Below are positions 1 through 64,000 of a DNA stretch of 64,000 nt, piece after piece (positions within the stretch are counted from its first letter, which is position 1; each line of letters begins with the position of its first letter). This DNA comes from a virus. Under the pieces are notes generated by a model, which was not told the origin of the DNA, did no database searches, and saw nothing but the letters and a program-made list of their open reading frames with translations. Made by a program: the position numbers and the translations under genes. Where the stretch lies: positions 64,001 through 128,000 of IMG/VR virus record IMGVR_UViG_3300032770_000005. The stretch is one strand, 5' to 3'.

Positions 1-1
1 C

Positions 2-166
2 TGGTACATGACCAAGGCGGCGAAGGCCGGTCGCAAGGTCGAGCGGAACGCCGTGGTGCAGCGCATCAGCACGAAGGAGCTGGCGCAGCGGCTCTTCGAG
101 CGGCTGGAGAAGCGCGGCTACACGAACAAGGACACGCTCCGCTCGCTCGACCGTCTCGCGCGATGA
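2..166 (+). CDS. 3' end of a gene truncated by the window edge
   Basis: Open frame from base 2 (WYMTKAAKAG...LDRLAR*); its TGA overlaps the next ATG. Confidence 0.6.
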   Translation, partial: WYMTKAAKAGRKVERNAVVQRISTKELAQRLFERLEKRGYTNKDTLRSLDRLAR

Positions 167-567
167 GCGTTGTGGTCGCAGTGCTGTTGTCGGGTGTCGG
201 CATCGTCTTTGCGGCCGTCATGGGGTACTCGTTTGGCCGCGTCGACCGCGAGGCTGAGCGCGAGGCCCGCGTCTCGCCTGCTGCGCCTCCGGAGCGCCCC
301 GATGTGTTCGAGATCGGACAGCCGGTGTTGGTGCGCATGAGCAAGGACAACGTGTGGGTCGAGGGCGTGCTCCTTGGGTTCAGGTCGAGCGATGGCGCTA
401 ACACGGCTGCGGTGCGCCTGAAGATGGCTGAGCGGCCTGTCGCCAACGTCGTTACCGACTGGGACGCGCCCCTCGACAGGATCCGCCGGGTCGGTCGCAC
501 GCGCGTGGAGATCGACGAAGATGCGGGCTATCGCGAGAACGCTCGCAAGGAAAGGACGCTCTCATGA
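163..567 (+). CDS. hypothetical protein with N-terminal membrane anchor
   Basis: Hydrophobic N-terminus; ATGA coupling at both ends. Confidence 0.75.
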   Translation: MSVVVAVLLSGVGIVFAAVMGYSFGRVDREAEREARVSPAAPPERPDVFEIGQPVLVRMSKDNVWVEGVLLGFRSSDGANTAAVRLKMAERPVANVVTDWDAPLDRIRRVGRTRVEIDEDAGYRENARKERTLS

Positions 568-1121
568 TCCTGTGGAAGTGCGACGTGTGCTCGAAAGTGG
601 CCGACAGTCCCACGTCCCTCGCACAATGGCGCATCATGCCCAAGCACTGGCGCCGTCGCGCCGGGTTCGTGAAGAAGGGCAGCGAACGCTACGAGGTCGA
701 CGTCCACGTGTGCTCTGAGTCGTGCGCGAAGGCGTATGACCGGCTGGAGATCGAAAGCGGCGAAGCGTTTTCGTGGTGGAGGTCAGAAGAGACGGCGGAT
801 CAGGTGTTCCCCCTCAAGTCTACGAGCGCCGCTGCGTCCGTGAACGTCCGTGTTGCCAAGGAGTCGGAGCGCTTTCACAAGGCGCTGCCGAAGCTCATGA
901 AGTCTCGCGCGATGAGGGGCAAGGCGGTCGTGTTCCTTGGCGGCCGCGTGCGCTCGACGCATGACACGATGGAGCAAGCGTATGCCTCGGCGCTGAACGA
1001 GTTCGGCATCGACGGCGGCTACGTGATCGGCGTGGTTGACCAGTTCAACGTGCCGCGCGTGGTCGATGTGAGTGGCATGCGCGATCGTGCACGGAGGCGG
1101 GCTCGCGGCGCTGGCTCTTGA
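564..1121 (+). CDS. hypothetical protein, Cys-pair N-terminus, DUF5678-like C-terminus
   Basis: CDVC and CSESC motifs; GKAVVFLGGRV...TMEQAY. Confidence 0.65.
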   Translation: MILWKCDVCSKVADSPTSLAQWRIMPKHWRRRAGFVKKGSERYEVDVHVCSESCAKAYDRLEIESGEAFSWWRSEETADQVFPLKSTSAAASVNVRVAKESERFHKALPKLMKSRAMRGKAVVFLGGRVRSTHDTMEQAYASALNEFGIDGGYVIGVVDQFNVPRVVDVSGMRDRARRRARGAGS

Positions 1122-1177
1122 CCGCGCGGCCGGCTTGCGGCAGTGTCCGACACCATGTCCGACACAGTGTCCGACAC
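1118..1177 (+). promoter_or_regulatory. sigma70-like promoter with three tandem GTGTCCGACAC operator-like palindromes
   Basis: TTGACC-17 nt-CAGTGT; palindromes at 1143, 1155 (one mismatch) and 1167. Confidence 0.5.
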
Positions 1178-2552
1178 CAAGTCACCGCCCGAGACCGCTC
1201 AGGCAGATCTGACCGCAGCAGCGGAAGCGTTCGAGGGCCCGCAGAAGGGCGCCGCGGCGGTGAGCGAGGTCATCGGCGAGCGGATTGCCGGCTACTCCTA
1301 CGTCGCGCCGCCGGCCCCGGGCTCCGACGTGCACGGGCTGTGGCACTACTTCCCCTGCCACGACCGGTCGGGCTACGCCGCGCACGCAATCGCCATGCAC
1401 GCGATGATGCAAGACCGGCTGAAGGTCCCCGTGTCGCTCGTGCCGACGCGCTCCGCAGCGATCGACATCGACTACTTCCCGCGCGACCGCTTCGACATGC
1501 TGCTCCGGTGGAACAAGGACACGTGCGGTCATCCCGAGGCGATGATCGTGTCGCTGCCGCCGTCGCGCGAGTCGTTCCGCGAGTGGGACCGCACGCGTGC
1601 GTTCGTCATGTACTGCGCCTACGAGGCCACCGCGGTCAGCGAGTTCGCCGTGCAGATCTGCAACGACGACCGCGTGACCGCGCTCTGGTGCGTCAGCCCC
1701 TTCACGGCTCGGGCGTTCATCGACTCCGGCGTCGAGCCCGGCAAGGTGTTCGTCCTGCCGCCGCCCATCTGCGATGGGCCGTGGCTCGACATGCTCGACG
1801 ACACGGGGCCTGCGTCCGAGCCCGAGGGCATCTTCCGGTTCACGACCATGGGGACGTGGCACGAGCGCAAGGGGTTCCACGATCTGATCCGCGCCTACTT
1901 CTCCACGTTCAAGCGCGAGGAGCCGGTCGAGCTGGCCATCCGCACGTCGAGCCTCGGTGACGGCGACACGCTGCGGAAGTTCAAGGAGCGGGTCATCGAC
2001 GAGATCGCGAGCATCGCTCGCGCGTACGGCGACGCTCGCTACCCGCACTCGATGAAGATGCCGCGCATCCGCATGCTGCTCGGCACGGACCTGACCGACC
2101 GCGAGGTCATGAGCTGGCTCTGCAAGTTCAGCGACTGCTTCGTCAACGCGTCCTACGGCGAGGGGCTTGGGATTCCGGCGATGTGGGCCGCGGCGCACGG
2201 CATCCCGATCGTGTCGTCGGACTTCGGCGCGGTCGGGGAGTTCCTCGCGGACGCTCAGGTGGCGGCGCCAGTCGGCGACGTGCTGCACATGTTCCCGGCG
2301 AAGGTGGCGCCGGTGCCGACGACGATGCTGCGCTTCAACAGCCTCTTCGATCCGAACGCGCAGTGGGGCTCGTACGACGTTCCCGAGCTGGGCGCGGCCA
2401 TGCGCCGGGCATTCAGTGCTGGCCGCCGGCGCAACGACGCGCTCGCTCGGTACACGCGCTCGCGGTTCTCCTACGACAGGTGCGAGCATCCTGCGGCCGT
2501 GGCGCTGAAGTTCATCAGTCGCCCCGAGACGCTCGCGCGGTGGGGCTTGTGA
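1155..2552 (+). CDS. glycosyltransferase, GT4/GT-B type
   Basis: WHERKGFHDLIRAY and FVNASYGEGLGIPAM motifs. Start could be 1143. Confidence 0.85.
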   Translation: MSDTVSDTKSPPETAQADLTAAAEAFEGPQKGAAAVSEVIGERIAGYSYVAPPAPGSDVHGLWHYFPCHDRSGYAAHAIAMHAMMQDRLKVPVSLVPTRSAAIDIDYFPRDRFDMLLRWNKDTCGHPEAMIVSLPPSRESFREWDRTRAFVMYCAYEATAVSEFAVQICNDDRVTALWCVSPFTARAFIDSGVEPGKVFVLPPPICDGPWLDMLDDTGPASEPEGIFRFTTMGTWHERKGFHDLIRAYFSTFKREEPVELAIRTSSLGDGDTLRKFKERVIDEIASIARAYGDARYPHSMKMPRIRMLLGTDLTDREVMSWLCKFSDCFVNASYGEGLGIPAMWAAAHGIPIVSSDFGAVGEFLADAQVAAPVGDVLHMFPAKVAPVPTTMLRFNSLFDPNAQWGSYDVPELGAAMRRAFSAGRRRNDALARYTRSRFSYDRCEHPAAVALKFISRPETLARWGL

Positions 2553-3667
2553 TCGACCTGGTCGGCCACTTCGGGTCGCGCTTCAGCTACGCGACCGTGT
2601 CGTACCAGCTCATGCTCGGGCTCCGAGAGCTGTTTGTGCTGGGTTCGGTGACGAACCTCGATGCCGACACCGTCTACGACGACGTCCGCTCGGAGGCGAA
2701 GTCCGCTGGGCATGCGGTCATCGTGGTGTCAGACCCACAAGCGCACGTGGTCGATCCCCTCTTCGAGCTGTACGGCGAGACCGGCGTGGCGCTGTTCCTG
2801 TCGCCCAACACCACCAACCTCGACCAGAAGCGCACGGAGATCTGCGGGCGCGCTGGGCGCATCTACGTGCCGTCGCGGTACTGCGAACGCACCGTCCAGC
2901 GCGCTCTCGTGCACGGCCATCATGTCAGCGCGGACGTGGTCGTGATGCCGCTCGGTGTTGCGAGCGCATTCCTTAGAAGCGAGCGCCGCGTCGAGCGGGA
3001 CTGGTCCTTGTCCAACCTCTCCGGCCTACGCATGTTGCACCTCAGTACCGACGGCTACTGGCCCGGGCGCAAGGGCACGGACGAACTGCTGGTCGCTTGG
3101 AAGCTATGGGAGAAGCAGGTGCGATCTCCCGTCCGCGGATTCTCTCTCACCGTGCACGTGACGCCGTCGCTGGCCGACGTGGTGACCCGGCGGATCGGCG
3201 ATCTGGCTCTGGAGAACGTGCGCGTCGAGGTGGGACCGGAGCGCGGCATGCAAGATTACGCGCTTCGTGCGTTGTTCGACGCGCATGACGTGCTGGTGCA
3301 GCCGTCGCGGTGCGAGGGGTTCGGCATCATGCCGCTCTCCGCGCTCTGCTTTGGTCTGCTCGTGTACACGACGGCGGACACGGGGCAGGCAGAGTATCTC
3401 TTCCCGGAGGCGGAGCCCCGTGGAGAGACGCAGGGCGTCACCGCCTGCTCGCCCTGGAGCAACTGGGTGCAGATCCCCACGCTGGCTCCTGCGCCGCTTG
3501 CGGGAGAGTTCGGCGAGGCGCCCGAGATCGACCCGGAGCAGCTCGGCGGCGTTCTCGTGCGCGACCAGGTGCGCCCGCCACAGCGGCGTCCTGACGTTCA
3601 CGAGTGGTCGTGGGAGACCAGGCGGAGGCGATGGGCCAGTTCGCTGGCAGAATGGAGCATGAGATGA
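2549..3667 (+). CDS. glycosyltransferase, GT4/GT-B type
   Basis: RKGTDELL and DVLVQPSRCEGFGIMPL; GTG start overlaps the upstream stop. Confidence 0.85.
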   Translation: MIDLVGHFGSRFSYATVSYQLMLGLRELFVLGSVTNLDADTVYDDVRSEAKSAGHAVIVVSDPQAHVVDPLFELYGETGVALFLSPNTTNLDQKRTEICGRAGRIYVPSRYCERTVQRALVHGHHVSADVVVMPLGVASAFLRSERRVERDWSLSNLSGLRMLHLSTDGYWPGRKGTDELLVAWKLWEKQVRSPVRGFSLTVHVTPSLADVVTRRIGDLALENVRVEVGPERGMQDYALRALFDAHDVLVQPSRCEGFGIMPLSALCFGLLVYTTADTGQAEYLFPEAEPRGETQGVTACSPWSNWVQIPTLAPAPLAGEFGEAPEIDPEQLGGVLVRDQVRPPQRRPDVHEWSWETRRRRWASSLAEWSMR

Positions 3668-3975
3668 GCGAGATGGACGAGGTGCTGGAAGAGATCGGCG
3701 GCGGGCAGGTCGAGGTGGTGCTGCGGGCGCAGGAGTTCGTGATGCGCCCGGTCCCCAACCTCCAGCGTCCGGGCGAAGCCGCTGGCATCGCCACGGGGCA
3801 GGACAACGTGCGCTTCACCGCGCGGTCCTATCGTCGCGTGCGCACCGCTTGGGCGTTCTTCCTCGAAGAGGACGTGATGGACCCGCAGACCCGGGCGCCG
3901 CGCAAGGTGCGCTCCACCGTCTACATCCAGGCGAGCGACATCCTGTACCTGAACGTGGTCTCTTCGCTCGCCTGA
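3664..3975 (+). CDS. hypothetical protein
   Basis: Coupled ORF with genome-like codon use. Confidence 0.65.
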   Translation: MSEMDEVLEEIGGGQVEVVLRAQEFVMRPVPNLQRPGEAAGIATGQDNVRFTARSYRRVRTAWAFFLEEDVMDPQTRAPRKVRSTVYIQASDILYLNVVSSLA

Positions 3976-4001
3976 GGGCAGCTCGGGAGGTCCGACGCAA
4001 C

Positions 4002-4259
4002 GTGATCGACTGGGAAGACAAGCTGGGCTCGACCAACGTTCGGATCACCTTCCGGACCTACAAGGTCTACGTCCAGAAGCTGACCGTCGTGGCGCGAGCG
4101 CACGGCTTCCGTCTGGGCGCTAGGCTATCGCTCGGCGCTGCGTTGAACCACATCATCGGCAGGTACGACGACACGGAAGAGACGGCGAAGGTGGCGTCCA
4201 TGCCTCCGGAGCCAGAACCGGTGCGGCGGCGCAAGAAGCGCCCGAGGAGGAGATCATGA
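4002..4259 (+). CDS. small DNA-binding protein, possibly ribbon-helix-helix
   Basis: GGAGG upstream; strand-helix-helix pattern and basic tail. Confidence 0.5.
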   Translation: MIDWEDKLGSTNVRITFRTYKVYVQKLTVVARAHGFRLGARLSLGAALNHIIGRYDDTEETAKVASMPPEPEPVRRRKKRPRRRS

Positions 4260-4819
4260 GCGACCAGAAGCCCCCCAACATGACCGACGAGCAGCTCGCG
4301 GAGTACATCCGGCAGCGCAAGCAGGAGGAGTTCGATCCCAACGCGCCGCTGCCGCCATCGACCGGCGTCGCGCCTCTCGCGCGCGTCACGGGTGACGGCC
4401 GAGCGCTCGCGCGCCGAGCCGCTGGCGAGATCCCGCCGAACGAGCTGCGGTTCCACTGCGGCAGCTGCGGGCAGGACAAGCAGCTTCAGTTCGACGAGGA
4501 CGAGATCGCGGCGCTGGGCGGTGACATCCGCGAGTACACCGGGCCGTGCTGGAACTGCGGCACGATGATGCTGCGTCCCTACAACGACTACTGGGGCAAG
4601 GACTTCCCCTCGATGTCGGACATGGCGAGCAAGGCGCGGCGCGAGGAGTACCGCGAGCAGGCGCAGGTCTTCGCGGACACGATCGCCGACAAGGCCGCCT
4701 CCATGCTCGTGCCGAAGCCGTCGCCCGCGGCCACCGCCGATGCTGCGCCCGCGCCGGCGGATGCGCCCGAGGACGATCTGCCCGAGGACGTCGACGTCAG
4801 CGAGCTGAAGCCGAGGTGA
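4256..4819 (+). CDS. Zn-ribbon protein
   Basis: HCGSCG...CWNCG. Confidence 0.7.
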   Translation: MSDQKPPNMTDEQLAEYIRQRKQEEFDPNAPLPPSTGVAPLARVTGDGRALARRAAGEIPPNELRFHCGSCGQDKQLQFDEDEIAALGGDIREYTGPCWNCGTMMLRPYNDYWGKDFPSMSDMASKARREEYREQAQVFADTIADKAASMLVPKPSPAATADAAPAPADAPEDDLPEDVDVSELKPR

Positions 4820-5346
4820 CCCTCGAAGCGCGCTACCGAGATGCTTGCGTCGCGCCGAGCGACATCAACGAGCATCTGCCCACGCTACGGCGGCTCGCGG
4901 CGACATGCGGCGGCCACGTGACGGAGATGGGCGTCAGGCACGGGGTGAGCACGATCGCCCTGCTCGCCGCGCAGCCGCGCGTGCTGCGCTGCTACGACAT
5001 CCTCCAGTACGACTGGTCGAGCATCATGCCGCTGCGTGGGGCGACCGATCTGCTCTTCACGGTCGCGGACTCGCGCGCCATCGACATCGAGGAGACGGAC
5101 CTGCTCTTCATCGACACGTGGCACGTGTACGACCAGCTCAAGGTCGAGCTGAGTCGTCACTCGCCGCGGGTCCGGCGGTGGATCGCGATGCACGACACGG
5201 TGACCTTCGGGGCCAGGGGCGAGGACCCGAAGTATGGCGGCCTCTGGGCAGCGGTACAGGAGTTCGTCGCGGGTGGCTGGTGGAAGATCATCGAGCACCA
5301 TCCGAACAACAACGGCCTCACGGTCGTCGAGCGTTGTGGGAAGTAG
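4816..5346 (+). CDS. class I SAM-dependent methyltransferase-like protein (Methyltransf_24-like)
   Basis: SDINEHL, EMGVRHGVST, LLFIDTWH, MHDT. Confidence 0.8.
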   Translation: MTLEARYRDACVAPSDINEHLPTLRRLAATCGGHVTEMGVRHGVSTIALLAAQPRVLRCYDILQYDWSSIMPLRGATDLLFTVADSRAIDIEETDLLFIDTWHVYDQLKVELSRHSPRVRRWIAMHDTVTFGARGEDPKYGGLWAAVQEFVAGGWWKIIEHHPNNNGLTVVERCGK

Positions 5347-5350
5347 CAGT

Positions 5351-6029
5351 CATGCTTATCCGGTTGGACGCGCAAAGAAGGAGGCGCGAACCGATGACTA
5401 ACGATGACTACGAGGAGTTCGTGGACGGTCTGGCGCTGATTGGTATCACGCCACAGCCGGTGTCGCCGGAGACATTGCTGCGCGCGCTGCTCGATCAGAA
5501 TGGCCACTACGTTTCGGACAAGATCGTCGAGTTGATGGAAGTGGTTGGGTGCAGCCCGCGCACTGGCTGGGCCGTCGTCATTCCGCAGGTCGAGGCGGGC
5601 CAGCGCTGCATCCTGCCACCCGGCTTTTCCTATCGCGAGAGCGGTGAGAGATACGGCGCTTTCTTTTACGAGGAATCGCATGGCAAAAACCATGGGCCGT
5701 GGGTCATCGATCCACGCAAGGACCGCGATGCGTTCTATGCAGCGGCCAAGGACCCGCTACTCGTAGATGTCTGCCGAATCGCGTGCGCGCGGTGGGGCGA
5801 GCCGAGCGAGAGCACCAACTCGCGCGGCCAACGCCTGACGTATTTCCCATGGGGACTGGCACATCCGACAGAGTCGGTACCTGACGCCGGTGTCCAGCAT
5901 GCGCGCTGGTTTGTAGAGGGGGAGCCGGCCGCCGCTGTGGCTGTGGCAGCAGGTCGTCTAGGACACGATGCTCTTGCGATCGTCGGTGCACGCTGGATGT
6001 TCAACAATGGGCGAAAACCGGATAGCAGT
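5351..6029. mobile_element. non-autonomous cargo cassette, copy 1, right end eroded
   Basis: Left end CATGCTTATCCGGTT identical to 10556; right end GGGCGAAAACCGGAT matches 11019-11033; TAGCAGT directly repeated at both flanks. Confidence 0.6.
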
Positions 6030-6041
6030 CATGACGGGTGA
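5394..6041 (+). CDS. hypothetical cargo protein
   Basis: GAAGGAGG RBS; less GC-biased codons than its neighbours. Confidence 0.65.
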   Translation: MTNDDYEEFVDGLALIGITPQPVSPETLLRALLDQNGHYVSDKIVELMEVVGCSPRTGWAVVIPQVEAGQRCILPPGFSYRESGERYGAFFYEESHGKNHGPWVIDPRKDRDAFYAAAKDPLLVDVCRIACARWGEPSESTNSRGQRLTYFPWGLAHPTESVPDAGVQHARWFVEGEPAAAVAVAAGRLGHDALAIVGARWMFNNGRKPDSSHDG

Positions 6042-6348
6042 GGAGCTTCCGCCGCTGTCGAAAGGAGAGACCGTGTTTCTCCTTTGCGGCCGCATCGATC
6101 ACGACGGACTCTCTTTGGATCCGGACAACGACGATCAGCCGGTTCTGGACCCGCGGAGCTTTTCGTGGCTCTCCGCAGAGGTGCGTGGCCGCGAGAGTTT
6201 CGATTCCTACGAGATCGTCTTTCCGGACGGTAGCGTTACGGAATACGAGCGCCGATTTCTTTTGACCCGCACCGAGGCGACGCGGTTCGCTGAAGTCGGC
6301 CTGGTGGAGTTGAAGTCAGTGGAAGCGCGCGAGCGAACTGCGCGATGA
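6031..6348 (+). CDS. hypothetical protein
   Basis: ORF coupled to the GT17 gene. Confidence 0.6.
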   Translation: MTGEELPPLSKGETVFLLCGRIDHDGLSLDPDNDDQPVLDPRSFSWLSAEVRGRESFDSYEIVFPDGSVTEYERRFLLTRTEATRFAEVGLVELKSVEARERTAR

Positions 6349-7112
6349 TCTACGACGGGTTCATGTTCTTCAACGAGCTGGACCTGCTGGAGATCCGCCT
6401 CCACGAGCTGAAGGACGTCGTCGACCGCTTCATCCTCGTCGAGTCGACCCTGACGCACTCGGGCAAGCAGAAGCCGCTCTACTTCGCCAACGCGAAGCAC
6501 GAGGCGCGCTTCGCGCCATTCGTGGACCGCATCGAGCACGTCGTGGCCGAGCTGCCTACTGGCGCGGGCCACGAACCGTCCTGGCGTCGCGAGAACGAGC
6601 AGCGACGCGCCATAGGTCGCGGGTTCACGAGGTTCGGGCACGGAGACCTGCTGCTCGTCAGCGATGCCGATGAGATCCCCTCGGCCGAGGCAGTCCGCCG
6701 GTACGTGCCGGGTACGGGGGTCGCGGGGCTAGAGCAGGTGTTGAGCTACTTCTACGCGAACGCTCTTGGTGGCGGGTGGATCGGAACGCGCATCGTGCCG
6801 TACGAGGAGTACATCCGCCGCCCCGACATCCAGGTCTACCGCACGCATCTCGACTGCTCGATCCCCCGCGGCGGATGGCACTGGTCGTACCTCGGCGGCG
6901 CGGACCGTGTGCGAGAGAAGCTCGCGAGCTTCGCTCACACCGAACTCGACACGCCGGCCTTCATGTCACGTGTCGACGAGTCCGTGCGCGATGCCAAGCT
7001 CATCTGGGACGCGGCACAGCGGTGCCGCGTGGTGCCCGTCGACGACAGCTTCCCGTCGTACCTGATCGCGAACCAGGAACGCTTCGCCCATCTACTGAAG
7101 GCGGTCGCATGA
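6345..7112 (+). CDS. GT17-family (beta-1,4-N-acetylglucosaminyltransferase-like) glycosyltransferase
   Basis: IYDGFMFFNELDLLEIRLHEL, REN-QR, SDADEIP, GGWHWSY. Confidence 0.9.
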   Translation: MIYDGFMFFNELDLLEIRLHELKDVVDRFILVESTLTHSGKQKPLYFANAKHEARFAPFVDRIEHVVAELPTGAGHEPSWRRENEQRRAIGRGFTRFGHGDLLLVSDADEIPSAEAVRRYVPGTGVAGLEQVLSYFYANALGGGWIGTRIVPYEEYIRRPDIQVYRTHLDCSIPRGGWHWSYLGGADRVREKLASFAHTELDTPAFMSRVDESVRDAKLIWDAAQRCRVVPVDDSFPSYLIANQERFAHLLKAVA

Positions 7113-7699
7113 GCTTCACGGAGAACTGGTACTCGGAGCAGCAGCTGGTCGAACTGCAACGCGCGGTGCGTCGCGTGCGAGCGCTCAGCGGCGAGATCAT
7201 CGAGCTGGGCTGCTGGGAGGGCAAGAGCACCTGCGCGCTTGCCGTGGCCGCCGAGCCCGAGCCCGTGATCGCGGTCGACAACTGGACCGGGAGCCACTCC
7301 GAAGGCGAGGGTCATCCGACCGTGCAGATCGCCAAGCAGCGCGACGTTCTGGCCGTGTTCAGGGAGAACGTGGCGATGTACACGCGTGGCAACGTCGTGA
7401 TCGTGAGGTTGGACCACGACGCGTTCATCGGGTCGCTGGGTTTCCCGTCGCTGGAGTTTCCCGTGGCGAACGCGGTGGTGAAGTTCGTGCACATCGACGG
7501 CGCGCATGACTATGCGTCGGTGCGCCGGCAGATCCTGGGCCTGAAGCCGCACATGGTCCCGGGCGGCATCATCTGCGGGGACGACTTCCTCACGGCGAGC
7601 GCGCAGAGGCACGACCTGGGCGGCGGCGTCGAGCGCGCTGTCCGCGAGTGCTGCCCGAACTTCGAGCTGCACGGAAACCTCTGGCTCTGGGTGCGGTGA
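7109..7699 (+). CDS. class I SAM-dependent methyltransferase
   Basis: IELGCWEGKST, HIDGAHDYASV, GGIICGDD. Confidence 0.85.
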   Translation: MSFTENWYSEQQLVELQRAVRRVRALSGEIIELGCWEGKSTCALAVAAEPEPVIAVDNWTGSHSEGEGHPTVQIAKQRDVLAVFRENVAMYTRGNVVIVRLDHDAFIGSLGFPSLEFPVANAVVKFVHIDGAHDYASVRRQILGLKPHMVPGGIICGDDFLTASAQRHDLGGGVERAVRECCPNFELHGNLWLWVR

Positions 7700-8343
7700 T
7701 GCGTGTCGTGCTCGGCGTGCCTACGCTCAATCGCTACGACCTGCTGGCCGACCTGGTCGCGTCCGCACGAGCGAGTTCGCGGCCGCCGGATGAGATCGTG
7801 ATCGTCGACAACGGCGGCACGCTCGCGATGGAGCAGGTGACCATCATGCGGCCGGGTCGCAACGTCGGCGTGGGGCCTGCGTGGAACATGATCGCGCGAG
7901 CCGCCTTCCACGGGCGTGACGACAGGCTGCTGCTCGTGGGCGACGACGTGCGGCTTGCCACGGATGCGATCGAGGTACTGCTGCGCACGCACGAGCAGAC
8001 CGGCGCGGACATGGTCTATCCGGGACATCTAGCGGGGAACATCTTCTCCTGCTTCATGTGCACGCCGATGCTCTTCGGTCGGGTCGGCTACTTCGACGAG
8101 GACTTCGCGCCGGCGTACTTCGAGGACAACGACTTCCACTACCGCATGCGCCTGTGCGGCGTGAAAGACGCGGCGGCGCCATGCGTCGTGGCACACCAGG
8201 GGAGCGCGACGTTGGCTCGGTTCTCAGCTGCGCAGCTGGAAGAGCATCACCGTAACTTCGAGCGACTGCGGCAGCTGTACGTGCGCAAGTGGGGCGGCGT
8301 CCCGGGCTCCGAGGCGTACATCACGCCCTACAACAAGGGTTGA
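7699..8343 (+). CDS. GT2-family glycosyltransferase
   Basis: IVIVDNG, NVGVGPAWN, GYFDEDFAPAYFEDND. Confidence 0.85.
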   Translation: MRVVLGVPTLNRYDLLADLVASARASSRPPDEIVIVDNGGTLAMEQVTIMRPGRNVGVGPAWNMIARAAFHGRDDRLLLVGDDVRLATDAIEVLLRTHEQTGADMVYPGHLAGNIFSCFMCTPMLFGRVGYFDEDFAPAYFEDNDFHYRMRLCGVKDAAAPCVVAHQGSATLARFSAAQLEEHHRNFERLRQLYVRKWGGVPGSEAYITPYNKG

Positions 8344-8354
8344 AGGAGATCGCG

Positions 8355-8618
8355 ATGAAGAAGGTCAAGAAGAGTCAGAAGGTCACGACGAAGGACGAGG
8401 GGGACGAGAACCCGGTGTTCGAGTACGCAGCGACCGAAGACGACCGCGCTATGCTGCTGAAGTCAGACGCGTTGCCGAGCGGCACCGCGGCAGAGCGGGC
8501 CTGGACGAGTTTCGCGTGCGCGGCGATCGCCGGAAGGTTGACCTTCAACGCTCTGGGCGCTGCCGAAGCGGCGGACAGCATGCTTGCCGAATGGCGGAGG
8601 CGATGGGGGCCGGAGTGA
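8355..8618 (+). CDS. hypothetical protein
   Basis: AAGGAG RBS; AAEAADSMLAE C-terminus typical of small phage proteins. Confidence 0.7.
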   Translation: MKKVKKSQKVTTKDEGDENPVFEYAATEDDRAMLLKSDALPSGTAAERAWTSFACAAIAGRLTFNALGAAEAADSMLAEWRRRWGPE

Positions 8619-8623
8619 GCGAC

Positions 8624-8937
8624 CACGGCGCGCCGGCGCGAGGGCTTCGTACTCGCAACTCGGAGGAGGATAGTGCGAAGCCAGCGCGGGGGCCGAGTGC
8701 CTGCGAGCGAGCGCGTCCGGTCTCGTCGTCGCGAGGCCTGCGCGGGGGCCTGATGCCTGCGACCGGTCCATCGGAGTCTCCTTTTGCTGTTGTGCGAGGT
8801 CGCAGGGCCAGCGCGGGGGCCTTGCGCTCGCGACACAATGAACCGGACGCTCGTCCGGTAGCCAGCGCAGAGGCTTCATGTCTGCGACCGCATCGCTGGT
8901 AGGCGAAAGGCCAGCGCAGGGGCCGAATGCCTGCGAC
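8624..8937 (+). CRISPR. compact degenerate CRISPR-like mini-array, 6 repeats
   Basis: Repeats at 8624, 8672, 8728, 8799, 8853, 8902; spacers 12, 20, 35, 18, 13 bp. Confidence 0.8.
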
Positions 8938-8963
8938 GCGATCGCCTCGCATGAAGGCTGGCT

Positions 8964-9374
8964 TCAGACGCGGTACGGCGCAGTCCAGACGGCGTAGCAG
9001 CCGTACCCCACGCCGGCTCCGATTAGTCCGCCGGCGATCGGGTTCTTGGTCACGGCGCCGATGATCCCAGCGACCAGGCCGCCCACGCCAGAGGCGAGGC
9101 TGCCGGCATTGATCAAGCTCTGCGTCTGCGTCGTCCACTGCTGGTTGAGCGCACTGTCGGAGCACGCGATGCTCGTCAGCAGCCCCTGGCCGAGCCCGCG
9201 GTACGGGTCGCGCCCGAACAGATAGATGTCGGGCTCGCCGGTCACGTCCGATCCGTACTGGATGTAGCCCGGCATCGGCAGCCCAGGCATGCGCGTACGG
9301 CCCGGCGGCAGCGTCGCGAAGTTGACCTGGCCAGGCACCACGACCTGTCCAAGCGCACGGCGGCGGTAGCTCAT
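8964..9374 (-). CDS. putative virion membrane protein
   Basis: Two Gly-rich TM segments; RALGQ and RGLGQ motifs; leaderless promoter. Confidence 0.7.
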   Translation of the reverse strand: MSYRRRALGQVVVPGQVNFATLPPGRTRMPGLPMPGYIQYGSDVTGEPDIYLFGRDPYRGLGQGLLTSIACSDSALNQQWTTQTQSLINAGSLASGVGGLVAGIIGAVTKNPIAGGLIGAGVGYGCYAVWTAPYRV

Positions 9375-9420
9375 GCAGCGATGGTAGCAGGGGCATGGCG
9401 CTCAGTGTAGGATGGCGGTC

Positions 9421-10182
9421 ATGCTCCAGGGGTACGGCCAAGATCTGCATTCGGGCGCGGGCACGGAATGGGACGAGCTGACCAAGCGCGTCCACTGGCC
9501 GCTCGGCGCCGTGATGACGTCCGCCTACGCCGAGCCGCTTCGAGCGCTGCGGCTGCACGACCCTGTCGAGCAGCGACTCGGGTACGGCGGCTTCGGTGCC
9601 GCGTACCGCGTGCGGCTACGCGGCATCGATAGCGTGCTGAAGCTGACGCGAGACCCGTACGAGGTCATCGCGGCCTGGAACCTGAAGCGCAAGCACACCA
9701 AGCGCGTGGTCCCGGTGTACGAGGTCTGGTCGCTCCCGAAGCTCCAGCAGTACGACCACTGGGCGTCGTGGTGGGTGGTCCATCGTGGCTACCTCGCGCC
9801 GCTGTCGAAGGCCGACCTCGACCTCACCGAGCTGATCTTCGACCTCTGGGACGACGACGACCTCGACCTGAGCGTGCCGCGGCACGGCGAGGTCGGGCGC
9901 AGCATGCGCTCGAAGTGGAAGATCGTGCTCGATCAGGAGACAGATCTGAACGGCCAGGAGAAGGCACGCCTGCTGCTGCTGCTCGACCAGATCGCATTCG
10001 GCATCCGCGAGATGGGCCAGCACGGCATCGACTGGACGGACATCATGCCCGACAACCTGCTCCGGGCTCCCGACGGCGGCATGATGATCGCGGACTTCGG
10101 GTTCGGTCGCCCCAAGAAGGACTCGGACGTCAACCCGCCAGAGCTGACCGTGCAGCTCGCTCGCGAGTACGCTGGTGGCTGA
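9421..10182 (+). CDS. protein kinase-like protein
   Basis: LGYGGFGAAY, VLKLT, TDIMPDNLL, IADFG. Start 9412 or 9421. Confidence 0.85.
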   Translation: MLQGYGQDLHSGAGTEWDELTKRVHWPLGAVMTSAYAEPLRALRLHDPVEQRLGYGGFGAAYRVRLRGIDSVLKLTRDPYEVIAAWNLKRKHTKRVVPVYEVWSLPKLQQYDHWASWWVVHRGYLAPLSKADLDLTELIFDLWDDDDLDLSVPRHGEVGRSMRSKWKIVLDQETDLNGQEKARLLLLLDQIAFGIREMGQHGIDWTDIMPDNLLRAPDGGMMIADFGFGRPKKDSDVNPPELTVQLAREYAGG

Positions 10183-10598
10183 TGCGCTGGGGCGCAGCCG
10201 GCGCTGGGCTACTGCTGGTCGCTTCTGACACGCGCCGAGTTCTGCTGCTGCTGAGGAGCGCGGGCGTCACGGAGCCAGGCACGTGGGGCGTGCCAGGCGG
10301 CCGTCTCGAACCCGGCGAGGCTCCGCTCGATGGCGCCATGCGCGAGGCGGCCGAGGAGATCGACTTCCGCGGCCCGGTCGCGATCGTCGGCAGCTACGTG
10401 TACCGCGAGAGCGGCTTCGAGTTCACGACCTTCGTCGGGATGGTGGAATCGGAGTTCCGACCGCGCCTGAACTGGGAGAGCGATGACGCGCGGTGGTTCA
10501 TGCCGGACGAGTGGCCGGACAATCTTCACTTCGGCGTGCGGCACGTGCTTCAGACCATGCTTATCCGGTTGTCGCCCACGCCAAGTAGACAGAGATAG
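10182..10598 (+). CDS. NUDIX hydrolase, C-terminus displaced by an insertion
   Basis: Nudix box GGRLEPGEAPLDGAMREAAEEI. Confidence 0.9.
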   Translation: MRWGAAGAGLLLVASDTRRVLLLLRSAGVTEPGTWGVPGGRLEPGEAPLDGAMREAAEEIDFRGPVAIVGSYVYRESGFEFTTFVGMVESEFRPRLNWESDDARWFMPDEWPDNLHFGVRHVLQTMLIRLSPTPSRQR

Positions 10599-11040
10599 CG
10601 ATGTTCTGTAGGATTCTTTCGCAAGGGAGCGTTTCCATGAGGAAAAAAACCAAGCGAACGACACGGAACACAGCGCAGGTGTGGGATTACGATGATATCC
10701 GCGACCCGACAGACAAGACGTACATGCTGACATTCCAACCGTACTTGGAAACGCCAGACGGTCAGAAGGCGGAACTGACGATCGGCTACCTACCGCGTCG
10801 TCGTGGCTACGGCTACGGAAGGTGGGAAGAGTTCTTCCTCACTCTGCCAGAAGCGAGGCGTCGCATGGACTTTCTTGCATCCGCAAGGGCGATCGAGGAC
10901 GCCGAGATCCGAAAGGAAATCCCAGGCGGCGGGATGATGACCACACTCGTGGACGCATGGCGCGACGAAGAGGGCGACGAAGACTGAGACATTCGCCGGG
11001 GCTTGGAGCGCTGTTTTTGGGCAAAAACCGGATGAGCATG
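10556..11040. mobile_element. non-autonomous cargo cassette, copy 2 (485 bp, 15-bp TIR, 8-bp TSD)
   Basis: CATGCTTATCCGGTT / AACCGGATGAGCATG ends; CTTCAGAC duplicated at 10548-10555 and 11041-11048. Confidence 0.85.
10637..10987 (+). CDS. hypothetical cargo protein with basic N-terminus
   Basis: MRKKTKRTTRN...; lower GC than the flanks. Confidence 0.7.
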   Translation: MRKKTKRTTRNTAQVWDYDDIRDPTDKTYMLTFQPYLETPDGQKAELTIGYLPRRRGYGYGRWEEFFLTLPEARRRMDFLASARAIEDAEIRKEIPGGGMMTTLVDAWRDEEGDED

Positions 11041-11183
11041 CTTCAGACGAGCCGGCCGGCCGCTGCTGCGCCGGTCCGCGCCTGCGTGTGGTGCAGCGGC
11101 ACCGGCACGATCCCCGCGACGCGGATGATCTGTCGGACGTGCGGGGGGGACTGGCTTCGGCGTCTGAAGAGCAGCTGCGCGAG

Positions 11184-13244
11184 TCAGATTAGGGACAGCT
11201 GACCGGCGGGCGCGGCGACCCTTTTGCCGACCTCTTCGGTTGGCGTCACGCCGAACTCGGGCAGGTAGGGCGAGACGGTCACCTCGTCGACCGTCGCGTC
11301 ATCGGCGTAGGCGTGCGAGTAGAACCACAGCTCTTGCGCGGCGCGAGTCACCGCGACGTACAGCAGCCTGCGCTCGTCGGTCGGATTGCCCCAGGGCACG
11401 GGCCAGATCTTGCTCGTCATGCCGGGCATGTACACGACCTGCCACTCGGCGCCCTTCACGCGGTGCACGGTGCTGATGGTCACCGCGTTGCGTGAGGCCG
11501 CCGCACGACGCTGCGCGACGTGTAGCTCGTCGACGGTGTCGAGCAGCTCGGCGAGCGTGTTGAACGCGCTCATGAAGTCGACGACGCGGTCGAAGTTCAT
11601 GCCGGCGTCGACGTCGGGCTCGGCCTCGCTGGCACTCGCGATCCAGCGCCCGAAGTCGGTCACCTTGCAGATCTTCTCGAAGAGCTGCCGCGGCGTGGCG
11701 TTCTTCGCGAGCGACGTGCGCCAGTCGCGCACCTTCCACATGAAGTCGTGAGCGTTGCCCGTGTACCGGCGATCGTGGACGACGGACAGCCCCTCCATCA
11801 GGTCGATCCAGTCGAAGCCGTTGGTGGTCTCCTGAGGAGCAGCCTTCGTCACGGCGTCGGTGAACACGCGTCCGAGATAGCGCGTGGGCGACAGGATGGC
11901 CTCGGTGAAGTCGCTGTGGTCTGCCCGGTTCGCGATCACGCGCATGTACGCGAGGACGACCTTGGTCGCCTTGGCCGCGAAGAAGCTAGCGCCGGCAGCG
12001 ACGCGGCACGGGATCTTGGCCTTGAGCAGCTCCAGCTCGATCGGAGCGCTCTGAGCGTTGACGCGAAGGAGGATCGCCTGATCGCGCCACTCGATGCCGG
12101 ACTCGTGGTGCGCGTTGATGTTGCGCGCCAGATCGACCGCCTCGGCCGACGGAGCGTCATGCACGCGATAGCCCAGGAAGCCGACGTCCGATCGTGTGCC
12201 GATCATCTTCATCGGCAGGCGTGCGCTGAGCGGGATGCCCGCGAGCGCGATGTTGCCGCTCTCGATGATCTTGCTGGCGCTCCGGAAGTTGTGCTCCATG
12301 TACACGACGCGGACGTTCGGGCGCTTGGCGAACGCGAGGAAGTGCTCGGGGCGAGCGCCGCGAAAGCTGTAGATGCACTGGCCTGGGTCGCCGACGATCG
12401 TCAGGTTGCGCGTGCGTCGAGCGAGCGCGTCCACGATGCGCCACTGCGCTTCGCAGAGGTCCTGCGCCTCGTCGACGACGACGTAGTCGAACTGCTCCTG
12501 CCAGCGAGCGAGCAGGCCAGGATCGCGGTCGAACGCGCGCACCGACTCGACGAGCAGATCGTCGAAGCCCACGAACCGCGCCCGCGTCGCGTTGTCGTGG
12601 AGCAGCACGCCCTGCGTGTCGCGTACCGTCTCGGCAGCGAAGAAGATGGCGATCAGGTCGTCGGGATGCTGCGCGCAGTCACGCTTCGCTCGGATCACCG
12701 CCTCCGCCGCGTCGAGCAGCTGCGGCGCGGTGAGTCCGAGCAGCCGCTGGTCGACGACCTCGTCGGTCACGAGCATGTCGTTCTTCACTCGCGACGAGAA
12801 GCGTCGGACCACGTCGAGGTCGAAGGTCCCCTGCCGGATGCCGAGCGTGTTGACCGCCTCGCGGATCGCGCGGTTCTGGAGGCTGCCGTTCTTGTCGAGC
12901 GTGAACCCCCTGGCACCCGACGTATCGGACCAGATCGAATGCGCGAGCGAATGGAGCGTGCGCGCGACGGTGACGTCGCCCTTGAGGCCGAGACGCTTCT
13001 TGAGCTTGCGGTTGAGCTGCGTGGCCGCGTCGACGTTGAAGGCCAAGAGGCAGATCTTGTCCAGCGGGACGCCGCTCTGCGCGAGCCGCGCCGTGCGCTC
13101 GATGAGCGTCGTGGACTTGCCGCTGCCGGCGACGGCGCCGACGAGCATGAGCCCGAGGTTGTGCTCGATCACGACCTGCTGCGCCGGCGTGAACGTGGGT
13201 CCCGCCGCCGGCGCCTCGGCCTTCTTCTTCCGCTTCGCACTCAC
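11184..13244 (-). CDS. uvrD: UvrD/Rep/PcrA-family SF1 helicase
   Basis: AVAGSGKST, VVVDEAQD, VGDPGQCIYSFRGA, NFRS, TVHRVKGAEW, ERRLLYVAVTRA. Confidence 0.95.
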   Translation of the reverse strand: MSAKRKKKAEAPAAGPTFTPAQQVVIEHNLGLMLVGAVAGSGKSTTLIERTARLAQSGVPLDKICLLAFNVDAATQLNRKLKKRLGLKGDVTVARTLHSLAHSIWSDTSGARGFTLDKNGSLQNRAIREAVNTLGIRQGTFDLDVVRRFSSRVKNDMLVTDEVVDQRLLGLTAPQLLDAAEAVIRAKRDCAQHPDDLIAIFFAAETVRDTQGVLLHDNATRARFVGFDDLLVESVRAFDRDPGLLARWQEQFDYVVVDEAQDLCEAQWRIVDALARRTRNLTIVGDPGQCIYSFRGARPEHFLAFAKRPNVRVVYMEHNFRSASKIIESGNIALAGIPLSARLPMKMIGTRSDVGFLGYRVHDAPSAEAVDLARNINAHHESGIEWRDQAILLRVNAQSAPIELELLKAKIPCRVAAGASFFAAKATKVVLAYMRVIANRADHSDFTEAILSPTRYLGRVFTDAVTKAAPQETTNGFDWIDLMEGLSVVHDRRYTGNAHDFMWKVRDWRTSLAKNATPRQLFEKICKVTDFGRWIASASEAEPDVDAGMNFDRVVDFMSAFNTLAELLDTVDELHVAQRRAAASRNAVTISTVHRVKGAEWQVVYMPGMTSKIWPVPWGNPTDERRLLYVAVTRAAQELWFYSHAYADDATVDEVTVSPYLPEFGVTPTEEVGKRVAAPAGQLSLI

Positions 13245-13924
13245 TCGCGTAGGGCTGGCCTCACGTACCCGGTGTTGGCCGTGAAGCCGTCGCAGTGAAC
13301 CTCGATGAGGCCCACAGCGTCTGCGTGTCGGTGATCGATGCGGCCGCCCCAGTCGGTGATCGGCTCGTCGCACAGGTAGAGCGCGGTGGGACCGGGCGCG
13401 AAGTCGTCGAGCGTCATGCGTGCGATCCCGCTCGCGAGACGCCATGCGTGCGTCCAGGCCCGCACGGCGTGATGCCACGGCACGGACCCGCGCCAGTGGA
13501 GCGGCGTCGCCGAGAACGGCGCGTCACCGACGTACATGGTCCACGCGTTGATGTCGCCGGGGGACGGCTCCATGAGGCGCCCGTGGGAGTAGGCGAGCGC
13601 GAACGCGAGGTAGCGCTGTGCGAACGACAGCGCGGTGCCTGCCTGACGCATGCGCTCGGCCCCGCGCAGCAGCACCTGATGCAGCAGGTAGCAGTCGTCG
13701 CCCCAGAGGACCCCGTGGTCTCGCTGCTGCACCCATCGGTCGACGGTCCCGTCCTCGTCCTCGTCGAGGCCGTAGGGCAGAGACGCCTCGTGCACGCACA
13801 GCGACGTGAGCACGCGTACGGGCGTCCATGGCTGACCACCCGGCGATCGCGTGGGCAGCTGAGCAGCCGCGTGGCCGCACATGAGCCCGAGAACGAGAAC
13901 AGCTACGATGATGTTGGTACGCAT
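13241..13924 (-). CDS. secreted protein, possibly SleB-like cell wall hydrolase
   Basis: Signal peptide; LTSLCVHEA resembles the catalytic Glu motif only weakly. Confidence 0.45.
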   Translation of the reverse strand: MRTNIIVAVLVLGLMCGHAAAQLPTRSPGGQPWTPVRVLTSLCVHEASLPYGLDEDEDGTVDRWVQQRDHGVLWGDDCYLLHQVLLRGAERMRQAGTALSFAQRYLAFALAYSHGRLMEPSPGDINAWTMYVGDAPFSATPLHWRGSVPWHHAVRAWTHAWRLASGIARMTLDDFAPGPTALYLCDEPITDWGGRIDHRHADAVGLIEVHCDGFTANTGYVRPALRE

Positions 13925-14000
13925 CGGCTCGTCTTAGACCGAGTCACAGAACGGCGCCAAGCGGGCATCATGCAACATGCCCGCTTGGCACACGATCTGC

Positions 14001-14921
14001 CTACTCCGCGTCGCTCAGCACGCCGGCGTCGCGCAGCGCCTTGCGGAGCCCGGGCACCTTGCGGTCCCAGGAGCCGTCTTCGCCGATGATCCACGCGAGC
14101 AGCGCACGCGCGGAGTGGTCGAGGCCGCCGACGAACTCCTCGTTCGCGTGGACCTTGCGGAGCACGCTGACGCTGATGCCCTTGCCGCGCAGCGAGGGCC
14201 CGTTCTTGCTCTGCCCGCGCTTCACGCGCCCGCGCTCCGCACGCTGCCGCCTGGCCTCGGGCACGGAGATCACCACGCCGGCCTCGATCGCCGCCGCGAT
14301 CTTCGCGTCCTGCTCCTCCTGCGACATGTCCGCGTACGTCGCCGCCGCGGTCGCCGTGATCAGCCCCTTCTCGACGAGCCCCTGCATCTTGGGGGACAGC
14401 TCCAGCACGCGCAGATGGTTCTTCAGGACCTCCAGCGTCATGCCCATCTTGCGCGCCACGACCTCCTCGGACTCGCCGCGCGACAGCAGCCGGCGCGCGT
14501 TCCTCGCGCTCGTGAGCATGTCGTCGTCGTGACGGATGCGGTTCTCCGCCTCGATCGCGCCGGTGAGCCCGCTCTCGTCGTTGTCCTTGCGCAAGACCGA
14601 GCGAAGGAAGAACGAGGGGGCGTCGCCCGCAGCGCGGAGCTGCTTCTTCACCTCGCGTCCCGCCAGCACGCGGTTGCGCCCAACCACGCACTCCACCTTG
14701 TCGCCGTTCTTGCGGACGACGATGTTCTGCTGCTGTCCCTCGGCGATGAGCGAGGCGACCAGCCCGGGGCGCGAGAAGCCCTCGCGCTTGAGCTTCATCA
14801 CCCGCTCGTTCACGAGCGGATGCTCCAGCCCGTCCTTCGTGTCGTACCCGACGATCACGATCTCGTCGGGGTCCAGCAGCCACAGGTTCTCTCGCGACGC
14901 ATCCAACGCGGTCTTCGCCAT
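14001..14921 (-). CDS. ParB-like protein with HTH
   Basis: SLIAEGQQQNIVV, VVGRNRVLA, EAENRIR, then an HTH. Confidence 0.85.
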   Translation of the reverse strand: MAKTALDASRENLWLLDPDEIVIVGYDTKDGLEHPLVNERVMKLKREGFSRPGLVASLIAEGQQQNIVVRKNGDKVECVVGRNRVLAGREVKKQLRAAGDAPSFFLRSVLRKDNDESGLTGAIEAENRIRHDDDMLTSARNARRLLSRGESEEVVARKMGMTLEVLKNHLRVLELSPKMQGLVEKGLITATAAATYADMSQEEQDAKIAAAIEAGVVISVPEARRQRAERGRVKRGQSKNGPSLRGKGISVSVLRKVHANEEFVGGLDHSARALLAWIIGEDGSWDRKVPGLRKALRDAGVLSDAE

Positions 14922-14948
14922 CTCACACGCTCCTTTCAGTTCGCACCA

Positions 14949-15251
14949 CTACCACTTCAGAACGAGCTGCGCGCTGACGTCGACCACGATCGGGTCGGCG
15001 CGCAGCAGCATGATCTCGGGCATGTTCGTCGCGTCGAGCTTCAGCGACGCGAGCGTCTTGCTCACGTCGGCCTTGCTGTCGCAGCGGTGCCGCGTGAACA
15101 GCCGCTCCTCGATGAGCTTGCCGTCGGGCAGCTCGATGTGCCGCACACCGGCCGCGATCAGCAGCCACAGCGGCTTGCGCACCGGCGCCTTCCGCTTCGG
15201 TTGCGCATCCGCGCTCTCGCCTCCGTCGACCTCGGTCTCGTCGTCGCTCAT
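14949..15251 (-). CDS. hypothetical protein
   Basis: GGAGG RBS; in operon with the ParB-like gene. Confidence 0.65.
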   Translation of the reverse strand: MSDDETEVDGGESADAQPKRKAPVRKPLWLLIAAGVRHIELPDGKLIEERLFTRHRCDSKADVSKTLASLKLDATNMPEIMLLRADPIVVDVSAQLVLKW

Positions 15252-15426
15252 GCCGGCCTCCGTGCCCAAGATTGCCGACCTGTACCGCATCACGATCTGT
15301 CCGACAAGTTCTTTCGACATACCCGTCCACAAAAAGTGACGCGCCTTGCGGACAGCCATTGCGGAGCCCGACGGAGGCGCGTACGTTCGTCTGCGTAAAC
15401 CGACTGTTCCAGTGAGGAGGCCCGCG

Positions 15427-15834
15427 ATGTCCGATTCGATCCCGCTGCACGAGAAGCTCTACGAGGCGTGCGCGCGTGCGGCACACGAGGTGAACCGCGC
15501 CTACTGCCGCTCGCTCGGCGACGACTCGCAGCCGGCGTGGGAAAACGCGCCCGAGTGGCAGAAGACGAGCGCTCGCAAGGGCGTGGAGGGCGCGCTAGCC
15601 GGCAACACGCCCGAGCAGTCGCACGAGTCCTGGCTCGCAGAAAAGCGAGCGACCGGATGGAGGTACGGCCCCGTCAAGAACCCGGACACGAAAGAGCATC
15701 CGTGCTTCGTGCCCTATGCGGAACTTCCGCCCGCTCAGCAGACGAAGGACGCGCTGTACCTCGCGACGGTGCGCGCGACCGCGCTCGCGTTCGAGGCTGG
15801 TCTTGCGGCGCAGGCGGCCCTTCGGCTGGAGTAA
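15427..15834 (+). CDS. RyR-domain phage protein
   Basis: AAHEVNRAYC, SHESWLAEK..GWRYG, HPCFVPYAELP. Confidence 0.9.
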   Translation: MSDSIPLHEKLYEACARAAHEVNRAYCRSLGDDSQPAWENAPEWQKTSARKGVEGALAGNTPEQSHESWLAEKRATGWRYGPVKNPDTKEHPCFVPYAELPPAQQTKDALYLATVRATALAFEAGLAAQAALRLE

Positions 15835-15945
15835 AGTCCGGCGCAGAGACTCGTGTCTGCCGTCGCTACTCGTCCTTCATCTCGACACGGCGTCGCAGGC
15901 ACCCCTGCGGTTCGCGGGCACATTCGGAAGCGGGCTGGTCACCAT

Positions 15946-16108
15946 GTCGCGAGCACGAGGCCCCCGCGCTGGCCAGACGCGCGCCGCGCCGGGCGTCACG
16001 TAGTCGACGTGTCGCGAGTACCAAGCCCTCGCGCTGGCTTCCGACCACGAGAGACGGGTCCACTACGTCCTCGACGCGAGCACGAAGCCCTCGCGCTGGC
16101 TTCGCCCC
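15946..16108 (-). CRISPR. degenerate CRISPR-like mini-array, 3 repeats plus a fragment at 15892
   Basis: Reverse-oriented repeats at 15946, 16011, 16073. Confidence 0.7.
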
Positions 16109-16109
16109 G

Positions 16110-16580
16110 AGCCGCCGTCTCGACTACGAGTGCCGCACGATCGTGGTGCGAGAGGCGCGGCTACACGTGCCCGCGAGCGAAGAGCAGGCCCTCGCGGCGA
16201 TCGACAACATGCTCGCGTTGCTCGACCGGGCGGCTGCGGGTGGCGAAGTCAGCGCACAGGAGTGGTCGGCCGCGATGGGCGCATCGCGCCGCGTGCAAGC
16301 GGTGACGTATGCGGCAGCGACGTATGCGGTAGCGGCGGCGGCGGAGACCGCGGACTGGTCGTGGTCGTGGTCGTCGAGGTCGTGGTCGTCGACGGAGGTA
16401 GTGGCGCCGCCGTGGGGGGCGTGGTGGGCGGCGATGCGGGAAGCGGCGTGGGCGGCGTGGGCGGCGCGACCGGCGCGGGCGACCGCGGAGGCGGCGGTGA
16501 AGCGGGCACCTGAGGACCGGATGATCGACCAGATGCTCTCGGCGATGGAGCGCGAAGTGCGCGCGCATGTGAGGCCCTAG
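16110..16580 (+). pseudogene. Ala/Trp-rich phage protein or 5'-truncated remnant
   Basis: Protein-like frame (AAWAAWAA...QMLSAMERE) with no clear RBS or start; abuts the repeats. Confidence 0.4.
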
Positions 16581-16584
16581 ACCA

Positions 16585-16645
16585 GCGGGTATAAGGGGTC
16601 TTACCCGTTGTCTACTTGACAAGCCTGCAACAGGCTGCGAAGATG
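16585..16645. promoter_or_regulatory. putative divergent promoter region with two palindromes
   Basis: TTGACA at 16616 followed by AGCCTGcaaCAGGCT; CGGGTA-N10-TACCCG upstream. Confidence 0.5.
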
Positions 16646-16654
16646 GGGGCCGAC

Positions 16655-17392
16655 ATGGGCGAAGAGAAGAAGAATCCCGACCTCGGCAGCGACGTGCGCG
16701 GGCTCGTGCAGGCCGTGCTCGACGATCGCCGTCTGCAAGACCTCCATCATCACGCGGTAGCTGCGGGCGTGCACGACGGGCGTGGCGACCAACGGCTCCG
16801 CAAGACGGAGAGCGCTCGCGTCAATGCGCTCCTGTGGGAGTTTGGCTTCGTCTCGGGCCTCGCGATCCTCGACGAGCATGACTCCGCGCGACTGCCCGAC
16901 CGCCTTCTCGCTCTTCTCGACATCGAGCTGCCGACGTGGCGCGACCGTGCCTGGGGCCAGCTGCTCGCGACGCATGTCGCTGGCGCGCAGCAGTTCGTGT
17001 TCTGGGTCGGGTCGGTCGACGTCATCATCGGCGACCTGCTTCCGCCGGAACCGTGGGAGCGCGCCGTGTGGCTCACGCGTGCCGCCGTCTATCGCGGCGA
17101 GGTGCGGCCGGAGCTGGGGCGCCGACTCTGGGAGGCGTGCACGCGCGAACCGCAGGGCGCGGGCGGGTCGCAAGAACTCGCTCGCTGTGCGGAGCTGGAG
17201 ATCGAACGCGCCAAGCTGGCCGCGCAGCTGGACGCGCTGCGCAAGGGCCGCAAGGCGATCGAAGCCGCGCTTGCTCTACTGCCTCAAGCCATGGTGAAGG
17301 TCTGGGAGACGTATCTGGGCGTCGCCGCCGCCGTGGATTGGGGCGCGAGCCCGGAGGCGAGCGGCACGCCCGACATCGAAGGCAAGCCGTGA
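16655..17392 (+). CDS. hypothetical protein, paralog of 17850-18839
   Basis: LDIELPTWR..AWG..ATH..EPWERAVW..RPELGRRLW, then a coiled coil. Confidence 0.7.
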   Translation: MGEEKKNPDLGSDVRGLVQAVLDDRRLQDLHHHAVAAGVHDGRGDQRLRKTESARVNALLWEFGFVSGLAILDEHDSARLPDRLLALLDIELPTWRDRAWGQLLATHVAGAQQFVFWVGSVDVIIGDLLPPEPWERAVWLTRAAVYRGEVRPELGRRLWEACTREPQGAGGSQELARCAELEIERAKLAAQLDALRKGRKAIEAALALLPQAMVKVWETYLGVAAAVDWGASPEASGTPDIEGKP

Positions 17393-17835
17393 CGCGAGAG
17401 AAGAAGGCGCCGAAGATCGGCGACGGAGGGGCGGACTGCACTTGCGACGGATGCGTCGCCGCGTGCAAGCACAAGCCCGGCTGGCTCGCGCCGGGGGACG
17501 CGGAGAAGATCGCGGCGCACCTCGACGTCCCGGTCGAGCGCCTGTTCCGCGAGAGGCTCGCGATCGACTGGTGGGTCGGCGGGGTCGACGGTGACGAGGA
17601 CGTGCTCGTCCTCTCGCCGGTCGCGGTGGGGCGCGAGCCCGGAGGCGAGTACGGCGAGGACCCCGGCGGCTGGTGCACGTTCCTCGTGAACGACCGCTGT
17701 TCGATCCACGCCGTGAAGCCGCGGGAGTGCCGCCTCGTCGGCCATCCGACGCCGCCAGATCTGCACCGGGAGATGGCGCGCATGTGGGAGACGGCGCAGG
17801 ACCAGATCGTCGAGCTGCGGAAGAACGCTCGCTAG
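17389..17835 (+). CDS. YkgJ-like cysteine-cluster (Zn/Fe-chelating) protein
   Basis: CTCDGCVAAC and CTFL..DRCSIHAVKPRECR. Confidence 0.85.
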   Translation: MTREKKAPKIGDGGADCTCDGCVAACKHKPGWLAPGDAEKIAAHLDVPVERLFRERLAIDWWVGGVDGDEDVLVLSPVAVGREPGGEYGEDPGGWCTFLVNDRCSIHAVKPRECRLVGHPTPPDLHREMARMWETAQDQIVELRKNAR

Positions 17836-17849
17836 AGGAGAGGCTGAAC

Positions 17850-18839
17850 ATGGACGAGCAGAAGAACACGTACGACGATGACTGCCCGCAGGCTCGCGTG
17901 GCCAAGGATGGCGTGCCCATCCGGGTCGACCTCGACCTCGTGTTCCATCGACTCGACATCGAGTTTCCTCGGTGGCGTACATGCGGATGGGGAGAAACGA
18001 TTGCGACGCACACCGACGAGCGCGGAGCGATCGTGTTCTACGTGGCTTCGCCACGCCTCCACGACTACATCTACAATCCTCCGCCAGACGAGCCCTGGGA
18101 GCGCGCCGTGTGGCTGGTGCGCACCAGGGTTCCGGTCCCGCCGCCTCTTCGGCCTGGGCTCAGCTCCTCCCTATGGGACACGTGGAGGTTCTCGGGTGCG
18201 CGCCAGCGCGAAGGACCGGCGCCGCAGCACGAAGCCTCCGTCCAGAACCGATCGGATGTGGGGCGACGAGAGCCGATGGACGAGCTGCCGGCGGGCGAGC
18301 CGGTGATGCTCGGCGGTGGACTGCTCGCCATTCTCGACGCCGAGCTGCCGACGTGGCGAACGCGTGCGTGGGGCGAGACGTTTGCGACGCACGCTCATGA
18401 GCGCGGGACGGCCGTGTTCTACGTGAACACGGCCGCTCAGAGCATCGAGCCGTGGGTGCGCGCCGGCATCGCGCCGGCCGAGCCGTGGGTGCGCGCGGCG
18501 TGGGTGGTACTCAGGAACGCGTACTTCCTGCCTTCGCTTCGGCCGGAGCTTGGGCGCCGGCTCTGGGACGCGCTCCATACGCGCGAGCCCGACGAGCGGG
18601 AGTTCACTCGCGACGAACTGCTGGCGCAGCTGAAGGAGGAGGGCGCGAGGAGCGCGGATCGACTGCGCGCCTGTGTCGGATGGGAGAACGAATGCCTCAA
18701 GCTGACGCGCAAGTGTGCCGCGCTGGAGGCGGAACTGGACGCCATGCGCGCACGGTGCGGTAAGGCGGAAGCGGCGATCGCTGCGCTGTATCGGGCGTAT
18801 CAGCAGGTCCACGACGTGGGCGACGCTCTGGGCCTCTGA
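17850..18839 (+). CDS. hypothetical protein with a duplicated domain
   Basis: Two copies of the LDxExPxWR/WGET.ATH/EPW domain. Confidence 0.7.
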   Translation: MDEQKNTYDDDCPQARVAKDGVPIRVDLDLVFHRLDIEFPRWRTCGWGETIATHTDERGAIVFYVASPRLHDYIYNPPPDEPWERAVWLVRTRVPVPPPLRPGLSSSLWDTWRFSGARQREGPAPQHEASVQNRSDVGRREPMDELPAGEPVMLGGGLLAILDAELPTWRTRAWGETFATHAHERGTAVFYVNTAAQSIEPWVRAGIAPAEPWVRAAWVVLRNAYFLPSLRPELGRRLWDALHTREPDEREFTRDELLAQLKEEGARSADRLRACVGWENECLKLTRKCAALEAELDAMRARCGKAEAAIAALYRAYQQVHDVGDALGL

Positions 18840-18862
18840 TGCGTCGAACGGCGGAGCAAGCC

Positions 18863-19225
18863 ATGAAGGTGATCGACGATCTCGAAGCGAAGCTCGCGGC
18901 GGCAACGCCCGGGCCGTGGCTGGCGGACGTGACGACGCCCGACGACGTGGTCATCTGGGGGCCCGAAGGAAGCGCCGGCGACGGCGACAGCACATTCATC
19001 TTGAACGTGGGCTCTACGCGCGTCAGTCGCGTCGGCGTGGCGTTCGATGCGGACGCCCGGAACGCTGTTCTGATCGCCGCCGCCGTCAACGCGCTGCCAG
19101 CGTTGCTCGCGGTCGTGAAGGCGGCGCAACGCGTGCAAGATGCGTGGATCCGATTCGGGCGCGATGCCGAGGCCGAGAACCACCTCTTCGATTGCCTCGC
19201 GGTGCTTGAGCGGCGCGACCAGTGA
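18863..19225 (+). CDS. Ead/Ea22-like phage protein
   Basis: AAATPGPW...NAVLIAAAVNALPALL. Confidence 0.75.
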   Translation: MKVIDDLEAKLAAATPGPWLADVTTPDDVVIWGPEGSAGDGDSTFILNVGSTRVSRVGVAFDADARNAVLIAAAVNALPALLAVVKAAQRVQDAWIRFGRDAEAENHLFDCLAVLERRDQ

Positions 19226-19743
19226 TGACGGCCAGCGAGGCGCGGGGCCAGGAGAAAACGATGGAACACGACGAGCAAGAGCTGAGGAAGATGTGGGTGG
19301 CGCGTGCGCGCGACAGGTCGATGACCATGGAGACGCTGCCGGCCTTCCTGAAGGAGCTGGCGGACTTCGAGCACGACTACGGCTCGATCTGCGTCGCCAT
19401 CGGCGCCGCGGCGCTCGCGGCCGCTCACGTCATCGACCGCAGTCCTCGCGGCGGCATCACCGGGTTCCAGGCCGGCGCGGTCGGGTGGGAGTTCCTCCGC
19501 GGCTGGCACCAGTGGCCGGAGGACGGTGTGGGGCACCAGTTGATCGACTTCGATCACCTGCTCTATCCGCAGTACGAGGCGACCTTCACCACGATGTCAC
19601 GCGACGTGTTCGGACGGCTGCAAGAAGCCGCACGCAAGCATCTCGCGGAAGCGGACGCGCACATGCACCCCAACGTGCGCTCGCACCTGCAAAAGATCGT
19701 CAAGGGCCGGGTTCCGTTCGGCCTTGGGCTCAGGGAGCGATGA
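19222..19743 (+). CDS. conserved phage hypothetical protein
   Basis: HDYGSICVA, GITGFQAG, LLYPQYE; coupled ORF. Confidence 0.7.
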   Translation: MMTASEARGQEKTMEHDEQELRKMWVARARDRSMTMETLPAFLKELADFEHDYGSICVAIGAAALAAAHVIDRSPRGGITGFQAGAVGWEFLRGWHQWPEDGVGHQLIDFDHLLYPQYEATFTTMSRDVFGRLQEAARKHLAEADAHMHPNVRSHLQKIVKGRVPFGLGLRER

Positions 19744-19766
19744 TGGGCACGCGGATGGAAGGAGCA

Positions 19767-20423
19767 ATGATGATGGGCACGCAGATGGGGTTCGCTCGGG
19801 CGCTCGTGCTGCTGAAGGACGGGGGTCGCGTTGCCAGGTCCGGATGGGGCAGCAGCATGTGGAGCATGTGGCTCGTGTTGGTACGTGATCGTTATGGAGG
19901 GCCTGGCTTCTCCTACGAGGTTACGTGCAATCATCAGACGCTTGCGGCGGATGATCTGCCACTGCGTCCGCTTCCGTGGATCGGCATGAAGACCGCGGAC
20001 AATGGCTTGGTGCCATGGGCATGTTCGTCGGCCGACCTCCTCGCTGAGGACTGGGAACAGGTGGGCGAGACATACGCGGAAGTGCTTGAGCGCAGCGGTC
20101 GCGATCACGCCGCGGCGCTCGGGCGCGACCGGGCCGAACCTGCGCCGGCCGCCGCGGTGGGTGAGACGGCAGCGAGGCCCGGTGCGTCCCTTCAGGAACC
20201 GGCGCCCGATATCCTGTCGATGCGGGACGCCGAGTACGGCGACGGTGTCGCGGCGAAGATCGAGCGTCAGGTGGCCGGCGGCGACCCGAAGCTGGCCCGC
20301 TACGCAGCTGGCTACGCGCGAGCGGTGCGACCGCTGCTCCTGCGCCTGGCGGAGTCAGAGCGCAGCCGCCTTGCGCTCGCCGAACGACTGTTGACGGCCG
20401 AGCGAAAGGGCGGCGCACGGTGA
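19767..20423 (+). CDS. DUF2829/Tad2-like protein with C-terminal extension
   Basis: GFARAL..LK.GGRVARSGW, PWIGMKTADN..VPW..S..DLLAEDWE. Confidence 0.85.
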   Translation: MMMGTQMGFARALVLLKDGGRVARSGWGSSMWSMWLVLVRDRYGGPGFSYEVTCNHQTLAADDLPLRPLPWIGMKTADNGLVPWACSSADLLAEDWEQVGETYAEVLERSGRDHAAALGRDRAEPAPAAAVGETAARPGASLQEPAPDILSMRDAEYGDGVAAKIERQVAGGDPKLARYAAGYARAVRPLLLRLAESERSRLALAERLLTAERKGGAR

Positions 20424-20833
20424 CGCGCGAAGCGGCCGAGAAGCCGACTGGGCTGCGGGAAGCCGCGGCCGCAGTCGCAGAGTACCTCGCCGACCCGGTG
20501 CGCTTCGCGGGACCAGAAGTCTTGGAGCAACGCCGCCGGGCGCTCGTCGCTGCACTCGCCGCGACGCATCCGCGCCCCGAGCCCGTGCCGAGCGCGTTGG
20601 AGTCGGCGTGTGCCTGGCTGGACCGAGAGCACACGCCGGGACGCTGGCTCGCGACCATCAGCGGCAAGCGCGACGAGACGTTGGCACATGCGATCGAGCG
20701 CATCGCTCGCGAGTGCGGCTGGATGCCGCCGGCAGAGCTTGCTCGCGTGTCGCAGTTGCGGACGAGGGCGGAGCAAGAGCTTGCGGCGCACTTCGGCCAG
20801 CGTTCCGACGAGCGCGAGGAGGGCGGGCGATGA
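20420..20833 (+). CDS. hypothetical protein
   Basis: Shares EPVPSALESACA with 21209-22423. Confidence 0.65.
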   Translation: MTREAAEKPTGLREAAAAVAEYLADPVRFAGPEVLEQRRRALVAALAATHPRPEPVPSALESACAWLDREHTPGRWLATISGKRDETLAHAIERIARECGWMPPAELARVSQLRTRAEQELAAHFGQRSDEREEGGR

Positions 20834-21051
20834 CGTGCAGGACTCCCGAGACGTTCGAGGATCTGATGCGACGAGCGCGCAGGTTCATCGACAGGCGGCC
20901 TGTCGAACTGCCGCGGCCCAAGCCGTGGGCCTCGGAACAGGTGCCGCGGCCGACGCCATGGGCCTCGGAACAGGTGCCGCGGCCCAAGCCGTGGGCCGCG
21001 GAGCACTGCGACTGTGGTCGACGACGAGAGCACGACGAGGGCGGACGATGA
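20830..21051 (+). CDS. small protein with 11-aa tandem repeat
   Basis: PRPKPWASEQV about 2.7 times (33-bp DNA repeat). Confidence 0.55.
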   Translation: MTCRTPETFEDLMRRARRFIDRRPVELPRPKPWASEQVPRPTPWASEQVPRPKPWAAEHCDCGRRREHDEGGR

Positions 21052-21208
21052 GCGCACGTACTCAATGGAGGTACATCGCCTGGACGCGCTCTCTGCACTA
21101 TGGAGAGCCATTCCGCGCGTGGCTGCTACGCACGTCGAACCGGCTCGATCGACAGGAAGGCCCGCCATCGCTCGTATGCCGTGTGCTCGATCGTCTCGCG
21201 GGGTGGCC

Positions 21209-22423
21209 ATGACCGCTCGTACCCTCATCGACCGTGACGCGGTGGTCGCGAGGCTTCGACAGCGTGCCGAGGCCGCCGAGCGCGCAGGCCGGCACCAGTC
21301 CGGGCCACACATGATGCCGGAGCACTGGCTCCGCGAAGAGGCCGCCGCTATCGAGCGCGAGCCAGCCGCGTCGGTGCCACCAGCGAGCATCCCGGAGCGC
21401 GAGCGAGCGCTGGTGCGGGAGATGTTCAACGAAGTAGTCGAATTCTGCGCGGAGCTGTACGGCGCGTCGCCAGACGGCTTGAGCGACGAAGATGTTGCGC
21501 GAATCGTCGCTCGGGTGGACGCCACACATCCGCACTCCGAACCAAGGCCAGCGCGGGGGCTTGGTGCCTGCGACGGAGCATCTCCGGCCGCCGCGCCGAA
21601 GGTGTCGTGCAGCAAGTGCCTCGGAACGCGGCGCGTGCTCGACTGTCGAGGTAACGACGACGATCGGTGCCCATGGTGCGCCGACCCGAAGCCCGTGCCG
21701 AGCGGGTTGCGGGAGTGGTTCTCGCGCGTGCTGGACGCTGCTGCCGAGCGTGGGCTCGTCGTCTCGTCGGATGAGCGTGGCATCACCGAGGCGCTCGCCA
21801 GCGTCGGCCTGCCGCCCACCGAGCCCGTGCCGAGCGCGTTGGAGTCGGCGTGCGCGTTCTTGCAAGAGCACAGGCAACAGGTGCGCGAGATCGCATCTGC
21901 CGGCGACGGCACATCGTGGTCCGCTGAGGTTGGTGCGACCAGCTACGGACGGGCGCCGACGCTCACGGGATGCCTGTTCGCCACGGCGCGCTCCCTCGGT
22001 TGGATGCCACCCACGGAACCCAGCCAGAACCCGTTGGAGCGCGCGATGGTGCGTCACGACGCCATCGCACATCAGGCTGACGTGCTCATCGCTCGGTACG
22101 ATGAGCGAGAGCGGTGCGCGAAGGCGTGCGATGAAGCGGCCGACAGGCGCGAAGGAACGTCGCAGGATTTCTGCGTCTCCGCTCTGCGCAATCTCGCCGC
22201 CTGCATCCGCTCGCTCGGTCCCGCCGCGCCGGCGCCGCGCGCGGAAGAGGTGGCGAACATCATGACGAAGCTGATCGTGAAGAAGCTGCGCGAAGAAGTG
22301 CGCGTGCTCCGCGAGCACGAGCGCACGACGCCGAACGAACACCATGCGCTCAAGGCATGTGGTGCAGCGGATGCGTTCGAAGAACTGGCCGCCCGCATCG
22401 AGCGCGAAGGGAGCTGGCGATGA
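21209..22423 (+). CDS. mosaic hypothetical protein containing an in-frame CRISPR-type repeat
   Basis: CSKC..CPWC finger; modules shared with neighbouring genes. Confidence 0.7.
   Translation: MTARTLIDRDAVVARLRQRAEAAERAGRHQSGPHMMPEHWLREEAAAIEREPAASVPPASIPERERALVREMFNEVVEFCAELYGASPDGLSDEDVARIVARVDATHPHSEPRPARGLGACDGASPAAAPKVSCSKCLGTRRVLDCRGNDDDRCPWCADPKPVPSGLREWFSRVLDAAAERGLVVSSDERGITEALASVGLPPTEPVPSALESACAFLQEHRQQVREIASAGDGTSWSAEVGATSYGRAPTLTGCLFATARSLGWMPPTEPSQNPLERAMVRHDAIAHQADVLIARYDERERCAKACDEAADRREGTSQDFCVSALRNLAACIRSLGPAAPAPRAEEVANIMTKLIVKKLREEVRVLREHERTTPNEHHALKACGAADAFEELAARIEREGSWR
21539..21574 (+). repeat. solitary CRISPR-type repeat inside a CDS
   Basis: AGGCCAGCGCGGGGGCTTGGTGCCTGCGAC. 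Confidence 0.8.
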
Positions 22424-23631
22424 CGCCCGAAGAGCAGGTGCGGCTCGAACCGCGCCAGGTGGTTCTCGATCTCGTACTTGCATACTGCGCGACGATGCCG
22501 ACGTTCGGCCATGCCGCAGTACTGCACGGCAGCCTCGTGTTCGCGGCATGCAACCATCGCGGGCAGTACGTGCACATGTCGCTCCCCGTGCACTTCGATG
22601 GTGAGCCGTTCGGTGGCGACGAGTCGCGGCCGCCTCACTGGGTGCTACGCCAGCTCGGGCCGACCGTGTGGAAGCTGTCGCCGTCAGTGCTCGACGCGCA
22701 GATCCACGCGTACATCACGATCGTGAACGTCCCCGAGGGGGCGTGGACGTCAGGAGGTGTGGTGACCATCGTCGACCGAATCGCGCAACTGCGGGAGGCC
22801 GTATCGAGCCGTGTGCCCGGCCATGGACTCTCGCCTACGGAAGCGAAGCGCGTCTACGACGAAGTACGGCAGCTCGCTGACGCCATCGAGCGCGATGCGG
22901 GCGCGGAGCGCGCCGCCATGCGCGCGATCGTCGCTGCGCTGTTCCCGAAAGAGCCCGACGCGGAGCCGCCGCTCGGCGACATGCTCATGGAGATCGAAGG
23001 GCTGCGGCTCACCAGCGCTACCGCGCCGCGCCCTGGGCGCGCCATCATCGACCGAGACGCGCTGGTGGCCCAACTGCGTGAGACGGCTGCGAAGTACGAC
23101 GGCGACGGTCAGGGCATGGCTGCGCGGGCCTTCGACCTCTACGCCGACCACTTGGAGCGCAACGTAGGGGCTCATGCGGTGCACGACGCGATCTACGTCG
23201 CGTCTTCCTGGAAGAACGAGGAGCAGCCGCGTGTGGTCGAGGCACTGCGGGCCGACGGCTTCGACGTGTACGACTTCCGCAACGACGAGAGCGGCTTCCG
23301 CTGGGTCGATGTGGCGGGTCCGAAGCCGTGGAGCGCCGAGACGCTGACGCAGGCGCTGCTGCACCCGATGGCGGCACGTGCATTCTCATCCGATTTCGGC
23401 GGCATGCTCCGTGCGGCGGCGTGCGTGCTCGTGCTTCCGTGCGGCAAGAGCGCGCACCTGGAGGCCGGATGGTTCGCGGGCCAGAGCCGCCCGCTGGTCG
23501 TGTACATGCCCGAAGCGAGCGAGCCCGAGCTGATGTATCGTCTCGCGCCGCAGCTGCGGGTCGTCTCGTCGCTCGCAGACATCGGCCCGGCGCTGCGAGC
23601 AGTGCTGAAGCGAGAGGAGAGCGGACGATGA
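22420..23631 (+). CDS. multidomain protein with C-terminal nucleoside 2-deoxyribosyltransferase-like domain
   Basis: IYVASSWKN, GFDVYDF, LPCGKSAHLEAGW. Confidence 0.75.
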   Translation: MTPEEQVRLEPRQVVLDLVLAYCATMPTFGHAAVLHGSLVFAACNHRGQYVHMSLPVHFDGEPFGGDESRPPHWVLRQLGPTVWKLSPSVLDAQIHAYITIVNVPEGAWTSGGVVTIVDRIAQLREAVSSRVPGHGLSPTEAKRVYDEVRQLADAIERDAGAERAAMRAIVAALFPKEPDAEPPLGDMLMEIEGLRLTSATAPRPGRAIIDRDALVAQLRETAAKYDGDGQGMAARAFDLYADHLERNVGAHAVHDAIYVASSWKNEEQPRVVEALRADGFDVYDFRNDESGFRWVDVAGPKPWSAETLTQALLHPMAARAFSSDFGGMLRAAACVLVLPCGKSAHLEAGWFAGQSRPLVVYMPEASEPELMYRLAPQLRVVSSLADIGPALRAVLKREESGR

Positions 23632-24182
23632 AGCGCACACCCAAGAAGAAGACGCGGAAGCCGCTCTCCGGTGACATCTTCGGGATCGGACTACCGCGTG
23701 CGACGAGCGGTAACTTCCGAGTCTACGGAGACGATCCGATCGGCGTGAACCGCGACCGTTGGTTCGCTCGCAAGCGTGATGCTGAGACGGCGGCACGAAA
23801 GCGCTCGCTGCTACGACCAGGCGTCGTCTATGTCATGCACGCTCCGACGGGGTACTGGTCTAAGTACATCGGGGGCACTCGTCGCGTCATCGCGAGCGGC
23901 ACGCGCCGCACACGCCGCAACCAGCCCGTTAGGGTTGTGCTCGTCTCGTACCACGCTGATGGCAGTACTCCATATACCGGCATGCTTCACGACGAGGCCG
24001 ACAACAGTCTTGGACAGGCGGCGCGCGGCTCGCCGCTGCGTCGCGCGATTGCGGCGTCCGGAGCAGCGGATGGCGACGAGATCGAGGTTCGTGTCGTCCG
24101 CACCGGACGGCGTCCATTCGGAGATCGGAAGGTCAGGCTGGTGGCGCCCCACAAGTACGAGCGCGAGGAGAGCGGACGGTGA
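23628..24182 (+). CDS. basic hypothetical protein with RRN motif
   Basis: MKRTPKKKTRK...RRTRRNQP. Confidence 0.65.
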   Translation: MKRTPKKKTRKPLSGDIFGIGLPRATSGNFRVYGDDPIGVNRDRWFARKRDAETAARKRSLLRPGVVYVMHAPTGYWSKYIGGTRRVIASGTRRTRRNQPVRVVLVSYHADGSTPYTGMLHDEADNSLGQAARGSPLRRAIAASGAADGDEIEVRVVRTGRRPFGDRKVRLVAPHKYEREESGR

Positions 24183-25033
24183 CGCGTGACGAAGCAAGCC
24201 GCTTGCGTGAACTGGTCCAGGCGGCGCACGAGTTCGGCGTTCGCTCGCGCGACGTCGCGCAGGGACAGTGCGGCCCCGAGACATGGGCCGCTTCTCAGCG
24301 GCGCCTGCAATTCGCTGCCGTGGCGCTCTCGCTCGACGACCTGCCCCCGGAGCCGGCGGCCGGGAGCCCGGAAGCTCTCGCGCCAGTATGGGCGCTCGTC
24401 CGCGTGGTCGAGGAGGCGTGCGGCAACGACGCGGGCAAGGTTCTATCGAACATCGACGAGATGGTGCGCAAGACCATCGCCACGGCCCTCGCGATGGAGC
24501 GAGAGCGGTGCGCGAAGGTGTGCGACGAGCGCGCGGACGAGTTCGCCAAGATGCTCAGCGAGTTCCTCGCGCAGGGCGGCTTGAAGGGCGACGCTTGGGT
24601 AAGGACGCAGATGTATTGTGAGCAGGCGTGCACCGGCGACGCGCATCGCATCCGTACTCTGGGTCCTGCTGCGCCTGCATCGCAAGAGCCGTTGCACGCC
24701 GTTGCGGCGGAGCGCGAGCGGATCCTCGCGCTCTGCGCAAAGCATTACAATGCCGCAGTCCAACTGCGACAGCGGCTCGGCGCCGGTGGTGAGCCGCTGC
24801 TGATCGCGAAAGCGAACGCCGCGACTGACGCGGTGGGCTCGCTGTCGGACGAGATCCGCGCTCTCGGCCCCGCCGCGCCGCCCTCGTCTCACGCCGAGGT
24901 GGTGGCGAGGATCGTGGCGAACCTGCGGGAACGAGCAGAGGAATGGAGCCGTGCCCAGAGCGAGAGCGGGTACATCGCGCTTGTTGCTGCGGCAGACGCC
25001 ATCGAGCGCGAGGAGAGCGGGCGGAAGCCGTGA
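24179..25033 (+). CDS. mosaic hypothetical protein
   Basis: ERERCAK and IRxLGPAAP modules. Confidence 0.65.
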   Translation: MTRDEASRLRELVQAAHEFGVRSRDVAQGQCGPETWAASQRRLQFAAVALSLDDLPPEPAAGSPEALAPVWALVRVVEEACGNDAGKVLSNIDEMVRKTIATALAMERERCAKVCDERADEFAKMLSEFLAQGGLKGDAWVRTQMYCEQACTGDAHRIRTLGPAAPASQEPLHAVAAERERILALCAKHYNAAVQLRQRLGAGGEPLLIAKANAATDAVGSLSDEIRALGPAAPPSSHAEVVARIVANLRERAEEWSRAQSESGYIALVAAADAIEREESGRKP

Positions 25034-25293
25034 GCCCGTACCGAGAACCAGCGCCGAAGGAGAAGGCCAAGATGTGGAGCAAGGTCAGTGTGTTCTGGCG
25101 CATCACCGGCGCCGCGTGGATGGCGTGGCTCTCGTTCGGCGTCGCGTTCGACTCGCTCCCGACGCTGGACGAGGTGGTGCGCTGGATCGCCATCGGCATG
25201 GCCGTGACTTGGTCGTGCGTCGTATTCGCGCTGGTGGCACGCTGGATCGCCGCGGAGGCGGACAAGCATGGGCGGCACGGAGACGGCACATGA
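25030..25293 (+). CDS. small two-TM membrane protein
   Basis: Two hydrophobic helices. Confidence 0.6.
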   Translation: MSPYREPAPKEKAKMWSKVSVFWRITGAAWMAWLSFGVAFDSLPTLDEVVRWIAIGMAVTWSCVVFALVARWIAAEADKHGRHGDGT

Positions 25294-25820
25294 CTGATCT
25301 CAGGGAGATCGCCCAACGTTCGGGGCGCACCGCCATCGACCGCGGCTTCGAGCCGCCTTCGTGGACGAACTACCCCGTGAAGATGATGGGCGTGGTGACC
25401 GAGATCGAAGAGGCCATCGCGGCGCTGGAGGCCGAGAGCCTCACGGATGCAGGCGAAGAACTCGCCGACATCGTGCTGCGCGCCACCGACATGCTCGAAA
25501 CGGTCTGGGGTGCCGACTGGAGCGCGTCGCGCATCGAAGATCGTGAGCCCATGACCAGGCTGCTCATGTGCGAGCCGCGCATGGCCTTCGCGCCGCACAT
25601 GAAGATGGTGTGGAAGAGCATCCAGTACTGGCGGCAGACGCTCGATCCGCGAGATCCGGCTCGCGGCGTGGACACGCGCATCGCGCTGGAGCTGATCGTA
25701 CTGGAGACGTTCCGTCTCGCAGACCGGCTCGGCGTCGACCTCATGCTCGTGATGTCCGCGAAGCTCGACTACAATGCGCAGCGGCCGAAGCTGCACGGCA
25801 AGGTCCAGGCGTCGTTCTAG
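25290..25820 (+). CDS. MazG-like NTP pyrophosphohydrolase
   Basis: TEIEEA...EELADIVLR...KLDYNAQRPKLHGK. Confidence 0.8.
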   Translation: MTDLREIAQRSGRTAIDRGFEPPSWTNYPVKMMGVVTEIEEAIAALEAESLTDAGEELADIVLRATDMLETVWGADWSASRIEDREPMTRLLMCEPRMAFAPHMKMVWKSIQYWRQTLDPRDPARGVDTRIALELIVLETFRLADRLGVDLMLVMSAKLDYNAQRPKLHGKVQASF

Positions 25821-25837
25821 CATCCAGAGAGGCGATC

Positions 25838-26923
25838 GTGACCAAGCTCTCCAAGAAGCCCACGTATCTAGGATGTAAACAGGGTCCCACACTCAGTCAC
25901 GTTCGTACGGAGCCATGGGTATGCCGGCGGTGTGGAAAACAGGCATGCGCGCGCTGTGTCAAGCACTTTTGGAAGAGTTTAGGCGGTCACACCGAGCCAG
26001 AAGCCTCCGGGGGTTGGAGATTCGTGGGCCAACGAGTGGCCACATGCGCAACGTGTTCGCATGAGCTTGCGCAGACCAAGAAGACGATACGTAGCAACGT
26101 GCTCCTCGCCAAGCCGCCGAGAGTCGTCCATCGCCTCATCGACACGCGCGGCTTCCGACGTCTGTTCGGCCGAGCACCACGCGACTCCGACTACGAGGGC
26201 GTGCACACGACGGGCAGTCGGCTGATCGCCGGCGCGTACGCGATGAGCAGCTGGCACGACCCCCGCAGCTATCCCCGCGGCTACCCAGTCATCGTCACGC
26301 TCGACGTGAGCGGGCTCAAGCCGCTGCCCGACGTCGACGCCCTGCTCTTCGGCGCCCAGGCCGTCGCCGACCTCTTGCCGCAGTACCGCGAACGCGCCGC
26401 CGCCGGTGAGACCTTCTACGCGATGCTGAACGACGACGACTTCTCCGAGGCCGAGGTCCAGGTCGGCGACGATCCCGCCGCCTTCATCTTCGAGGACGTC
26501 GGTACGCATGTGCTGAACGCTATCGATGGGGAGCGAGACCCAGAAGCGGTGTTCCGGGAGTTCCTCAAGACCGGCGCGCTGCCCGACAGCGTGCTCACGC
26601 GTCTGGTCGATCAGCAGCGCTATCTCGACGACTTCGACCTCGACCGCGTCGTACGCGTCGAAGCGCTGCGTCCGTGGTGGCACGAGGTGCTGCACGCTGA
26701 TGACGAGATGATTCCGGCGATCGAACGGAGCGGCTACACGGTCTTCACGATCGATGACTGGCCGTTCACCGCTGTCGGCCCGACCAAGACGGTGTGGCAG
26801 GCGCCGGACGCCGAGGCGCGCGAGGACGTCGAGTACCACGGAACGACGAGCATCGTGATCTCGCTGGCGTTCCCTGGGCTCATCCCCGAGAAGTCGCCGT
26901 TTCCGATCGAGCAAGACGAATGA
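25838..26923 (+). CDS. Zn-finger plus putative ADP-ribosyltransferase-fold protein
   Basis: CxxC pairs, then IRSN, then EGVHTTGSRLIAGAYA and EYHGTT. Confidence 0.45.
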   Translation: MTKLSKKPTYLGCKQGPTLSHVRTEPWVCRRCGKQACARCVKHFWKSLGGHTEPEASGGWRFVGQRVATCATCSHELAQTKKTIRSNVLLAKPPRVVHRLIDTRGFRRLFGRAPRDSDYEGVHTTGSRLIAGAYAMSSWHDPRSYPRGYPVIVTLDVSGLKPLPDVDALLFGAQAVADLLPQYRERAAAGETFYAMLNDDDFSEAEVQVGDDPAAFIFEDVGTHVLNAIDGERDPEAVFREFLKTGALPDSVLTRLVDQQRYLDDFDLDRVVRVEALRPWWHEVLHADDEMIPAIERSGYTVFTIDDWPFTAVGPTKTVWQAPDAEAREDVEYHGTTSIVISLAFPGLIPEKSPFPIEQDE

Positions 26924-27480
26924 CCGGGCGACGAGGCGACCCGTCGTACACGCCGCCGACCGACGAGGAGCGACGCCTCGGCTACTACCTCGACTGCGTC
27001 AGCTGCGGCCGCCCGTGGGCGCTGCGCAGCTGCGTGCCGCACTTGCATCGCTGCCGCTCCTGCGCTCGCTCGTGGTGGCGCGACTACCGCCAGGCGGCGC
27101 GCCAAGGGCTGCCGCGGCCGAGCCTGCTAGGGCAGATCGCGCCGCATCCCTTCGCCTCGAAGGCGCTGAACCGCACGGTCGATCTGAACGCTCCGGGGCT
27201 CCTCGACCTGGTCGAGCAGGACCCGAAGTTCGCGAAGGAGCTGGACGCGTACATCGCCAGCCTGCGGCACGCCGACAGCAGCAAGCCGCCGCTGCGCGGC
27301 GCGGCCCTGAGCCTATCGGGACGGCCGCGTCGCCGCGCCGTGCGCGTGCCGCTCGATGAAGACCCTACGCCCGAGCCGCCCATCTCCCGAGCGGCAGCCA
27401 AGGAGGTCGAGCGCCTGGTCGACGAGGTGCTCGTCGGCGACGTGATCGATGCCGGAGCGGTGCCGCGTCGGCGCGCGTGA
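26920..27480 (+). CDS. hypothetical Zn-finger protein
   Basis: CVSCG...CRSC. Confidence 0.6.
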   Translation: MTGRRGDPSYTPPTDEERRLGYYLDCVSCGRPWALRSCVPHLHRCRSCARSWWRDYRQAARQGLPRPSLLGQIAPHPFASKALNRTVDLNAPGLLDLVEQDPKFAKELDAYIASLRHADSSKPPLRGAALSLSGRPRRRAVRVPLDEDPTPEPPISRAAAKEVERLVDEVLVGDVIDAGAVPRRRA

Positions 27481-27705
27481 GAGGCCTGCGCGGGGGCATG
27501 GTGCTCGCGACGCGCTCGCGACGAACCACGAGAGCCGGCGACGCGCCCATCCCGAAGCCAGCGCGGGGGCTTCGTGCCTGCGACTCGTGACGGAAGTTTC
27601 TCGTGGCTGACCTGTTGCATTCTGTCGAAAGGCCAGCGCGGAGGCTCTCATGTCCGCGACATGCAGTTCCACGACTGAGCCAGCGCGAGGGCTTGTGCTC
27701 GCGAC
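27476..27705 (+). CRISPR. degenerate CRISPR-like mini-array, 4 repeats
   Basis: Repeats ending at 27511, 27584, 27660, 27705. Confidence 0.8.
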
Positions 27706-27778
27706 GGTGTCACGTTCACTGGCGCTTCTGCGACGCGATGCCCGCTAGCCGACGTCCGGCGCCCATGCGACGATCGCG

Positions 27779-28192
27779 GTGATGTTGTCCAACGGCAGCA
27801 GCTCCTCCTACGGGTCCAACGCGTACAACACCGCGTCCAACGCGCCGTACACGACTGGCACATGGTCCCGGTTCTACGACAACGGCGGCACGACCTGGTC
27901 TCGACAGCCGCCTCGCGTGGCCGACCGCAGGCTGAGCAAGGTCGGCGAGCGCATCCACCAGCGCCTCACGGAGATGGCCCGCCAGCTCGACCTGACCATC
28001 GACGAAACCGCCGTGCTCATGGAGGCCGAGGTCGCACGTCAGCATCGCGCGCTCCAGCTCCGCACGCTCGGCGTCGAGTGCCAGAGCACGCAGGCCCGGG
28101 CGACCGCTCGCCGACACCAGCGCCCAGCCGCGCCCACGGCCCAGGCACAGGCCGCGCTCTCCGTCAGGCGGTTCGCGCAGAGGGTGCGCTGA
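27779..28192 (+). CDS. hypothetical protein
   Basis: Coupled to the next gene by TGATG. Confidence 0.55.
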   Translation: MMLSNGSSSSYGSNAYNTASNAPYTTGTWSRFYDNGGTTWSRQPPRVADRRLSKVGERIHQRLTEMARQLDLTIDETAVLMEAEVARQHRALQLRTLGVECQSTQARATARRHQRPAAPTAQAQAALSVRRFAQRVR

Positions 28193-29133
28193 TGCGCAAG
28201 AACCCGCGGCCGCCCCTCGCTCCCGACTTCGACGAGCTGGTGCGCATCTGGTTGCAGCGCCGCGACGACTTCAAGCTGTGCGCCGAGCTGTCGAACGTCG
28301 CGCCGCCACACTTGAGGATCTGGCCCGAGAAGCGCGGCTACGGATGCTTCGCAGAGGTCAGCCCGACACACAAGCGCGTCGTCATGTACCGGCGCGGCTT
28401 CCTCGACCGGCCCACCGACATCGCGGCGATGGCCTTGGTCGCCGAGACGGGGCTGCTGGACGACTACGAGATCTTCGAGACCGACGAGGTGACCAACGAG
28501 CTGGTGCCCGTAGGGCTCACGATGCGCTCGCTGCTCTCTGCGATCCACGAGGTGCAGGAAGAGAGCATCGTCCGACACGATCCTCGAAGCGATCTGCCCG
28601 ACGAGCCGCGCACGTTCAAGTACCTCGCGCGGTACAGCCCGCAGGAGATGGAGTGGTACCACGCGACGCTCGCCTCCCGCGTGCCTTCAATCTTGAAGCA
28701 CGGCCTGTTGCCGTCCTCGCTCCAGGAAGGGCGGGTCGAAGGCTGGTCGCCTAGCTGGAACTTCGGCCTCCAGCCGGCCGTGTACCTCACGGCCTACGAG
28801 GACCGAGCCGCGAGGATTGCCGAGACGCTGGCGCTGCGCAACGCGGAGCCCGCGACCCTGCTGGTCGTCGACGGTGCGGGCCTGATCGACACCAAGCTCC
28901 TCACCTACGACGAAGATGCTCTACGCAACGAGTTCTCGTCGTACCCGTACTACGAGCACTACGACCAAGCCTTCCCGCAGTGGGTCACGAGCGCCGAGCA
29001 TCGCGGCACCGAGTCCATCGCCTACCTCGGCCGCATCGGGCCTTCCGCAATCCACCCGCTCGCCACCGTGCGCCTGGTCGAGCACGATGGCGAGGTCGAT
29101 CTGGAGTGGGACGATGAGCAAGACCGAGACTGA
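28192..29133 (+). CDS. ADP-ribosyltransferase/Tpt1-like fold protein
   Basis: WYHAT...SILKHGLLPS...AVYLT...A; N-terminal MRKNP. Confidence 0.65.
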   Translation: MRKNPRPPLAPDFDELVRIWLQRRDDFKLCAELSNVAPPHLRIWPEKRGYGCFAEVSPTHKRVVMYRRGFLDRPTDIAAMALVAETGLLDDYEIFETDEVTNELVPVGLTMRSLLSAIHEVQEESIVRHDPRSDLPDEPRTFKYLARYSPQEMEWYHATLASRVPSILKHGLLPSSLQEGRVEGWSPSWNFGLQPAVYLTAYEDRAARIAETLALRNAEPATLLVVDGAGLIDTKLLTYDEDALRNEFSSYPYYEHYDQAFPQWVTSAEHRGTESIAYLGRIGPSAIHPLATVRLVEHDGEVDLEWDDEQDRD

Positions 29134-30454
29134 GGACGCGCAGCTGCAACTCGTGGGCGATGCCCTCCTCCGGTTCGCGGCGGAGTTCCCTGGTCGCGTC
29201 TTCACGAACGCGTACACATGGGTCTGGGGCGCCGGCAGATACGTCTCCATCCATGGCGCGCTCGTGGGCAGCGCACGCAAGGTCGCCGCCTACTTCGGTC
29301 ACATGGCGACCATGAACGAGGAGCACGAGTTCGGCATGAGCGGCCAGGTGCTCGATCACATCGCTCGCCGCGTGTTCGGCGCCGACGCCGACATCTTCCG
29401 GTACGAGCGCCGTGTGCACCTAGCAGAGTTCCTCCAGCGCCTGGCGAACCTGATGCCGGAGGAGGCGACGCTGACCTTCATCCCCGACGGCGGCTACCCG
29501 TGGCCCGTCGATCGGTACTGGAACGCACGGCTTGAGCGGTTCGTGCGGCCCAAGGAGCCCGCGGGGCTGATCCACGTGCCGTCGCGCGAAAACCCGACCA
29601 AGACCGAGCTGGGGCTCGATCCGTGCACGGTGTTCGAGGCAGATCGCGATACGCCGGTCTCTCCGTACGACCCGGTGATGGGCAGCCTTGGCGGCGATCC
29701 TCTCATGGCCGCGCACTCGATGGACCTCCACGAAGGGCCCACCATGGCCAACGCACCGAAGATTCGGCAATGCGGTGGTCTGCTGTTCCCGTCGCTCTCG
29801 GTCGGTCCGGTCCCGGCCTCGAACTTCGGCCACGCATGCCTCGTGGCTCGCCTCAGCCTGGTGCTCGACGGCCTCAAGCCCTACCGCAAGCGCGGGACTG
29901 AAGAGCAGGTCTGGATCTACCCGACCGACGTGTGGACTGGCACCGTGACGCAGTTCATGACCTCGATGGCCAGCGACCTGTTCGACGAGCTGCACGGTCA
30001 CGCCGACTACGTCTACGGGCATGGCCTGACGGTGCTGGGGATCCCGGCGGTCGAGTACGGCGGTCCTTCCGGCGGTGCGGAGGCGTTCGACTCGACGAGC
30101 CAGCTCAAGCGGACCCTCAAGAAGCGCATGGTGCGATGGATGCGGGTCTGCAACGAGCGCGAGTTCGAGGAACTGGCGCACGAACTCGGCGGCACGGGGG
30201 CGTACTACGCCTACTGCGAGGCGAAGGGGCGAACGGTCGTCTCGCTGAGCGAGTTCCCGTACCTGATCGTACCGGACTGGATGCGCGACAAGGCGGAGCA
30301 CTGGGCGCAAGCGGCGGGGTTCGAGGGGCAGATCGTAGCGCCGCAGTGGCCGTACACGCTCGACAGGGGCGGCGGAAGCTGGGACATGTGGCAGTGGGCT
30401 CTGAAGGTGAGCGAGACCGTCGCCGGTCTACGCCCGGTCGTGGAGGTGCGCTGA
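29114..30454 (+). CDS. hypothetical protein with internal RENP motif
   Basis: LMAAHS...GGLLFPSLSV...YCEAK; family not certain. Confidence 0.65.
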   Translation: MSKTETEDAQLQLVGDALLRFAAEFPGRVFTNAYTWVWGAGRYVSIHGALVGSARKVAAYFGHMATMNEEHEFGMSGQVLDHIARRVFGADADIFRYERRVHLAEFLQRLANLMPEEATLTFIPDGGYPWPVDRYWNARLERFVRPKEPAGLIHVPSRENPTKTELGLDPCTVFEADRDTPVSPYDPVMGSLGGDPLMAAHSMDLHEGPTMANAPKIRQCGGLLFPSLSVGPVPASNFGHACLVARLSLVLDGLKPYRKRGTEEQVWIYPTDVWTGTVTQFMTSMASDLFDELHGHADYVYGHGLTVLGIPAVEYGGPSGGAEAFDSTSQLKRTLKKRMVRWMRVCNEREFEELAHELGGTGAYYAYCEAKGRTVVSLSEFPYLIVPDWMRDKAEHWAQAAGFEGQIVAPQWPYTLDRGGGSWDMWQWALKVSETVAGLRPVVEVR

Positions 30455-31890
30455 TGTTGCTGCAAGACGCTACGTCGGAACGGGAGGTCGAGGAAGTGCT
30501 GGCCGGCGCGCGTGGCGACGAGGAAGCCGCCGAGCTGCGGACCGACATCGAGACCGAGCTGGACTACGCCATGCGGCGGTTCGACGAGCACTTCTACAAG
30601 TACGTCGAGCCATCTGAGCCGACGGAGCTGCGGGACTTCGTGCAAGACAACGATGGATTCATCGACGAGCTAATCAGCGACAGCGCGCAGACCACGTACG
30701 ACCTATCGATCGTCCCGCGTGAGGACGTGGTCACCGCGGTGCGCTGGGAGGTGACGTCGCGACGGTCCTCATACAAGCATAGGTTTGGGATCTTCGAGTT
30801 GGGCGAGCCGCGAGACGTCGACGCATCGGGCTTCAGCTACGACATGCCCACCGAAGCGAACGTCGTCTTTCCCGACAGGCTCCTGCCGACCAACTACGAG
30901 TTCGTGCCACGCGAGATGGCGACGGAGTTCTGGAAGGGCATTGCGCATGACCACGACATCGAGTGGTACGGCGACACGGACCGGTTGGGTGACAACCAGG
31001 GCTCGATGCCGGGCGAGCCGCTCCGTATCGGCGTCGCGGAAGATCGCTTCGAGGAGTGGTGCCGCGACCTGATCGCCGAGCACGCGAACAAGATCGCAGA
31101 GCAGCATCCGGACCAGCTCATCGAGATGTTCTGGACTCGGCTCCGTCAATCCGATGTCCGGATGGCAGCCGAGTTCAAGGCGATGCAGCCGCGGCGGGAG
31201 GACGTGCTCGACCTGGCCGTGCAGTGGATCAGCGGCAACCACGACGATGTCGCCGAGGAGATCGCGCAGTACCTCGACTCGGCCAAGGAGCGCGGGGAGG
31301 CAGAGAAAGCGGAGTACGAGCCCGTCGACTCGCTCCTGACCGGCGAGCCCATCGTGCTCAACGACGACGTGCTGCGGCAGCTGGGCGTCACGAGCGGCGT
31401 GTTCTGGGAGGAGCGCCCGTGGCACCTCGTGAGGCTCGAAGCGCGTGACCTAGGTCGCGAGGGCCGGCAGATGCGGCACTGCGTCGGCGACAAGGGCATG
31501 GGCTACATCCGTGCGCTCAACAACGGCGAGATCGAAGTCTGGTCTCTGCGCTCCCGCGACGACAAGCCGCGGTTCACGCTCCAGGTCGACGCGTCGTTCT
31601 TCGCGAAGGGCGCGACGCCAGAGACGCGCGGCAAGGCGATCCAACAGGTCAAGGGCAAGGCGAACCGGGTGCCGGGCTATGCCGACGCGTACGGCCGCTC
31701 GGGGAACGTGAAGTTCCCGGAGGAGATCGTCATCTGGAGCTGGATCTTCGAGCAGCTCATGGTCGATCCGCTCGTCGTCGAAGACTTCAAGGGCTACAAG
31801 GCGCTTCCCTCGCGTGCTACGCCGCTCGCGTCGAACATGACTGGCCAGCAGTGCGTGGGCTTCGATCTGCCGTACCGACCGCTGCGATGA
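30454..31890 (+). CDS. PcfJ-like domain protein
   Basis: LGREGRQMRHCVG, VWSLR, PRFTLQV, QVKGKAN. Confidence 0.75.
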   Translation: MLLQDATSEREVEEVLAGARGDEEAAELRTDIETELDYAMRRFDEHFYKYVEPSEPTELRDFVQDNDGFIDELISDSAQTTYDLSIVPREDVVTAVRWEVTSRRSSYKHRFGIFELGEPRDVDASGFSYDMPTEANVVFPDRLLPTNYEFVPREMATEFWKGIAHDHDIEWYGDTDRLGDNQGSMPGEPLRIGVAEDRFEEWCRDLIAEHANKIAEQHPDQLIEMFWTRLRQSDVRMAAEFKAMQPRREDVLDLAVQWISGNHDDVAEEIAQYLDSAKERGEAEKAEYEPVDSLLTGEPIVLNDDVLRQLGVTSGVFWEERPWHLVRLEARDLGREGRQMRHCVGDKGMGYIRALNNGEIEVWSLRSRDDKPRFTLQVDASFFAKGATPETRGKAIQQVKGKANRVPGYADAYGRSGNVKFPEEIVIWSWIFEQLMVDPLVVEDFKGYKALPSRATPLASNMTGQQCVGFDLPYRPLR

Positions 31891-31925
31891 CGGCCGTTGG
31901 CATGTGAGCAGTGCAGGTGCTATCG

Positions 31926-32232
31926 CAGCATGCGCCAGCGCGAGGGCCTGGTGCTCGCGACCAGGCCTGAAGAGCCCTGCGGTCACGAAGCCTGCGCAGG
32001 GGTCTCATGCCTGCGACGAGGAGTGCCATGCCATCCATCATCTGCGGGACCTGCTTCTGGTTGCAGGGCCAGCGCGGGGGTCTCATACCTGCAACGAGAG
32101 CATCGAACGATGGAACGCTCGGAGGCGTGAACGTCCGAGGCCGGCGCGAGGGCCTGGTGCCTGCGACCTGTTCTTCCGCTGGTGGAGAACCGCATCGTCG
32201 CGAGCACCAAGCCCCCGCGCCGGCCTTTCGAC
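31926..32232. CRISPR. CRISPR-like mini-array, 4 forward repeats and 1 inverted repeat at a strand-convergence point
   Basis: Forward at 31926, 31982, 32060, 32132; reverse at 32197. Confidence 0.8.
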
Positions 32233-32253
32233 CGAAGTACCCGAGAGCACGGC

Positions 32254-33027
32254 TCAGCGCGTCATGACCTCTGCGGTCTTGGCCAACGCGCCGTCGATGT
32301 CGTCGAGCAGCTTCGCGAGGTGCTCTCGTTTCGACCGCAGGGCGCGTAGCTCCGCATCAACCCGACCATCCGCCGCCAACAGCGCCAGGGCACGGCGCAC
32401 GCTGTACGGTTCGTACATGAGCGTCGCGGGCTCGACGTCGAGCGCCAGCGCCAGCGCATCGAACGCATCGGCCTTCCTGAGCCGCTCTTGGACCTCAGCC
32501 ATCTTCACGCGTACTCGCGCTTCGATCTCCGCTTCTCGCCGACGCGCCTCCTCCTCATCGATCTCCGCCTGCGGCCGCGGCTGGTGCGCTTGCTCCAGGG
32601 CGCGGCGCAAGAGGTTGATGACGATCTCCCGCGGCAGCGGCTCGGCCTTTCGTTTCGCCGCCTGCACCGTGACCTTCAGGCCGCGAGGGCCGAGCACCAT
32701 GAGCCCCCAGCCATCGGGCAGCTCGTCGCGGCGCACGACCTCGTCGCTGCCGGCTACGATCCACCAGCGCTCGCAGTAGATGGCCATCGCCTCGGCTTTA
32801 GCGGGGTCCGCCAGCTCGCGCAGCCAGTCGCTCCGGCTCGCCTTGATCTCGAACCCCTGCATCCCGTGCCCACGGCTCTTCCAGATGCCGAGCGCGACCG
32901 CGTCGCAGCTGCGCGTCGCGTAGAAGCTGGTCCGGTCACGCACCTCTTCCAGGAAGGCCCAGCTCGGCCACGAGTACTTCTTCCGTAGCGCGTCGACGAT
33001 CGGCGAGTTGCTGATGTAGTACTTCAT
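32254..33027 (-). CDS. MmcB-like PD-(D/E)xK nuclease-fold protein
   Basis: CDAVAL...GFEIKASRSDWLREL...ELPDGWGL. Confidence 0.8.
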   Translation of the reverse strand: MKYYISNSPIVDALRKKYSWPSWAFLEEVRDRTSFYATRSCDAVALGIWKSRGHGMQGFEIKASRSDWLRELADPAKAEAMAIYCERWWIVAGSDEVVRRDELPDGWGLMVLGPRGLKVTVQAAKRKAEPLPREIVINLLRRALEQAHQPRPQAEIDEEEARRREAEIEARVRVKMAEVQERLRKADAFDALALALDVEPATLMYEPYSVRRALALLAADGRVDAELRALRSKREHLAKLLDDIDGALAKTAEVMTR

Positions 33028-33039
33028 GAGCCAGTCCGG

Positions 33040-33300
33040 CTAGTGCCCAACGGCAAGCAACCAGCCCCATCCGGCCACGTAGAGTCTCGTGCCCGAGTAG
33101 AGCACGACCTCGTACCACTCGTAGTCGAGGTGGCCTTGAGGATGTGGGCCACAATCCGCACGCTCGATGCGACCGAGCTGTCCCGCGTACGGACCGCAAG
33201 CAACACGCACCACATCGCCTGTCCGAAACGATGCCCCGGTATCCGCCGGTCCGAGCAGCTCTCCTGGATCGTACAGATCGAACATCGTCGTAGTGATCAT
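33040..33300 (-). CDS. small KOW/SH3-like protein
   Basis: FRTGDVVRVACGPYAGQLGRI. Confidence 0.6.
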   Translation of the reverse strand: MITTTMFDLYDPGELLGPADTGASFRTGDVVRVACGPYAGQLGRIERADCGPHPQGHLDYEWYEVVLYSGTRLYVAGWGWLLAVGH

Positions 33301-33304
33301 GCCG

Positions 33305-33637
33305 TCACCGCTCGCAGACTTGACGATCTAGAGCCGCACCTACAGCCGCTCGAAGCGCACGACATGCCTCTTCCAAGGCGCTGGTGTTGGCGTCGCGGTC
33401 GTCATCGCCGGTCGTAAACCAAGCCATGGCGGCTCGAACGACCGCGCGCTCCGCATCGGCCACGCTCAGCAACGGAATGTGCTCGACCCAGCTGACGTGA
33501 TGAACACGGTAGAGCCTTCCCAGGGCAAGACCTCGCCACTCGATCTCGACCTCGTCTCCCCGCACGGCCACGACCGTGCCCGTGTAGGACTTCTGCCCCA
33601 CGTCGCGAACGTCGTCACCGACCTTGAACTGTGTCAT
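33305..33637 (-). CDS. hypothetical SH3-like protein
   Basis: FKVGDDV...GTVVAV. Confidence 0.6.
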   Translation of the reverse strand: MTQFKVGDDVRDVGQKSYTGTVVAVRGDEVEIEWRGLALGRLYRVHHVSWVEHIPLLSVADAERAVVRAAMAWFTTGDDDRDANTSALEEACRALRAAVGAALDRQVCER

Positions 33638-33650
33638 CTGCCGGCCCCTT

Positions 33651-33917
33651 CTACTTGGTGCCGCGCTGGATGGCGACGAGCGCAGCCGCCTTGATGCTCT
33701 TGAGCTGCTCGCGCTGCATGAGGCGCACGAGCGCGGCGTAGGTCGCGGCATCGACCTGCACGCCGATGGTCTTCACGGTACCGACGGCGGGCACCTGGCC
33801 CTTCGGCGTCGATGGCTGACGAGCGGGAGCGTGGGTCTCTTCCATGGGCGACTCCTTGAGCGCGGCACGCTCGGCTTGCAGTTGGGCGAGGTGACGTTGG
33901 ATCTGTTCGAGCAGCAT
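33651..33917 (-). CDS. small protein with RHH-like C-terminus
   Basis: KTIGVQVDAATYAALVRLM. Confidence 0.55.
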   Translation of the reverse strand: MLLEQIQRHLAQLQAERAALKESPMEETHAPARQPSTPKGQVPAVGTVKTIGVQVDAATYAALVRLMQREQLKSIKAAALVAIQRGTK

Positions 33918-33919
33918 GG

Positions 33920-34210
33920 TCAGACAGGCGTCCGGCGAGTCACAGCAGCTTCACCAGCCTCTGCCGGAAGCTCCGTGGCGAGTGTCACCACCTGCCAGTC
34001 TTCCGCCAGATAGTCTTCGGGCTTGAAGGCGCTGCGACACGTCACAGAGACCCATGCCCACTTGGTCCATGGGCTCCGCCCCTGCGAGCGAAAGAAGAAC
34101 CCGCGCTCGTCGTAGCCGAACGCGTCGAGGCGCTTGAACGTGTTGTCCATCCCCGAACGGTTCACCAGCTTGCCCGCGAGCATCTCTCGGACTGCTTCGA
34201 CAAAGGTCAT
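33920..34210 (-). CDS. second Tad2/DUF2829-like protein
   Basis: MTFVEAVREMLAGKLVNR...EDYLAEDWQVV. Confidence 0.7.
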   Translation of the reverse strand: MTFVEAVREMLAGKLVNRSGMDNTFKRLDAFGYDERGFFFRSQGRSPWTKWAWVSVTCRSAFKPEDYLAEDWQVVTLATELPAEAGEAAVTRRTPV

Positions 34211-35049
34211 GGACCTGCCCCCATGCGCACGATGCCTGGCGCAGGCGCTCGGAAATCGCCGATGGGCACCTCGCAGTGCAGAGGCAGCGCGAGCTGGCGC
34301 GACAAGTGCGCGCTCTCCCGCCCCGCATCGAGACGCTGCCACAGCTTTTGACCGAAGACCTCGCTCACCGCGGTCTCACCGCGCAGATAGATGTCGTCGA
34401 ACGAATCGAAGTGCTGGAGCAGCTTGACCGCGGTGTGGTGGCCGATGCCTGGCACGCCCGGAATGCCGTCGCTGCTGTCGCCGACCAGCGCAAGGTAGTC
34501 GACGACGTGATGAGCCGATACGCCCAGGCGCTCACGGCAGACCCGGTTGTTGACCAGGCGCTTCATGGCCGGGTCATAGACGCCGCGCACGCCGTGCACG
34601 CCGATCCACTGCCAGAGGTCCTGGTCGATGCTCACGATGAGCTTCGGCACGTCGCGCAGGTCGTGGTGGCACACGTAGGCGCCGATGATGTCGTCCGCCT
34701 CGTACCCGTCGATGCGCACGACGGACACGTCGAGGTCCGCCAGCGTCTCGTAGAACCGCGGCGCCTGACGCGCGAAGACCGGCAGGTGAGCCTTGCGCCC
34801 CGCCTTGTAGCCGTCCCAGACCTCGCACCGCTTCAGCGGCGCGAACGAGTCGCCGACGACCACCATGCGCGTGGTGCGGAGGTCATCCATCGTCCGCGCC
34901 AGCATCACCCGAGCGTGCTCGATGAAGCGCGTGTTGTCAGGATCGACCGTCGGCGCTCGCGCGCCGTAGCAGGCGTACATCGCACGATGCAAGAACGAAG
35001 CGACGTCGACCAGATGCAGTTCGTCGGGCACGTGTAGCTCGTCGGACAC
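34207..35049 (-). CDS. 5'-3' exonuclease/flap endonuclease (Pol I N-terminal-like)
   Basis: YKAGR, GYEADDIIG, SIDQDL, LVGDSSDGIPGVPGIG. Confidence 0.92.
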   Translation of the reverse strand: MSDELHVPDELHLVDVASFLHRAMYACYGARAPTVDPDNTRFIEHARVMLARTMDDLRTTRMVVVGDSFAPLKRCEVWDGYKAGRKAHLPVFARQAPRFYETLADLDVSVVRIDGYEADDIIGAYVCHHDLRDVPKLIVSIDQDLWQWIGVHGVRGVYDPAMKRLVNNRVCRERLGVSAHHVVDYLALVGDSSDGIPGVPGIGHHTAVKLLQHFDSFDDIYLRGETAVSEVFGQKLWQRLDAGRESAHLSRQLALPLHCEVPIGDFRAPAPGIVRMGAGP

Positions 35050-35057
35050 GGAGTCTC

Positions 35058-35927
35058 CTACTGCCCGACCGGAGCCGGCGGAAAGAGCGCCGGCCAGCGT
35101 GCACGTGCGACCTCCTGCCACTTCCGTGCGAGGCGCTGGAACTCCCCATCCGCCGCCGGCGAGCACCGCTCCGCGAACAGCTTGTTGAGCGCGATGGGAT
35201 TGGTCGTCCACAGGAACGACGTGCACGCCTGCATCGGCAGAAGGCCCGCCGCGGCCTCGTAGATGCGCTTGCGCTCGATGCCCACGGGAGATCGACCATG
35301 GGCCTCGAAGAACGCCGTCGTCCTGCCCGTGATGAAGCGGCGGTACGCGTCGTAGAAGGCCTGACAGTGCTTCTCGTACGGGTCGAGCAGGTCGTGCTCG
35401 ACGTAGTAGGGCGGCACCGCGAAGTGGCCCGGATGGAACGTGTAGCGGGTGCTCTCCTGACTCGGCGAGCCCTCCTCGGTGCGGTCCGCGCCCACGTAGT
35501 GGCGGATCAGCTCGTGACTGACCCGCCGGCTCACGCCCGCGATGAAGAAGGTCATCTTCGCGTGGTAGGCCGTGCTCGCATGAGGCAGGGACCCCGCCTC
35601 GGCGGGAAAGAGCATGTGCCGCACGTACTCGACGTTCGACTTGCGGCCAGCCCGCAGACCGTAGCTGTGGTAACAGCTGCGGCCCGCCAGCTCGACGAGC
35701 AGTTCGTTGTCGGTCAGCGCCCGGGCGGCTTCCTTCCCTCCGTGCGGGAACAGCGCCATCGCGCGGTCTTCCGCGTCGGCGGGCAGGTCCGTAGGCACGC
35801 ACTCGGGCCGGTAGTCGCGAACCCAGTCGAGCAGCTGGTTCATGCCCTCGGTGTCGAGGGCCATGGACGCCACGACGAGCACCGTCGGCTCGGTGATGAG
35901 CCGTACGGCGCCCTCCTTCTCCGCCAC
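35058..35927 (-). CDS. thyX: FAD-dependent thymidylate synthase
   Basis: AGRSCY, SRRVSHELIRH, SQESTRY. Confidence 0.92.
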   Translation of the reverse strand: MAEKEGAVRLITEPTVLVVASMALDTEGMNQLLDWVRDYRPECVPTDLPADAEDRAMALFPHGGKEAARALTDNELLVELAGRSCYHSYGLRAGRKSNVEYVRHMLFPAEAGSLPHASTAYHAKMTFFIAGVSRRVSHELIRHYVGADRTEEGSPSQESTRYTFHPGHFAVPPYYVEHDLLDPYEKHCQAFYDAYRRFITGRTTAFFEAHGRSPVGIERKRIYEAAAGLLPMQACTSFLWTTNPIALNKLFAERCSPAADGEFQRLARKWQEVARARWPALFPPAPVGQ

Positions 35928-35931
35928 GGGC

Positions 35932-36330
35932 TCAGCCCTTCGGATAGTACTTGGTGGCCCGCTTGACGCCCTTCTTGCCGATCGTCTTGCTGCGGAGCAG
36001 CTTCGCGATCGGCAACGTCAGGTCCTTCGTCGGCATCGCGAGGCCCGTGCCGATGGCCTCGATGCTGGAGCCCGGATGCGCCTTCACGAACGCCGCGACC
36101 TTGCTGACCGTCGCCGCGATGACCTTCGGGTCCCGCTTCTGCCCGAACGACGACGACTGAGCGCGGGCCTGGACGTGGGCCTTGCCGTTCGTGCCGTTCG
36201 CGTGCTTCGGTGCGCTCGCGCTCACGCCGCCGAGGCCCTGGGCCACTGCGTTGAGCACCTGATCGCGGATGAGCGCCTCCAGTTCGTTCACGAACTCGTC
36301 GAGCTTCTGCTTGATGTTCATCGACTCCAT
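35932..36330 (-). CDS. basic DNA-binding protein of myxobacterial type, winged-helix C-terminus
   Basis: KRDP...FVKAHPG..IEAI...LPIAKL...KGVKRATKYY; AAGGAG RBS. Confidence 0.75.
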   Translation of the reverse strand: MESMNIKQKLDEFVNELEALIRDQVLNAVAQGLGGVSASAPKHANGTNGKAHVQARAQSSSFGQKRDPKVIAATVSKVAAFVKAHPGSSIEAIGTGLAMPTKDLTLPIAKLLRSKTIGKKGVKRATKYYPKG

Positions 36331-36370
36331 GATGTGTCTCTCCTTGACGCGCCCCGGCGCGGAAGGTGTG

Positions 36371-36399
36371 ACTGTATGGCTGCTTGACTCAGAACGCAA
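36371..36399 (-). promoter_or_regulatory. sigma70-like promoter
   Basis: TTGCGT-17 nt-TACAGT upstream of the DNA-binding gene. Confidence 0.55.
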
Positions 36400-36489
36400 G
36401 GCTCAAGAGGCGAAAAACACGCCAACAGGTCGACGACGATGTCACGGTCTTTCAAGGCGCCGCGCAGCCTCTCCCGCCATCGGGCACTC

Positions 36490-36525
36490 GTCGCAGGCAC
36501 CAAGCCCACGCGCTGGCCTTGGCGA
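36490..36525 (-). repeat. solitary CRISPR-type repeat
   Basis: GTCGCAGGCACCAAGCCCACGCGCTGGCCT on the + strand. Confidence 0.75.
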
Positions 36526-36591
36526 ACAACACGACCCCTGATCTTCGGTCACCTCGGCGCGGTCTTCCAAGGCGCCGCACGGCCTCTTCTC

Positions 36592-37110
36592 CTATGCGCG
36601 GTAGCGGCGTGTGCCGCCTTGGAGCAGCTGCTGCAACGCAGGATCGTCCGAACGGGCGATGATCTTGCGCTCACGCGCATCCCGGTTGCGCTTCATGCGA
36701 CCGCAGATACCGGCCCGGAGATCGCCCACCGCCTCACGCGCACGGACCGTCGCCTCTGACGTGATCACGACCTCGTCGGCCGGCGGTCGGTTCGCCATCT
36801 TCGTGAAGTCGTCGACATCGACCAGCGTGAGGATGCACGGCGAGAACGCATACGAGACCACCCAGGTGCGCGCATGGTTCCTCAGTGGCAACGCATTCGC
36901 GTCGCCGTAGACGGAGCCCTGGCCCTCGTGCGGCCCAAGCGCCTCGGCGAGCCAGGCCATCTCGGCGACGACCTGCTCTTCGCCACACGCCCGAAGGCTC
37001 ACGAGCACGATGGTGCCGTGCTCGAAGAGCCACCACCGTACATTGGCCGCGCGACTCGGTGCGGCGCTGAAGACCTCCTGCGCGATCGAGATCGCCTTGC
37101 TGCTGTCCAT
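36592..37110 (-). CDS. hypothetical protein
   Basis: GAGGAGA RBS; WWLFEHGTIV. Confidence 0.7.
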   Translation of the reverse strand: MDSSKAISIAQEVFSAAPSRAANVRWWLFEHGTIVLVSLRACGEEQVVAEMAWLAEALGPHEGQGSVYGDANALPLRNHARTWVVSYAFSPCILTLVDVDDFTKMANRPPADEVVITSEATVRAREAVGDLRAGICGRMKRNRDARERKIIARSDDPALQQLLQGGTRRYRA

Positions 37111-37137
37111 GTGTTGTCTCTCCTCGAACTCGGAAGA

Positions 37138-37671
37138 CTAGCGATCGATCAACCAGTACCGTTCGCGTAGGCGCGGCGGCGTCTGACCTCGGGGCAGCTC
37201 GCGCGCTTCGTCCCATGTCCAGCCGCGAGCCACGCGCGCATGGATGCCCTGCCGCGTCAGCGTCGTCTTCACGACGGCTTGCTGCGGCGCGAGGGCGCGG
37301 CTAGCGCGGTCGTTCTTGACGCAGGTCACGCAGCCCTGAAGACCCGTGCGGCGCCGTCGTCGCAGGTAGCGCATCGACGCGGTGATCTCGGCACCGCACT
37401 TCATGCAGCGCGCGACCACGATGCGGCTACGCTGAGCGAAGTCGTCGGTGTCGCGTAAGATCTGCCAGCCGTTGTGCTGCTCGCCTGCGTAGCGCCGCCG
37501 AGCCCTCGGGCCTGATGCCGCGCAGCTGGCGCATCGCTTCGTCATGTGCGAGCGCAGGTTGCCGCGCACGACGAGCGTCTCACGGCCGCAGCTGCACCGG
37601 CAGAGCGCTCGGGCGCCCGAGGCGTACGGCTGTAACACCGTCCACTGGCCGTACCGCTCGCCCGCGAGCAC
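37138..37671 (-). CDS. Cys-rich protein with modules typical of HNH/AP2 homing-endonuclease N-termini
   Basis: GERYGQWTVL..CRCSCG...NLRS..CASC, present twice; RVARGWTWDEA. Confidence 0.6.
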   Translation of the reverse strand: MLAGERYGQWTVLQPYASGARALCRCSCGRETLVVRGNLRSHMTKRCASCAASGPRARRRYAGEQHNGWQILRDTDDFAQRSRIVVARCMKCGAEITASMRYLRRRRRTGLQGCVTCVKNDRASRALAPQQAVVKTTLTRQGIHARVARGWTWDEARELPRGQTPPRLRERYWLIDR

Positions 37672-37672
37672 G

Positions 37673-37963
37673 TCAGACCGCGCCGTCGACGCCGTAGCCG
37701 TACGGCGTCTTGATCCAACCGTCGTCGCCGTCGAGAACGGCGTACACGACGACCCGCCGCTCGCTGTCGCGCTCCCAGGCCTGCGCGTGACCATCTTGGC
37801 GCCGCACGACGACACGGGGCACGCGCAGCTTGTTCAGTGCGTACTGGGCCGCGGCTTCCTCGGTCGCAGCGGTCACGAGCAGCACGCTACCGCGCGAGCC
37901 CCACGGCGTGGCCTGCCAGGTCGCATGACCCACGCGACTGACCTTCACTCCTCGACGAGCCAT
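37673..37963 (-). CDS. hypothetical protein
   Basis: RBS; within the minus-strand operon. Confidence 0.55.
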   Translation of the reverse strand: MARRGVKVSRVGHATWQATPWGSRGSVLLVTAATEEAAAQYALNKLRVPRVVVRRQDGHAQAWERDSERRVVVYAVLDGDDGWIKTPYGYGVDGAV

Positions 37964-37981
37964 ACGCGTCTCCCTCTTTCC

Positions 37982-38569
37982 TCACCACTTCGAGAACGAC
38001 TCGAAGGGCTGATCGCGGTGCACGTACAGCGGATGCCGAGGGGCGCCACTGTGCACGCGCCCAAGGCAGAGCACGGGCACGCTGCCGGCTACCAAGCGAC
38101 GGTGCACGTCGCGCTCGTGCTCGTGGCCGAAGCTCGGCCCGCTCGCGCCCCACGCGCAGACGATCGCGTGCACAGACGGGTCGTGCAGCACGAGGGTGAA
38201 CTGCGCGTCGTTCTTGGGGCCGACGACGCGTGAGATCCAGTCGATTCGATCGAGCTGGCTCCGCTCGACGGTGTGGTGCGGCTCGGGCGGCGGCGAGCGC
38301 AGGGCGGTCGGCGATGGCGAGCGCAGGGCGTAGAGGTTCAGGACGATCAGCCCGCCGCAGCCCTCGCGCTTGGAGAAGCCGATGCAGCGACGGATCGTAG
38401 GATCGTCGGTCTCCGCGTCCGCCGTGCTCGGGTTCAGCATCACCCACACGAGCACCTTCGCGGCAGGCGCCCACATACGCCAGAGGCGATAGCGGTACTC
38501 GCCGTCGATGATGGCGCCGGAGAGCGGCGGCGGCACGGTGGGCGCTGGCTCGGTGACATCGAGGCCCAT
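37982..38569 (-). CDS. DUF1643 family protein
   Basis: YRYRLWR, MLNPSTAD..DDPTIRRC, AWG, PRHPLY. Confidence 0.92.
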   Translation of the reverse strand: MGLDVTEPAPTVPPPLSGAIIDGEYRYRLWRMWAPAAKVLVWVMLNPSTADAETDDPTIRRCIGFSKREGCGGLIVLNLYALRSPSPTALRSPPPEPHHTVERSQLDRIDWISRVVGPKNDAQFTLVLHDPSVHAIVCAWGASGPSFGHEHERDVHRRLVAGSVPVLCLGRVHSGAPRHPLYVHRDQPFESFSKW

Positions 38570-38571
38570 CG

Positions 38572-39033
38572 CTATGCCGCCGCTTCCTGCGTGCCGACCA
38601 CGCCGTCGACCATCACCAGCGCGCTCGGAGGCGCGAGACGGTCTGCCTGCCGCGCCATGAGACGGCGCCAGGCCCAGAGCGGCCACTGCCACGGCACGCG
38701 GGGCAAGGGTTCGGACTGAAGTCGCAGCGAGACGTGCAGGTCGGTGCCCGTCGGCACCATCATGAACGAGTCGAAGCGCATGAAGCCCATGGTCCGCTCG
38801 CCGGACGGGAATACGGCATCGCCCGGAGCCGTGGCGAGCACGATCTCCTCGCCGATCATCACCGTGACCTCGATGCGGTCGAACACGCGGTAGCCCTCGC
38901 ACGACATCCGGACCGCGATCAGCGCCATCGCCTTGTCGGTCAACAGCGAGAACGAATGCTCGCGCTCTTCGTCGAAGCTGACGGGGCCGAAGTGCAGCGA
39001 CGCCATCCTGCCGAACGTGCGCTGAGCGCTCAC
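38572..39033 (-). CDS. hypothetical protein
   Basis: Coupled ORF. Confidence 0.6.
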   Translation of the reverse strand: MSAQRTFGRMASLHFGPVSFDEEREHSFSLLTDKAMALIAVRMSCEGYRVFDRIEVTVMIGEEIVLATAPGDAVFPSGERTMGFMRFDSFMMVPTGTDLHVSLRLQSEPLPRVPWQWPLWAWRRLMARQADRLAPPSALVMVDGVVGTQEAAA

Positions 39034-39584
39034 GGCGTGACCCGCAGCGCTGCTGCCTGCCGAGCCAGCTTCTCGGCCTCCGCGACCATGTACTCGATGG
39101 TCCGGTACTCCTCCGGTCGGCGGCTCGCGCGAAGCCTACCGTAGCCAGGCCGCGTGAGGTCGAACGGAGATAGATCGAAGGCGTGACATGCATCGAAGCC
39201 ATGCCACCACACATGCTCCGGCTCGCCCGGTCGCGCGACGTGGCAGATGTGGCCCGCGCACTCCGCGGAGTACGTGATGCCGCCGTGGACCTTCGGGTGG
39301 CCGCCCTCGACCCATTCGGCGTCCACCAGGCTGACGCCGTGCCACGGATGACCGGGCTCCACGCCGACGTAGCCGCACAGGTGCCAGCTCTCGGCGTGCC
39401 TCACGATCAAGCACGGGAAGCCGTGGGCGCGCCACTCGACGCGGTCCGGCTCGTGCGTCCACGGGCCCGCCGGCATCACGGCCCGCACGGCTGCGGGATC
39501 GCGCGATGCCACGGCGCCCTCCGGCAGACGCGGGGACAGGTTCTCGTGGCCAAGGTTCTGATCGACGGGTAGGCTCTGGGTCAT
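39030..39584 (-). CDS. conserved phage protein
   Basis: HLCGYVGV, VHGGITYS, WWHGFDACH. Confidence 0.75.
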   Translation of the reverse strand: MTQSLPVDQNLGHENLSPRLPEGAVASRDPAAVRAVMPAGPWTHEPDRVEWRAHGFPCLIVRHAESWHLCGYVGVEPGHPWHGVSLVDAEWVEGGHPKVHGGITYSAECAGHICHVARPGEPEHVWWHGFDACHAFDLSPFDLTRPGYGRLRASRRPEEYRTIEYMVAEAEKLARQAAALRVTP

Positions 39585-39712
39585 GACGACTGTCAACGTG
39601 GGCTGGAAGTACGCAACGTTCGCGCTCGGTGGTCTCGTGGTGGCGCAGTACTTCTGGTGGGCGAAGCGATGCCCGCAGGTCCTGCCGTGGAACCAGTAGG
39701 CTCTCGCGTGTG

Positions 39713-39742
39713 TTGATACAACGTGTCCGACACTCACGTCAA
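39713..39742 (-). promoter_or_regulatory. promoter with GTGTCCGACAC palindrome in the spacer
   Basis: TTGACG-18 nt-TATCAA; palindrome at 39723-39733. Confidence 0.55.
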
Positions 39743-39760
39743 GGGCCACGTCACGCGTTT

Positions 39761-40022
39761 TTGCGCGAGCCAGCGCGAGGGCTTGGTGCTCGCGACAACG
39801 ATCAGGTCGCACAAAAGCCCTCGCCGGGGCTTCGTGCCGGCGACGTCGAGGAGGTTGGCGCGTTGATCGCGAAGGGCCGCTCAGTGCGAGGCCAGCGCGG
39901 GGGCCGTTGTGCCTGCGACGATTCCCTCGGCGCGCTCTCGGCGTCAAGCCAACGCAGGGGCCTGGTGCCTGCGACGCGCGGCGTCTCCGCGAGGGCCTGT
40001 GCGAGGGCTTTGTGCTCGCGAC
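39761..40022 (+). CRISPR. compact CRISPR-like mini-array, 5 repeats
   Basis: Repeats ending at 39796, 39844, 39919, 39975, 40022. Confidence 0.75.
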
Positions 40023-40081
40023 CGAGGATGCTCGCGATCGAAAACAAGCCTCTTAGCCGGCCAACGAAGGGAGCCTGAACC

Positions 40082-40366
40082 ATGCTGATCGTCCACTATG
40101 GAGCCCCCAGCCCGGACACCGAATACCCGCGCATCCCGCCCATTCTGACCGACCCGCGGCCAAACACCGTGACGCCGGGACCAGCGACGCCGGAGCCCGT
40201 GGCGCCGAAGCCGGACCAGATGCTCGCGGCGCTGACGAAGCGGCGCGTGCGGGTCGCGGTGAGGATCGACGAGGCCGGCCGCGTGCACGTGCGGGTCGAC
40301 GGTCCATTCGGTCTGGCCGCCGACGTCTCGGGCGAGAAGTCGATCACGATCGAGACCGAGGTCTGA
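40082..40366 (+). CDS. hypothetical protein between two mini-arrays
   Basis: GGGAG RBS; good codon use. Confidence 0.7.
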   Translation: MLIVHYGAPSPDTEYPRIPPILTDPRPNTVTPGPATPEPVAPKPDQMLAALTKRRVRVAVRIDEAGRVHVRVDGPFGLAADVSGEKSITIETEV

Positions 40367-40552
40367 GCCGTGGCCCGCGCAGGGGCCTCGTGCCTGCGAC
40401 CATACCGAGCACCGGCACTCGTGCAGCCGCAGGGTCGGTTGCGAAGCCTGCGCAGGGGCCAGGTGCCTGCGACAAGTTGTACGACACGTACTTCCCGCGC
40501 GAAGTCGGGACGTGTTGTTGCGAAGCCGGCGCGAGGGCTTCGTGCTCGCGAC
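40365..40552 (+). CRISPR. CRISPR-like mini-array, 3 repeats
   Basis: Repeats at 40365, 40438, 40517; spacers 37 and 43 bp. Confidence 0.8.
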
Positions 40553-40622
40553 CGCGGCTGCCGGGGTAGGCGCATGGCGTCGGCCAGCTGCCAGCCGTGA
40601 CTGGCTCTGTTAGGCTGCGCTC

Positions 40623-41363
40623 ATGACGTACGCGTGTGGAGCGGTGCTCGATCCGGTCTGCGACCCCTGGACCGGCGAGATGTACCCGAACCCCTGCGAG
40701 GCCGAGGCCGCCGGTGTCTTCGACTGGCAGCGCTCGTGCGACGGCGGCTTCGACGTCGACGTCTGGGGCCCCGGAACTATCGACTGGGGCTGGTCAGGCG
40801 CACCGGGGCTCGTCCGACGGCAGCGGCGGCGGCGGCGGCACGGCGGAGGACGCCCTGGCCGCCCAGGCGGCAAGCAGGCGACGCTGACGCCCGGTACGCT
40901 GACGCCCGGTACGCCGATCGGCGGACCGAAGACCGGCTCAGGCCGCGGCTTGCAGCTCTCGGCCGGGCCTGCGTCTGCTCCGCGGTCTGCTGGCCCACTG
41001 GCGCCGCTGTTCGAGGGCTCCGACCTCACGCCGAGCGCAGCGCTCGCGCCCGCGCCGATGCGGCTCTCTGCGACGCGTGGTGCCGCGCCCATGGCGCCCG
41101 GTTCCAAGCCGATGAGCTTCAGCGGTCTACGCCGCAGCGCCGGCACTCTGCGCGGACCGCTGTCGGCGGGGGCGCGGTACGCCAGCGCCAGTCGCAGCCT
41201 CCGGCCGGCCTCGCTCGTCAGTCGTGGCGGGCGCGTCGCCGCCCGCGGCATGCGCGGGCTCGGCCAGAACACGACCACGACGCTCGCGCTCGGTGGTGCC
41301 GGCATCGGAACGTTCGCGGCGCTGTGGCTCGCCGCCATCTACCTCTTCGGCCGGAACCGGTGA
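40623..41363 (+). CDS. Kazal-like N-terminus, Arg-rich linker, C-terminal TM protein
   Basis: C...DPVCD..TGEMYPNPCEAEAAGV; MRGLGQ before the TM segment. Confidence 0.65.
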   Translation: MTYACGAVLDPVCDPWTGEMYPNPCEAEAAGVFDWQRSCDGGFDVDVWGPGTIDWGWSGAPGLVRRQRRRRRHGGGRPGRPGGKQATLTPGTLTPGTPIGGPKTGSGRGLQLSAGPASAPRSAGPLAPLFEGSDLTPSAALAPAPMRLSATRGAAPMAPGSKPMSFSGLRRSAGTLRGPLSAGARYASASRSLRPASLVSRGGRVAARGMRGLGQNTTTTLALGGAGIGTFAALWLAAIYLFGRNR

Positions 41364-41385
41364 GCCAGGCCAGGAGGCGCTCGTC

Positions 41386-41790
41386 ATGACCATCAACAGG
41401 CTCGCGGTCCGACCGGCGGCAGCGTCCCTCACGAAAGAGCTGCTGGAGCAGCTCGACGACGGCCTGCTGATCGCGTGGCGCATCTCGAACAGCCGGCTCG
41501 ACTGGTCGATCATGAACCGGCCTCCGTCGATCCAGGACCACGCGCTCGCGACGGCGCTCGTGTTCGCGATGCCGAACTACAAGCTCGTCATCGACAAGAA
41601 GATCATGCGGCCCGAGAAGATCCTGCGCAGCGATGGCCGCGAGGTCACGTACAACGAGTACATCGACGTCGACTTCACGGATGGACGGATCCGCTCGTCG
41701 CGCAAGCGGGACATGACTCAGAAAGTGCTGGCTGCCATCGTCCACCAGCTCATGCAGAGCACAGCGCCGATGCCTGGCGTTCGCGGCTGA
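41386..41790 (+). CDS. hypothetical protein adjacent to the main array
   Basis: AGGAGG RBS; no Cas motif recognised. Confidence 0.75.
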   Translation: MTINRLAVRPAAASLTKELLEQLDDGLLIAWRISNSRLDWSIMNRPPSIQDHALATALVFAMPNYKLVIDKKIMRPEKILRSDGREVTYNEYIDVDFTDGRIRSSRKRDMTQKVLAAIVHQLMQSTAPMPGVRG

Positions 41791-41823
41791 TTCGGCCGAG
41801 CTGCGTGCCGGCATCGACGTGAA

Positions 41824-43209
41824 GTCGCGGGCATTCGGCCCCCACGCTGGCCTGACGGCGACGGCGATGACCCACTGCTGCGCCATGTCGCAGGCACGAT
41901 GCCCCCACGCTGGCCCTGCAACGCGCACAACGCGCAGTACAAGCCGATGGCGCTCGGCGTGGCTCGGCGTGTCGCGAGCACCAAGCCCCCGCGCTGGCCT
42001 CGCCTGCATGACGATCTGCACCGAGTGCTTCTGCGTCCATCCGTCGCGGGCACTCGGCCCCCGCGCTGGCCTCGTAACAAGGGCTCTAGCTGACCGGTCA
42101 GCAGGACGACGCGCAGTCGCAGGCACGATGCCCCCGCGCTGGCTCTTCGAGACGCCGTCTCGGCCTTCCGGTCGCAGGCACCAGGCCCCTGCGCAGGCCT
42201 CGCAACAACTACACGCGAACCGAGCGCCTTCGCATATGCGTCGCGAGCACAAGCCCTCGCGCTGGCTCAGTCGTGGAACTGCATGTCGCGGACACCAGAG
42301 CCTCCGCGCAGGCTCGATCGTGGTCGCTCGGCTTGAGCGCGAGCCGGGCCTTCTCGCTCACTTCGCGAGCACCAAGCCCCCGCGCTGGCTTCGCGACTAC
42401 GTGGATGCGGCCGCTTCCCCTTGGTCCAGCGCCAGGTGCAGGCACGAGGCCCCTGCGCAGGCCTCGCGACGTCCTCGTCATGAACACCAATCTCGCGGAC
42501 ACGCAGTCGCAGGCACACGGCCCCCGCGCTGGCCTCGCGACGCATATGATCGGCGCTGGTACGCGTGCGGCGACCTCCAGTCGCAGGCACTCGGCCCCCG
42601 CGCTGGCCTCGCGACGCTCCGGCGCGCCGCGTGAGCATCACGACGTCGCGCTTCATGTCGCGAGCACTCGGCCCCCGCGCTGGCCTCGCGACCGGCAGAC
42701 CCGGGCGATGGTAGTGCTGCACGATGACGTCGCAGGCACACGGCCCCCGCGCTGGCCCCGCGACCAATGAACGGTGCCTTGTGGGCGGCCACGGGTCCCA
42801 GAGTCGCAGGCACACGGCCCCCGCGCTGGCCTCGCGACCCGCACAGCAGCGCGTTGAACGCGCCGCCCGCGAGAAAGTCGCAGGCACACGGCCCCCGCGC
42901 TGGCCTCGCGACGGCACTGCTCCGGCGCATGGGCTTCTGCGAGGAGCGCGGTCGCAGGCACACGGCCCCCGCGCTGGCCTCGCGACCGCGTCGCTGGCCA
43001 CCCGACACGCATGTATGTGCCTCCCGGTCGCAGGCACACGGCCCCCGCGCTGGCCTCGCGACGCACGTCGTGCACGGTCGGCGTTGTCGTAGTTCTCCTG
43101 TCGCAGGCACCAGGCCCCCGCGCCGGCCTCGCGACTAGAGGATCTGCGTGCGAGGAACGTTGTCGAAGAAGGAGTCGCAGGCACACGGCCCCCGCGCTGG
43201 CCTCGCGAC
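41824..43209 (-). CRISPR. main CRISPR array, 20 repeats of 36 bp
   Basis: Ten near-identical repeats at 42506, 42580, 42657, 42729, 42803, 42877, 42951, 43027, 43100, 43174 with 36-41 bp unique spacers; ten degenerate repeats from 41824 to 42435. Strand inferred from the decay gradient. Confidence 0.95.
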
Positions 43210-43548
43210 GGACTGCTCGCATCGGCCGTCATTCCGCATCACTGGGCGCCGCTTCGCGAGCGGTCCCCGCTGAGCAAGCCGCACAGCCTTCCTTGCCTTC
43301 GCTCGCGCCCATGTCTCGTCGTCTTGCCCAGCGGAATCGTTGACCTCTCGCGGCTCGCGAGCGACTCCGCCCTCTGCGATAGCACCGGCGTCGCTCGCAC
43401 ATCGATCGAGAAGCTCCAGAAATGGCGTCGGTAGCGGCATCGGCTTCACTTCGAGGATCTGCGGCCGCGAGTGCGGCGACTCCATCCACGCCTTCGAGAT
43501 ATCCTCGACGGTGTGCACCGTGTAGGGCACGCCCAGCTTGTCGAGCAC
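43135..43548 (-). CDS. hypothetical protein or pseudogene running into the array
   Basis: Protein-like frame crosses the first repeat; possible frameshifted 5' part up to 43627. Confidence 0.35.
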   Translation of the reverse strand: MLDKLGVPYTVHTVEDISKAWMESPHSRPQILEVKPMPLPTPFLELLDRCASDAGAIAEGGVAREPREVNDSAGQDDETWARAKARKAVRLAQRGPLAKRRPVMRNDGRCEQSVARPARGPCACDSFFDNVPRTQIL

Positions 43549-43664
43549 CCCGAAGCGGGAAGTCCGCCGACACTCGCATCGGGACGAGCAGCCCGTCGAG
43601 CCTCACCTTGCTGTCCTTCTCGGTCACTCAATCCTCCTGGCCACAGGATCGTGCCGCACTGCGG

Positions 43665-44246
43665 CTAGCGCCTGTAGAGCCCGCGCAGGACCAGACGGTC
43701 TGCGTCGTCGATCCTCGGCGGGAAGCCCTGCGGCTCGGCCAGCGTGCAGCACGCGCCGCCGCACATGATCGAGCCGGACCAGCAGTCATGAGCCAAGCCG
43801 AGGCAGTGACCCAGCTCGTGCTGGAGCACCAGCGCCCGCATCGTCGTGTCGCCCTCGTTGCGCGTCTCGACCTCACACCGCCGACTGCCAGGCGTGTACG
43901 TCGCGTCGCCACCAGGATCGCGCCAGCCAGCCTCGACCGGTGCACCGACCACTACGCGCACCTGACACGTCGGCACGTTGCTCACGACCAGCACCGTGAG
44001 CCCGAGCCGCTCGTTGATGGTCCCGACCACGTCGACCACGGCATCGAACGCCGCCCGGTTGTCGTCAGGCGCGCCGCCGTACATCGACACGCACACGGCG
44101 ATCGGCACGTCGGCCGCCGTGAAGCCAGGCCGCGCATCCATCAGCTCGGGCTCGCTGTGGTGCATGACGCCGTACACGACGAGCGACAGGACCAGGACCA
44201 CAAGCCCTGCGATCGCAGCGATCATCGCGATGGAGCCAGGCTTCAC
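43665..44246 (-). CDS. membrane-anchored matrixin-type metallopeptidase
   Basis: HELGHCLGLAH plus SIM Met-turn; N-terminal TM. Confidence 0.88.
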   Translation of the reverse strand: MKPGSIAMIAAIAGLVVLVLSLVVYGVMHHSEPELMDARPGFTAADVPIAVCVSMYGGAPDDNRAAFDAVVDVVGTINERLGLTVLVVSNVPTCQVRVVVGAPVEAGWRDPGGDATYTPGSRRCEVETRNEGDTTMRALVLQHELGHCLGLAHDCWSGSIMCGGACCTLAEPQGFPPRIDDADRLVLRGLYRR

Positions 44247-44431
44247 GCCGCAGCCTTCCGCTGCCGATCGCCCACGCCACGGATGGTGCGCCGGTCGGTC
44301 TCGGACATGCCGGCCCAGAGCGCGTCCAGCTCCACCTGGTAGCGCTCGACCTCCTCCTCACCACGCAGCCGAGCACTGCGAAGCCGCTCTCGAACCGCTC
44401 GGTACCGCTCCACGAACATCGACTCGGACAT
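44243..44431 (-). CDS. hypothetical protein
   Basis: GAGGTGG RBS; coupled to the peptidase gene. Confidence 0.6.
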   Translation of the reverse strand: MSESMFVERYRAVRERLRSARLRGEEEVERYQVELDALWAGMSETDRRTIRGVGDRQRKAAA

Positions 44432-44450
44432 GACCACCTCACTGCGTCCC

Positions 44451-44489
44451 AAAAGGAACGAGGGCGCCCCGTTGAGAAGGCGCCCTCGT
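44451..44489 (-). terminator. intrinsic terminator
   Basis: 11-bp stem ACGAGGGCGCC/GGCGCCCTCGT followed by TCCTTTT on the minus strand. Confidence 0.65.
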
Positions 44490-44679
44490 CAGGTTCTCCG
44501 AAGAAGAAGCCTACGCCGGAACGCCGCCCACTTGCCGGTTCTTGCTCTTGCTTTCGCTGGCCAACCACAGGCCGCCGGGCCGAACGGAAATCGTCGTCGG
44601 AACTCCGAGCGACGCGGCGGACCTGAAGCTGGTTCTGCACATGGGCACATCAACTCCTGCGGGAAGATCTGACACGACC

Positions 44680-44708
44680 GTTGTCGCACGTGTCCGACAC
44701 CATGTCAA
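44680..44708 (-). promoter_or_regulatory. promoter-like site with GTGTCCGACAC palindrome
   Basis: TTGACA at 44708-44703; palindrome 44690-44700; weak -10. Confidence 0.5.
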
Positions 44709-45103
44709 TGAATCAGCTCGTCGACCGCATCACCGTCGAGCCACAGACGGCGCGGCTCCAGATACACGTAGGTGGGGATCGGCTTCCTGCGAGCCAGCGA
44801 GATCGAATGCATCGTGCCGGCAGACACGCCATCCCAGAGCGCCACCAACTCGTCGGATTCGTTCACGATGGCCTGGTTGCGGATGAATCCTGCCGAGCGG
44901 CCATGGAGGTGCCACTCGGCAGGAAAGACGATGGGCGCTGTGGAGCAGAGCCTGCGTGCGGCGCGCTCGGCCAGCGTGTCGGCGCCTTGCGCTCCGCCGC
45001 TGACGATGACGACCGACGGGTCGCGCTCCACCAGGCGCTTGACCACGCGCTCGACGAGCTGCCGATCGAAGAACGTCCTCGACCCGACGATCGCGACCTT
45101 CAC
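44705..45103 (-). CDS. SLOG-family (DUF2493/YspA-like) protein
   Basis: IVGSR, IVSGGAQGADTLAE, AGFIRN, WDGVSAGT. Confidence 0.9.
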   Translation of the reverse strand: MKVAIVGSRTFFDRQLVERVVKRLVERDPSVVIVSGGAQGADTLAERAARRLCSTAPIVFPAEWHLHGRSAGFIRNQAIVNESDELVALWDGVSAGTMHSISLARRKPIPTYVYLEPRRLWLDGDAVDELIH

Positions 45104-45129
45104 TGCTCAGGCCAGGAGCGCGTCGGACT

Positions 45130-46473
45130 TCATCGGCTGCCCGCCAGGTTGGGATGCCGCGTCTTGAAGTACGGGTAGTAGATGGGCGTCTCCACTTCGA
45201 GCCCACGCTTGTTGAACCACTCCACGCTCGTGGAGCTGAGCACGTCGTCGAGATGGCTCTCCAGCTTGAGCGCGGTGATCATGCTCCGATCGTAGACGCG
45301 GACCTCGGCCATCGAGCCGACGTACATGACCGTGTCCTCGCGCTCCGGCTGCTCCCAGTCGCTCGGCGGCCGGACCTGCCAACCGTGCCGCAGGCGCCCT
45401 TCGCAGGCGTTCGCCCAGTCGGAGAGCCACACGCGCGAGCGAGCGCTGACGTCGAACCCGAGCGCCTGCGCGGCAGCAGGCTCGGCGCACAGCCAGTCGG
45501 CATCGAGCTGCGCTTCGACCACGCCGATCTGCTCGATGTCGATGTCCGCCAGCAGCCGCGGGCTCGTGTGCATGAAGAGCGGGTTGTACAGCTCGTGCTC
45601 CCAGTCGGCGAAGCTCAGCATGTACTTGTAGAACTCGAACCGCTGGTTCGCGGCGTAGTAGCCGAGGTCGCGCGCACTCAGCTCGCCCATCTCCGCGACG
45701 AGCTGTGGTGAGCCCCATGCCTGCGCCGCGTACGGCTTGCTGGCCCCGTGATGATAGAGGAGCCGCGGATCGACGAGCTGGTCGAGGTGCGCGACCAGCA
45801 CATCGAGCCGCACCCGATTCAGCCACGCGTGCTCGCCGGCGGTCACGGGCACGAGGCCCTGGTCGATGCGCACGACGTCATCGGGCGAGAGCCGCATGCT
45901 GTCGAGCTGCGACCGGGTCCCCTTCGGTGCGAGGCGGTGGCCTTCGATGATCATCTGCCCGAGCTGAAGCTCGCCGCGGGCTGCCAAGGCCAGCGCCCGC
46001 AGGCCGATGACGATCGCCTCCGCGATGCGCCTGTCGAGCGTGAAGCTCACCGACTCCGAGGGGCCGCCTCCCGTCGCGTGGATGTCGTCGCCGAGCATGC
46101 TGCGCGGCTTGAGGCCCTCGCTGAGCACTCGGTCGAGCGCGAGCGTCGCGTGGTACACACGGCGCCCCCGAGGCCAACGGAAGCCGCGTGGCTTCTCGCT
46201 GCTGTTCGGCATGAGCGGAGGCGGCAGATCTTCGACCGCCGCCACTGCCTGCTCGATCATGTCGGGCGTCAGGTGCAGCGCGCCGTAGGCCGCAGCCGAC
46301 CGCAGTCGGCTCTCCAGGATGATCCGTACGACGGTGGACACCGGCGCGACGGGATCGAAGGCGAACGCGCTCGCGACGTTGTTGGCGACCTCGGAGGCCA
46401 GATCAAGACCCACGATCGGCGTGAGGCGTGCAGCCACACGCGAAGCGAAGTCGTGCAGGCTCGCGCGGCTCAT
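45130..46473 (-). CDS. putative ADP-ribosyltransferase-fold protein
   Basis: VYHAT...VLSEGLKPRS...SVSFTLDRRIA...AEVRV. Confidence 0.6.
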   Translation of the reverse strand: MSRASLHDFASRVAARLTPIVGLDLASEVANNVASAFAFDPVAPVSTVVRIILESRLRSAAAYGALHLTPDMIEQAVAAVEDLPPPLMPNSSEKPRGFRWPRGRRVYHATLALDRVLSEGLKPRSMLGDDIHATGGGPSESVSFTLDRRIAEAIVIGLRALALAARGELQLGQMIIEGHRLAPKGTRSQLDSMRLSPDDVVRIDQGLVPVTAGEHAWLNRVRLDVLVAHLDQLVDPRLLYHHGASKPYAAQAWGSPQLVAEMGELSARDLGYYAANQRFEFYKYMLSFADWEHELYNPLFMHTSPRLLADIDIEQIGVVEAQLDADWLCAEPAAAQALGFDVSARSRVWLSDWANACEGRLRHGWQVRPPSDWEQPEREDTVMYVGSMAEVRVYDRSMITALKLESHLDDVLSSTSVEWFNKRGLEVETPIYYPYFKTRHPNLAGSR

Positions 46474-46533
46474 GCAGCGAGGCTAGCACGGAAGTGTGTT
46501 GCAAGAACCAGCGTTGCCGGCTACCGTGGGCCC

Positions 46534-46701
46534 ATGCAGCAGAAGCCGATCGAGCAGCAGCTCGCCGAGGCCCGACGGGAGATCACACGCCTCACCGAGC
46601 AGAATGACCTGCTCGTGCACATGATCAAGCGCGCCGCCAGAGAGATGAAGGCCGGCGGCAAGGACCTGCTCACCGACCTCGAACGCACACTGAAGGAGTG
46701 A
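46534..46701 (+). CDS. small coiled-coil protein
   Basis: Leaderless start after TTGCAA-17 nt-TACCGT. Confidence 0.6.
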   Translation: MQQKPIEQQLAEARREITRLTEQNDLLVHMIKRAAREMKAGGKDLLTDLERTLKE

Positions 46702-47228
46702 CCACCATGAAGCCGTGGACCCGCTGGCTGCTCTACCCGGCGCTCTTGCCGACAGACATCGTGGGCTGGCTGCTCGTGTGCGTGCTGCGCCTGCTGTTCG
46801 GCAAGGCGCTCGGCTGGGAGGACGGCGTGCTCATCGTCGACCTCGACCCCAACTCGTGGTTCGCCACGACGCTCTTCAAGAACTGGGGCGGCGCGACCAT
46901 CGGCCATGCGATCATCGTGCACAGCGTCAGTGCCGAGGCACGCAAGCGCATCTTGACCCACGAGCGCGTGCACGTGACGCAGCACGAGACGAACGCGCTC
47001 GCGGGACTGGTGCTCGCGCTTCCGACGTGCGTCATGCTGGACTTCCCGAGGCTCGCGGGCCTGGTGCTGCCGCTTGCCGGATTCGTGTGGACGATGACCC
47101 CGTGGCTGGTCTACGTCGCCGGCTACATCACCGGCGCCTGCTACGGGCTCAACGCGTATCTCGGCAACCCCGCCGAAGAGGCCGCTCGCGACCACACGCA
47201 GGTCGTGGACAGCACATCCGATTCGTGA
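46698..47228 (+). CDS. membrane protein with HExxH zinc-peptidase motif
   Basis: GATIGH, LTHERVHVTQ, NPAEEAAR. Confidence 0.7.
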   Translation: MTTMKPWTRWLLYPALLPTDIVGWLLVCVLRLLFGKALGWEDGVLIVDLDPNSWFATTLFKNWGGATIGHAIIVHSVSAEARKRILTHERVHVTQHETNALAGLVLALPTCVMLDFPRLAGLVLPLAGFVWTMTPWLVYVAGYITGACYGLNAYLGNPAEEAARDHTQVVDSTSDS

Positions 47229-47229
47229 G

Positions 47230-47457
47230 GTGAGCAGCATGCCCGAGGACGACGCCAGCAAGAACATGGCAGACAGTTCATTCCGGACTGCCGACGAAGC
47301 CGAACTGTGGAAAAGCGTCTACTTGGCGTACCTGAGATCGACAATCACGGTATCTCACAACGACAAGGCTATGACCTTGACAGAACTTGCCGACAGCGCC
47401 GTCCTGCTCTACCGCAAGCGCCGCAAGCACCTCGACGCGAGCGGCCCGTACCGATGA
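47230..47457 (+). CDS. hypothetical protein
   Basis: Short ORF in operon. Confidence 0.5.
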   Translation: MSSMPEDDASKNMADSSFRTADEAELWKSVYLAYLRSTITVSHNDKAMTLTELADSAVLLYRKRRKHLDASGPYR

Positions 47458-47678
47458 GGCGCTGGGGACCAGCGAAGGGCACGCCGTTCGGGCTGCCTGA
47501 CAACTTCGTGGTCGGTGACCGGGTTTCGATCCGCCCGCATGGACGGCTCGGCGTCATCGCCGCGCTGCCGGTGCGGCTCGACGAGGGCTACCTCGTGCGC
47601 ATGGACGACGGAACCGACCTGCGCGCGAACTGGTTCATCGTCGACCGCGTGGAGCCGCTCATGGTCATCCAGAAGCGG

Positions 47679-48050
47679 CTAGCAGCCTTCCCAGCGAAAG
47701 CCGAGCAGCTCCATGCAGCAGGTCGCGAGGTCGCGCGCGACCGGGTCGGCGACCGACTCGCGTGCGAGCAGCCGCAGGAACAGGTGCAGCACCTGGAGGT
47801 CGCTGAAGACGACGGAGACGCCGTCGGGCTCGACGCGGACATCGAGGCGATCTTCGTACTGGAGTGAGATCGCAGCCGCGATGCGCGAGGCCACGCGCAC
47901 GGCTCGTGAGTCGTCGAGCGCGAAGCCGAACACGTAGGGCGGTGCGTGCAGCGCGGTCTGGCCCCGATCGTTCCTGTAGCGCCAGACGTGGCGCTTGAAC
48001 TCGTCGAAGGTCGGGACAGATCCAAACGGTAGCTCTGCCGGGACCGTCAT
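47679..48050 (-). CDS. hypothetical protein
   Basis: Coupled to the upstream minus-strand gene. Confidence 0.6.
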   Translation of the reverse strand: MTVPAELPFGSVPTFDEFKRHVWRYRNDRGQTALHAPPYVFGFALDDSRAVRVASRIAAAISLQYEDRLDVRVEPDGVSVVFSDLQVLHLFLRLLARESVADPVARDLATCCMELLGFRWEGC

Positions 48051-48598
48051 CTGTACCCGTAGACCCCGAGCAGCTTGGCGAGTTCGAGCATCTCGTGGTC
48101 GGTGAAGCCTTCGGGAACGAAGTGACGCGATTCACCGTAGTCTTCGCGGGTCTCGAAGAACCAGCTCGGTACGCCATGGCTCGTGTCCGCTTCCAGCGGT
48201 CCGGGCCGCTCATCGCCGATGAACCGCGCCGCCGCCTCGGCCCACGATTCTACGACATCGTCGTCGCGCTCACGGTCGTCGTTCCTGATGAGGATGCTTG
48301 GCAGCAGCCAGCCACGCTCGGCATCGCCTTCGGCCGCGCTCTCCTCCGTCACGATCTCATAGGTCATGTTGATCAATCGACAGCAGTCGCCACCGACCCG
48401 TGTGATCGTGTGACCGCCTACGGGGTCGTAGAACGACTCGCCTGGTGCGATCTGTGGCATCAACTGCATAGCGGCTGCACCAGATCCGGGGTCGAGATAG
48501 TCGACGATCGTCCACGGAAGATCTACGGGACCAGCCGGCGTTGGCACGGTAGCAACGAACGGTTCGCCGTCGACGAGGATGTAGTACGGATAGGGCAT
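48047..48598 (-). CDS. hypothetical protein
   Basis: TYEIVTEESAAEGDAERGW; coupled ORF. Confidence 0.65.
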   Translation of the reverse strand: MPYPYYILVDGEPFVATVPTPAGPVDLPWTIVDYLDPGSGAAAMQLMPQIAPGESFYDPVGGHTITRVGGDCCRLINMTYEIVTEESAAEGDAERGWLLPSILIRNDDRERDDDVVESWAEAAARFIGDERPGPLEADTSHGVPSWFFETREDYGESRHFVPEGFTDHEMLELAKLLGVYGYR

Positions 48599-49182
48599 CA
48601 GGTAGCGGCTTTCCTGACGCGCATCATGACGTTGTAGGCGCGGTCGATCTTCTCGAACTCCGCCCGAGCGCGCTCGCGCTCGCCATCGGGAGCGCCAGGG
48701 GGCACGCGGTCGGGATGCCACTGCAACGCCAGCGCTCGGTAGGCGCGCTTCACCGTATCGGCGTCGGCGTCGCGAGCGACGCCCAAGATCTCCCACGGCA
48801 TCGGGCCCGGCGGCGGCTTCGGTCGAGCGCCGGCGGCGGCTTGACCAGCGACGTTCTTCGCGGCCTGCGCGGTCTGACTCCGCAGCGCCTCCAGCTTCTG
48901 CGCGAGGTTGTCGTACATGATCTTGAAGCAGCGGCGACAGGTGCCCCAGTGGTGACCTGCCTGAGGCGGATGAGGCGAGACGAACTCGACGTCGCTGATC
49001 GCGAACGACTGCCAGCACACGGCGCACTTGATCTGCGTCGCGTGCGGCAGGCGCGGCGTTGCATCGCGCTGTCGCTCGAAGAAGCCGTCGAGCATCTTGG
49101 TCGCGCGGTCGAAGACGGCGTCGACGCCCACGTCCACAGCGCGGTCGACCAGCTGCTCTGCTCGCATGCCCCGCTTCGGCAT
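48598..49182 (-). CDS. Zn-finger plus C-terminal J-domain protein
   Basis: PWEILGV...VKRAYRALALQWHPDR...FEKIDRAY. Confidence 0.9.
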   Translation of the reverse strand: MPKRGMRAEQLVDRAVDVGVDAVFDRATKMLDGFFERQRDATPRLPHATQIKCAVCWQSFAISDVEFVSPHPPQAGHHWGTCRRCFKIMYDNLAQKLEALRSQTAQAAKNVAGQAAAGARPKPPPGPMPWEILGVARDADADTVKRAYRALALQWHPDRVPPGAPDGERERARAEFEKIDRAYNVMMRVRKAAT

Positions 49183-49373
49183 CAGAGCACCACGAGCGCG
49201 CCGAGCCCGTCACCGCTGTCGCCCATCGGGAAGTTCGTGACGGGCCGTGGCGCGTGGTTGGGCATCGTCACGTAGATCGTGGGCGGCGGCGGCCGCGGCC
49301 CGACGACGTAGGGCGGCGGCGGCGCAGCGGCGCGGATGAAGAGCGGACGAGCAGGCGTGCGGTGGTAGCTCAT
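49182..49373 (-). CDS. small Pro-rich protein with GLG motif
   Basis: MSYHRT...GDGLGALVVL; leaderless promoter. Confidence 0.55.
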   Translation of the reverse strand: MSYHRTPARPLFIRAAAPPPPYVVGPRPPPPTIYVTMPNHAPRPVTNFPMGDSGDGLGALVVL

Positions 49374-49392
49374 GAGCAAACACTACCAGGCG

Positions 49393-50262
49393 TCAGCGCG
49401 GCCGGCGACTGGTTCGCCGGCTGGTCCGACGGTTCGGTGCGGTGTGCCGACCCTTCCACAACCGACGCGGTGGCGGCGCCGCCGGCCAGTGATCGTCGAG
49501 CGGCTCCAGCAGCCGCAAGAGCGCTTGCGCCCGCACCGGCGCGTACTGCGCAGCGCCTTGCACGTTCTGCGGCACGGGGAAGACGAGCAACGTCTCCATC
49601 GAGTCGTAGTGCGAGTACGGCGCGTTGTACCACCTGATGCGAATGCCAGAGCGCTGGTCGAGCGACTCGATGACGCCCTTGAAGCCTACCGGCACCTTCT
49701 GGTCGGCCGACCTGAACGTGCTCATCGGCTTCAGCGCCTTGACCACGGTGCCGGGAGCGTACGTCCGGAGAATCCACAACCACTCGTCCGACTCGTCGGT
49801 CGTCGGCGGCGGCGGAGCAGGGTTACCTACGATGGGGTTGGCCTCGATGTCCGGATGGATGGCGAAGTCGGGCACGCGTCCCACCATGTTGAGCAGCTGC
49901 GCGACCTCGTCCTGTGCATCTTGCCGCTCACTCAGCGACCAGCGGCCGCCCAGGTCCCACGCGACACGGGCCAGGCGCTCGTAGAAGAGCATGAGCGCGG
50001 CTCTGCTGAACACGACCGCGGTGCCCATGCGCCCTTCCAGCCGCCCCTCCACCTGCCCGGTCCTGAGCAGCTCGCGCGCGAGCGGCGTCAGCGTGCTCCA
50101 CTCGACGACCATGCGCTGCGGAAATGCCGGCGTCCGATCGCCGGCCATCTGCACGCGCAAGCCCGGCTGCGTCTGATCGAGCATCTGCTGAAGCGCTCGC
50201 CGCGACGCGAGCGATGCCGCCAGCGCCGGCGAGTACGCGCTCGGTCTGCGACGGCTACTCAT
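49393..50262 (-). CDS. basic-tailed protein sharing a domain with 61096-62298
   Basis: RTYAPGTVVK...LDDHW; C-terminal PNRRTSRRTSRR. Confidence 0.7.
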   Translation of the reverse strand: MSSRRRPSAYSPALAASLASRRALQQMLDQTQPGLRVQMAGDRTPAFPQRMVVEWSTLTPLARELLRTGQVEGRLEGRMGTAVVFSRAALMLFYERLARVAWDLGGRWSLSERQDAQDEVAQLLNMVGRVPDFAIHPDIEANPIVGNPAPPPPTTDESDEWLWILRTYAPGTVVKALKPMSTFRSADQKVPVGFKGVIESLDQRSGIRIRWYNAPYSHYDSMETLLVFPVPQNVQGAAQYAPVRAQALLRLLEPLDDHWPAAPPPRRLWKGRHTAPNRRTSRRTSRRPR

Positions 50263-50265
50263 GGC

Positions 50266-50847
50266 TCAGTAGTCGTCCTCGTAGTCTTCGGGACGATCGC
50301 GCTCGGCGTACTCCCTGTACGCCTCTTCTTCGTTCCAGTGCTCGTACGGACGCATCATGCGCCCCCCGAGGTCATGCAGCAGCTCCTCGATGACCTCGCG
50401 GCGCAGACGCAGTTCCTCGTCCCGCTCTCGGAGTTCGCCCTGGTGCTTCTTCCCCAGATCTTGCTGGATCTTGAGGACGGCCTGTCGTTCGCCACCAAGC
50501 GCCTCGATCTGCTCCGGCGACATGGCATCGACCTGCTCGCGGGCTTCGTCTTCAAGACGTTCCCAGAGCATCTCCATATCCGCCTCGCGATCTTCGCGCG
50601 AGCGGAACGAGCGTTGCTCTCGTTCTTCTTCGACCTGGTTCCACTCGCCGGCGAGCTTGCGGATCATCTCTTCGCGGATCTGCTGCTTGCGCGGGTCTTC
50701 GCCCTCGCGCGGCTCGACCTCGAACCCGCGCTCGTTGTAGTTGCGTCGCAGCGGCCGGACCGCGACTGGGCGCCGTGACGTCCGCCGCGGACGCGGTGAG
50801 TTCCGACGGGGCGACGGTGAATGACGGGGACGAGACGATCGACGCAT
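50266..50847 (-). CDS. Arg-rich leader plus acidic helical domain
   Basis: AGGAG RBS; RRNSP and RRNY motifs. Confidence 0.75.
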   Translation of the reverse strand: MRRSSRPRHSPSPRRNSPRPRRTSRRPVAVRPLRRNYNERGFEVEPREGEDPRKQQIREEMIRKLAGEWNQVEEEREQRSFRSREDREADMEMLWERLEDEAREQVDAMSPEQIEALGGERQAVLKIQQDLGKKHQGELRERDEELRLRREVIEELLHDLGGRMMRPYEHWNEEEAYREYAERDRPEDYEDDY

Positions 50848-50867
50848 GGTGCACTCCTTCTACGAGG

Positions 50868-51578
50868 TCAGCTCTTCACCTTCGCACACTCGTACTCCAT
50901 GGCCGCAAGCATGCGGTCGACCGTCTCCTCATTCGTTTTCGCCTGATCGAGCCCGATCAGGTCGTACACGCGCGACGGCGCACGGAAGAACTCTTCCAGC
51001 GCGTGCTCTGCGGCGCCCACCGACGCGCTGGTCGAGGCTGCCGCAACGCGGGCGGCCCAGTCCAACAAGAACAGCAACAGCACGTCCGCGTGCTGAAGGT
51101 GCTTCGCGATGACCGCATCAGGACGAGCGGGGAACTCCAGTCCCATCGCTGCTTCGCCGAACTCTCTGCTGCTGACTACGCGCCCGGCTGCCCCGCGCTC
51201 AAGCAACTTCAGGACACGCTTGATCGCGCGTACCTCAGCCGTATGTTTTCGCGACGCTCCGCCAGTCCGTCGCAGTCCCATCGACACGAGCGCCAGCGCG
51301 ACCCCCACTACGATCGCACGACACTGGTAGTCCAGCCGACCACGGATGCGCCGGGGCACAAGCGGCAACCCGCGGCGCAACGATGCTACGCGCTGGCGGA
51401 TCTCCGCCGGATGATAGCGGTAGCCCCTGTGTTGCTGGATCTCGTCCAGCAGATAGTCCAGAGCACGCAGTTCAACCGCAGCGGTGCTCGTCGGGCGCCG
51501 TGACGTCCGCCGCGGTCGCGGTGAGTTCCGGCGCAGGGAGCGAGAGTGGTGGCGAGTGGGACGCGACGATCGGCGCAT
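50868..51578 (-). CDS. Arg-rich leader plus unknown domain
   Basis: Leader nearly identical to that of 50266-50847. Confidence 0.75.
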   Translation of the reverse strand: MRRSSRPTRHHSRSLRRNSPRPRRTSRRPTSTAAVELRALDYLLDEIQQHRGYRYHPAEIRQRVASLRRGLPLVPRRIRGRLDYQCRAIVVGVALALVSMGLRRTGGASRKHTAEVRAIKRVLKLLERGAAGRVVSSREFGEAAMGLEFPARPDAVIAKHLQHADVLLLFLLDWAARVAAASTSASVGAAEHALEEFFRAPSRVYDLIGLDQAKTNEETVDRMLAAMEYECAKVKS

Positions 51579-51590
51579 GGTGCACTCCTG

Positions 51591-51770
51591 TCAGCTGCCA
51601 GGCTCAGCGGGACCGCCCAAGATCTTGTTGATGCCGATCGGCCCGCCGCTGAGCGGCCAGATGGCCCACCTGAGCTGGTTCACGGCGACCGCTGCGACGA
51701 AGCCGCATGCGAAGATGACCGCGGCAGTGCTGCCGCGACGGTTGCGTCGCATGCGGCGCGGCAGGCTCAT
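51591..51770 (-). CDS. 59-aa membrane protein, below the ORF-track cutoff
   Basis: MSLPRRMRRNRRGSTAAVIFACGFVAAVAV...; ATG overlaps the upstream TGA. Confidence 0.7.
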   Translation of the reverse strand: MSLPRRMRRNRRGSTAAVIFACGFVAAVAVNQLRWAIWPLSGGPIGINKILGGPAEPGS

Positions 51771-52258
51771 GATTGCGCCTTGCGCGCTTCCTGACCGCGC
51801 TTGTGGCCGTCGAGGTAGGGGCTACCGCCCCACTCGTTTCGGCGCTTGCGCTTGCCAGTAAACCCGTCGGTGAAGCCGGCGCGGAAGTCATCGAAGTCCG
51901 CAAGCGACTCGGCTGTTGGCTGCTCAGCGAGAGCATATTCGTGGAGCTGGGACGTTGTGTACGGATCGCCCAAGATGAGGTACAGACGCTTGTCGTCACC
52001 ACGCACAATAGTCCCTGGTCCGCGATACTCGCCAGTGGCCGGAGTCCCGTCCAGGTTGCTGACGGGGATTTTTACATGGTATGTGCCGTACTCGTATGGC
52101 GCATGCGCCGCAGGACCGCTGACCGGACGCGCGTCAACGGTCTGCCACATGAAACCGTCAGCGACGAACACGCGACTCGGCGGATTGCGCCGCATGCGAC
52201 GCCGGGGTGTCCGCTTCTTGCGTGAACTGCGCTTCGGCTTGCGTGATGTTCGCTTCAC
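51767..52258 (-). CDS. Arg-rich leader (RRNPP) plus unknown domain
   Basis: KRTSRKPKRSSRKKRTPRRRMRRNPP. Confidence 0.7.
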   Translation of the reverse strand: MKRTSRKPKRSSRKKRTPRRRMRRNPPSRVFVADGFMWQTVDARPVSGPAAHAPYEYGTYHVKIPVSNLDGTPATGEYRGPGTIVRGDDKRLYLILGDPYTTSQLHEYALAEQPTAESLADFDDFRAGFTDGFTGKRKRRNEWGGSPYLDGHKRGQEARKAQS

Positions 52259-53145
52259 GCCGCCTCCAGACCCGCGCGACGCAGTGCTTCCTCGACGCGG
52301 TACACGACACGACCGTGCGACCCGTAGCGCCTCAGCACCACCGGCCACTCGCCGTCCCAGTCGATGATGGTCGGCTCGCCGCCACGCTTGCCCGTCTCCT
52401 GGCCGTCGGCCATCGCCGCACAGAGGTCGGGCTTGCGTTCGAGGCGCGCTCCATGCGCGAGATAGATGCCGCTCGGCAGCGACGCCAGCGCTCGCCTCGC
52501 GCCCGCCGGTAGACGCTGCGGCAGTTCCTGCTCGCGCGCGACCCTGCCAGCCGCGAGCACCCTGCCAGCCGCCGCGGGCGACGTCTCGCTCTGCACGTAC
52601 TGCCGCTCGTCCTCGTCCTCAATCTCCGGCTCGGGCTCCGGTTCGGGAGCCGGCGCCGGCAAGACCGCCGGCGGCACGTGCACGCCGCCGACCCAGGGAG
52701 CCGCCGCCGACATCGGCGCGAGCGGCGGCGGGAGGGAGATCGACGGCACCGCCGGCGCCGCACGCGTAGCCGCGCGACGCTTGAGCATCGCGTCCGTCTT
52801 TCCGATCCACTCATCGAGCCTGCGCTCGGCGATCTGCTGCTCGCGTTCGAGCTGCCGCAGGTCGTGCGCGCCCCAGGCCGCGACGTCGTCCGTGATCGAG
52901 GCGAGGTGTGCGCTCGCATCGAGCATCGCCTCGGCGCAGAGCGTCTCCGCGATCAACCGCCGCAGCTCGTCGCCCGCGTAGTGCACGCGGAGATCGACGT
53001 CCGCGAGCGCGGCCGACCGCACGATCTCCTCGGGCATCGGCACGTCCGCGAGCGTGACCACGAAGAACACGCCGTTCGGGAAGCCGTGGATGCTGCTGTG
53101 GAACCGGCACCGGTTGCCGACGTACCGCAGCGTCATGGCGCCCAT
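52255..53145 (-). CDS. hypothetical protein
   Basis: Long ORF with Pro/Glu linker; start uncertain. Confidence 0.65.
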   Translation of the reverse strand: MGAMTLRYVGNRCRFHSSIHGFPNGVFFVVTLADVPMPEEIVRSAALADVDLRVHYAGDELRRLIAETLCAEAMLDASAHLASITDDVAAWGAHDLRQLEREQQIAERRLDEWIGKTDAMLKRRAATRAAPAVPSISLPPPLAPMSAAAPWVGGVHVPPAVLPAPAPEPEPEPEIEDEDERQYVQSETSPAAAGRVLAAGRVAREQELPQRLPAGARRALASLPSGIYLAHGARLERKPDLCAAMADGQETGKRGGEPTIIDWDGEWPVVLRRYGSHGRVVYRVEEALRRAGLEAA

Positions 53146-53369
53146 CGCGCGGTCGAAAGATCTGCGGATGTCGGTCCGATACAGCTGCCGCACGAGGACC
53201 TCCTGAACGTGAGCCCGAAGCGAGGCGGGGCGTCCTGCTCTCAGGTTAGTTGGGGCACGCCTGGACCGGGGAAACACCCTTTGTGGGGTCCGCGATCAAG
53301 ACGCACCGCCCCGCTTCCGGCTCACGTTCTACCAAGATTTCGTCCCTTCGCCCACATCGGGCCCGACCC

Positions 53370-54071
53370 TCACCGCTGCGGCCTGCTCACGATCTTGTCC
53401 AAGATCTCCTTCAGGTCCCCTTGGCCCATGTGGTAGCCGGAGATGCGCACGGAGAACATGCGGATCTCGAACTGCGGCGGCCGCAAGATCCAAGCGGTCG
53501 CGTTCACCTGCTGGCCGCTCACGGCGTACGTCGCGAACGCCTCGCCGAGCGGCTCCAAGGGACCCGCGAACGGGAAGATGGTGCCCTGCATCGGCAGCGG
53601 CGCGATCGACGTGCCGCGCGAGCCCTTGGTCGGGTCGTACTGGATGACCTGCCCGCGCATCGAGACGTTCGTGTTGTAGTCGAGCGGGCTGCGGTTCCCG
53701 ATGCTGATCTGAAAGCCGACGTACGTGGCGACGCGCGCCTGCGGCACGAGCGTCATGTCGTCGACGCCGATGCCGCTCGCCTCGTACGCCTCGAACTCGA
53801 AGCTCTTCAGCACGAAGGCCATGTTGTTCGGCACTTCGAGGTTGACCAGCGGCACCGGCACCGGGTACGGCGGCAGGTTGCCGACGAACAGCGGCCGCGG
53901 GTAGTTCGCGAAGTACACGCGGTCGAGGAACGTCGTCGATCTGGACGGCAGGAACTGCCAGAAGCCGTTCAAGATCTGCGTGTTGACCACGCGCGTCGCG
54001 CTCTCGACGTCGGGCAGCATGGACGGCGACTGCGAGAGCGTTGCCGCGCCTCGTCGGATCGAGCCGCTCAT
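53370..54071 (-). CDS. putative jelly-roll virion protein (minor capsid/vertex)
   Basis: Beta-rich; VPNNMAFVL and terminal strand VRISGY; third gene of the trio. Confidence 0.5.
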   Translation of the reverse strand: MSGSIRRGAATLSQSPSMLPDVESATRVVNTQILNGFWQFLPSRSTTFLDRVYFANYPRPLFVGNLPPYPVPVPLVNLEVPNNMAFVLKSFEFEAYEASGIGVDDMTLVPQARVATYVGFQISIGNRSPLDYNTNVSMRGQVIQYDPTKGSRGTSIAPLPMQGTIFPFAGPLEPLGEAFATYAVSGQQVNATAWILRPPQFEIRMFSVRISGYHMGQGDLKEILDKIVSRPQR

Positions 54072-54111
54072 GGTGACCTCCGCTGTGCGGGCGTGCCCAT
54101 CCCGCTGTGTC

Positions 54112-55050
54112 TCAGACCGCCGGCGACTGCGCCTGGAGGATCTTGTATCCGAGCATCGTGAAGTAGAGGACGCCGCCGACCGCGAGCACCTGCCGGCCGA
54201 TGTTGCCCGACACCGTGGGGTCGGGCGGCGGCTGCGCATCGCCCTCGGCGAAGCCGTTCGGGAGCGCGGCGTAGTTGTTCTCGACGAAGCCGAGGTCGCG
54301 CGTCAGCGTCACGTTCAGCGTGATCACCGAGTTCTGCGTGAAGAAGTCGGACGCCGGCAGGTACGCCGGCCGGTCGAACTCCGTGAACAGGTAGCGCGAC
54401 GAGGAGGGGATCTCGTTCTGGCGCGTACGGTTGCTGCCGCTGTCCATGATCTCGAACAGGAAGTCGATGGTGCCCGGCCGGAACGTCTGCACGGCCTGCG
54501 CATCGGCGACCGTGTCGGGGCCGAGGCCCACGCCGATGTACGCGCCCGAGAACGGGTCGGCAGTGCTCGCGATCGGCCGCCACCGCCCGGTGAAGGGCGA
54601 GATGACCTCGGTGCCAATCGGCGGGTCTCCAGGTCGACCGTCCGGCGGATCGATCGTGCCGTACGGGCCGATCGAGTACGTCTTCATCAGGAACGCCGCC
54701 ATGAGCGACGTCGCGACGAAAGGACCGTCGGTGCTGATGGTCTGCGTCGCCGGCAGCCGCGACCCCGCGAGCGACACGCTCGGGTTCGAGGGGCCGGGGA
54801 TCGGGACGTTGAAGTTCAGGAAGTAGGGCACCCGCTTGCCCGGGATGTCCTCGATGTAGCGGATGCGCTCCGCCGCCTTCTTCACCGCGTCCCGCAGCTG
54901 TCCGATGACGAGCTGGTTGTCGCTGTTCTGCTGCGCGAGCTGCTTGTACGCCTTCAGGAGCGACTTCATCTGAGTCGCCATGCGCTGCTCGCGGTCCATC
55001 AGGCCGCGGAGATAGGCAGCAACCTGGGGATCATCGGTGATCGAGGGCAT
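54112..55050 (-). CDS. putative single-jelly-roll capsid protein with N-terminal coiled coil
   Basis: ISTDGPFVAT, IMDSGSNR, PAYLPAS..F..NSVI, LYFTMLGYKI. Confidence 0.55.
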   Translation of the reverse strand: MPSITDDPQVAAYLRGLMDREQRMATQMKSLLKAYKQLAQQNSDNQLVIGQLRDAVKKAAERIRYIEDIPGKRVPYFLNFNVPIPGPSNPSVSLAGSRLPATQTISTDGPFVATSLMAAFLMKTYSIGPYGTIDPPDGRPGDPPIGTEVISPFTGRWRPIASTADPFSGAYIGVGLGPDTVADAQAVQTFRPGTIDFLFEIMDSGSNRTRQNEIPSSSRYLFTEFDRPAYLPASDFFTQNSVITLNVTLTRDLGFVENNYAALPNGFAEGDAQPPPDPTVSGNIGRQVLAVGGVLYFTMLGYKILQAQSPAV

Positions 55051-55174
55051 CTGGGATCCGCCTTCCTCTTCCGCGTCTTTCAGCGGCGTTGGTTGGTGAC
55101 CAGGCGCCTCCTCAGCGCGAGGTCATGTGTCTCGTGAGAGACTGGCCGGGGATGGCCGCCGCAGGGACTGATGT

Positions 55175-55236
55175 CCTGCGACCTCCGCTTACGACGCGAG
55201 CGGCGCAAGCAGAGGTCGCAGGGCGCCGAAGCGCCC
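55175..55236 (-). terminator. tandem hairpins after the putative major capsid gene
   Basis: GGGCGC-TTCG-GCGCCC followed by a long CCTGCGACCTC/GAGGTCGCAGG stem. Confidence 0.55.
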
Positions 55237-55246
55237 CGCGATGCGT

Positions 55247-56020
55247 TCAGAGGACGTCGCGGCTGTGGACGCCATCGATCAGGTACTTGACGTCCTTCTC
55301 GATGTTGTCGATGCCGTTGACCGTCAGGTCGCCGGTGACCGGCTGGGTCACGCCGGGGCTGATCGCCGCCGCGGGACCCACCGTGCCGTCGATCTGGCCG
55401 GCGAGCTGGTCGATCATGTTCGCACCGGTCGACGGGCCGATCGGGCTCGCCGTGACGATGCACTGGAAGCCCTGACGCGGCGGGATGAGGATCGGCCGCG
55501 CGAGCCGCATGAGGGCCGACGAGGTCGGCACGCCGTTGTTGAACCGCGGCAGCCGCGAGTCCGAGCTGAAGCCGTCGAGACCACCGGCGAACGGCGTGTA
55601 CGCCGTGAACGTGGTGAGCTGCGGCTTGTCACCGGCCTGGAACTGCCAGAACAGCTGGTTCTCGGCCTGCATGTACAGCTTGTAGACGCGCTGCACACGA
55701 TCCGGGAACACGCCTGCCACCGAGCCCACCGACGTCTGCACCTGGTTGACCAGGAACTGCGCCTCCGGGTTGAACCGGAAGTACGTCCAGACGCGCACCG
55801 CGAGGGTGATGAACGTCTGGTCCGACGGCAGGAAGCCGCCGGTGGTGAGGTTGGTGATGGCGATGTCGCCACCGCCCTTGAGGAACAGCTGGGTGCGCGG
55901 CTGGGGCACGCTGAACGTGTTCAGCGGGTTGAGCCGCAGGTCGGTGGACCCGTCGACGCGGATGAGCGAGTCGTAGAACGGCTGATGGACGCGCTCGCGC
56001 GTCCCCACGATCTTGGGCAT
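55247..56020 (-). CDS. putative major capsid protein, single jelly-roll type
   Basis: AAGGAGA RBS, strong codon bias, downstream hairpins; QPFYDS..LF..TNL..GGFLPSDQTF..PILIPPRQGF..IDGVHSRDV. Confidence 0.6.
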   Translation of the reverse strand: MPKIVGTRERVHQPFYDSLIRVDGSTDLRLNPLNTFSVPQPRTQLFLKGGGDIAITNLTTGGFLPSDQTFITLAVRVWTYFRFNPEAQFLVNQVQTSVGSVAGVFPDRVQRVYKLYMQAENQLFWQFQAGDKPQLTTFTAYTPFAGGLDGFSSDSRLPRFNNGVPTSSALMRLARPILIPPRQGFQCIVTASPIGPSTGANMIDQLAGQIDGTVGPAAAISPGVTQPVTGDLTVNGIDNIEKDVKYLIDGVHSRDVL

Positions 56021-56205
56021 GTCGTTCTCCTTCGAGACACCGTCCCGCGCCATAATTGGCTTGCGACGATGTTCGCTGTTCCACCACGACAGCACTTCCC
56101 ACTGTGCACAAGCCCTCACCATTGAGGACCTATCTGCGACCCGGAACCTCCCAGTGGTAGGAGGCTTTCACCCGTCGGCTACCGGGTCACAGCTAGCTGG
56201 TCAGT

Positions 56206-56934
56206 TCAGCCGGAAGCTCCGCTGAACAACATCCGAGAGAACATGCCGCCGGCCCATCCTCGGCCGTCCGGCGTCGCCATCTGCTCGCGGACCCTGCGGA
56301 CCGCTCTCTTCTTCACCACGGGGAACGCGAGGTCGATGGGGCTCACGGTCGAGATCGGCTCGTCCGAGTGCCGCACGTCGTTGATGACCGACTCGTCGTA
56401 CCCGTCGAGGCCGAACATGCCGCGGTACGGCGCGCCGGCGTGGCTGATGTCGATCATGTAGTTCGCGCCCATCCCCGAGACGGGCCCGGGCCCCATCGGC
56501 ACCATGGCCACGGGCGCGACCGGCGCGGGTGCGGGGGTCGGCGTCGGCAGCACGGTGTCCTGGATGAGCTGGAGCGGCAGCCACGGCTTCAGACCGCTCA
56601 CGCCAGCGCCGGCCGCGATGGACATCTGCGTCTCGGGCGAGAGACCGAGCGGCTGCCCCACCGCGTACGCCGCGATGGCGCTCGCGAGCGAGGCGCCGGT
56701 CGCGACGATGCGAGGATCCATGGTCGGCAGGTACGAGCCGCCGACCATGGAGCCCAGCCACTGCGCGAGGATCATGCCGCCCGTCGCCCCGAGAGCCGGC
56801 ACCACGACCTTGTCGACCAGGTCGGCGCTCCCGAGGTTGCGAGCGAGGCGCCGAACCGAGCTGAAGCCGCGCACGCGGCGGTTGTGCACCACCGCGTACG
56901 CGTTTCTGCTGACTCGGCGCCTTCGCTTGCTCAT
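56206..56934 (-). CDS. basic N-terminus, multi-TM virion protein; short paralog of 56944-59403
   Basis: SRN and ARN motifs, TM segments, C-terminal GRGWAGGMFSRMLFSG. Confidence 0.75.
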   Translation of the reverse strand: MSKRRRRVSRNAYAVVHNRRVRGFSSVRRLARNLGSADLVDKVVVPALGATGGMILAQWLGSMVGGSYLPTMDPRIVATGASLASAIAAYAVGQPLGLSPETQMSIAAGAGVSGLKPWLPLQLIQDTVLPTPTPAPAPVAPVAMVPMGPGPVSGMGANYMIDISHAGAPYRGMFGLDGYDESVINDVRHSDEPISTVSPIDLAFPVVKKRAVRRVREQMATPDGRGWAGGMFSRMLFSGASG

Positions 56935-56943
56935 GACTGCTCC

Positions 56944-59403
56944 TCAGGCCTGCATCCCGGAGAACAGGGTGCGACCGAAGATGCCGCCCGCGAACCCGCG
57001 CCCCTCGTCGGTGGCGTAGTTCCGCTTCTGGACCTTCGTGTCGCGGTGCATCACGCCCGTGACGTCGGTGGCGATGTCCGCCGGCGTCTCGGTCGAGACG
57101 AACGGCGGCTGCGGGAGCGCCGGCGGCATGCCCGGCGGTCCGACCGGCGCCGGCGTCACCGCGCCCGTCACGACGGGCTGGATGGGCGGCGCCGCCGCAG
57201 CGGCCGCAGCCGTCGCGTCGTCACCGAAGCCCGCCGCAGCGTAGTACGTGCCCAGACCCGCCGCGGCCTCGTAGGGCCCACCGGCCGTCGCCTCCATGAC
57301 GTCCATCAGGCCGTCGATCGAGGAGTGGTCGGCGGGATCGATGCCCTCCTGGTAGCCCGCGGCCGCGTAGAACGTGCCCATGCCGCTGAGCGGCTGCTGC
57401 ACGTACTCGCCGACGCCGCTGAGCGGCTGCTGCACGTACTCGCCCATGCTCGGGTCCTGGACGTACGCGCCGACGCCGCTGAGCGGCTGCTGCACGTACT
57501 CGCCCATCCCCGCCGTGGCGTAGTAGGTCCCGAGGTACGGCGCCGCCTGCGTGCCGCGGAGGAGCCGCGCCATGAAGGCCGCACCCTCGCCGGCGACGAT
57601 CGCCGTGAGGTTCTGCCGGAGCATCGGGAACCGCGCCGCCGCGACGATGGTCGCCAGCGCGACCGCCAGGTTCGTGACCGACTTCGTCACGATGGCCTGA
57701 TCGGGCGTCTGACCCGCATCGAGCACGTTGCGCACCTGGTCGATGTTGGCGACCGCGTTCGCCGCACCGTTCGACGCCATGAGGCCACCGATCGCCCAGA
57801 CCGACGGCATGGCGACGTCGTTCATGAGATCGATCTGCGTCCCCATGATGCTGAGGTTCCGGCGCAGGTGGCGACGACGACGGTGGTTCGACCGCATGCT
57901 GTGGCGCTTGCTGTGGCGCTTGCTGTTGCGGCGCATCCGCCGATGATGTCGGTTGCGCACGACGATGTACTTGTTGGCGCTCACCCGCCGGCTCGACCGA
58001 CGCGACCGACGACGCTTGTTCCGACGCATGCCCATGGAGGTCCTCCTGTTCCTTCTGTTCGACGCGAGCGACTTGCGGCGACGCGAGCGCGCGTAGCCCT
58101 CGCGAAGCGCTCGCTCGTGAGCGCGCTTCGCTGCACCTCCGAACGTGAAGCGGCGCGTGTAGCTCCGCTCCGAGACGAACCCCGGCACGTACGTCGCGTA
58201 GCCGCGACGACGCGAGCGAGGTCCGAACTGGACCAGCTGGATGCGCTGGCCCGCTGCACGACCGCCACGCTGGGACGTGCGGCCGAGCAGGTTCGCTGCC
58301 ATGCGGATCCCCGCCGCGCCGTGCGCGTGCCGGGTCGTCGCGTGGATGTACGGCGGGTTGAAGAGCCGGCCCGTGTAGAACGGCGAGGCCGAGTAGCCCT
58401 TCACGCGCTTGTACCCGCGCACCTTCGTCGTGTAGTGGAACTTGCCCTGCTTCTTGCTGATCCGACCACGACGCTGCATGCCACGCGACACCGCTCGCGC
58501 GTGCGACTCCGCGCTCGCCGCGGCCGCCGCCGCCTTCGAGGCCTCGCGCTTCGCAGCGCTGGCTGCCTTCGAGGCAGCTCTCTTCGAGGTGGCCTTCGCC
58601 TTCTTGGCCTTCGAGACGGCCTTCTTGGCGTCCTTCTTCGCCTTCGAGGCCGCCTTGCGCGCCGACTTCGCCGCGGCCTTGGCCGCCTTCGGCGTCGAGG
58701 CGTGCTTCGCCTTCGATGCCGCCTTCTTCGCCCTGGACGCCGCCTTCTTCGACGCCCGAGCCGCGCTCTGCGCGCCCTTCGCCGTGACGCGACCACCCTT
58801 CACGGTGGGAGTGCTGTGGCGGCGGTGGTGCGAGCCGTGGCTCCGGCTGAGCCCGCGCGAGATGCGCCGGCGCTGGCGCGGCGTCAGCGACCCCATCGCC
58901 ATCGCGATCGGCGTCCCCGACACGCGACGGCTACGCCGCTTGCGGCTGTGGCTGCTGCCCGTGTCGACGGCGCGCGAAGCGGCCTTGATCGCTGCGCGAT
59001 CTTCCTCGGACATGTTCCGACGCATCGCGCGCTTGAGCGATTGCACGTTGTAGCCCATCGGTCGTCTCCCTCGTGCGTTTCTGCTGAGCACCTGTTTGCG
59101 GCTGAGCGGATGGGACAGCAGCGTCCCGTACTCGTCGACGGGGTAGAGCCGACCATGGCCCAACTCCGAGGCGTGCTTCTCGGCCCACCGCTTCGCACCG
59201 CGCACCGTTCGGTACGCGGGGCTCAGATGGTGATGGCTGCGCCCACGACCGCTGATCCACTGGAACGGGTTCCGACTCGGCGCACGACCGGGATTGATCA
59301 CGGTCATGTGCGTGACGCCGCCGCCCACGTTCGGCTCCATGCCGGGGCTGCGCTCGTACTTCCGAGCGACGTTCCGTGTCGTCTTGCGGTAGATCAGGGC
59401 CAC
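56944..59403 (-). CDS. large basic core/membrane protein with histone-H1-like region
   Basis: KKAASKAKK tract, many RxN motifs, hydrophobic helices, GEYVQQPLSG repeats, C-terminal GRGFAGGIFGRTLFSG. Confidence 0.8.
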   Translation of the reverse strand: MALIYRKTTRNVARKYERSPGMEPNVGGGVTHMTVINPGRAPSRNPFQWISGRGRSHHHLSPAYRTVRGAKRWAEKHASELGHGRLYPVDEYGTLLSHPLSRKQVLSRNARGRRPMGYNVQSLKRAMRRNMSEEDRAAIKAASRAVDTGSSHSRKRRSRRVSGTPIAMAMGSLTPRQRRRISRGLSRSHGSHHRRHSTPTVKGGRVTAKGAQSAARASKKAASRAKKAASKAKHASTPKAAKAAAKSARKAASKAKKDAKKAVSKAKKAKATSKRAASKAASAAKREASKAAAAAASAESHARAVSRGMQRRGRISKKQGKFHYTTKVRGYKRVKGYSASPFYTGRLFNPPYIHATTRHAHGAAGIRMAANLLGRTSQRGGRAAGQRIQLVQFGPRSRRRGYATYVPGFVSERSYTRRFTFGGAAKRAHERALREGYARSRRRKSLASNRRNRRTSMGMRRNKRRRSRRSSRRVSANKYIVVRNRHHRRMRRNSKRHSKRHSMRSNHRRRRHLRRNLSIMGTQIDLMNDVAMPSVWAIGGLMASNGAANAVANIDQVRNVLDAGQTPDQAIVTKSVTNLAVALATIVAAARFPMLRQNLTAIVAGEGAAFMARLLRGTQAAPYLGTYYATAGMGEYVQQPLSGVGAYVQDPSMGEYVQQPLSGVGEYVQQPLSGMGTFYAAAGYQEGIDPADHSSIDGLMDVMEATAGGPYEAAAGLGTYYAAAGFGDDATAAAAAAAPPIQPVVTGAVTPAPVGPPGMPPALPQPPFVSTETPADIATDVTGVMHRDTKVQKRNYATDEGRGFAGGIFGRTLFSGMQA
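57376..57508 (-). repeat. coding tandem repeat G(E/A)YVQQPLSG(V/M)
   Basis: ACGCCGCTGAGCGGCTGCTGCACGTACTCGCC and variants, three copies plus one partial. Confidence 0.85.
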
Positions 59404-59514
59404 TTGGACGCAACTCGCCTGCTCGACCCCTGAGAGCAGGCGAGGCGCAAGGCCCCAGGTCTTCGGAGAGAACGCTACACGCGAGAGATCATCGGCGCAA
59501 GAAGAATCGCACGC

Positions 59515-59703
59515 TCACGCGGGCGCCGGTTTCTTCTCGGTCGTCGCATCCTGCGCAAGTTCGCGCAGCTCCTTGGGAATCGCGAACCCGCGGCTCGACT
59601 GCCGCGCCTTGCGTACTTCTCGCTGGAACTCGCCGACCGCCTGCTTCATCTGCTGCACGGCTGTCGGTTCGTCGTCTCGCTTGCGGTCTTCCTCGTCGCT
59701 CAT
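59515..59703 (-). CDS. small hypothetical protein
   Basis: GGAGG RBS; coupled ORF. Confidence 0.6.
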   Translation of the reverse strand: MSDEEDRKRDDEPTAVQQMKQAVGEFQREVRKARQSSRGFAIPKELRELAQDATTEKKPAPA

Positions 59704-60059
59704 CTTGGCCTCCCCGGCGGAGATCGATCTCCGCGTGAGATCATCTCGAACCGCGCGTCCATCGCGCTGACCTTCGACTCCAAGCTGATCACCTTCTCGC
59801 GCAGGTCGACGAGGATCTCCATGATCTGCTCGTCCACCTGCCGCGTGGCGCCCGTCTCCCTGAGCGCCTGCGAGAACTCCTTCGTCGACTCCACGACCGT
59901 CGCCGTCACGGCTCGCGCGTCGTCCACGCGCGACTGCTGCACCTGGTTGAGGCGCTCGTATAGGCCGCGCGTGAAGACCGCGAGCGGCACGAGGATGAGC
60001 AGAAAGACGGCGCCGAATGCGCCCCACTGCTGCGTGATCTGCTCGGTGCCCGGCGGCAT
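59700..60059 (-). CDS. single-TM coiled-coil protein, holin-like
   Basis: QWGAFGAVFLLILVPLAVF followed by a coiled coil. Confidence 0.55.
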   Translation of the reverse strand: MPPGTEQITQQWGAFGAVFLLILVPLAVFTRGLYERLNQVQQSRVDDARAVTATVVESTKEFSQALRETGATRQVDEQIMEILVDLREKVISLESKVSAMDARFEMISRGDRSPPGRPR

Positions 60060-60060
60060 G

Positions 60061-60762
60061 TCAGCCGTCGATCCCGTCCTTGAGCACGCGGAGCCGCCCA
60101 CCCTGGATGAAGCCCAAGAAGCCGACGTCACCGTTGCGCAGCTTGTGCGGCGCGTAGATGGCGAGCATGTGTCCGTCCGGCGCGGTGAGGAGCCACGCGT
60201 TGCGTGGGTTCACCGTGTGCCGCAGATCGTCGCTCGGATCGTCATCATCGTCGCGCCGCACGAACCAACCGAGGCACTTGCCGAGGCGCGCCCACGCCTT
60301 CGGGTACTTCAGCTTGGTCGTGCCGAAGCGCGCTCGATCTTCCGGCTCCAGGTCGGCGTTGGAGTAGAAGCGCGTGCCGGCCCCGGGCTCGTACTCCAGC
60401 TCCTCGCTCTTGCCGTGCAGGTGCTTGTAGTCGACGTCCTGCCCGTCCTCGTACCACTTGTCGCAGCGGTACATGACGCTCACGCAATCGCCGACCGGCA
60501 CGACGAGCTTCGGAGGCTCGTGGTCGATCTCGACGATGTCGATGGGCTGCTTCTGATGGAACAGCCGGTAGCGTGCGAGCGCGGCGTCGAGGTCGCGCCC
60601 CTCGGAACCGGCGATGCGCATCGGATCTTCGATGGAGCGCCCGTAGCGCTGCCCCATCGCACCCTCGGAGCCTCGCGGCGCCATCTCGCTCGACGGCGCG
60701 TTCGGGCGTAGGCGCCGGCTTGCTCTGCGGCTGCTGCTGCCACGACTGCTGCGCCTGGTCAT
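60061..60762 (-). CDS. Arg/Ser-rich leader (RLRPN) plus unknown domain
   Basis: YRLFH, VMYRCDKW, YKHLHG, IQGG.L.V...GIDG. Confidence 0.75.
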   Translation of the reverse strand: MTRRSSRGSSSRRASRRLRPNAPSSEMAPRGSEGAMGQRYGRSIEDPMRIAGSEGRDLDAALARYRLFHQKQPIDIVEIDHEPPKLVVPVGDCVSVMYRCDKWYEDGQDVDYKHLHGKSEELEYEPGAGTRFYSNADLEPEDRARFGTTKLKYPKAWARLGKCLGWFVRRDDDDDPSDDLRHTVNPRNAWLLTAPDGHMLAIYAPHKLRNGDVGFLGFIQGGRLRVLKDGIDG

Positions 60763-61082
60763 CGCTGACTCCAGAGCCAGTATAGACCGACGCCGATCGC
60801 CGCGCCGATCAGATACTTCTGCATGTCGGCAGCGGCCGGCAGGTCGAGGCCGAGGCCTGAGCCCGCCACGCGTCGACGAACCTCGCCGCGGCACATCGTG
60901 TCGTAGCCGACGAATCTGGCGCTCGGCGGGAGCGGGTTGCACTGCGTGTCTGGGTCCGCGCCGAGGAAGTTGACGTCCGTCGGCCGTGGCGGCACCGGGT
61001 CGTCGCCGACGCTCACGGGCCGCGAGTCGCGGTACACCGCCCACGCGTTGTGATCCCAGTCCCAGACGGAGTACAAGGCCAT
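60759..61082 (-). CDS. small virion membrane protein
   Basis: YSVWDW...GSGLGL, then a C-terminal TM. Confidence 0.75.
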   Translation of the reverse strand: MALYSVWDWDHNAWAVYRDSRPVSVGDDPVPPRPTDVNFLGADPDTQCNPLPPSARFVGYDTMCRGEVRRRVAGSGLGLDLPAAADMQKYLIGAAIGVGLYWLWSQR

Positions 61083-61095
61083 CGGTACCACCAGC

Positions 61096-62298
61096 CTACA
61101 CGTCGAGCCCATGCCGCCGCAGCAGCGATCGGAGGTTGCGGGTTGCGCGGACGTCCGATGGCGTCGAGCCCGTCACGATGGGCGGCACGCGCACGTCGGG
61201 CGACATGAACCGCACGTGGTTGCCCGGCGTCTTCTCGACGCGCCACCCCTGCGCCTCAGCCGCCGCAATCAGCGTCCGCAGCTCGGGACTCTGCGTGAGG
61301 CGACGACTGCCCGAGGTGTTGGGCCGTGGTCGGGCCCATCGCGGACGCGGCGATGCCCAGTTGTCGTCGAGCGCCACGAGCCTCTTGTCGAGGCTCATGA
61401 TGTGCTCGCGCACGATGTGCTGCCGCGACGCGATCGGACCGTGCAGGATGTACTCCAGCGCCTGCCGTTCCCGACCGTAGGGCATGTACGCCGTCGGGTC
61501 TTGCAGACGAATCGCGAGATAGGCAGGCCGTCCCATGTTGTCCGGGTGCCAGGCCACCACCACACCGCGAGCTTCCGGCGGCACAGCAGCGGTCGCCGCG
61601 GCACCGTGGCTTCCCAGCGGCACGGACACGTTCGCCCAAGCGATCCACTTCACGTGCGTGCCGGGCGCGAACGTCCTCGTGGCCCACGTCTCGTAGCTCG
61701 CGCCCGCCTGGTGCCACGACTGCGGCACGGGAGCCGGTGGAATCGGGTTCGGTGTGTACCGTCCCTTCCACTGACGCCCACGGTACACAGGCTGCTGCGA
61801 TGCCCAGTTGTCTTGGAGCGGGATGAGCCACTGAAGCATCGATGGCGCGATCGGCCGCTGAACCGTATTGGTTCCGTAGCTGTCGAGGATCTTCCAGAGG
61901 TCATCGATCTCAGCTATCTGCCAACGCGCACTGACTCCAGCTGGACGCGCGGCGTAGTACGAGTACCCACGTGCATCCTGCACCGTCACCACGATCTGAA
62001 TCGGATGCCGAAGACGATCGTCGTGGATGACCCCGACCACCTCGCCGCGTGTTCCGTCCGGAACCGTGACCTCGCGGCGCGCCAGGCTCTCATTGGTCTC
62101 GTATGGGTCCAGTGGAGCAGCCCACCACGCCATGCTCTCCTGCTCGAACTTCACCGGCGTGCCTGGCGCGTAGGTCCTCCGCGCCCAGCTCTCTAGGAGC
62201 TGGCTGGTCGGATCTTGCGGCGGCGGCGGGATCACGTTCGCATGAACGCGACGCGAAGTGCGCGCTCGGCCCCGCTTCGGTCGGCTCGTGCGAGCCAT
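61096..62298 (-). CDS. modular protein: basic leader, two repeated domains, C-terminal HicA-like domain
   Basis: AEAQGWRVEKTPGNHVRFMSP..TGSTPSDVRATRNLRSLLRR. Confidence 0.75.
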   Translation of the reverse strand: MARTSRPKRGRARTSRRVHANVIPPPPQDPTSQLLESWARRTYAPGTPVKFEQESMAWWAAPLDPYETNESLARREVTVPDGTRGEVVGVIHDDRLRHPIQIVVTVQDARGYSYYAARPAGVSARWQIAEIDDLWKILDSYGTNTVQRPIAPSMLQWLIPLQDNWASQQPVYRGRQWKGRYTPNPIPPAPVPQSWHQAGASYETWATRTFAPGTHVKWIAWANVSVPLGSHGAAATAAVPPEARGVVVAWHPDNMGRPAYLAIRLQDPTAYMPYGRERQALEYILHGPIASRQHIVREHIMSLDKRLVALDDNWASPRPRWARPRPNTSGSRRLTQSPELRTLIAAAEAQGWRVEKTPGNHVRFMSPDVRVPPIVTGSTPSDVRATRNLRSLLRRHGLDV

Positions 62299-62300
62299 GG

Positions 62301-63191
62301 CTATCGCGACGCCGCTCGCCGACGCTCCACCATCGCGGGCACCCGTTCGAGCTTCCGGGCGTACTCCTCGACGCGGTACACGCTGTGCGACGACTGGTCG
62401 ACCATCCGCACGACCACGGGGTAGCCGCCTCGATTGTCGATGAGCCAGTGCATCTCGCCACCGTAGCGTGCGGCGATGCGCGTGTTCGCGAGAGCGCCGG
62501 CGAGGTCGGTCGAGATCCGCTGGAGCACGTTCTCACGCTTCTTGCCCGAGCCGTAGCGGTAGAGCCCCGGCGGCATCGAGCGCAAGCGCGACCACACGCT
62601 CGCGGGCATGAAGTGCTTCTGCTCGGACGGCCGCAGATCTCGCACGATCGCGATGCCCTCCTCGATCGCCAGCTCCGTCTTCGCGCCGATGTGCACGTTC
62701 GGCTCGACGCTCTCCTGCCACGCATCGAGCCCAGCGCGCCTGAGGGCCGCGGCGAGAGAGCGGATCTCCGTACGCTGCGCGGGCGTGGCGAAGTCCTGGA
62801 GCGCCTGCACGTGCGCGAACGCATCCTGGGCGCGCCACGTGTCGCCGCCGTTGAGCGCGTTCCAGGCCGTGGTCAGCTCGTGCTCGACCTCGTGCTCCAG
62901 CACGTCGAGCTGCTCGCCGCCGCGGTTCGACATGAGGCGCTTCCGGTCGCGCGGCTCCAGCGACAGGTACGCGTGCCCGCGGCGATCGACGACGTAAGCG
63001 CTTCGGAGGCTCGGATCACCGAGCCAGCTCGCCATCGCCGTGTCGCGCATGCGCGCAAGGGGACCCGTGCCGAGGTCGACCTTGCCGCCGCGCTCGTCCA
63101 CGCCCACCGCGTGGTACAGCGGCGGCGGCGAGTTCGCGCGAATGCGCTTGCTCGTGCGTCTTCGCTGACGCGATGTCCGCTTGGCGGCCAT
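62301..63191 (-). CDS. basic leader (RIRANSPP) modular protein
   Basis: Segments bounded by RAN, MSN and EPN. Confidence 0.7.
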   Translation of the reverse strand: MAAKRTSRQRRRTSKRIRANSPPPLYHAVGVDERGGKVDLGTGPLARMRDTAMASWLGDPSLRSAYVVDRRGHAYLSLEPRDRKRLMSNRGGEQLDVLEHEVEHELTTAWNALNGGDTWRAQDAFAHVQALQDFATPAQRTEIRSLAAALRRAGLDAWQESVEPNVHIGAKTELAIEEGIAIVRDLRPSEQKHFMPASVWSRLRSMPPGLYRYGSGKKRENVLQRISTDLAGALANTRIAARYGGEMHWLIDNRGGYPVVVRMVDQSSHSVYRVEEYARKLERVPAMVERRRAASR

Positions 63192-63193
63192 CG

Positions 63194-64000
63194 TCAGGCC
63201 GCCCTCGACGTCCTGCGATGCTTCCGACGAGAGACGGCTCGGCGCCGGCGCGCCGCCTCCGCCTTCGGCCACGAGACGAGGCCGCGGTACTGGCGCCACA
63301 CGCCGGGATAGCGACGCTGGATGGCGTTGGAGATCTTCAGATAGTCCCCCGCCGACCGGACGCGGCCCATGTGCAGCGCCTGCATCGCCTCATAGGCGCG
63401 CTCGGGTGTGTCGAGCGGCCATGCACGCCGCTCCGGGAAGACGAAGTCACGCGCGGGGATCCTCTCCCGCTCGCGAGCGCTGAGCCGGTTCCGGCTGACG
63501 CGCCGATGGTGACGGCGGCGGTTGGCGGCGTACCGACTCGCGTACCGCGTGCCATGCGGGTAGCGGCGGCGACGAGTCGCGATGCCCTTCCGCTTCGCTG
63601 CCGACGTCCGCGGCCAGCTGAGCATGTGCTTGTACTGCTTCCACACGCCAGGGTACCGACGCTGGATGGCGTTGGAGATCTTGAGGTAGTCGCTCGCGCT
63701 CCGCACGCGTCCGAGGTGCATCGCACGCATCGCATCGTACGCGCGCTTGGGCGTGTCGAGCGGCCAAGCACGACGCTCGGGGAAGACGAACTTGCTCGCG
63801 GGGATCTTCGCGCGCTCCCGAGCGCTGAGCCGGTTCCGGCTGATGCGCCGACCGCGACGGTTCTGGGCGATGCCCTCGCCCCGTCGGTACCGCGCGATCG
63901 CCGCCGCCTGCGATCGCGCGCGTACGACGCGAAGACCACTCGCGCTCGGATGGATGAAATCCTTCGTGGCTGATGCCGAAATCACGCTGCGGTGCGCGTA
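63194..64000 (-). CDS. basic protein with two DUF6582-like repeats; 5' end probably outside the window
   Basis: SRNRLSARER..IPA..FVFPERRAWPLDTP.RAY twice. Confidence 0.7.
   Translation of the reverse strand, partial: YAHRSVISASATKDFIHPSASGLRVVRARSQAAAIARYRRGEGIAQNRRGRRISRNRLSARERAKIPASKFVFPERRAWPLDTPKRAYDAMRAMHLGRVRSASDYLKISNAIQRRYPGVWKQYKHMLSWPRTSAAKRKGIATRRRRYPHGTRYASRYAANRRRHHRRVSRNRLSARERERIPARDFVFPERRAWPLDTPERAYEAMQALHMGRVRSAGDYLKISNAIQRRYPGVWRQYRGLVSWPKAEAARRRRAVSRRKHRRTSRAA

Follow-up and report, generated by a model that had tools for sequence, protein, structure and literature searches.

Repeat loci in the window

The window analysed here (64,000 nucleotides, positions 64,001 to 128,000 of the 152,857-bp IMG/VR virus record IMGVR_UViG_3300032770_000005) carries a 36-bp CRISPR-type repeat, which an initial annotation had counted at about 48 copies, distributed over a 20-repeat array, six mini-arrays and two solitary units. 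This description agrees with the results of a covariance model of the repeat (R1). When scanned over the whole record, the model identified 88 non-redundant copies grouped in 13 loci, with 50 copies falling inside the window at the places already described (Table 1). A pattern search of the whole genome gave 66 matches versus 0 in a reversed control, and a fuzzy search allowing up to 10 substitutions gave 67 copies. All 88 R1 copies are intergenic according to gene calls made with a home-made codon model, and over the genome three of the arrays are large, accompanied by many mini-arrays and by solitary units. The mixed mini-array at locus I contributes a single copy (at 36490) to the 50 in the window. 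Rfam and tRNA scans of the window returned no match, the repeat had no exact match in IMG/VR, and it was absent from the viral contigs and bacterial genomes searched, among which no host with the repeat was identified.

Table 1. Repeat loci and associated features, in window coordinates.
Feature	Position	Strand	Units	Context
Locus D	8627..8937	+	6 leaderless units; starts 8627, 8672, 8728, 8799, 8853, 8902	Starts 8 nt past stop of upstream + gene 8340-8618; inter-scaffold guides 19-42 nt
Locus E	15946..16108	-	3 units	RNA sense on minus strand
Locus F	21539..21574	+	Solitary unit	In 1.2-kb stretch without a confident gene
Locus G	27476..27705	+	4 units	First unit overlaps stop of upstream gene 26920-27480
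Locus H, plus side	31934..32167	+	4 units	From 43 nt past stop of + gene 30454-31890; convergent gene junction
Locus H, minus side	32197..32232	-	1 unit	21 nt past stop of - gene 32254-33027
Locus I	36441..36590	-	Mixed mini-array: family-A-like 36556-36590, family-B 36490-36525, family-A-like 36441-36473	Downstream of - gene 36592-37110
Locus J	39762..40022	+	5 units	Between divergent genes; precedes + gene 40082-40366 in the same orientation
Locus K	40365..40552	+	3 units	First unit overlaps stop of gene 40082-40366; next gene from 40623
Locus L (main array)	41824..43209	-	22 units: 20 clear, 2 degenerate
Leader of array L	43210..43410	-		Frameshifted cas12m-B 3'-end remnant plus 19-nt junction

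The 13 loci fall into two classes: two arrays that bear a leader (L in the window, and C beside the effector gene cas12m-B described below) and 11 leaderless loci. Arrays L and C have the features of canonical arrays, namely a shared leader, identical leader-proximal repeats and spacers that resemble coding DNA. The mini-loci D-K lack a leader and have heterogeneous repeats without the 5' 7 nt, together with guides of 16-50 nt. Within array L, the spacers measure 35-41 nt, and the repeats are near-identical at the leader-proximal end (43.2 kb) and degenerate at the distal end (41.8 kb). The last two units of locus G (27624-27705), with a 16-17-nt guide, are duplicated within array L at 42240-42321; this two-unit cassette is ~80 bp in size. 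Loci J, K and L are separated from one another by genes.

Phage-encoded Cas12m effectors

The initial annotation had reported no cas gene in view and had noted that arrays of large phages can use a distant or host effector. It holds true that the window contains no intact TNB/RuvC or Cas1 ORF, but a 3' remnant of cas12m lies directly beside array L (Table 1), and the effector itself, neither missing nor supplied by a host, is phage-encoded, as two Cas12m paralogues outside the window. One of them, cas12m-B (genome 57349-59214, 621 aa), lies 4.8 kb to the left of the window. Array C, which consists of 14 co-oriented copies of the repeat found in the window, begins 19 nt past the cas12m-B stop. 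The paralogue cas12m-A (genome 8790-10550) is accompanied by a second repeat family and is 46% identical to cas12m-B. Both contain the Cas12f1-like TNB domain PF07282 (Pfam; E = 2e-9 and 4e-9), and no other TNB ORF is present in the whole genome. For the 621-aa protein, the best match among solved relatives was a full-length one to Cas12m 23vw_A (PDB; E = 1.5e-67), with Cas12m2 (8hio) matching at 3e-27, and residues D313, E469 and D555 as well as three zinc-finger cysteines are conserved in 37 homologues. Cas1 (PF01867), the one model by which the absence of adaptation genes was judged, was not found in six frames of the whole genome. The homologous effector, the downstream array and the scaffold helix described below identify the system as type V-M. 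The units have the same sequence as the repeats of arrays adjoining cas12m, and a REP/BIME-like intergenic repeat was rejected as their identity.

The intact D-E-D RuvC triad may permit DNA cutting; Cas12m proteins with D-E-D, H-D-D and N-D-D RuvC sites have been found to bind without cutting (PMC11013384). The ~200-nt leader common to arrays L and C is derived from the 3' end of cas12m, and that of L is ~83% identical to genome positions 59044-59233, which precede array C. Judged from these sequences, array L evidently arose through duplication of a module consisting of the cas12m tail plus its array.

A single-sequence search of IMG/VR returned no close relatives of the effector; relatives surfaced only when an alignment was used as the query (56 IMG/VR loci). 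Nearly all of these have an array immediately after the gene (~38 with arrays), and in 8 of the ~38 array-bearing relatives distant repeat copies were present within 10 kb. Of two complete phages, one (G404) combines an 8-repeat array with five solitary scaffold units, and the other (G405) carries 38 copies in four loci. The same scattering is seen in Cas12m phages that are unrelated and whose repeats differ in sequence.

Transcriptional context, spacers and scaffold structure

In nine loci the first unit is placed -5 to +66 nt relative to the stop codon of a gene with the same orientation, and 12 of the 13 orientation groups agree with their neighbouring genes, the sole exception being locus E, which is antisense to both flanking + genes. 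At locus H, unit orientation switches precisely where the genes converge, at 32.2 kb. Locus F lies downstream of a Tad2-like gene, and 61 nt separate it from the gene that begins at 21635; locus I is followed by a terminator-like hairpin and T-run at 36435-36420. With the exception of this site, a scan for sigma-70 promoters and intrinsic terminators from 27 to 44.5 kb gave nothing above shuffled sequences. Across the structural-gene blocks, 45 intergenic gaps reach 40 nt or more, and none holds a unit. Outside the window, a family-A unit stands between cas12m-A and the next gene, the mRNA start of which would be its 'spacer'. Genes adjoining the loci mostly had no match in Pfam or PHROGs. These data support the earlier suggestion of a CRISPR-type repeat serving one RNA-guided effector family and spread over transcription units, with the units oriented along local transcription.

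Inter-scaffold distances left at least 16 nt in 69 of 71 cases (mode 44-45), a gap that fits the 17-nt mature guide and heteroduplex of Cas12m2 and PmCas12m (PMC10442227; bioRxiv 10.64898/2026.03.26.714355). In array A, outside the window, two pairs of scaffolds stand back to back, separated by just 1 and 9 nt, which is too short to hold a guide. The spacers in arrays C and L are statistically like coding DNA and unlike intergenic DNA (P<0.001), those of the degenerate arrays A and B (both outside the window) are not coding-like, and the mini-loci of the window have spacers of no more than intermediate composition, leaning towards coding-like (n=10).

Comparison of the spacers with possible targets, which the initial annotation had suggested together with a search for a common PAM, matched no targets and revealed no shared PAM flank. 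BLAST of all spacers against the phage genome gave nothing above 16 nt, and when the first 17 nt behind each scaffold were scanned by Hamming distance, 15 matches were obtained at 2 mismatches versus 12 in the reversed control, with no common 5' flank. Self-targeting or autoregulation was rejected, the self-matches being at control level. Protospacers were found neither in GenBank phages nor in IMG/VR and JGI metagenome contigs (searched for three spacers with exact wobble-degenerate patterns, which diverged targets would escape), and the loci of 91 relatives yielded none that was convincing. Among ~400 genomes from the phylum of a MAG with a Cas12m relative, a single in-frame protospacer match (33/38) was found in a nucleotidyltransferase-like gene, flanked 5' by TTT, and is not strong enough to identify a target or a host; the family and order of that genome, and the other arrays, gave no further protospacer.

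These observations bear on whether the leaderless units work chiefly in cis on the mRNA, with Cas12m cleavage separating cistrons, setting 3' ends or stabilising transcripts in the manner of a Cas6/Csy4-type insulator, and with the downstream sequence not serving as a guide. Cas12m does cleave RNA on both sides of the scaffold plus 17 nt (bioRxiv 10.64898/2026.03.26.714355), and such a role would suit units that lie between cistrons or at operon ends, right after stops and without a leader, as it would the family-A unit behind cas12m-A, the non-coding-like spacers of arrays A and B and the failure to find spacer targets. Cleavage, however, needs only one unit, yet in most loci 3-6 units are present, separated by stretches of 16 nt or more that differ from one another. 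Moreover, one 16-17-nt guide is identical in loci G and L, the mini-locus spacers lean coding-like, and the many gaps in the structural-gene blocks are free of units. A mainly cis-acting role is therefore considered unlikely.

The structure of the repeat was assessed over its copies. On the functional strand, which reads GTCGCGAGGCC...TGCCTGCGAC, columns 14-19 form a helix with columns 29-34 that is 98.6% paired and covarying, followed by A35 and C36. Pair 17-31 occurs as GU (23), GC (21) and AU (14) with no mismatches, and pair 18-30 as GC (38), GU (11) and AU (7); the G-U pairs fix the strand of the RNA. Columns 8-11 and 20-23, a candidate second stem, pair at 95% with hardly any variation. 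In the mini-loci, conservation is 0.61 over columns 1-7 versus 0.87 over columns 8-36, and the dispersed copies retain exactly the 29 nt that correspond to the ordered crRNA scaffold of Cas12m2. In the Cas12m2 structure, positions -36 to -30 are disordered and the 3' strand of the helix (-8 to -3) is followed by A(-2) and C(-1) (PMC10442227); the 5' helix strand is shifted here by 1 nt.

Substitutions fall in the loop, in the 7 nt at the 5' end and at those stem positions that covary. The uniform spread along the repeat that the initial annotation had associated with neutral decay or a REP-like element was thus not observed, and this non-uniformity makes both unlikely. The dispersed copies could still be neutral relics of older arrays that were split by gene insertions or recombined and are now decaying, a view that draws on the heterogeneous repeats, the irregular spacing with some scaffolds back to back, the cassette duplicated between G and L, the origin of array L from a duplicated module and the genes interposed between J, K and L. 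We regard this as very unlikely, since the helix has been retained through exchange of G-C, G-U and A-U pairs, its most variable pair being without a mismatch, and most of the change falls within the loop and within the dispensable 5' 7 nt; in addition, orientation tracks transcription, and other Cas12m phages, unrelated and with repeats of a different sequence, show the same pattern.

A dispersed type V-M system and its relation to known systems

The explanation that best accommodates these data, with a probability of roughly 0.68, is that the repeats belong to a phage-borne type V-M (Cas12m) CRISPR system, the leaderless units of which enter read-through transcripts and are excised as DNA-binding guide crRNAs. 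Read-through transcription would place the units in phage mRNAs, either within the 3' UTR or between cistrons. Since pre-crRNA is processed by the characterised Cas12m proteins themselves, with no need of a tracrRNA (PMC11013384), Cas12m would be expected to excise the units from the carrier mRNA, each giving a crRNA of ~50 nt made up of the scaffold and a ~17-nt guide. As excision necessarily cleaves the carrier, guide release and mRNA processing would be two sides of one event. The resulting ribonucleoproteins would bind PAM-flanked dsDNA of a competitor element or the host and probably block transcription or replication with no cutting. The two leader-bearing arrays may still acquire spacers, and the scattered units would be hard-wired guides. 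Several observations count against this reading: the antisense orientation of locus E, the spacers of arrays A and B that are not coding-like, the intermediate composition of the mini-locus spacers, the two scaffold pairs of array A that leave no space for a guide, the intact D-E-D triad, which may permit DNA cutting, and the absence of a protospacer match.

It is highly improbable that the solitary units are instead RNA anti-CRISPRs or decoys soaking up the Cas12m of a host or rival phage, as raised in the initial annotation: solitary repeat units in phages are known to act as RNA anti-CRISPRs (Racrs; Nature 2023, PMC10651486) and the units here keep the full protein-binding scaffold, but most of them sit in mini-arrays with guide-length spacers, no host with the repeat was found in the genomes searched, and the cognate effector is encoded by the phage beside the same repeat, so that decoys would poison the phage's own system.

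The type V-M reading can be extended, tentatively and with more doubt than confidence, to a hard-wired 'CRISPRi programme'. Units of a 29-nt scaffold and a ~17-nt guide, placed in the 3' UTRs and gaps of early and middle operons, would allow the transcription of each operon to release silencing guides against host or rival genes, the accompanying cuts would shape polycistronic mRNAs, and only the two leader-bearing arrays would be open to new spacers. If the units are active, the virus would be using RNA-guided transcriptional silencing at large scale, tied to its own transcription programme, and the units would provide natural minimal Cas12m cassettes (29-nt scaffold, 16-20-nt guide) and a set of tolerated scaffold variants for compact CRISPRi engineering.

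Several known systems resemble parts of this arrangement. In CreA/CreR and crlRNAs, a Cas effector is turned into a repressor by short guides attached to degenerate, repeat-like units (bioRxiv 10.1101/2024.12.27.630466); the guides of these RNAs match promoters of their own genome, whereas self-matches here do not exceed the control level. Like Racrs, the units are single intergenic copies of a CRISPR repeat in phage DNA with a crRNA-handle fold, but Racrs mimic host repeats in phages without an effector, whereas here the effector is phage-encoded and the units are followed by 3' sequence of guide length. MvCas12m of myxophage MV-1 was presented as the first phage Cas12m in Sept 2026 (bioRxiv 10.64898/2026.09.14.751636). 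Both it and the Cas12m described here are virus-encoded, ~610 aa in length, with an intact D-E-D triad and an adjacent array, and both lack adaptation genes and spacer matches; compared by description, MvCas12m has one array with eight spacers, whereas the present phage has three large arrays plus mini-arrays and solitary units. Cas-Phi (Cas12j) and Cas-lambda of huge phages are small self-processing Cas12 nucleases with one or a few arrays and no adaptation module, thought to act on rivals or the host. By comparison, all tested Cas12m members bind without cutting, and the units here are scattered genome-wide.

The closest likeness is to type V-M of bacteria and plasmids (MmCas12m/Cas12m2, GoCas12m, MsCas12m, PmCas12m), with which the phage system shares a homologous ~600-aa effector containing RuvC and a TNB-type zinc finger, a 36-nt repeat that finishes in ...GAC, pairs as a 6-bp helix up to position -3 and has a dispensable 5' portion, an array that follows the gene directly, and the absence of Cas1. 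It differs from these in residing in a 153-kb virus with two paralogues, each with its own repeat family, in having 88 units at 13 loci, 11 of them leaderless behind phage genes, and in its compensatory repeat diversification and D-E-D RuvC triad. Cas12m is a natural programmable repressor that was described in phages only recently, and then as a single array; to this the present genome adds two paralogous systems with ~90 guide units, a scattering also seen in other complete Cas12m phages, and a split between acquisition-type arrays and leaderless minimal units under RNA-structure constraint.

The repeat family and its Cas12m effectors

The scattered repeats form a single 36-bp family that is present in both orientations. 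A degenerate pattern matched the genome 66 times and its reversed control 0 times, and 67 copies were recovered when up to 10 substitutions were allowed. A covariance model (R1), built from an alignment of those copies in RNA sense and run across the contig, identified 88 non-redundant copies genome-wide and 50 in the window, in agreement with the loci and copy counts reported for the window in the initial annotation. Every copy was intergenic relative to genes predicted with a codon-usage model. Copies were absent from genome 1-36.8 kb and from 107.3-152.9 kb, although 45 gaps between genes in these regions measure 40 nt or more.

The contig also encodes a RuvC-type effector; the initial annotation had recognised no cas gene in the window and proposed looking for one in the contig and in candidate hosts. 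Two Cas12m genes were found, and these are the only TNB-domain frames genome-wide. The product of cas12m-B has a Pfam match to the Cas12f1-like TNB domain and gave a full-length alignment to the solved "CRISPR-associated DNA-binding protein Cas12m" 23vw_A (E=1.5e-67), a further match to Cas12m2 (8hio/8hhl, 3e-27) and a weak alignment with TnpB. Its stop codon lies 19 nt before array C, which carries the same repeat. The second gene, cas12m-A, encodes a protein 46% identical to that of cas12m-B. Three copies of a distinct repeat (family A) follow it; the first two flank a well-scoring gene, so the "spacer" of the first family-A repeat consists of the beginning of that gene. D313, E469, D555 and the zinc-finger cysteines were invariant or nearly so across 37 aligned homologues, which identifies a D-E-D RuvC triad in the phage protein where the aligned Cas12m2 has H-D-D. 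Cas12m proteins with D-E-D, H-D-D or N-D-D triads bind dsDNA beside a T- or C-rich PAM and leave it uncut, and Cas12m processes its own pre-crRNA with no requirement for a tracrRNA (PMC11013384). Assignment of the system to type V-M is secure.

Coordinates of the features discussed, in the whole virus record (genome) or in the window
Feature	Coordinates	Strand	Remarks
cas12m-A	genome 8790-10550		586 aa
cas12m-A with family-A repeats	L009:8790-11246		
Gene nested among family-A repeats	genome 10572-11111		179 aa
Locus A	genome 36858-37898		16 copies, left of window
Locus B	genome 39205-40118		10 copies, left of window
cas12m-B	genome 57349-59214 (L012:3349-5214)	+	621 aa
cas12m-B 3' end plus 19-nt junction	genome 59044-59233		
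Locus C (array C)	genome 59234-60206		14 copies, left of window
Glycosyltransferase	window 1143-2552	+	
UvrD-type helicase	window 11184-13244	-	
RyR-domain protein	window 15412-15834	+	
Paralogous segments	window 16904-18425		three segments
Tad2-like domain (Thoeris anti-defence) protein	window 19740-20423	+	Pfam 7.9e-16; just upstream of solitary unit at 21539
Two-scaffold cassette, one copy	window 27624-27705		
PcfJ-like protein	window 30454-31890	+	
Array L	window 41824-43209	-	main array
Two-scaffold cassette, other copy	window 42240-42321		strand opposite to the first
Spacer with bacterial match	window 42839-42876		
Sequence before array L	window 43210-43410	-	~200 nt
Zinc metallopeptidase	window 43665-44246	-	

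A conserved scaffold and its putative guides

Across the aligned copies, columns 14-19 pair with columns 29-34 in 98.6% of alignment cells, and sliding the partner by 1-3 columns reduced pairing to 29-56%. Pair 17-31 occurs as G-U (23), G-C (21) and A-U (14) with 0 mismatches, pair 18-30 as G-C (38), G-U (11) and A-U (7), and the extra copies found with R1 added G-C to A-U exchanges at pair 19-29. Read on the opposite strand, the frequent G-U pairs would become C-A mismatches, so the functional strand is the one reading GTCGCGAGGCC...TGCCTGCGAC; it runs in the same direction as cas12m-B at array C, and as cas12m in ~38 relatives.

Conservation among the mini-loci was 0.61 in columns 1-7 versus 0.87 in columns 8-36, where variable positions belong to the loop or to covarying pairs. 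Thus the uniform spread of substitutions that the initial annotation associated with neutral decay or a REP-like element is absent. In the cryo-EM structure of Cas12m2, nucleotides -36 to -30 are disordered, and the crRNA has a 6-bp helix whose 3' strand occupies -8 to -3, followed by A(-2)C(-1) before the guide (PMC10442227). Phage columns 8-36 correspond to -29 to -1, with the 3' strand of the helix again at -8 to -3 and then A35 and C36. As the conservation pattern maps onto the Cas12m2 structure, the dispersed copies keep just the part of the repeat that is held by the protein.

The distance available for a guide, taken between a scaffold's end and column 8 of the scaffold that follows, was at least 16 nt in 69 of 71 cases, with a mode of 44-45 nt and a tail of 16-28 nt in the mini-loci; the two short distances (1 and 9 nt) both lie within array A. 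The Cas12m2 heteroduplex is 17 bp (PMC10442227), and trimmed PmCas12m crRNA comprises ~33 nt of repeat and ~17 nt of guide (bioRxiv 10.64898/2026.03.26.714355), so that even the short-period units are long enough for complete guides. One cassette of two scaffolds (~80 bp) is present twice in the window with an identical 16-17-nt guide (ATGCAGTTCCACGACTG), which had no further match in the genome.

Arrays with leaders, leaderless units and the search for spacer targets

Only arrays C and L possess a leader, and the 70 nt upstream of each are nearly identical. The sequence preceding array L shares ~83% identity with the cas12m-B 3' end and its junction. It includes, in frameshifted form, what is left of the last ~60 cas12m codons, with a 1-nt indel and, in the protein alignment, residues 562-608 matching at 66%. 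Array L is therefore a duplicated module of cas12m tail plus array that has lost the gene and kept the leader. In both arrays the repeats are identical close to the leader and degenerate distally, and the spacers resemble coding DNA in their codon and GC3 signature, being indistinguishable from phage coding fragments and different from intergenic DNA (P<0.001). Arrays C and L thus look like spacer-acquiring arrays, in a genome in which no Cas1 was found genome-wide. Spacers of arrays A and B were unlike coding DNA, and those of the window mini-loci were intermediate (n=10).

At nine loci the first unit is positioned -5 to +66 nt relative to the stop codon of a gene running in the same direction, and orientation matches local transcription in 12 of 13 groups. 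Near 32.2 kb, where two genes converge, four units run in one direction and one in the other, each behind its own gene. Locus J precedes the next gene and shares its orientation, locus E is the sole locus antisense to its neighbouring genes, and locus I, at 36.5 kb, is a mini-array that combines both repeat families in A-B-A order, with a hairpin and T-run after it. Taken together, anatomy, covariation and homology suggest, with a probability of roughly two in three, that the scattered units are processed into working guides, which is the best-supported reading. The chief rival holds that the units act mainly in cis, in RNA processing; the two are compatible, since excision of a guide from an mRNA would also cleave that mRNA.

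The spacer search proposed in the initial annotation yielded no target. Matches within the phage genome were not above chance, and no protospacers were found in GenBank phages, in IMG/VR and JGI metagenome contigs (wobble-degenerate exact scans) or in relatives' loci. A single spacer, which reads FLAGGAFNALLC in frame, had an in-frame match at 33/38 positions, flanked 5' by TTT, to a bacterial gene that encodes FFLAGGAFKALLTG there and belongs to a histidine-phosphatase plus nucleotidyltransferase-like ORF. The present phage has no homologue of this gene. The match is a weak lead only, and follow-up searches on it were empty. The 3' end of the repeat (GAC) would occupy the PAM position, which would fit a T/C-rich PAM and avoidance of self-binding.

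Genomic setting and comparison with known systems

The virus record (152,857 bp), of which the window covers bases 64001-128000, is rated complete by CheckV, and GC content is 65-70% along the entire window, where Rfam and tRNA scans gave no match. The same 24-bp tandem repeat occurs in the same orientation at both contig ends (genome 1-428 and the last ~120+ bases), which points to terminally redundant ends or to circle closure through a tandem-repeat tract; the IMG/VR entry gives the topology as linear. Most neighbouring genes other than those tabulated had no Pfam or PHROG match, and neither did any in the minus-strand block from window 48000-64000 on to genome 146 kb, among them ORFs of 819 and 742 aa. 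None of the proteins scanned was recognisable as a terminase, portal or HK97 capsid. A PcfJ-like gene also lies close to cas12m in a 166-kb relative (L015). The three paralogous segments (71-93 nt, 62-79% identical) point to a small family of tandem genes in the + operon that follows locus E.

The protein database held 172 homologues at 37-50% identity, several from contigs of 80-220 kb, and related Cas12m loci were found in IMG/VR (56) and in MAGs spanning many phyla (24). In nearly all relatives a 36-nt-repeat array lies directly 3' of the gene, with repeats ending ...GAGAC or ...GCGAC. In phages without an effector, solitary repeat units are RNA anti-CRISPRs (PMC10651486). A September 2026 preprint describes a myxophage Cas12m with one 8-spacer array, presented as the first in phage, and there too spacer matches are absent (bioRxiv 10.64898/2026.09.14.751636). 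Our literature search turned up no account of leaderless Cas12m units spread over multiple loci. Among complete Cas12m phages, one (G404) has an 8-repeat array and 5 solitary units reduced to the 3' scaffold, and another (G405) has 38 copies at four loci, with G-U/G-C/A-U exchanges as in the present genome. Within 10 kb, 8 of ~38 relatives showed copies lying over 500 bp away from the main array, and the present genome is the extreme of scattering among those compared.

Follow-up and report, generated by a model that had tools for sequence, protein, structure and literature searches.

Whether the short, degenerate CRISPR arrays scattered over a virus genome are selected, functional guides or decaying remnants is the question raised by positions 8624–8937 of the window, i.e., of the whole 64,000-nt stretch of DNA analyzed here, which corresponds to bases 64001–128000 of a single 152,857-bp contig (a virus record of 68% G+C that is rated 100% complete; hereafter G000). 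The 36-nt CRISPR repeat of the contig is present here in six copies. Their core-to-core gaps of 20, 28, 43, 26, and 21 nt, with segments of 18–35 nt in between, do not follow the regular period of type V-M arrays (a 36-nt repeat plus spacers of ~36–39 nt), and it is in this irregular spacing that the focal array is a variant. Several of its units are also changed at otherwise conserved positions. Since the array begins no more than 12 nt past the stop codon of the ORF at 8289..8618, read-through is the likely source of the pre-crRNA; a scan of window positions 7600–9600 revealed no promoter- or terminator-like site, and Rfam has no entry for the focal region. Comparison with orthologous loci was ruled out, as the flanking genes have no homolog in the four related viruses described below (G001–G004), and the viruses that come closest in their upstream gene (50 and 44% identity) are devoid of these repeats.

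The repeat motif is found at 44 places in the window, where shuffled sequence would yield 0.57, and scanning with a covariance model, for which 79 ungapped copies served as input, recovered 88 copies on the contig, arranged in ~14 clusters on both strands (Table 1). Two of these clusters represent ordinary young arrays, in which the 36-nt repeats are near-identical and the spacers measure 36–40 nt; the remaining ones, including the focal array, contain diverged repeats at irregular spacing.

Table 1. Features of the focal array and of other repeat clusters (window positions unless marked as contig; columns are those of the 36-nt repeat; gaps are core-to-core).
Feature	Position	Strand	Description
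Upstream ORF, co-oriented	8289..8618 (stop codon 8616–8618)	+	GC3 0.81; crude GC3-based gene call
Handle 1 (columns 7–36)	8630..8659	+	Most degenerate unit; 5' repeat part lost; columns 28 and 34 changed; pseudoknot 5/6 pairs; covariance model 34.3 bits
Guide-sized segment 1	8660..8677	+	18 nt; gap 20
Handle 2	8678..8707	+	5' 6 nt unlike repeat; pseudoknot 6/6; last base C>G
Segment 2	8708..8727	+	20 nt, followed by intact 5' repeat part (8728–8735); gap 28 = 20 + 8
Unit 3, full 36-nt repeat	8728..8763	+	Pseudoknot 6/6; stem 5/5; conserved positions unchanged; 52.8 bits
Segment 3	8764..8798	+	35 nt; near-canonical spacer
Unit 4, full 36-nt repeat, other 5' variant	8799..8834	+	Pseudoknot 6/6; T>C at column 27
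Segment 4	8835..8858	+	24 nt; gap 26
Handle 5	8859..8888	+	A-U replaces G-C (compensatory) at pair 19–29; pseudoknot 6/6 despite two changes
Segment 5	8889..8907	+	19 nt; gap 21
Handle 6, last unit	8908..8937	+	Pseudoknot 6/6; 49.8 bits; guide would begin at 8938
Downstream ORF, convergent	8964..9374	-	GC3 0.88; array occupies space between two gene ends
Compact pair	27624..27705	+	Gap 18; core-guide-core copy at 42240–42321 (-)
Mini-array	39761..40022	+	Gaps 20, 46, 28, 19
Young canonical array, same repeat	42362–43209	-	Near-identical 36-nt repeats; gaps 43–49; reference state
Young array	contig 59234–60206		Begins 20 nt past the 651-aa Cas12m gene

The original prediction had postulated a type V-like effector, and two Cas12m genes are indeed present on the contig outside the window, encoding proteins of 651 aa (contig 57259–59214) and 586 aa (contig 8790–10550). 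These paralogues share 46% identity, match the Cas12m structure PDB 23vw over their full length (E 1e-67 and 1e-66) and match Cas12m2 and GoCas12m as well; the nearer gene is ~13 kb away from the focal array. An exact-pattern scan of IMG/VR identified the four further viruses with this repeat family (G001–G004), three of which possess Cas12m genes whose products are 34–39% identical to the G000 proteins. In G000, G001, G003, G004, and an Actinomadura genome cas12m adjoins an array of the family, and in G000, G001, G003, and Actinomadura the arrays directly follow the gene in handle-then-spacer direction. Profile searches for Cas1 and Cas2 in the five virus records (G000–G004) gave no match; control genomes were matched. 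By effector, scaffold layout, orientation, and the absent adaptation module the array belongs to type V-M CRISPR-Cas12m. The 586-aa Cas12m gene has its own version of the repeat with identical stem and pseudoknot layout (contig 10553–11290), of which one copy lies right past the stop codon and two past a small gene that occupies a spacer position.

One of the four viruses, the IMG/VR provirus record G002, contains ~27 handles and no effector inside its annotated borders. The record falls within contig NZ_BDDE01000028.1 from Actinomadura sp. K4S16 NBRC 110471, where an intact 849-aa Cas12m-family gene (contig 92272–94821; E 4e-49 to GoCas12m and 7e-46 to Cas12m2) is located ~5 kb past the annotated provirus end. 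Directly behind this gene follow ~29 units with a period of 46–48 nt throughout. The guide segments of the Actinomadura arrays have a G+C content of 0.61 as compared to 0.72 in the provirus. Far from being a remnant, the compact form makes up the main array of the Actinomadura lineage, right beside cas. The 849-aa homolog is ~250 aa longer than characterized Cas12m, with an unmatched middle that parts two matched blocks.

Decay of the dispersed repeats is strongly one-sided. Among 53 dispersed copies, columns 1–6 contain 0.14–0.44 bits at a mean consensus fraction of 0.52, which is near background, whereas columns 9–36 stand at 0.87, with columns 7–8 intermediate; variation within columns 9–36 is restricted to 12, 17, 18, 23–25, 30, and 31. 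The original prediction that the first 8 or so nt vary freely while a 3' core is kept was correct in the asymmetry but put its extent too high, as only ~6 nt are free. Dozens of units lack the 5' part and none lacks the 3' part. Quarter-by-quarter repeat scans detected no 3'-truncated units, no orphan 5' pieces near any array, and only two 3' fragments; orphan 5' pieces numbered 4 against 10.8 expected from shuffles. Searching as such does not explain the asymmetry, given that orphan pieces do not exceed the shuffle level. Agreement of the 5' 8-mer with its locus consensus amounts to 7.0 of 8 positions for the long-gap class and 3.6 of 8 for the short-gap class (see below). In compact units, only two bases preceding the core are conserved (a purine in 98%, then mostly a pyrimidine), which indicates a handle of ~30 nt and a free segment of 16–20 nt.

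These borders can be compared with the known crRNA. The Cas12m2 complex has a 36-nt scaffold in which positions -36 to -30 are disordered, followed by a stem and a pseudoknot of -22..-17 with -8..-3, and a guide-target duplex of 17 bp; the crRNA template in the paper's supplement places GCC at -28 and GAC at -3..-1 (type V-M: PMC10442227; PMC11013384). GoCas12m carries ~30 nt of repeat in a crRNA of ~50 nt, which is cut inside the repeat and needs no tracrRNA (PMC10442227; PMC11013384). The GCC and GAC of the contig repeat occupy the same positions as those of the Cas12m2 crRNA, and its pseudoknot falls onto -8..-3. The retained 3' 28–30 nt correspond to the structured part of the Cas12m crRNA scaffold, and the region free to decay is the very region that is disordered in the solved Cas12m2 complex.

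The pseudoknot, formed by columns 14–19 with 29–34, is paired in 98.6% of cells. Across 70 distinct copies picked by sequence alone, pair 17–31 is GC in 30, GU in 23, AU in 16, CG in one, and unpaired in none (Fisher p 2e-5), and pair 18–30 is GC in 42, AU in 15, and GU in 11 (Fisher p 2e-7); the observed values were reached by 0 of 500 shuffles. Two-sided changes in all six pseudoknot pairs were found among 150 distinct copies from other loci, with pair 19–29 being GC in 83, AU in 48, and CG in seven of them. As the scanner used for these loci had demanded at least five of the six pairs, selection was redone on non-pseudoknot positions only: the 123 distinct cores matching all 12 of these positions form six pairs in 101 cases, five in 20, and four in two. 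The hairpin stem shows less. Its column 8–23 pair (G-C 33, A-T 9, G-T 11, A-C 7) co-varies weakly at best (Fisher p 0.03), a 7-bp stem extension as seen at 27549 and 40517 is not a general feature, with columns 6–25 unpaired in 46 of 70 copies, and the co-variation of a whole-repeat hairpin (columns 1–8 with 29–36) does not exceed that of shuffles. Hence, the compensatory changes and frequent co-variation originally ascribed to stem variants are real, but reside mainly in the pseudoknot; likewise the loop purine pair and the CCT/CTC choice vary as noted, yet not as separate alternatives, because the two pair with each other. What a unit keeps is a short GCC/GGC stem and a 6-bp pseudoknot between loop and 3' arm, with the GAC end next to the guide. 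Selection on the handle is well supported by this co-variation, by decay of columns 1–6 alone, and by the absence of 3'-truncated copies. One unit (window 39809–39844) has C-G at pair 17–31, a state of the handle that is typical of Actinomadura and not of this virus.

A second regularity concerns spacing. A two-core pattern retrieved 28 metagenome loci when gaps of 5–35 nt were allowed and 13 genome loci with gaps of 17–47 nt, and pooling yielded 315 distinct neighboring repeat pairs from 34 sources. The gaps fall into two classes, 43–49 nt (149 pairs) and 18–22 nt (69 pairs, namely 13, 15, 24, 9, and 8 at 18, 19, 20, 21, and 22 nt, respectively), with 17 pairs at 23–26 nt, 20 at 27–30 nt, 29 at 31–42 nt, and 19 at 50–70 nt. 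The left edge at 18 nt is sharp: only seven pairs have gaps of 13–17 nt (none at 13–14, two at 15, two at 16, three at 17) and five have gaps of 12 nt or less. Such a lower edge is a genuine feature that is seen again in loci unrelated to each other. It had been anticipated as a floor of 18–21 nt from the gaps starting at 8660, 8889, 27661, 39797, and 39976, which measure 20, 21, 18, 20, and 19 nt, and gaps below 15 nt proved to be as rare elsewhere in the genome as foreseen. On the whole G000 contig gaps range from 18 to ~50 nt, with exceptions of just 2 and 11 nt outside the window (contig 36967 and 37062). The description of the mini-arrays as trimmed to mature-guide size applies less well to the focal array, where only three of the five gaps (20, 21, and 26 nt) are near the floor; this array is partly, not fully, compacted.

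The shortest gaps belong to spacer-less doublets (2, 8, 8, 9, and 11 nt). Those at 8–11 nt are full repeats that abut almost without a spacer and constitute a separate kind of event. The two examples in G000 are near-abutting cores that have lost their spacer (contig 36939–36996 and 37034–37099), and doublets of this kind with gaps of 8, 8, 9, and 11 nt also occur in metagenome relatives.

Between the two classes, about half of the units with gaps of 27–30 nt consist of a 20-nt spacer and an intact 5' tag, i.e., they retain the 5' 8-mer, and segment 2 of the focal array with its gap of 28 nt belongs here. In G000, gaps become shorter the more the core departs from the consensus of the young arrays (rho -0.42, p 0.001), and longer with increasing identity of columns 1–6 (rho 0.54, p 9e-6). 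The related viruses differ in how far the short class prevails: in G001, a regular array closes with two units at 20-nt gaps, in G003 gaps of 44–48 and of 18–22 nt occur side by side, and G002 has gaps of almost exclusively 17–22 nt, the compact class being narrow in Actinomadura (mostly 18–20 nt). The regular arrays of two metagenome loci on related contigs (L069 and L085) have just one spacer in common, which shows that spacers still turn over in some lineages of this repeat family. Recombination relocates units as well. The compact pair and its copy (Table 1) share a ~75-nt core-guide-core block, in which the guide and the second core are identical and the first core differs at three positions, with unrelated flanks. 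The block spans exactly from the start of the first to the end of the second core.

If the segments between handles serve as guides, their targets might be recognizable. However, no protospacer was found in the virus itself, the four related viruses, the Actinomadura genome, or cultured phages, the array regions did not match cultured phages, and the three long spacers searched as exact 24-mers had no match in IMG/VR. Self-targeting matches of 17–18 out of 18 were absent from the virus except for one internal duplicate, and cross-targeting among the five viruses yielded two 17/18 matches versus ~0.8 expected. The segments match G000 and the Actinomadura genome no better than expected by chance, and outside the arrays the Actinomadura array has only chance-level matches in its own 9.6-Mb genome. 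An excess of low-score self-matches over mononucleotide shuffles was traced to repeat-derived and duplicated segments. The guide segments are as dissimilar to one another as shuffled sequence, without conserved positions but the last two, and since they are no more alike than this, tandem duplication is not supported as the main source of compact arrays; alike pairs were limited to one in Actinomadura and one in G003. Likewise, no spacer was encountered in both a long and a trimmed version when such cases were sought. The original prediction of selected, functional guides is therefore upheld for selection on the handle, and, as no protospacer was found, we only infer that the short inter-handle segments act as guides. 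A helicase gene (window 11184–13478, minus strand) has six weak partial matches to guides from different arrays (15–19 bases over 15–22 nt), more than its share of the genome, none of which would satisfy a 17-bp duplex.

As the most probable explanation, we propose reductive evolution, in the course of which adaptation-less type V-M arrays have shrunk toward the mature-crRNA unit. According to this model, an array would be transcribed via read-through from the upstream gene, and the 651-aa Cas12m would bind each scaffold and cut the transcript just upstream of it. The resulting crRNAs of ~46–60 nt, with a guide of 16–20 nt or more, would direct DNA binding at targets. Without spacer acquisition, the full repeat and the full spacer length, both related to adaptation, would be unconstrained, so that deletions could strip the unconstrained parts until the length of the mature crRNA (~30 + 17–20 nt) is reached, and the need of Cas12m for a guide-target duplex of ~17 bp would halt further loss. 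Decay or deletion has affected the 5' 6 nt of the repeat and the distal spacer half. The trend of gap with divergence, the intermediate class, and the absent adaptation genes fit such a stepwise loss of parts dispensable for interference. Several observations count against it: no guide, long or short, had a target in the sequences searched, a few units have only 13–16 nt of spacer in front of an intact 5' repeat part, the focal array is compacted only in part, the narrow Actinomadura class could point to a ruler-like origin rather than many independent deletions, and the spacer-less doublets (2, 8, 8, 9, and 11 nt) represent some outright erosion.

Alternatively, though in our opinion improbable, the handles might be Cas12m binding or processing sites in non-guiding use, for instance to cut and stabilize the virus' own polycistronic messages, to titrate Cas12m, or as a decoy for host Cas12m in the manner of an RNA anti-CRISPR or crRNA-like regulator. 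In that case, the floor of 18 nt would correspond to the room that two neighboring protein-bound handles require, and the few units that have an intact 5' repeat part after just 13–16 nt of spacer indeed imply that the floor may reflect handle spacing rather than guide length. The position of arrays at gene ends and between genes, the failure to find any guide with a target, and the ~27 handles of G002 with no effector within its annotated borders are also in line with this possibility. However, RNA anti-CRISPRs and crRNA-like regulators are recognized by a virus without effector mimicking the host repeat, whereas this virus has two cognate effectors of its own, and the Actinomadura cas12m, directly followed by a compact array, is found 5 kb past the annotated end of the provirus. 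Moreover, the segments are unique, unrelated to each other, and within a narrow length range equal to known guide length, none of which decoys or punctuation would need.

Neutral erosion, with mini-arrays being decaying remnants whose core is kept only through youth or recombination between arrays, is already disfavored and we regard it as quite unlikely. It would account for the spacer-less doublets and the two 3' fragments, the core-guide-core block copied between two arrays, and the several units changed at otherwise conserved positions, but not for randomized columns 1–6 and spacers next to columns 9–36 at 87% consensus with compensated pseudoknot changes. Nor does it explain why 3'-truncated units are missing next to dozens of 5'-decayed ones, why the same repeat core is retained across viruses whose Cas12m proteins are only 34–39% identical, or why the gaps form two peaks, the lower one sharply bounded, instead of showing a smooth decay. 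We give least credence to the idea that compact units (the 18–22-nt class) are not trimmed from long ones but written at size by a ruler-type process independent of Cas1-Cas2, such as copying of mature crRNA-length units into DNA or an integrase inserting ~19-nt spacers with a 28–30-nt repeat, which would be these virus-borne Cas12m systems' own way of fixing guides and would suit a short class as discrete and about as narrow as the canonical one and the uniformly compact Actinomadura arrays, because G000 gaps fill the 18–43 range and shorten as repeats diverge, an intermediate class exists (20-nt spacer plus intact 5' 8-mer), and repeats within compact arrays differ, unlike freshly duplicated ones.

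The arrays also have to be viewed against described systems. Type V-M (Cas12m2, GoCas12m, MsCas12m; PMC10442227; PMC11013384) has the same effector family and 36-nt repeat, the same 3' 28–30 nt with a stem and a pseudoknot ending in GAC, and likewise no adaptation genes; it is tracrRNA-free, with processing inside the repeat, a mature crRNA of ~50–60 nt, and a guide-target duplex of ~17 bp. The described arrays are, however, ordinary ones beside the cas gene in bacterial genomes, whereas here they are scattered over a virus genome, their repeats are diverged, and many units lack the 5' repeat part and half the spacer. The Cas12m locus of myxophage MV-1 (bioRxiv 10.64898/2026.09.14.751636) is also virus-borne, with an adjacent array, without cas1, cas2, and cas4, and without an identified protospacer, but consists of one conventional eight-spacer array found by standard tools, and dispersed or compact arrays are not mentioned. 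Viral mini-arrays and crRNA-like regulators (PMC6858448; PMC10120712; bioRxiv 10.1101/2024.10.29.618823) are comparable as short arrays or single repeats in viruses, some of them with degenerate repeats and shortened spacers. They rely on a host effector and use one or two spacers against a rival virus or a cas promoter, in contrast to the own effector, the dozens of units, and the whole unit cut to a common length observed here.

Full-text searches of the literature retrieved no description of arrays trimmed to crRNA length, and virus-borne Cas12m only once, in a 2026 preprint with a single ordinary array. The homing crRNA of type V-K CRISPR-associated transposons (CAST) combines a non-cutting Cas12 with a shortened atypical repeat and a ~17-nt spacer that is fixed and not acquired. 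It is a single guide tied to the transposon attachment site, unlike the long arrays found here.

If the compact units work, Cas12m would have been minimized naturally to a 30-nt handle plus a ~17–20-nt guide, packed head to tail, and neither the 5' tag of the repeat nor the distal spacer half would be required. Such arrays would tell apart which portions of a CRISPR repeat are needed for interference and which for adaptation, and could be a natural template for dense multiplex guide arrays of a small, non-cutting programmable DNA binder. The presence of the pattern in the cultured Actinomadura sp. K4S16 NBRC 110471 makes it directly testable. Common array finders with a minimum spacer length of ~25 nt will miss or truncate compact arrays; a virome study, for example, ran MinCED with a 25-nt minimum (PMC12607003). 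Virus-borne guide repertoires are probably under-counted. Both ends of the G000 contig (1–428 and 152413–152857) consist of tandem 24-nt repeats of the same family, which may be terminal repeats, with the genome being linear, or may result from an overlap in the assembly.

Follow-up and report, generated by a model that had tools for sequence, protein, structure and literature searches.

Candidate jelly-roll shell proteins in a lineage of 150–300-kb, putatively tailless bacterial viruses

To our knowledge, every large prokaryotic virus described so far is tailed, with an HK97 capsid and a terminase motor. Sphaerolipovirus and SPV1 genomes are in the range of tens of kb. A contig of 152,857 bp with a GC content of 68% (IMGVR_UViG_3300032770_000005) raises the question of whether a genome of this size could be enclosed in a shell of another kind. 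A sequence-only reading of bases 64,001–128,000 of this contig (the window, 64,000 nucleotides; positions below refer to the window unless otherwise stated) proposed that three adjacent, beta-rich proteins are single-jelly-roll capsid proteins of a very large tailless relative of P23-77 and SH1. The three open reading frames (ORFs) were found in the proposed place, on the minus strand:

55247-56020, minus strand: P3, 257 aa, in an ORF that extends to 56122; candidate major capsid protein, modelled as a single jelly roll like that of a small major capsid protein (MCP)
55221-55240, minus strand: GC-rich hairpin with a TTCG loop, read from the sequence, just past the P3 stop codon and within the 196-bp P3–P2 spacer
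54112-55050, minus strand: P2, 312 aa; candidate second major capsid protein, modelled as an N-terminal 60-residue helix and a jelly-roll domain (residues 72-305)
53370-54071, minus strand: P1, 233 aa, with a longer ORF to 54239 that overlaps P2; beta-rich and faster evolving; candidate vertex or minor capsid protein

P1, P2, and P3 are genuine genes. Their third-position GC (0.91–0.94) is among the highest values of the contig, and the starts listed here, each chosen behind a Shine-Dalgarno site, are likely the true starts. The end motifs on which the sequence-only reading had drawn (IDGVH, MLGYK, and ISGYH) are indeed present in P1–P3 and are conserved inside each family; in P3, both extreme termini are conserved across the whole superfamily. 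The hairpin was not called by a consensus terminator scan because it lacks a T run, and the promoter and terminator scan yielded nothing exceeding shuffles.

Both contig ends (contig 1-321 and 152509-152857) are contained in one tandem array with a period of ~24 bp, which points to a genome that is circular or terminally redundant and that was broken in the repeat during assembly; the IMG/VR record is labelled ‘linear’. IMG/VR holds ten related contigs of 9–298 kb, and two relatives, of 159,872 and 161,502 bp (GC 62.5% and 59.3%), close on exact overlaps of 127 and 123 bp. Given these overlaps and the shared end array of the present contig, we therefore consider these to be complete or near-complete, circularly assembling genomes. 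The contig has 46 of 145 genes in common with the two complete relatives (G001 and G004), and each of these three genomes carries one copy each of P1, P2, and P3.

None of the three proteins has a match in Pfam, PHROGs, or NCBIfam, and tblastn of P2 and P3 against 50,697 deposited phage and virus records returned no match. Profiles of P1, P2, and P3, together with a diverse 37-member P3 profile, retrieved only coiled-coil or chance matches from among PDB sequences. Neither BLASTP nor hhalign detected mutual similarity among the three (probabilities <1%), also when the 37-member profile was included; at the level of sequence, their common ancestry is neither shown nor excluded. Homologues are found in metagenomes, all of them labelled ‘hypothetical’: 212 for P2, 251 for P3 (on contigs of up to 259 kb), and, by a word-based search, 14 for P1. 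The lineage is broad, with hundreds of homologues at 90% clustering, and an exhaustive profile search resolved the P3 family into 96 clusters at 50% identity. We found no description of such putative viruses in the literature searched.

Models of P2 and P3 were obtained with AlphaFold2 using family alignments, and each consists of one beta-sandwich. The P2 model (pLDDT 73) has the 60-residue N-terminal helix followed by a beta domain of about eight strands, and the P3 model (pLDDT 61) is mostly beta, with two poorly modelled loops. Both models are jelly-roll-like. The best full-domain structural match is a capsid protein, and further VIA-align rows for P2 are the STIV turret jelly roll (7.3), D13/Orfv075 (7.3), P23-77 VP17 (7.0), and HCIV-1 (6.1), as compared with 7.5 and 7.0 for the cellular jelly rolls PHM and nucleoplasmin. 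Capsid chains of HHIV-2, P23-77 VP16, and SH1 are the top Foldseek rows for P3 (E 0.2–0.55); no Foldseek row against PDB or BFVD reached E <= 0.001, but the matches listed are of a consistent kind. By a method independent of AlphaFold (ESM Atlas features), P3 and P1 lie nearest, among Pfam-bearing clusters, to the capsid families of PM2 and PRD1, at scores of 0.75–0.77 that are a lead only and often arise by chance. The beta-rich character ascribed to all three proteins is borne out by the AlphaFold models of P2 and P3 and less firmly for P1, whose Atlas model (pLDDT 0.50) matches generic beta-sandwiches only (TM 0.35–0.45).

Compared with the two complete relatives, a 203-aa protein scores 1.25 bits per residue (62–63% identity), P2 1.16–1.24 (60%), and P3 1.14–1.19 (61–67%), placing P2 and P3 in the lineage's top three proteins by conservation; the corresponding values are ~0.9 (47–51%) for the archaeo-eukaryotic primase (AEP) and 0.42–0.47 (34–36%) for P1. 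The junction between the helix and the beta domain of P2 is nearly invariant. The order P3–P2–P1 is kept in very distant relatives with compact (~205 aa) proteins. In one of these (L043), a Gly-rich protein is followed by a P3-like protein (208 aa, E 7e-48), a P2-like protein (208 aa, E 5e-20) in which the coiled coil and the IEDIPGK junction are present, and a 205-aa gene at the P1 position; in another (L044), the three families occur in order, with P1 at E 5e-12, and a third (L047) has the same layout. A P1-family gene follows the P2-like gene in both L007 and L044. Three independent long P3 variants (482, 361, and 373 aa) all break the P3 profile at ~152–158, so that a single loop is the insertion hotspot, as would be expected of a lattice protein in which one loop faces outward.

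The 259-kb relative L007 has a second P3 paralogue (L007:7304-8800) directly upstream of its normal P3, which is absent from the present contig. In this paralogue, the loop at P3 ~155–165, which is poorly modelled by AlphaFold, is interrupted by an Ice_binding-type beta-helix of ~215 residues. The gap between P3 and P2 also varies: it measures 196 bp here (window 55050-55247) and 221 bp in L007, 2.8–3.3 kb in the two complete relatives (G001 64526-67813, G004 29267-32096), and a 176-kb Logan contig has four genes inside it, one with a faint LAGLIDADG match. The spacer seems to be a place where mobile genes insert.

We read P2 and P3 as capsid proteins because of their top conservation, the persisting gene order, and the P3 loop that accepts large domains. 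With modest confidence, and guided by the models, we propose that P3 and P2 are the two major shell proteins, each with a single jelly roll, of uncultured tailless bacterial viruses of 150–300 kb and that P1 is a third, faster-evolving component of the shell.

The alternative that fares best is a virus whose particle is of another kind (for example enveloped, pleomorphic, or novel in some other way), with P2, a coiled-coil stalk carrying a beta-sandwich head, and P3 serving as spike, matrix, or nucleocapsid proteins. The 60-residue helix of P2 and the beta-sandwich behind it form a layout that is common in trimeric fibres and spikes; other weak matches of P3 are to haemagglutinin heads, PRD1 P5, BclA, and a Bdellovibrio fibre tip; and the surrounding gene block is rich in proteins with hydrophobic segments, with no packaging motor found (see below). 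Receptor-binding proteins, however, normally belong to the most variable genes of a virus. Here, P2 and P3 rank in the top three by conservation, the P2 junction hardly varies, and a capsid protein gives the best full-domain match. We consider this alternative unlikely.

P1–P3 lie in a minus-strand block at contig ~112-147 kb, together with the following genes:

59700-64000, minus strand: upstream rest of the block, which reaches contig ~146.5 kb; unannotated proteins, several of which are basic, have hydrophobic segments, or both; synteny with G001 and G004
56944-59403, minus strand: very basic protein of 819 aa (154 Lys/Arg versus 41 Asp/Glu) that contains one hydrophobic segment and repeats with a 33-bp period; candidate DNA-condensing or membrane core protein
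56206-56934, minus strand: immediately upstream of P3, a Gly-rich protein of 242 aa that includes a hydrophobic stretch; candidate component of a membrane or core
52255-53277, minus strand: 340-aa conserved gene directly downstream of P1; member of the syntenic block

The neighbours that the sequence-only reading described as membrane and basic core proteins correspond to the 242-aa and 819-aa proteins, candidates for such roles. About 28 kb of the block is syntenic in both complete relatives. Many of its proteins have one hydrophobic segment and/or an Arg-rich tail (in about half, a hydrophobic segment is present, often followed by such a tail), and most have no match in Pfam, PHROGs, or NCBIfam. 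The 340-aa protein, likewise without a match in these three databases, is 35–37% identical over 91–97% of its length in G001 and G004. The 242-aa protein is syntenic in the same two genomes (30–33% identity), and L043 has a Gly-rich ~207-aa gene at its position; the 819-aa protein is 37% identical across ~56% of its length, with proteins of 774–778 aa at its position in relatives. Its tandem repeat (window 57382-57504) encodes ~4 copies of MGEYVQQPLSGVG. The 819-aa and 242-aa proteins, otherwise dissimilar, have nearly alike C-terminal tails (...DEGRGFAGGIFGRTLFSGMQA, encoded at 56944-57020, and ...PDGRGWAGGMFSRMLFSGASG, encoded at 56206-56280), which could be a common targeting, anchoring, or cleavage signal.

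The 203-aa protein, the best conserved of the lineage, is encoded outside the window on the minus strand (L005:13724-14335, i.e. contig 141724-142335). Its residues Cys125, Cys136, His161/163, and Asp170/180 are invariant. This pattern is reminiscent of a transglutaminase-like cysteine protease, which might act in maturation, but Pfam and NCBIfam gave nothing in favour of the idea; the protein's PDB profile match is an artefact, in which six 8-bit matches to a designed Kelch repeat are summed.

A further alternative, which we judge to be less likely still, is that the contig is a large plasmid-like replicon in which P1–P3 build a cellular structure (such as a pilus or fibre, a surface layer, or a protein compartment). 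P3 is without homologues in 72,556 plasmids, and the large proteins scanned include no relaxase, VirB4, coupling-protein, or FtsK-like family. The Arg-rich and hydrophobic-segment proteins, PG_binding and SLT genes in the block of a relative, and a muramidase on the contig fit a virion and lysis. Moreover, binning of metagenome-assembled genomes scatters the homologues over five phyla, as it does for viruses (the bins being Planctomycetota, Phycisphaeraceae, Lentisphaeraceae, ‘Deltaproteobacteria’, and Acidobacteriota).

Hallmark genes were sought by six-frame HMM searches of the contig and four relatives (together five genomes of 153–298 kb), all at least 90% complete by CheckV, with control genomes that matched every family. 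HK97 Phage_capsid, Phage_portal, TerL_ATPase, and Terminase_6N (PF05065, PF04860, PF03354, PF03237) are absent from all five genomes, as is any match to the NCLDV capsid (Capsid_NCLDV); the lack of an HK97 capsid, terminase, and portal that had been remarked for the 64-kb window thus extends to the whole 153-kb contig and to its four relatives. No tailed-phage hallmark emerged when the large proteins were compared with Pfam, PHROG, and NCBIfam, there was no match to a tail tube, sheath, or tape-measure protein, and PHROG searches of 20 large unknown proteins gave nothing meaningful (best tail-family matches E 0.056 and 0.093). A highly divergent tailed phage, with an undetectable HK97 capsid, portal, and terminase and with P1–P3 as accessory jelly rolls (decoration, baseplate, or fibre), is hence the least probable alternative, the more so as terminase P-loops are very hard to lose and the Walker A proteins conserved in three genomes are only a UvrD helicase, a ResIII helicase, and a MoxR AAA+ protein.

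The same searches addressed packaging ATPases of the FtsK/HerA type (PF01580, PF01935, PF04665; DUF87/HerA, Pox_A32). Nothing exceeded the threshold in any of the five genomes; a single relative has one sub-threshold match to FtsK.

Among known virus groups, the Helvetiavirae (P23-77, with VP16/VP17; SH1, HHIV-2, and HCIV-1, with VP7/VP4) show no sequence or profile similarity to P1–P3, and their genomes are 5–10 times smaller than the one described here. Helvetiaviruses encode an FtsK/HerA ATPase (PMC8812541), which was not found in the contig or its four relatives, and on this point the suggested kinship with P23-77 and SH1 fails. The double-jelly-roll membrane phages (PRD1 P3, PM2 P2; Bamfordvirae) differ in that P2 and P3 each model as one sandwich, not two; here, there is no Pfam or Capsid_NCLDV match, and the Atlas scores to the PM2 and PRD1 clusters are those given above. 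Prokaryotic double-jelly-roll viruses have genomes of <20 kb, and most encode the ATPase (PMC8812541).

Because the test for a packaging ATPase failed, SPV1 (Portogloboviridae; MCP VP4, PDB 6OJ0) would be a closer analogue than P23-77 or SH1 and may be the closest one. SPV1 is without a packaging ATPase (PMC8812541), as is, to the extent of detection, the present lineage, and it carries CRISPR arrays (PMC6858448). Unlike SPV1, the lineage has two or three distinct candidates for jelly-roll proteins as well as bacterial-type signals, and its genomes are 7–15 times larger; sequence homology to SPV1 or SPV2 virion proteins was found neither with P1–P3 profiles against PDB sequences (including 6OJ0) nor by tblastn of P2 and P3. 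Of the large tailless jelly-roll virus first envisaged, the proposed tailless nature and the jelly-roll-like models of P2 and P3 are retained, but the resemblance is to motor-less SPV1 more than to P23-77.

We infer capsid formation, a membrane, the stoichiometry, the role of P1, and the mode of packaging. In the proposed particle, basic proteins would condense the DNA, and a protein-studded membrane would enclose it; the ~28-kb late block would also supply the small proteins with hydrophobic segments and Arg-rich tails as well as the very basic large proteins. P3 and P2 would then form capsomers that cover the outside, the P3 loop at ~152–158 (the beta-helix site in some relatives) would face outward, and P1 would be, for instance, a vertex or peripheral shell protein. 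Because neither a terminase nor an FtsK/HerA ATPase was found, packaging may proceed without a motor, by co-assembly or condensation, the mode proposed for SPV1. Taken as a whole, and as a tentative suggestion that may well prove wrong, this could be a deep, undescribed lineage of bacterial viruses with a membrane-lined icosahedral shell of two different single-jelly-roll proteins and no motor, 150–300 kb of DNA being enclosed by condensation with Arg-rich proteins; no tailless prokaryotic virus is known to have a genome nearly as large. Such a lineage would stand between a portoglobovirus-like state (one MCP, no ATPase) and a helvetiavirus-like state (two MCPs and an ATPase).

This analysis adds models of the P2 and P3 folds, a ranking of the proteins by conservation, the extent of the P3 superfamily with its compact cassettes, the loop hotspot, and a P-loop census across the lineage. 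If the proposal is true, these viruses are several times larger than any described tailless, membrane-lined bacterial virus; a widespread tailless jelly-roll lineage of 150–300 kb would break the rule that prokaryotic jelly-roll viruses are small, very large genomes could be enclosed without a known motor, and a missing state would be added to the proposed capsid route from portoglobovirus-like to helvetiavirus-like viruses. Virus-finding pipelines label such contigs as tailed phages, so that existing catalogues may contain an entire architecture that has gone unnoticed.

Elsewhere, the contig encodes an AEP primase, an RNase T exonuclease, ThyX, a ParB-like protein, a tyrosine recombinase, a muramidase, and glycosyltransferases. 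One pair that is kept in both complete relatives consists of a MoxR-type AAA+ ATPase and a DUF2201 metallopeptidase/VWA protein (L001:2378-3817, L001:5376-6611); judging from sequence, MoxR is the lineage's only conserved AAA+ protein, and a role in assembly is conceivable. A plus-strand block (L002:5131-15582, contig 25131-35582) encodes proteins of 1079, 238, 252, 561 (NosD beta-helix), 551, 206, and 574 aa. None has a PHROG match better than E 0.01, the 206-aa protein having weak ones (E 0.012 and 0.056); in relatives, conservation is confined to the N-terminal parts and does not extend to the C-terminal ones, which is the pattern of host-recognition spikes or fibres.

The contig also encodes CRISPR arrays and two Cas12f/TnpB-like proteins. 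The latter are Cas12f1-like TNB-domain proteins of 586 and 651 aa, located outside the window (L001:8790-10550 and L003:17259-19214); inside it are a CRISPR-like array with a period of 74 (42504-43219) and a mini-array (8675-8780). The myxophage MV-1, which has Cas12m, was reported as a tailed phage (10.64898/2026.09.14.751636). Finally, genes at window positions 1143-3667, 6345-7112, 11184-13478, 14001-14921, and 35058-35927 encode two GT4-type and one GT17-type glycosyltransferase, a UvrD-type helicase, a ParB-HTH protein, and a ThyX thymidylate synthase.
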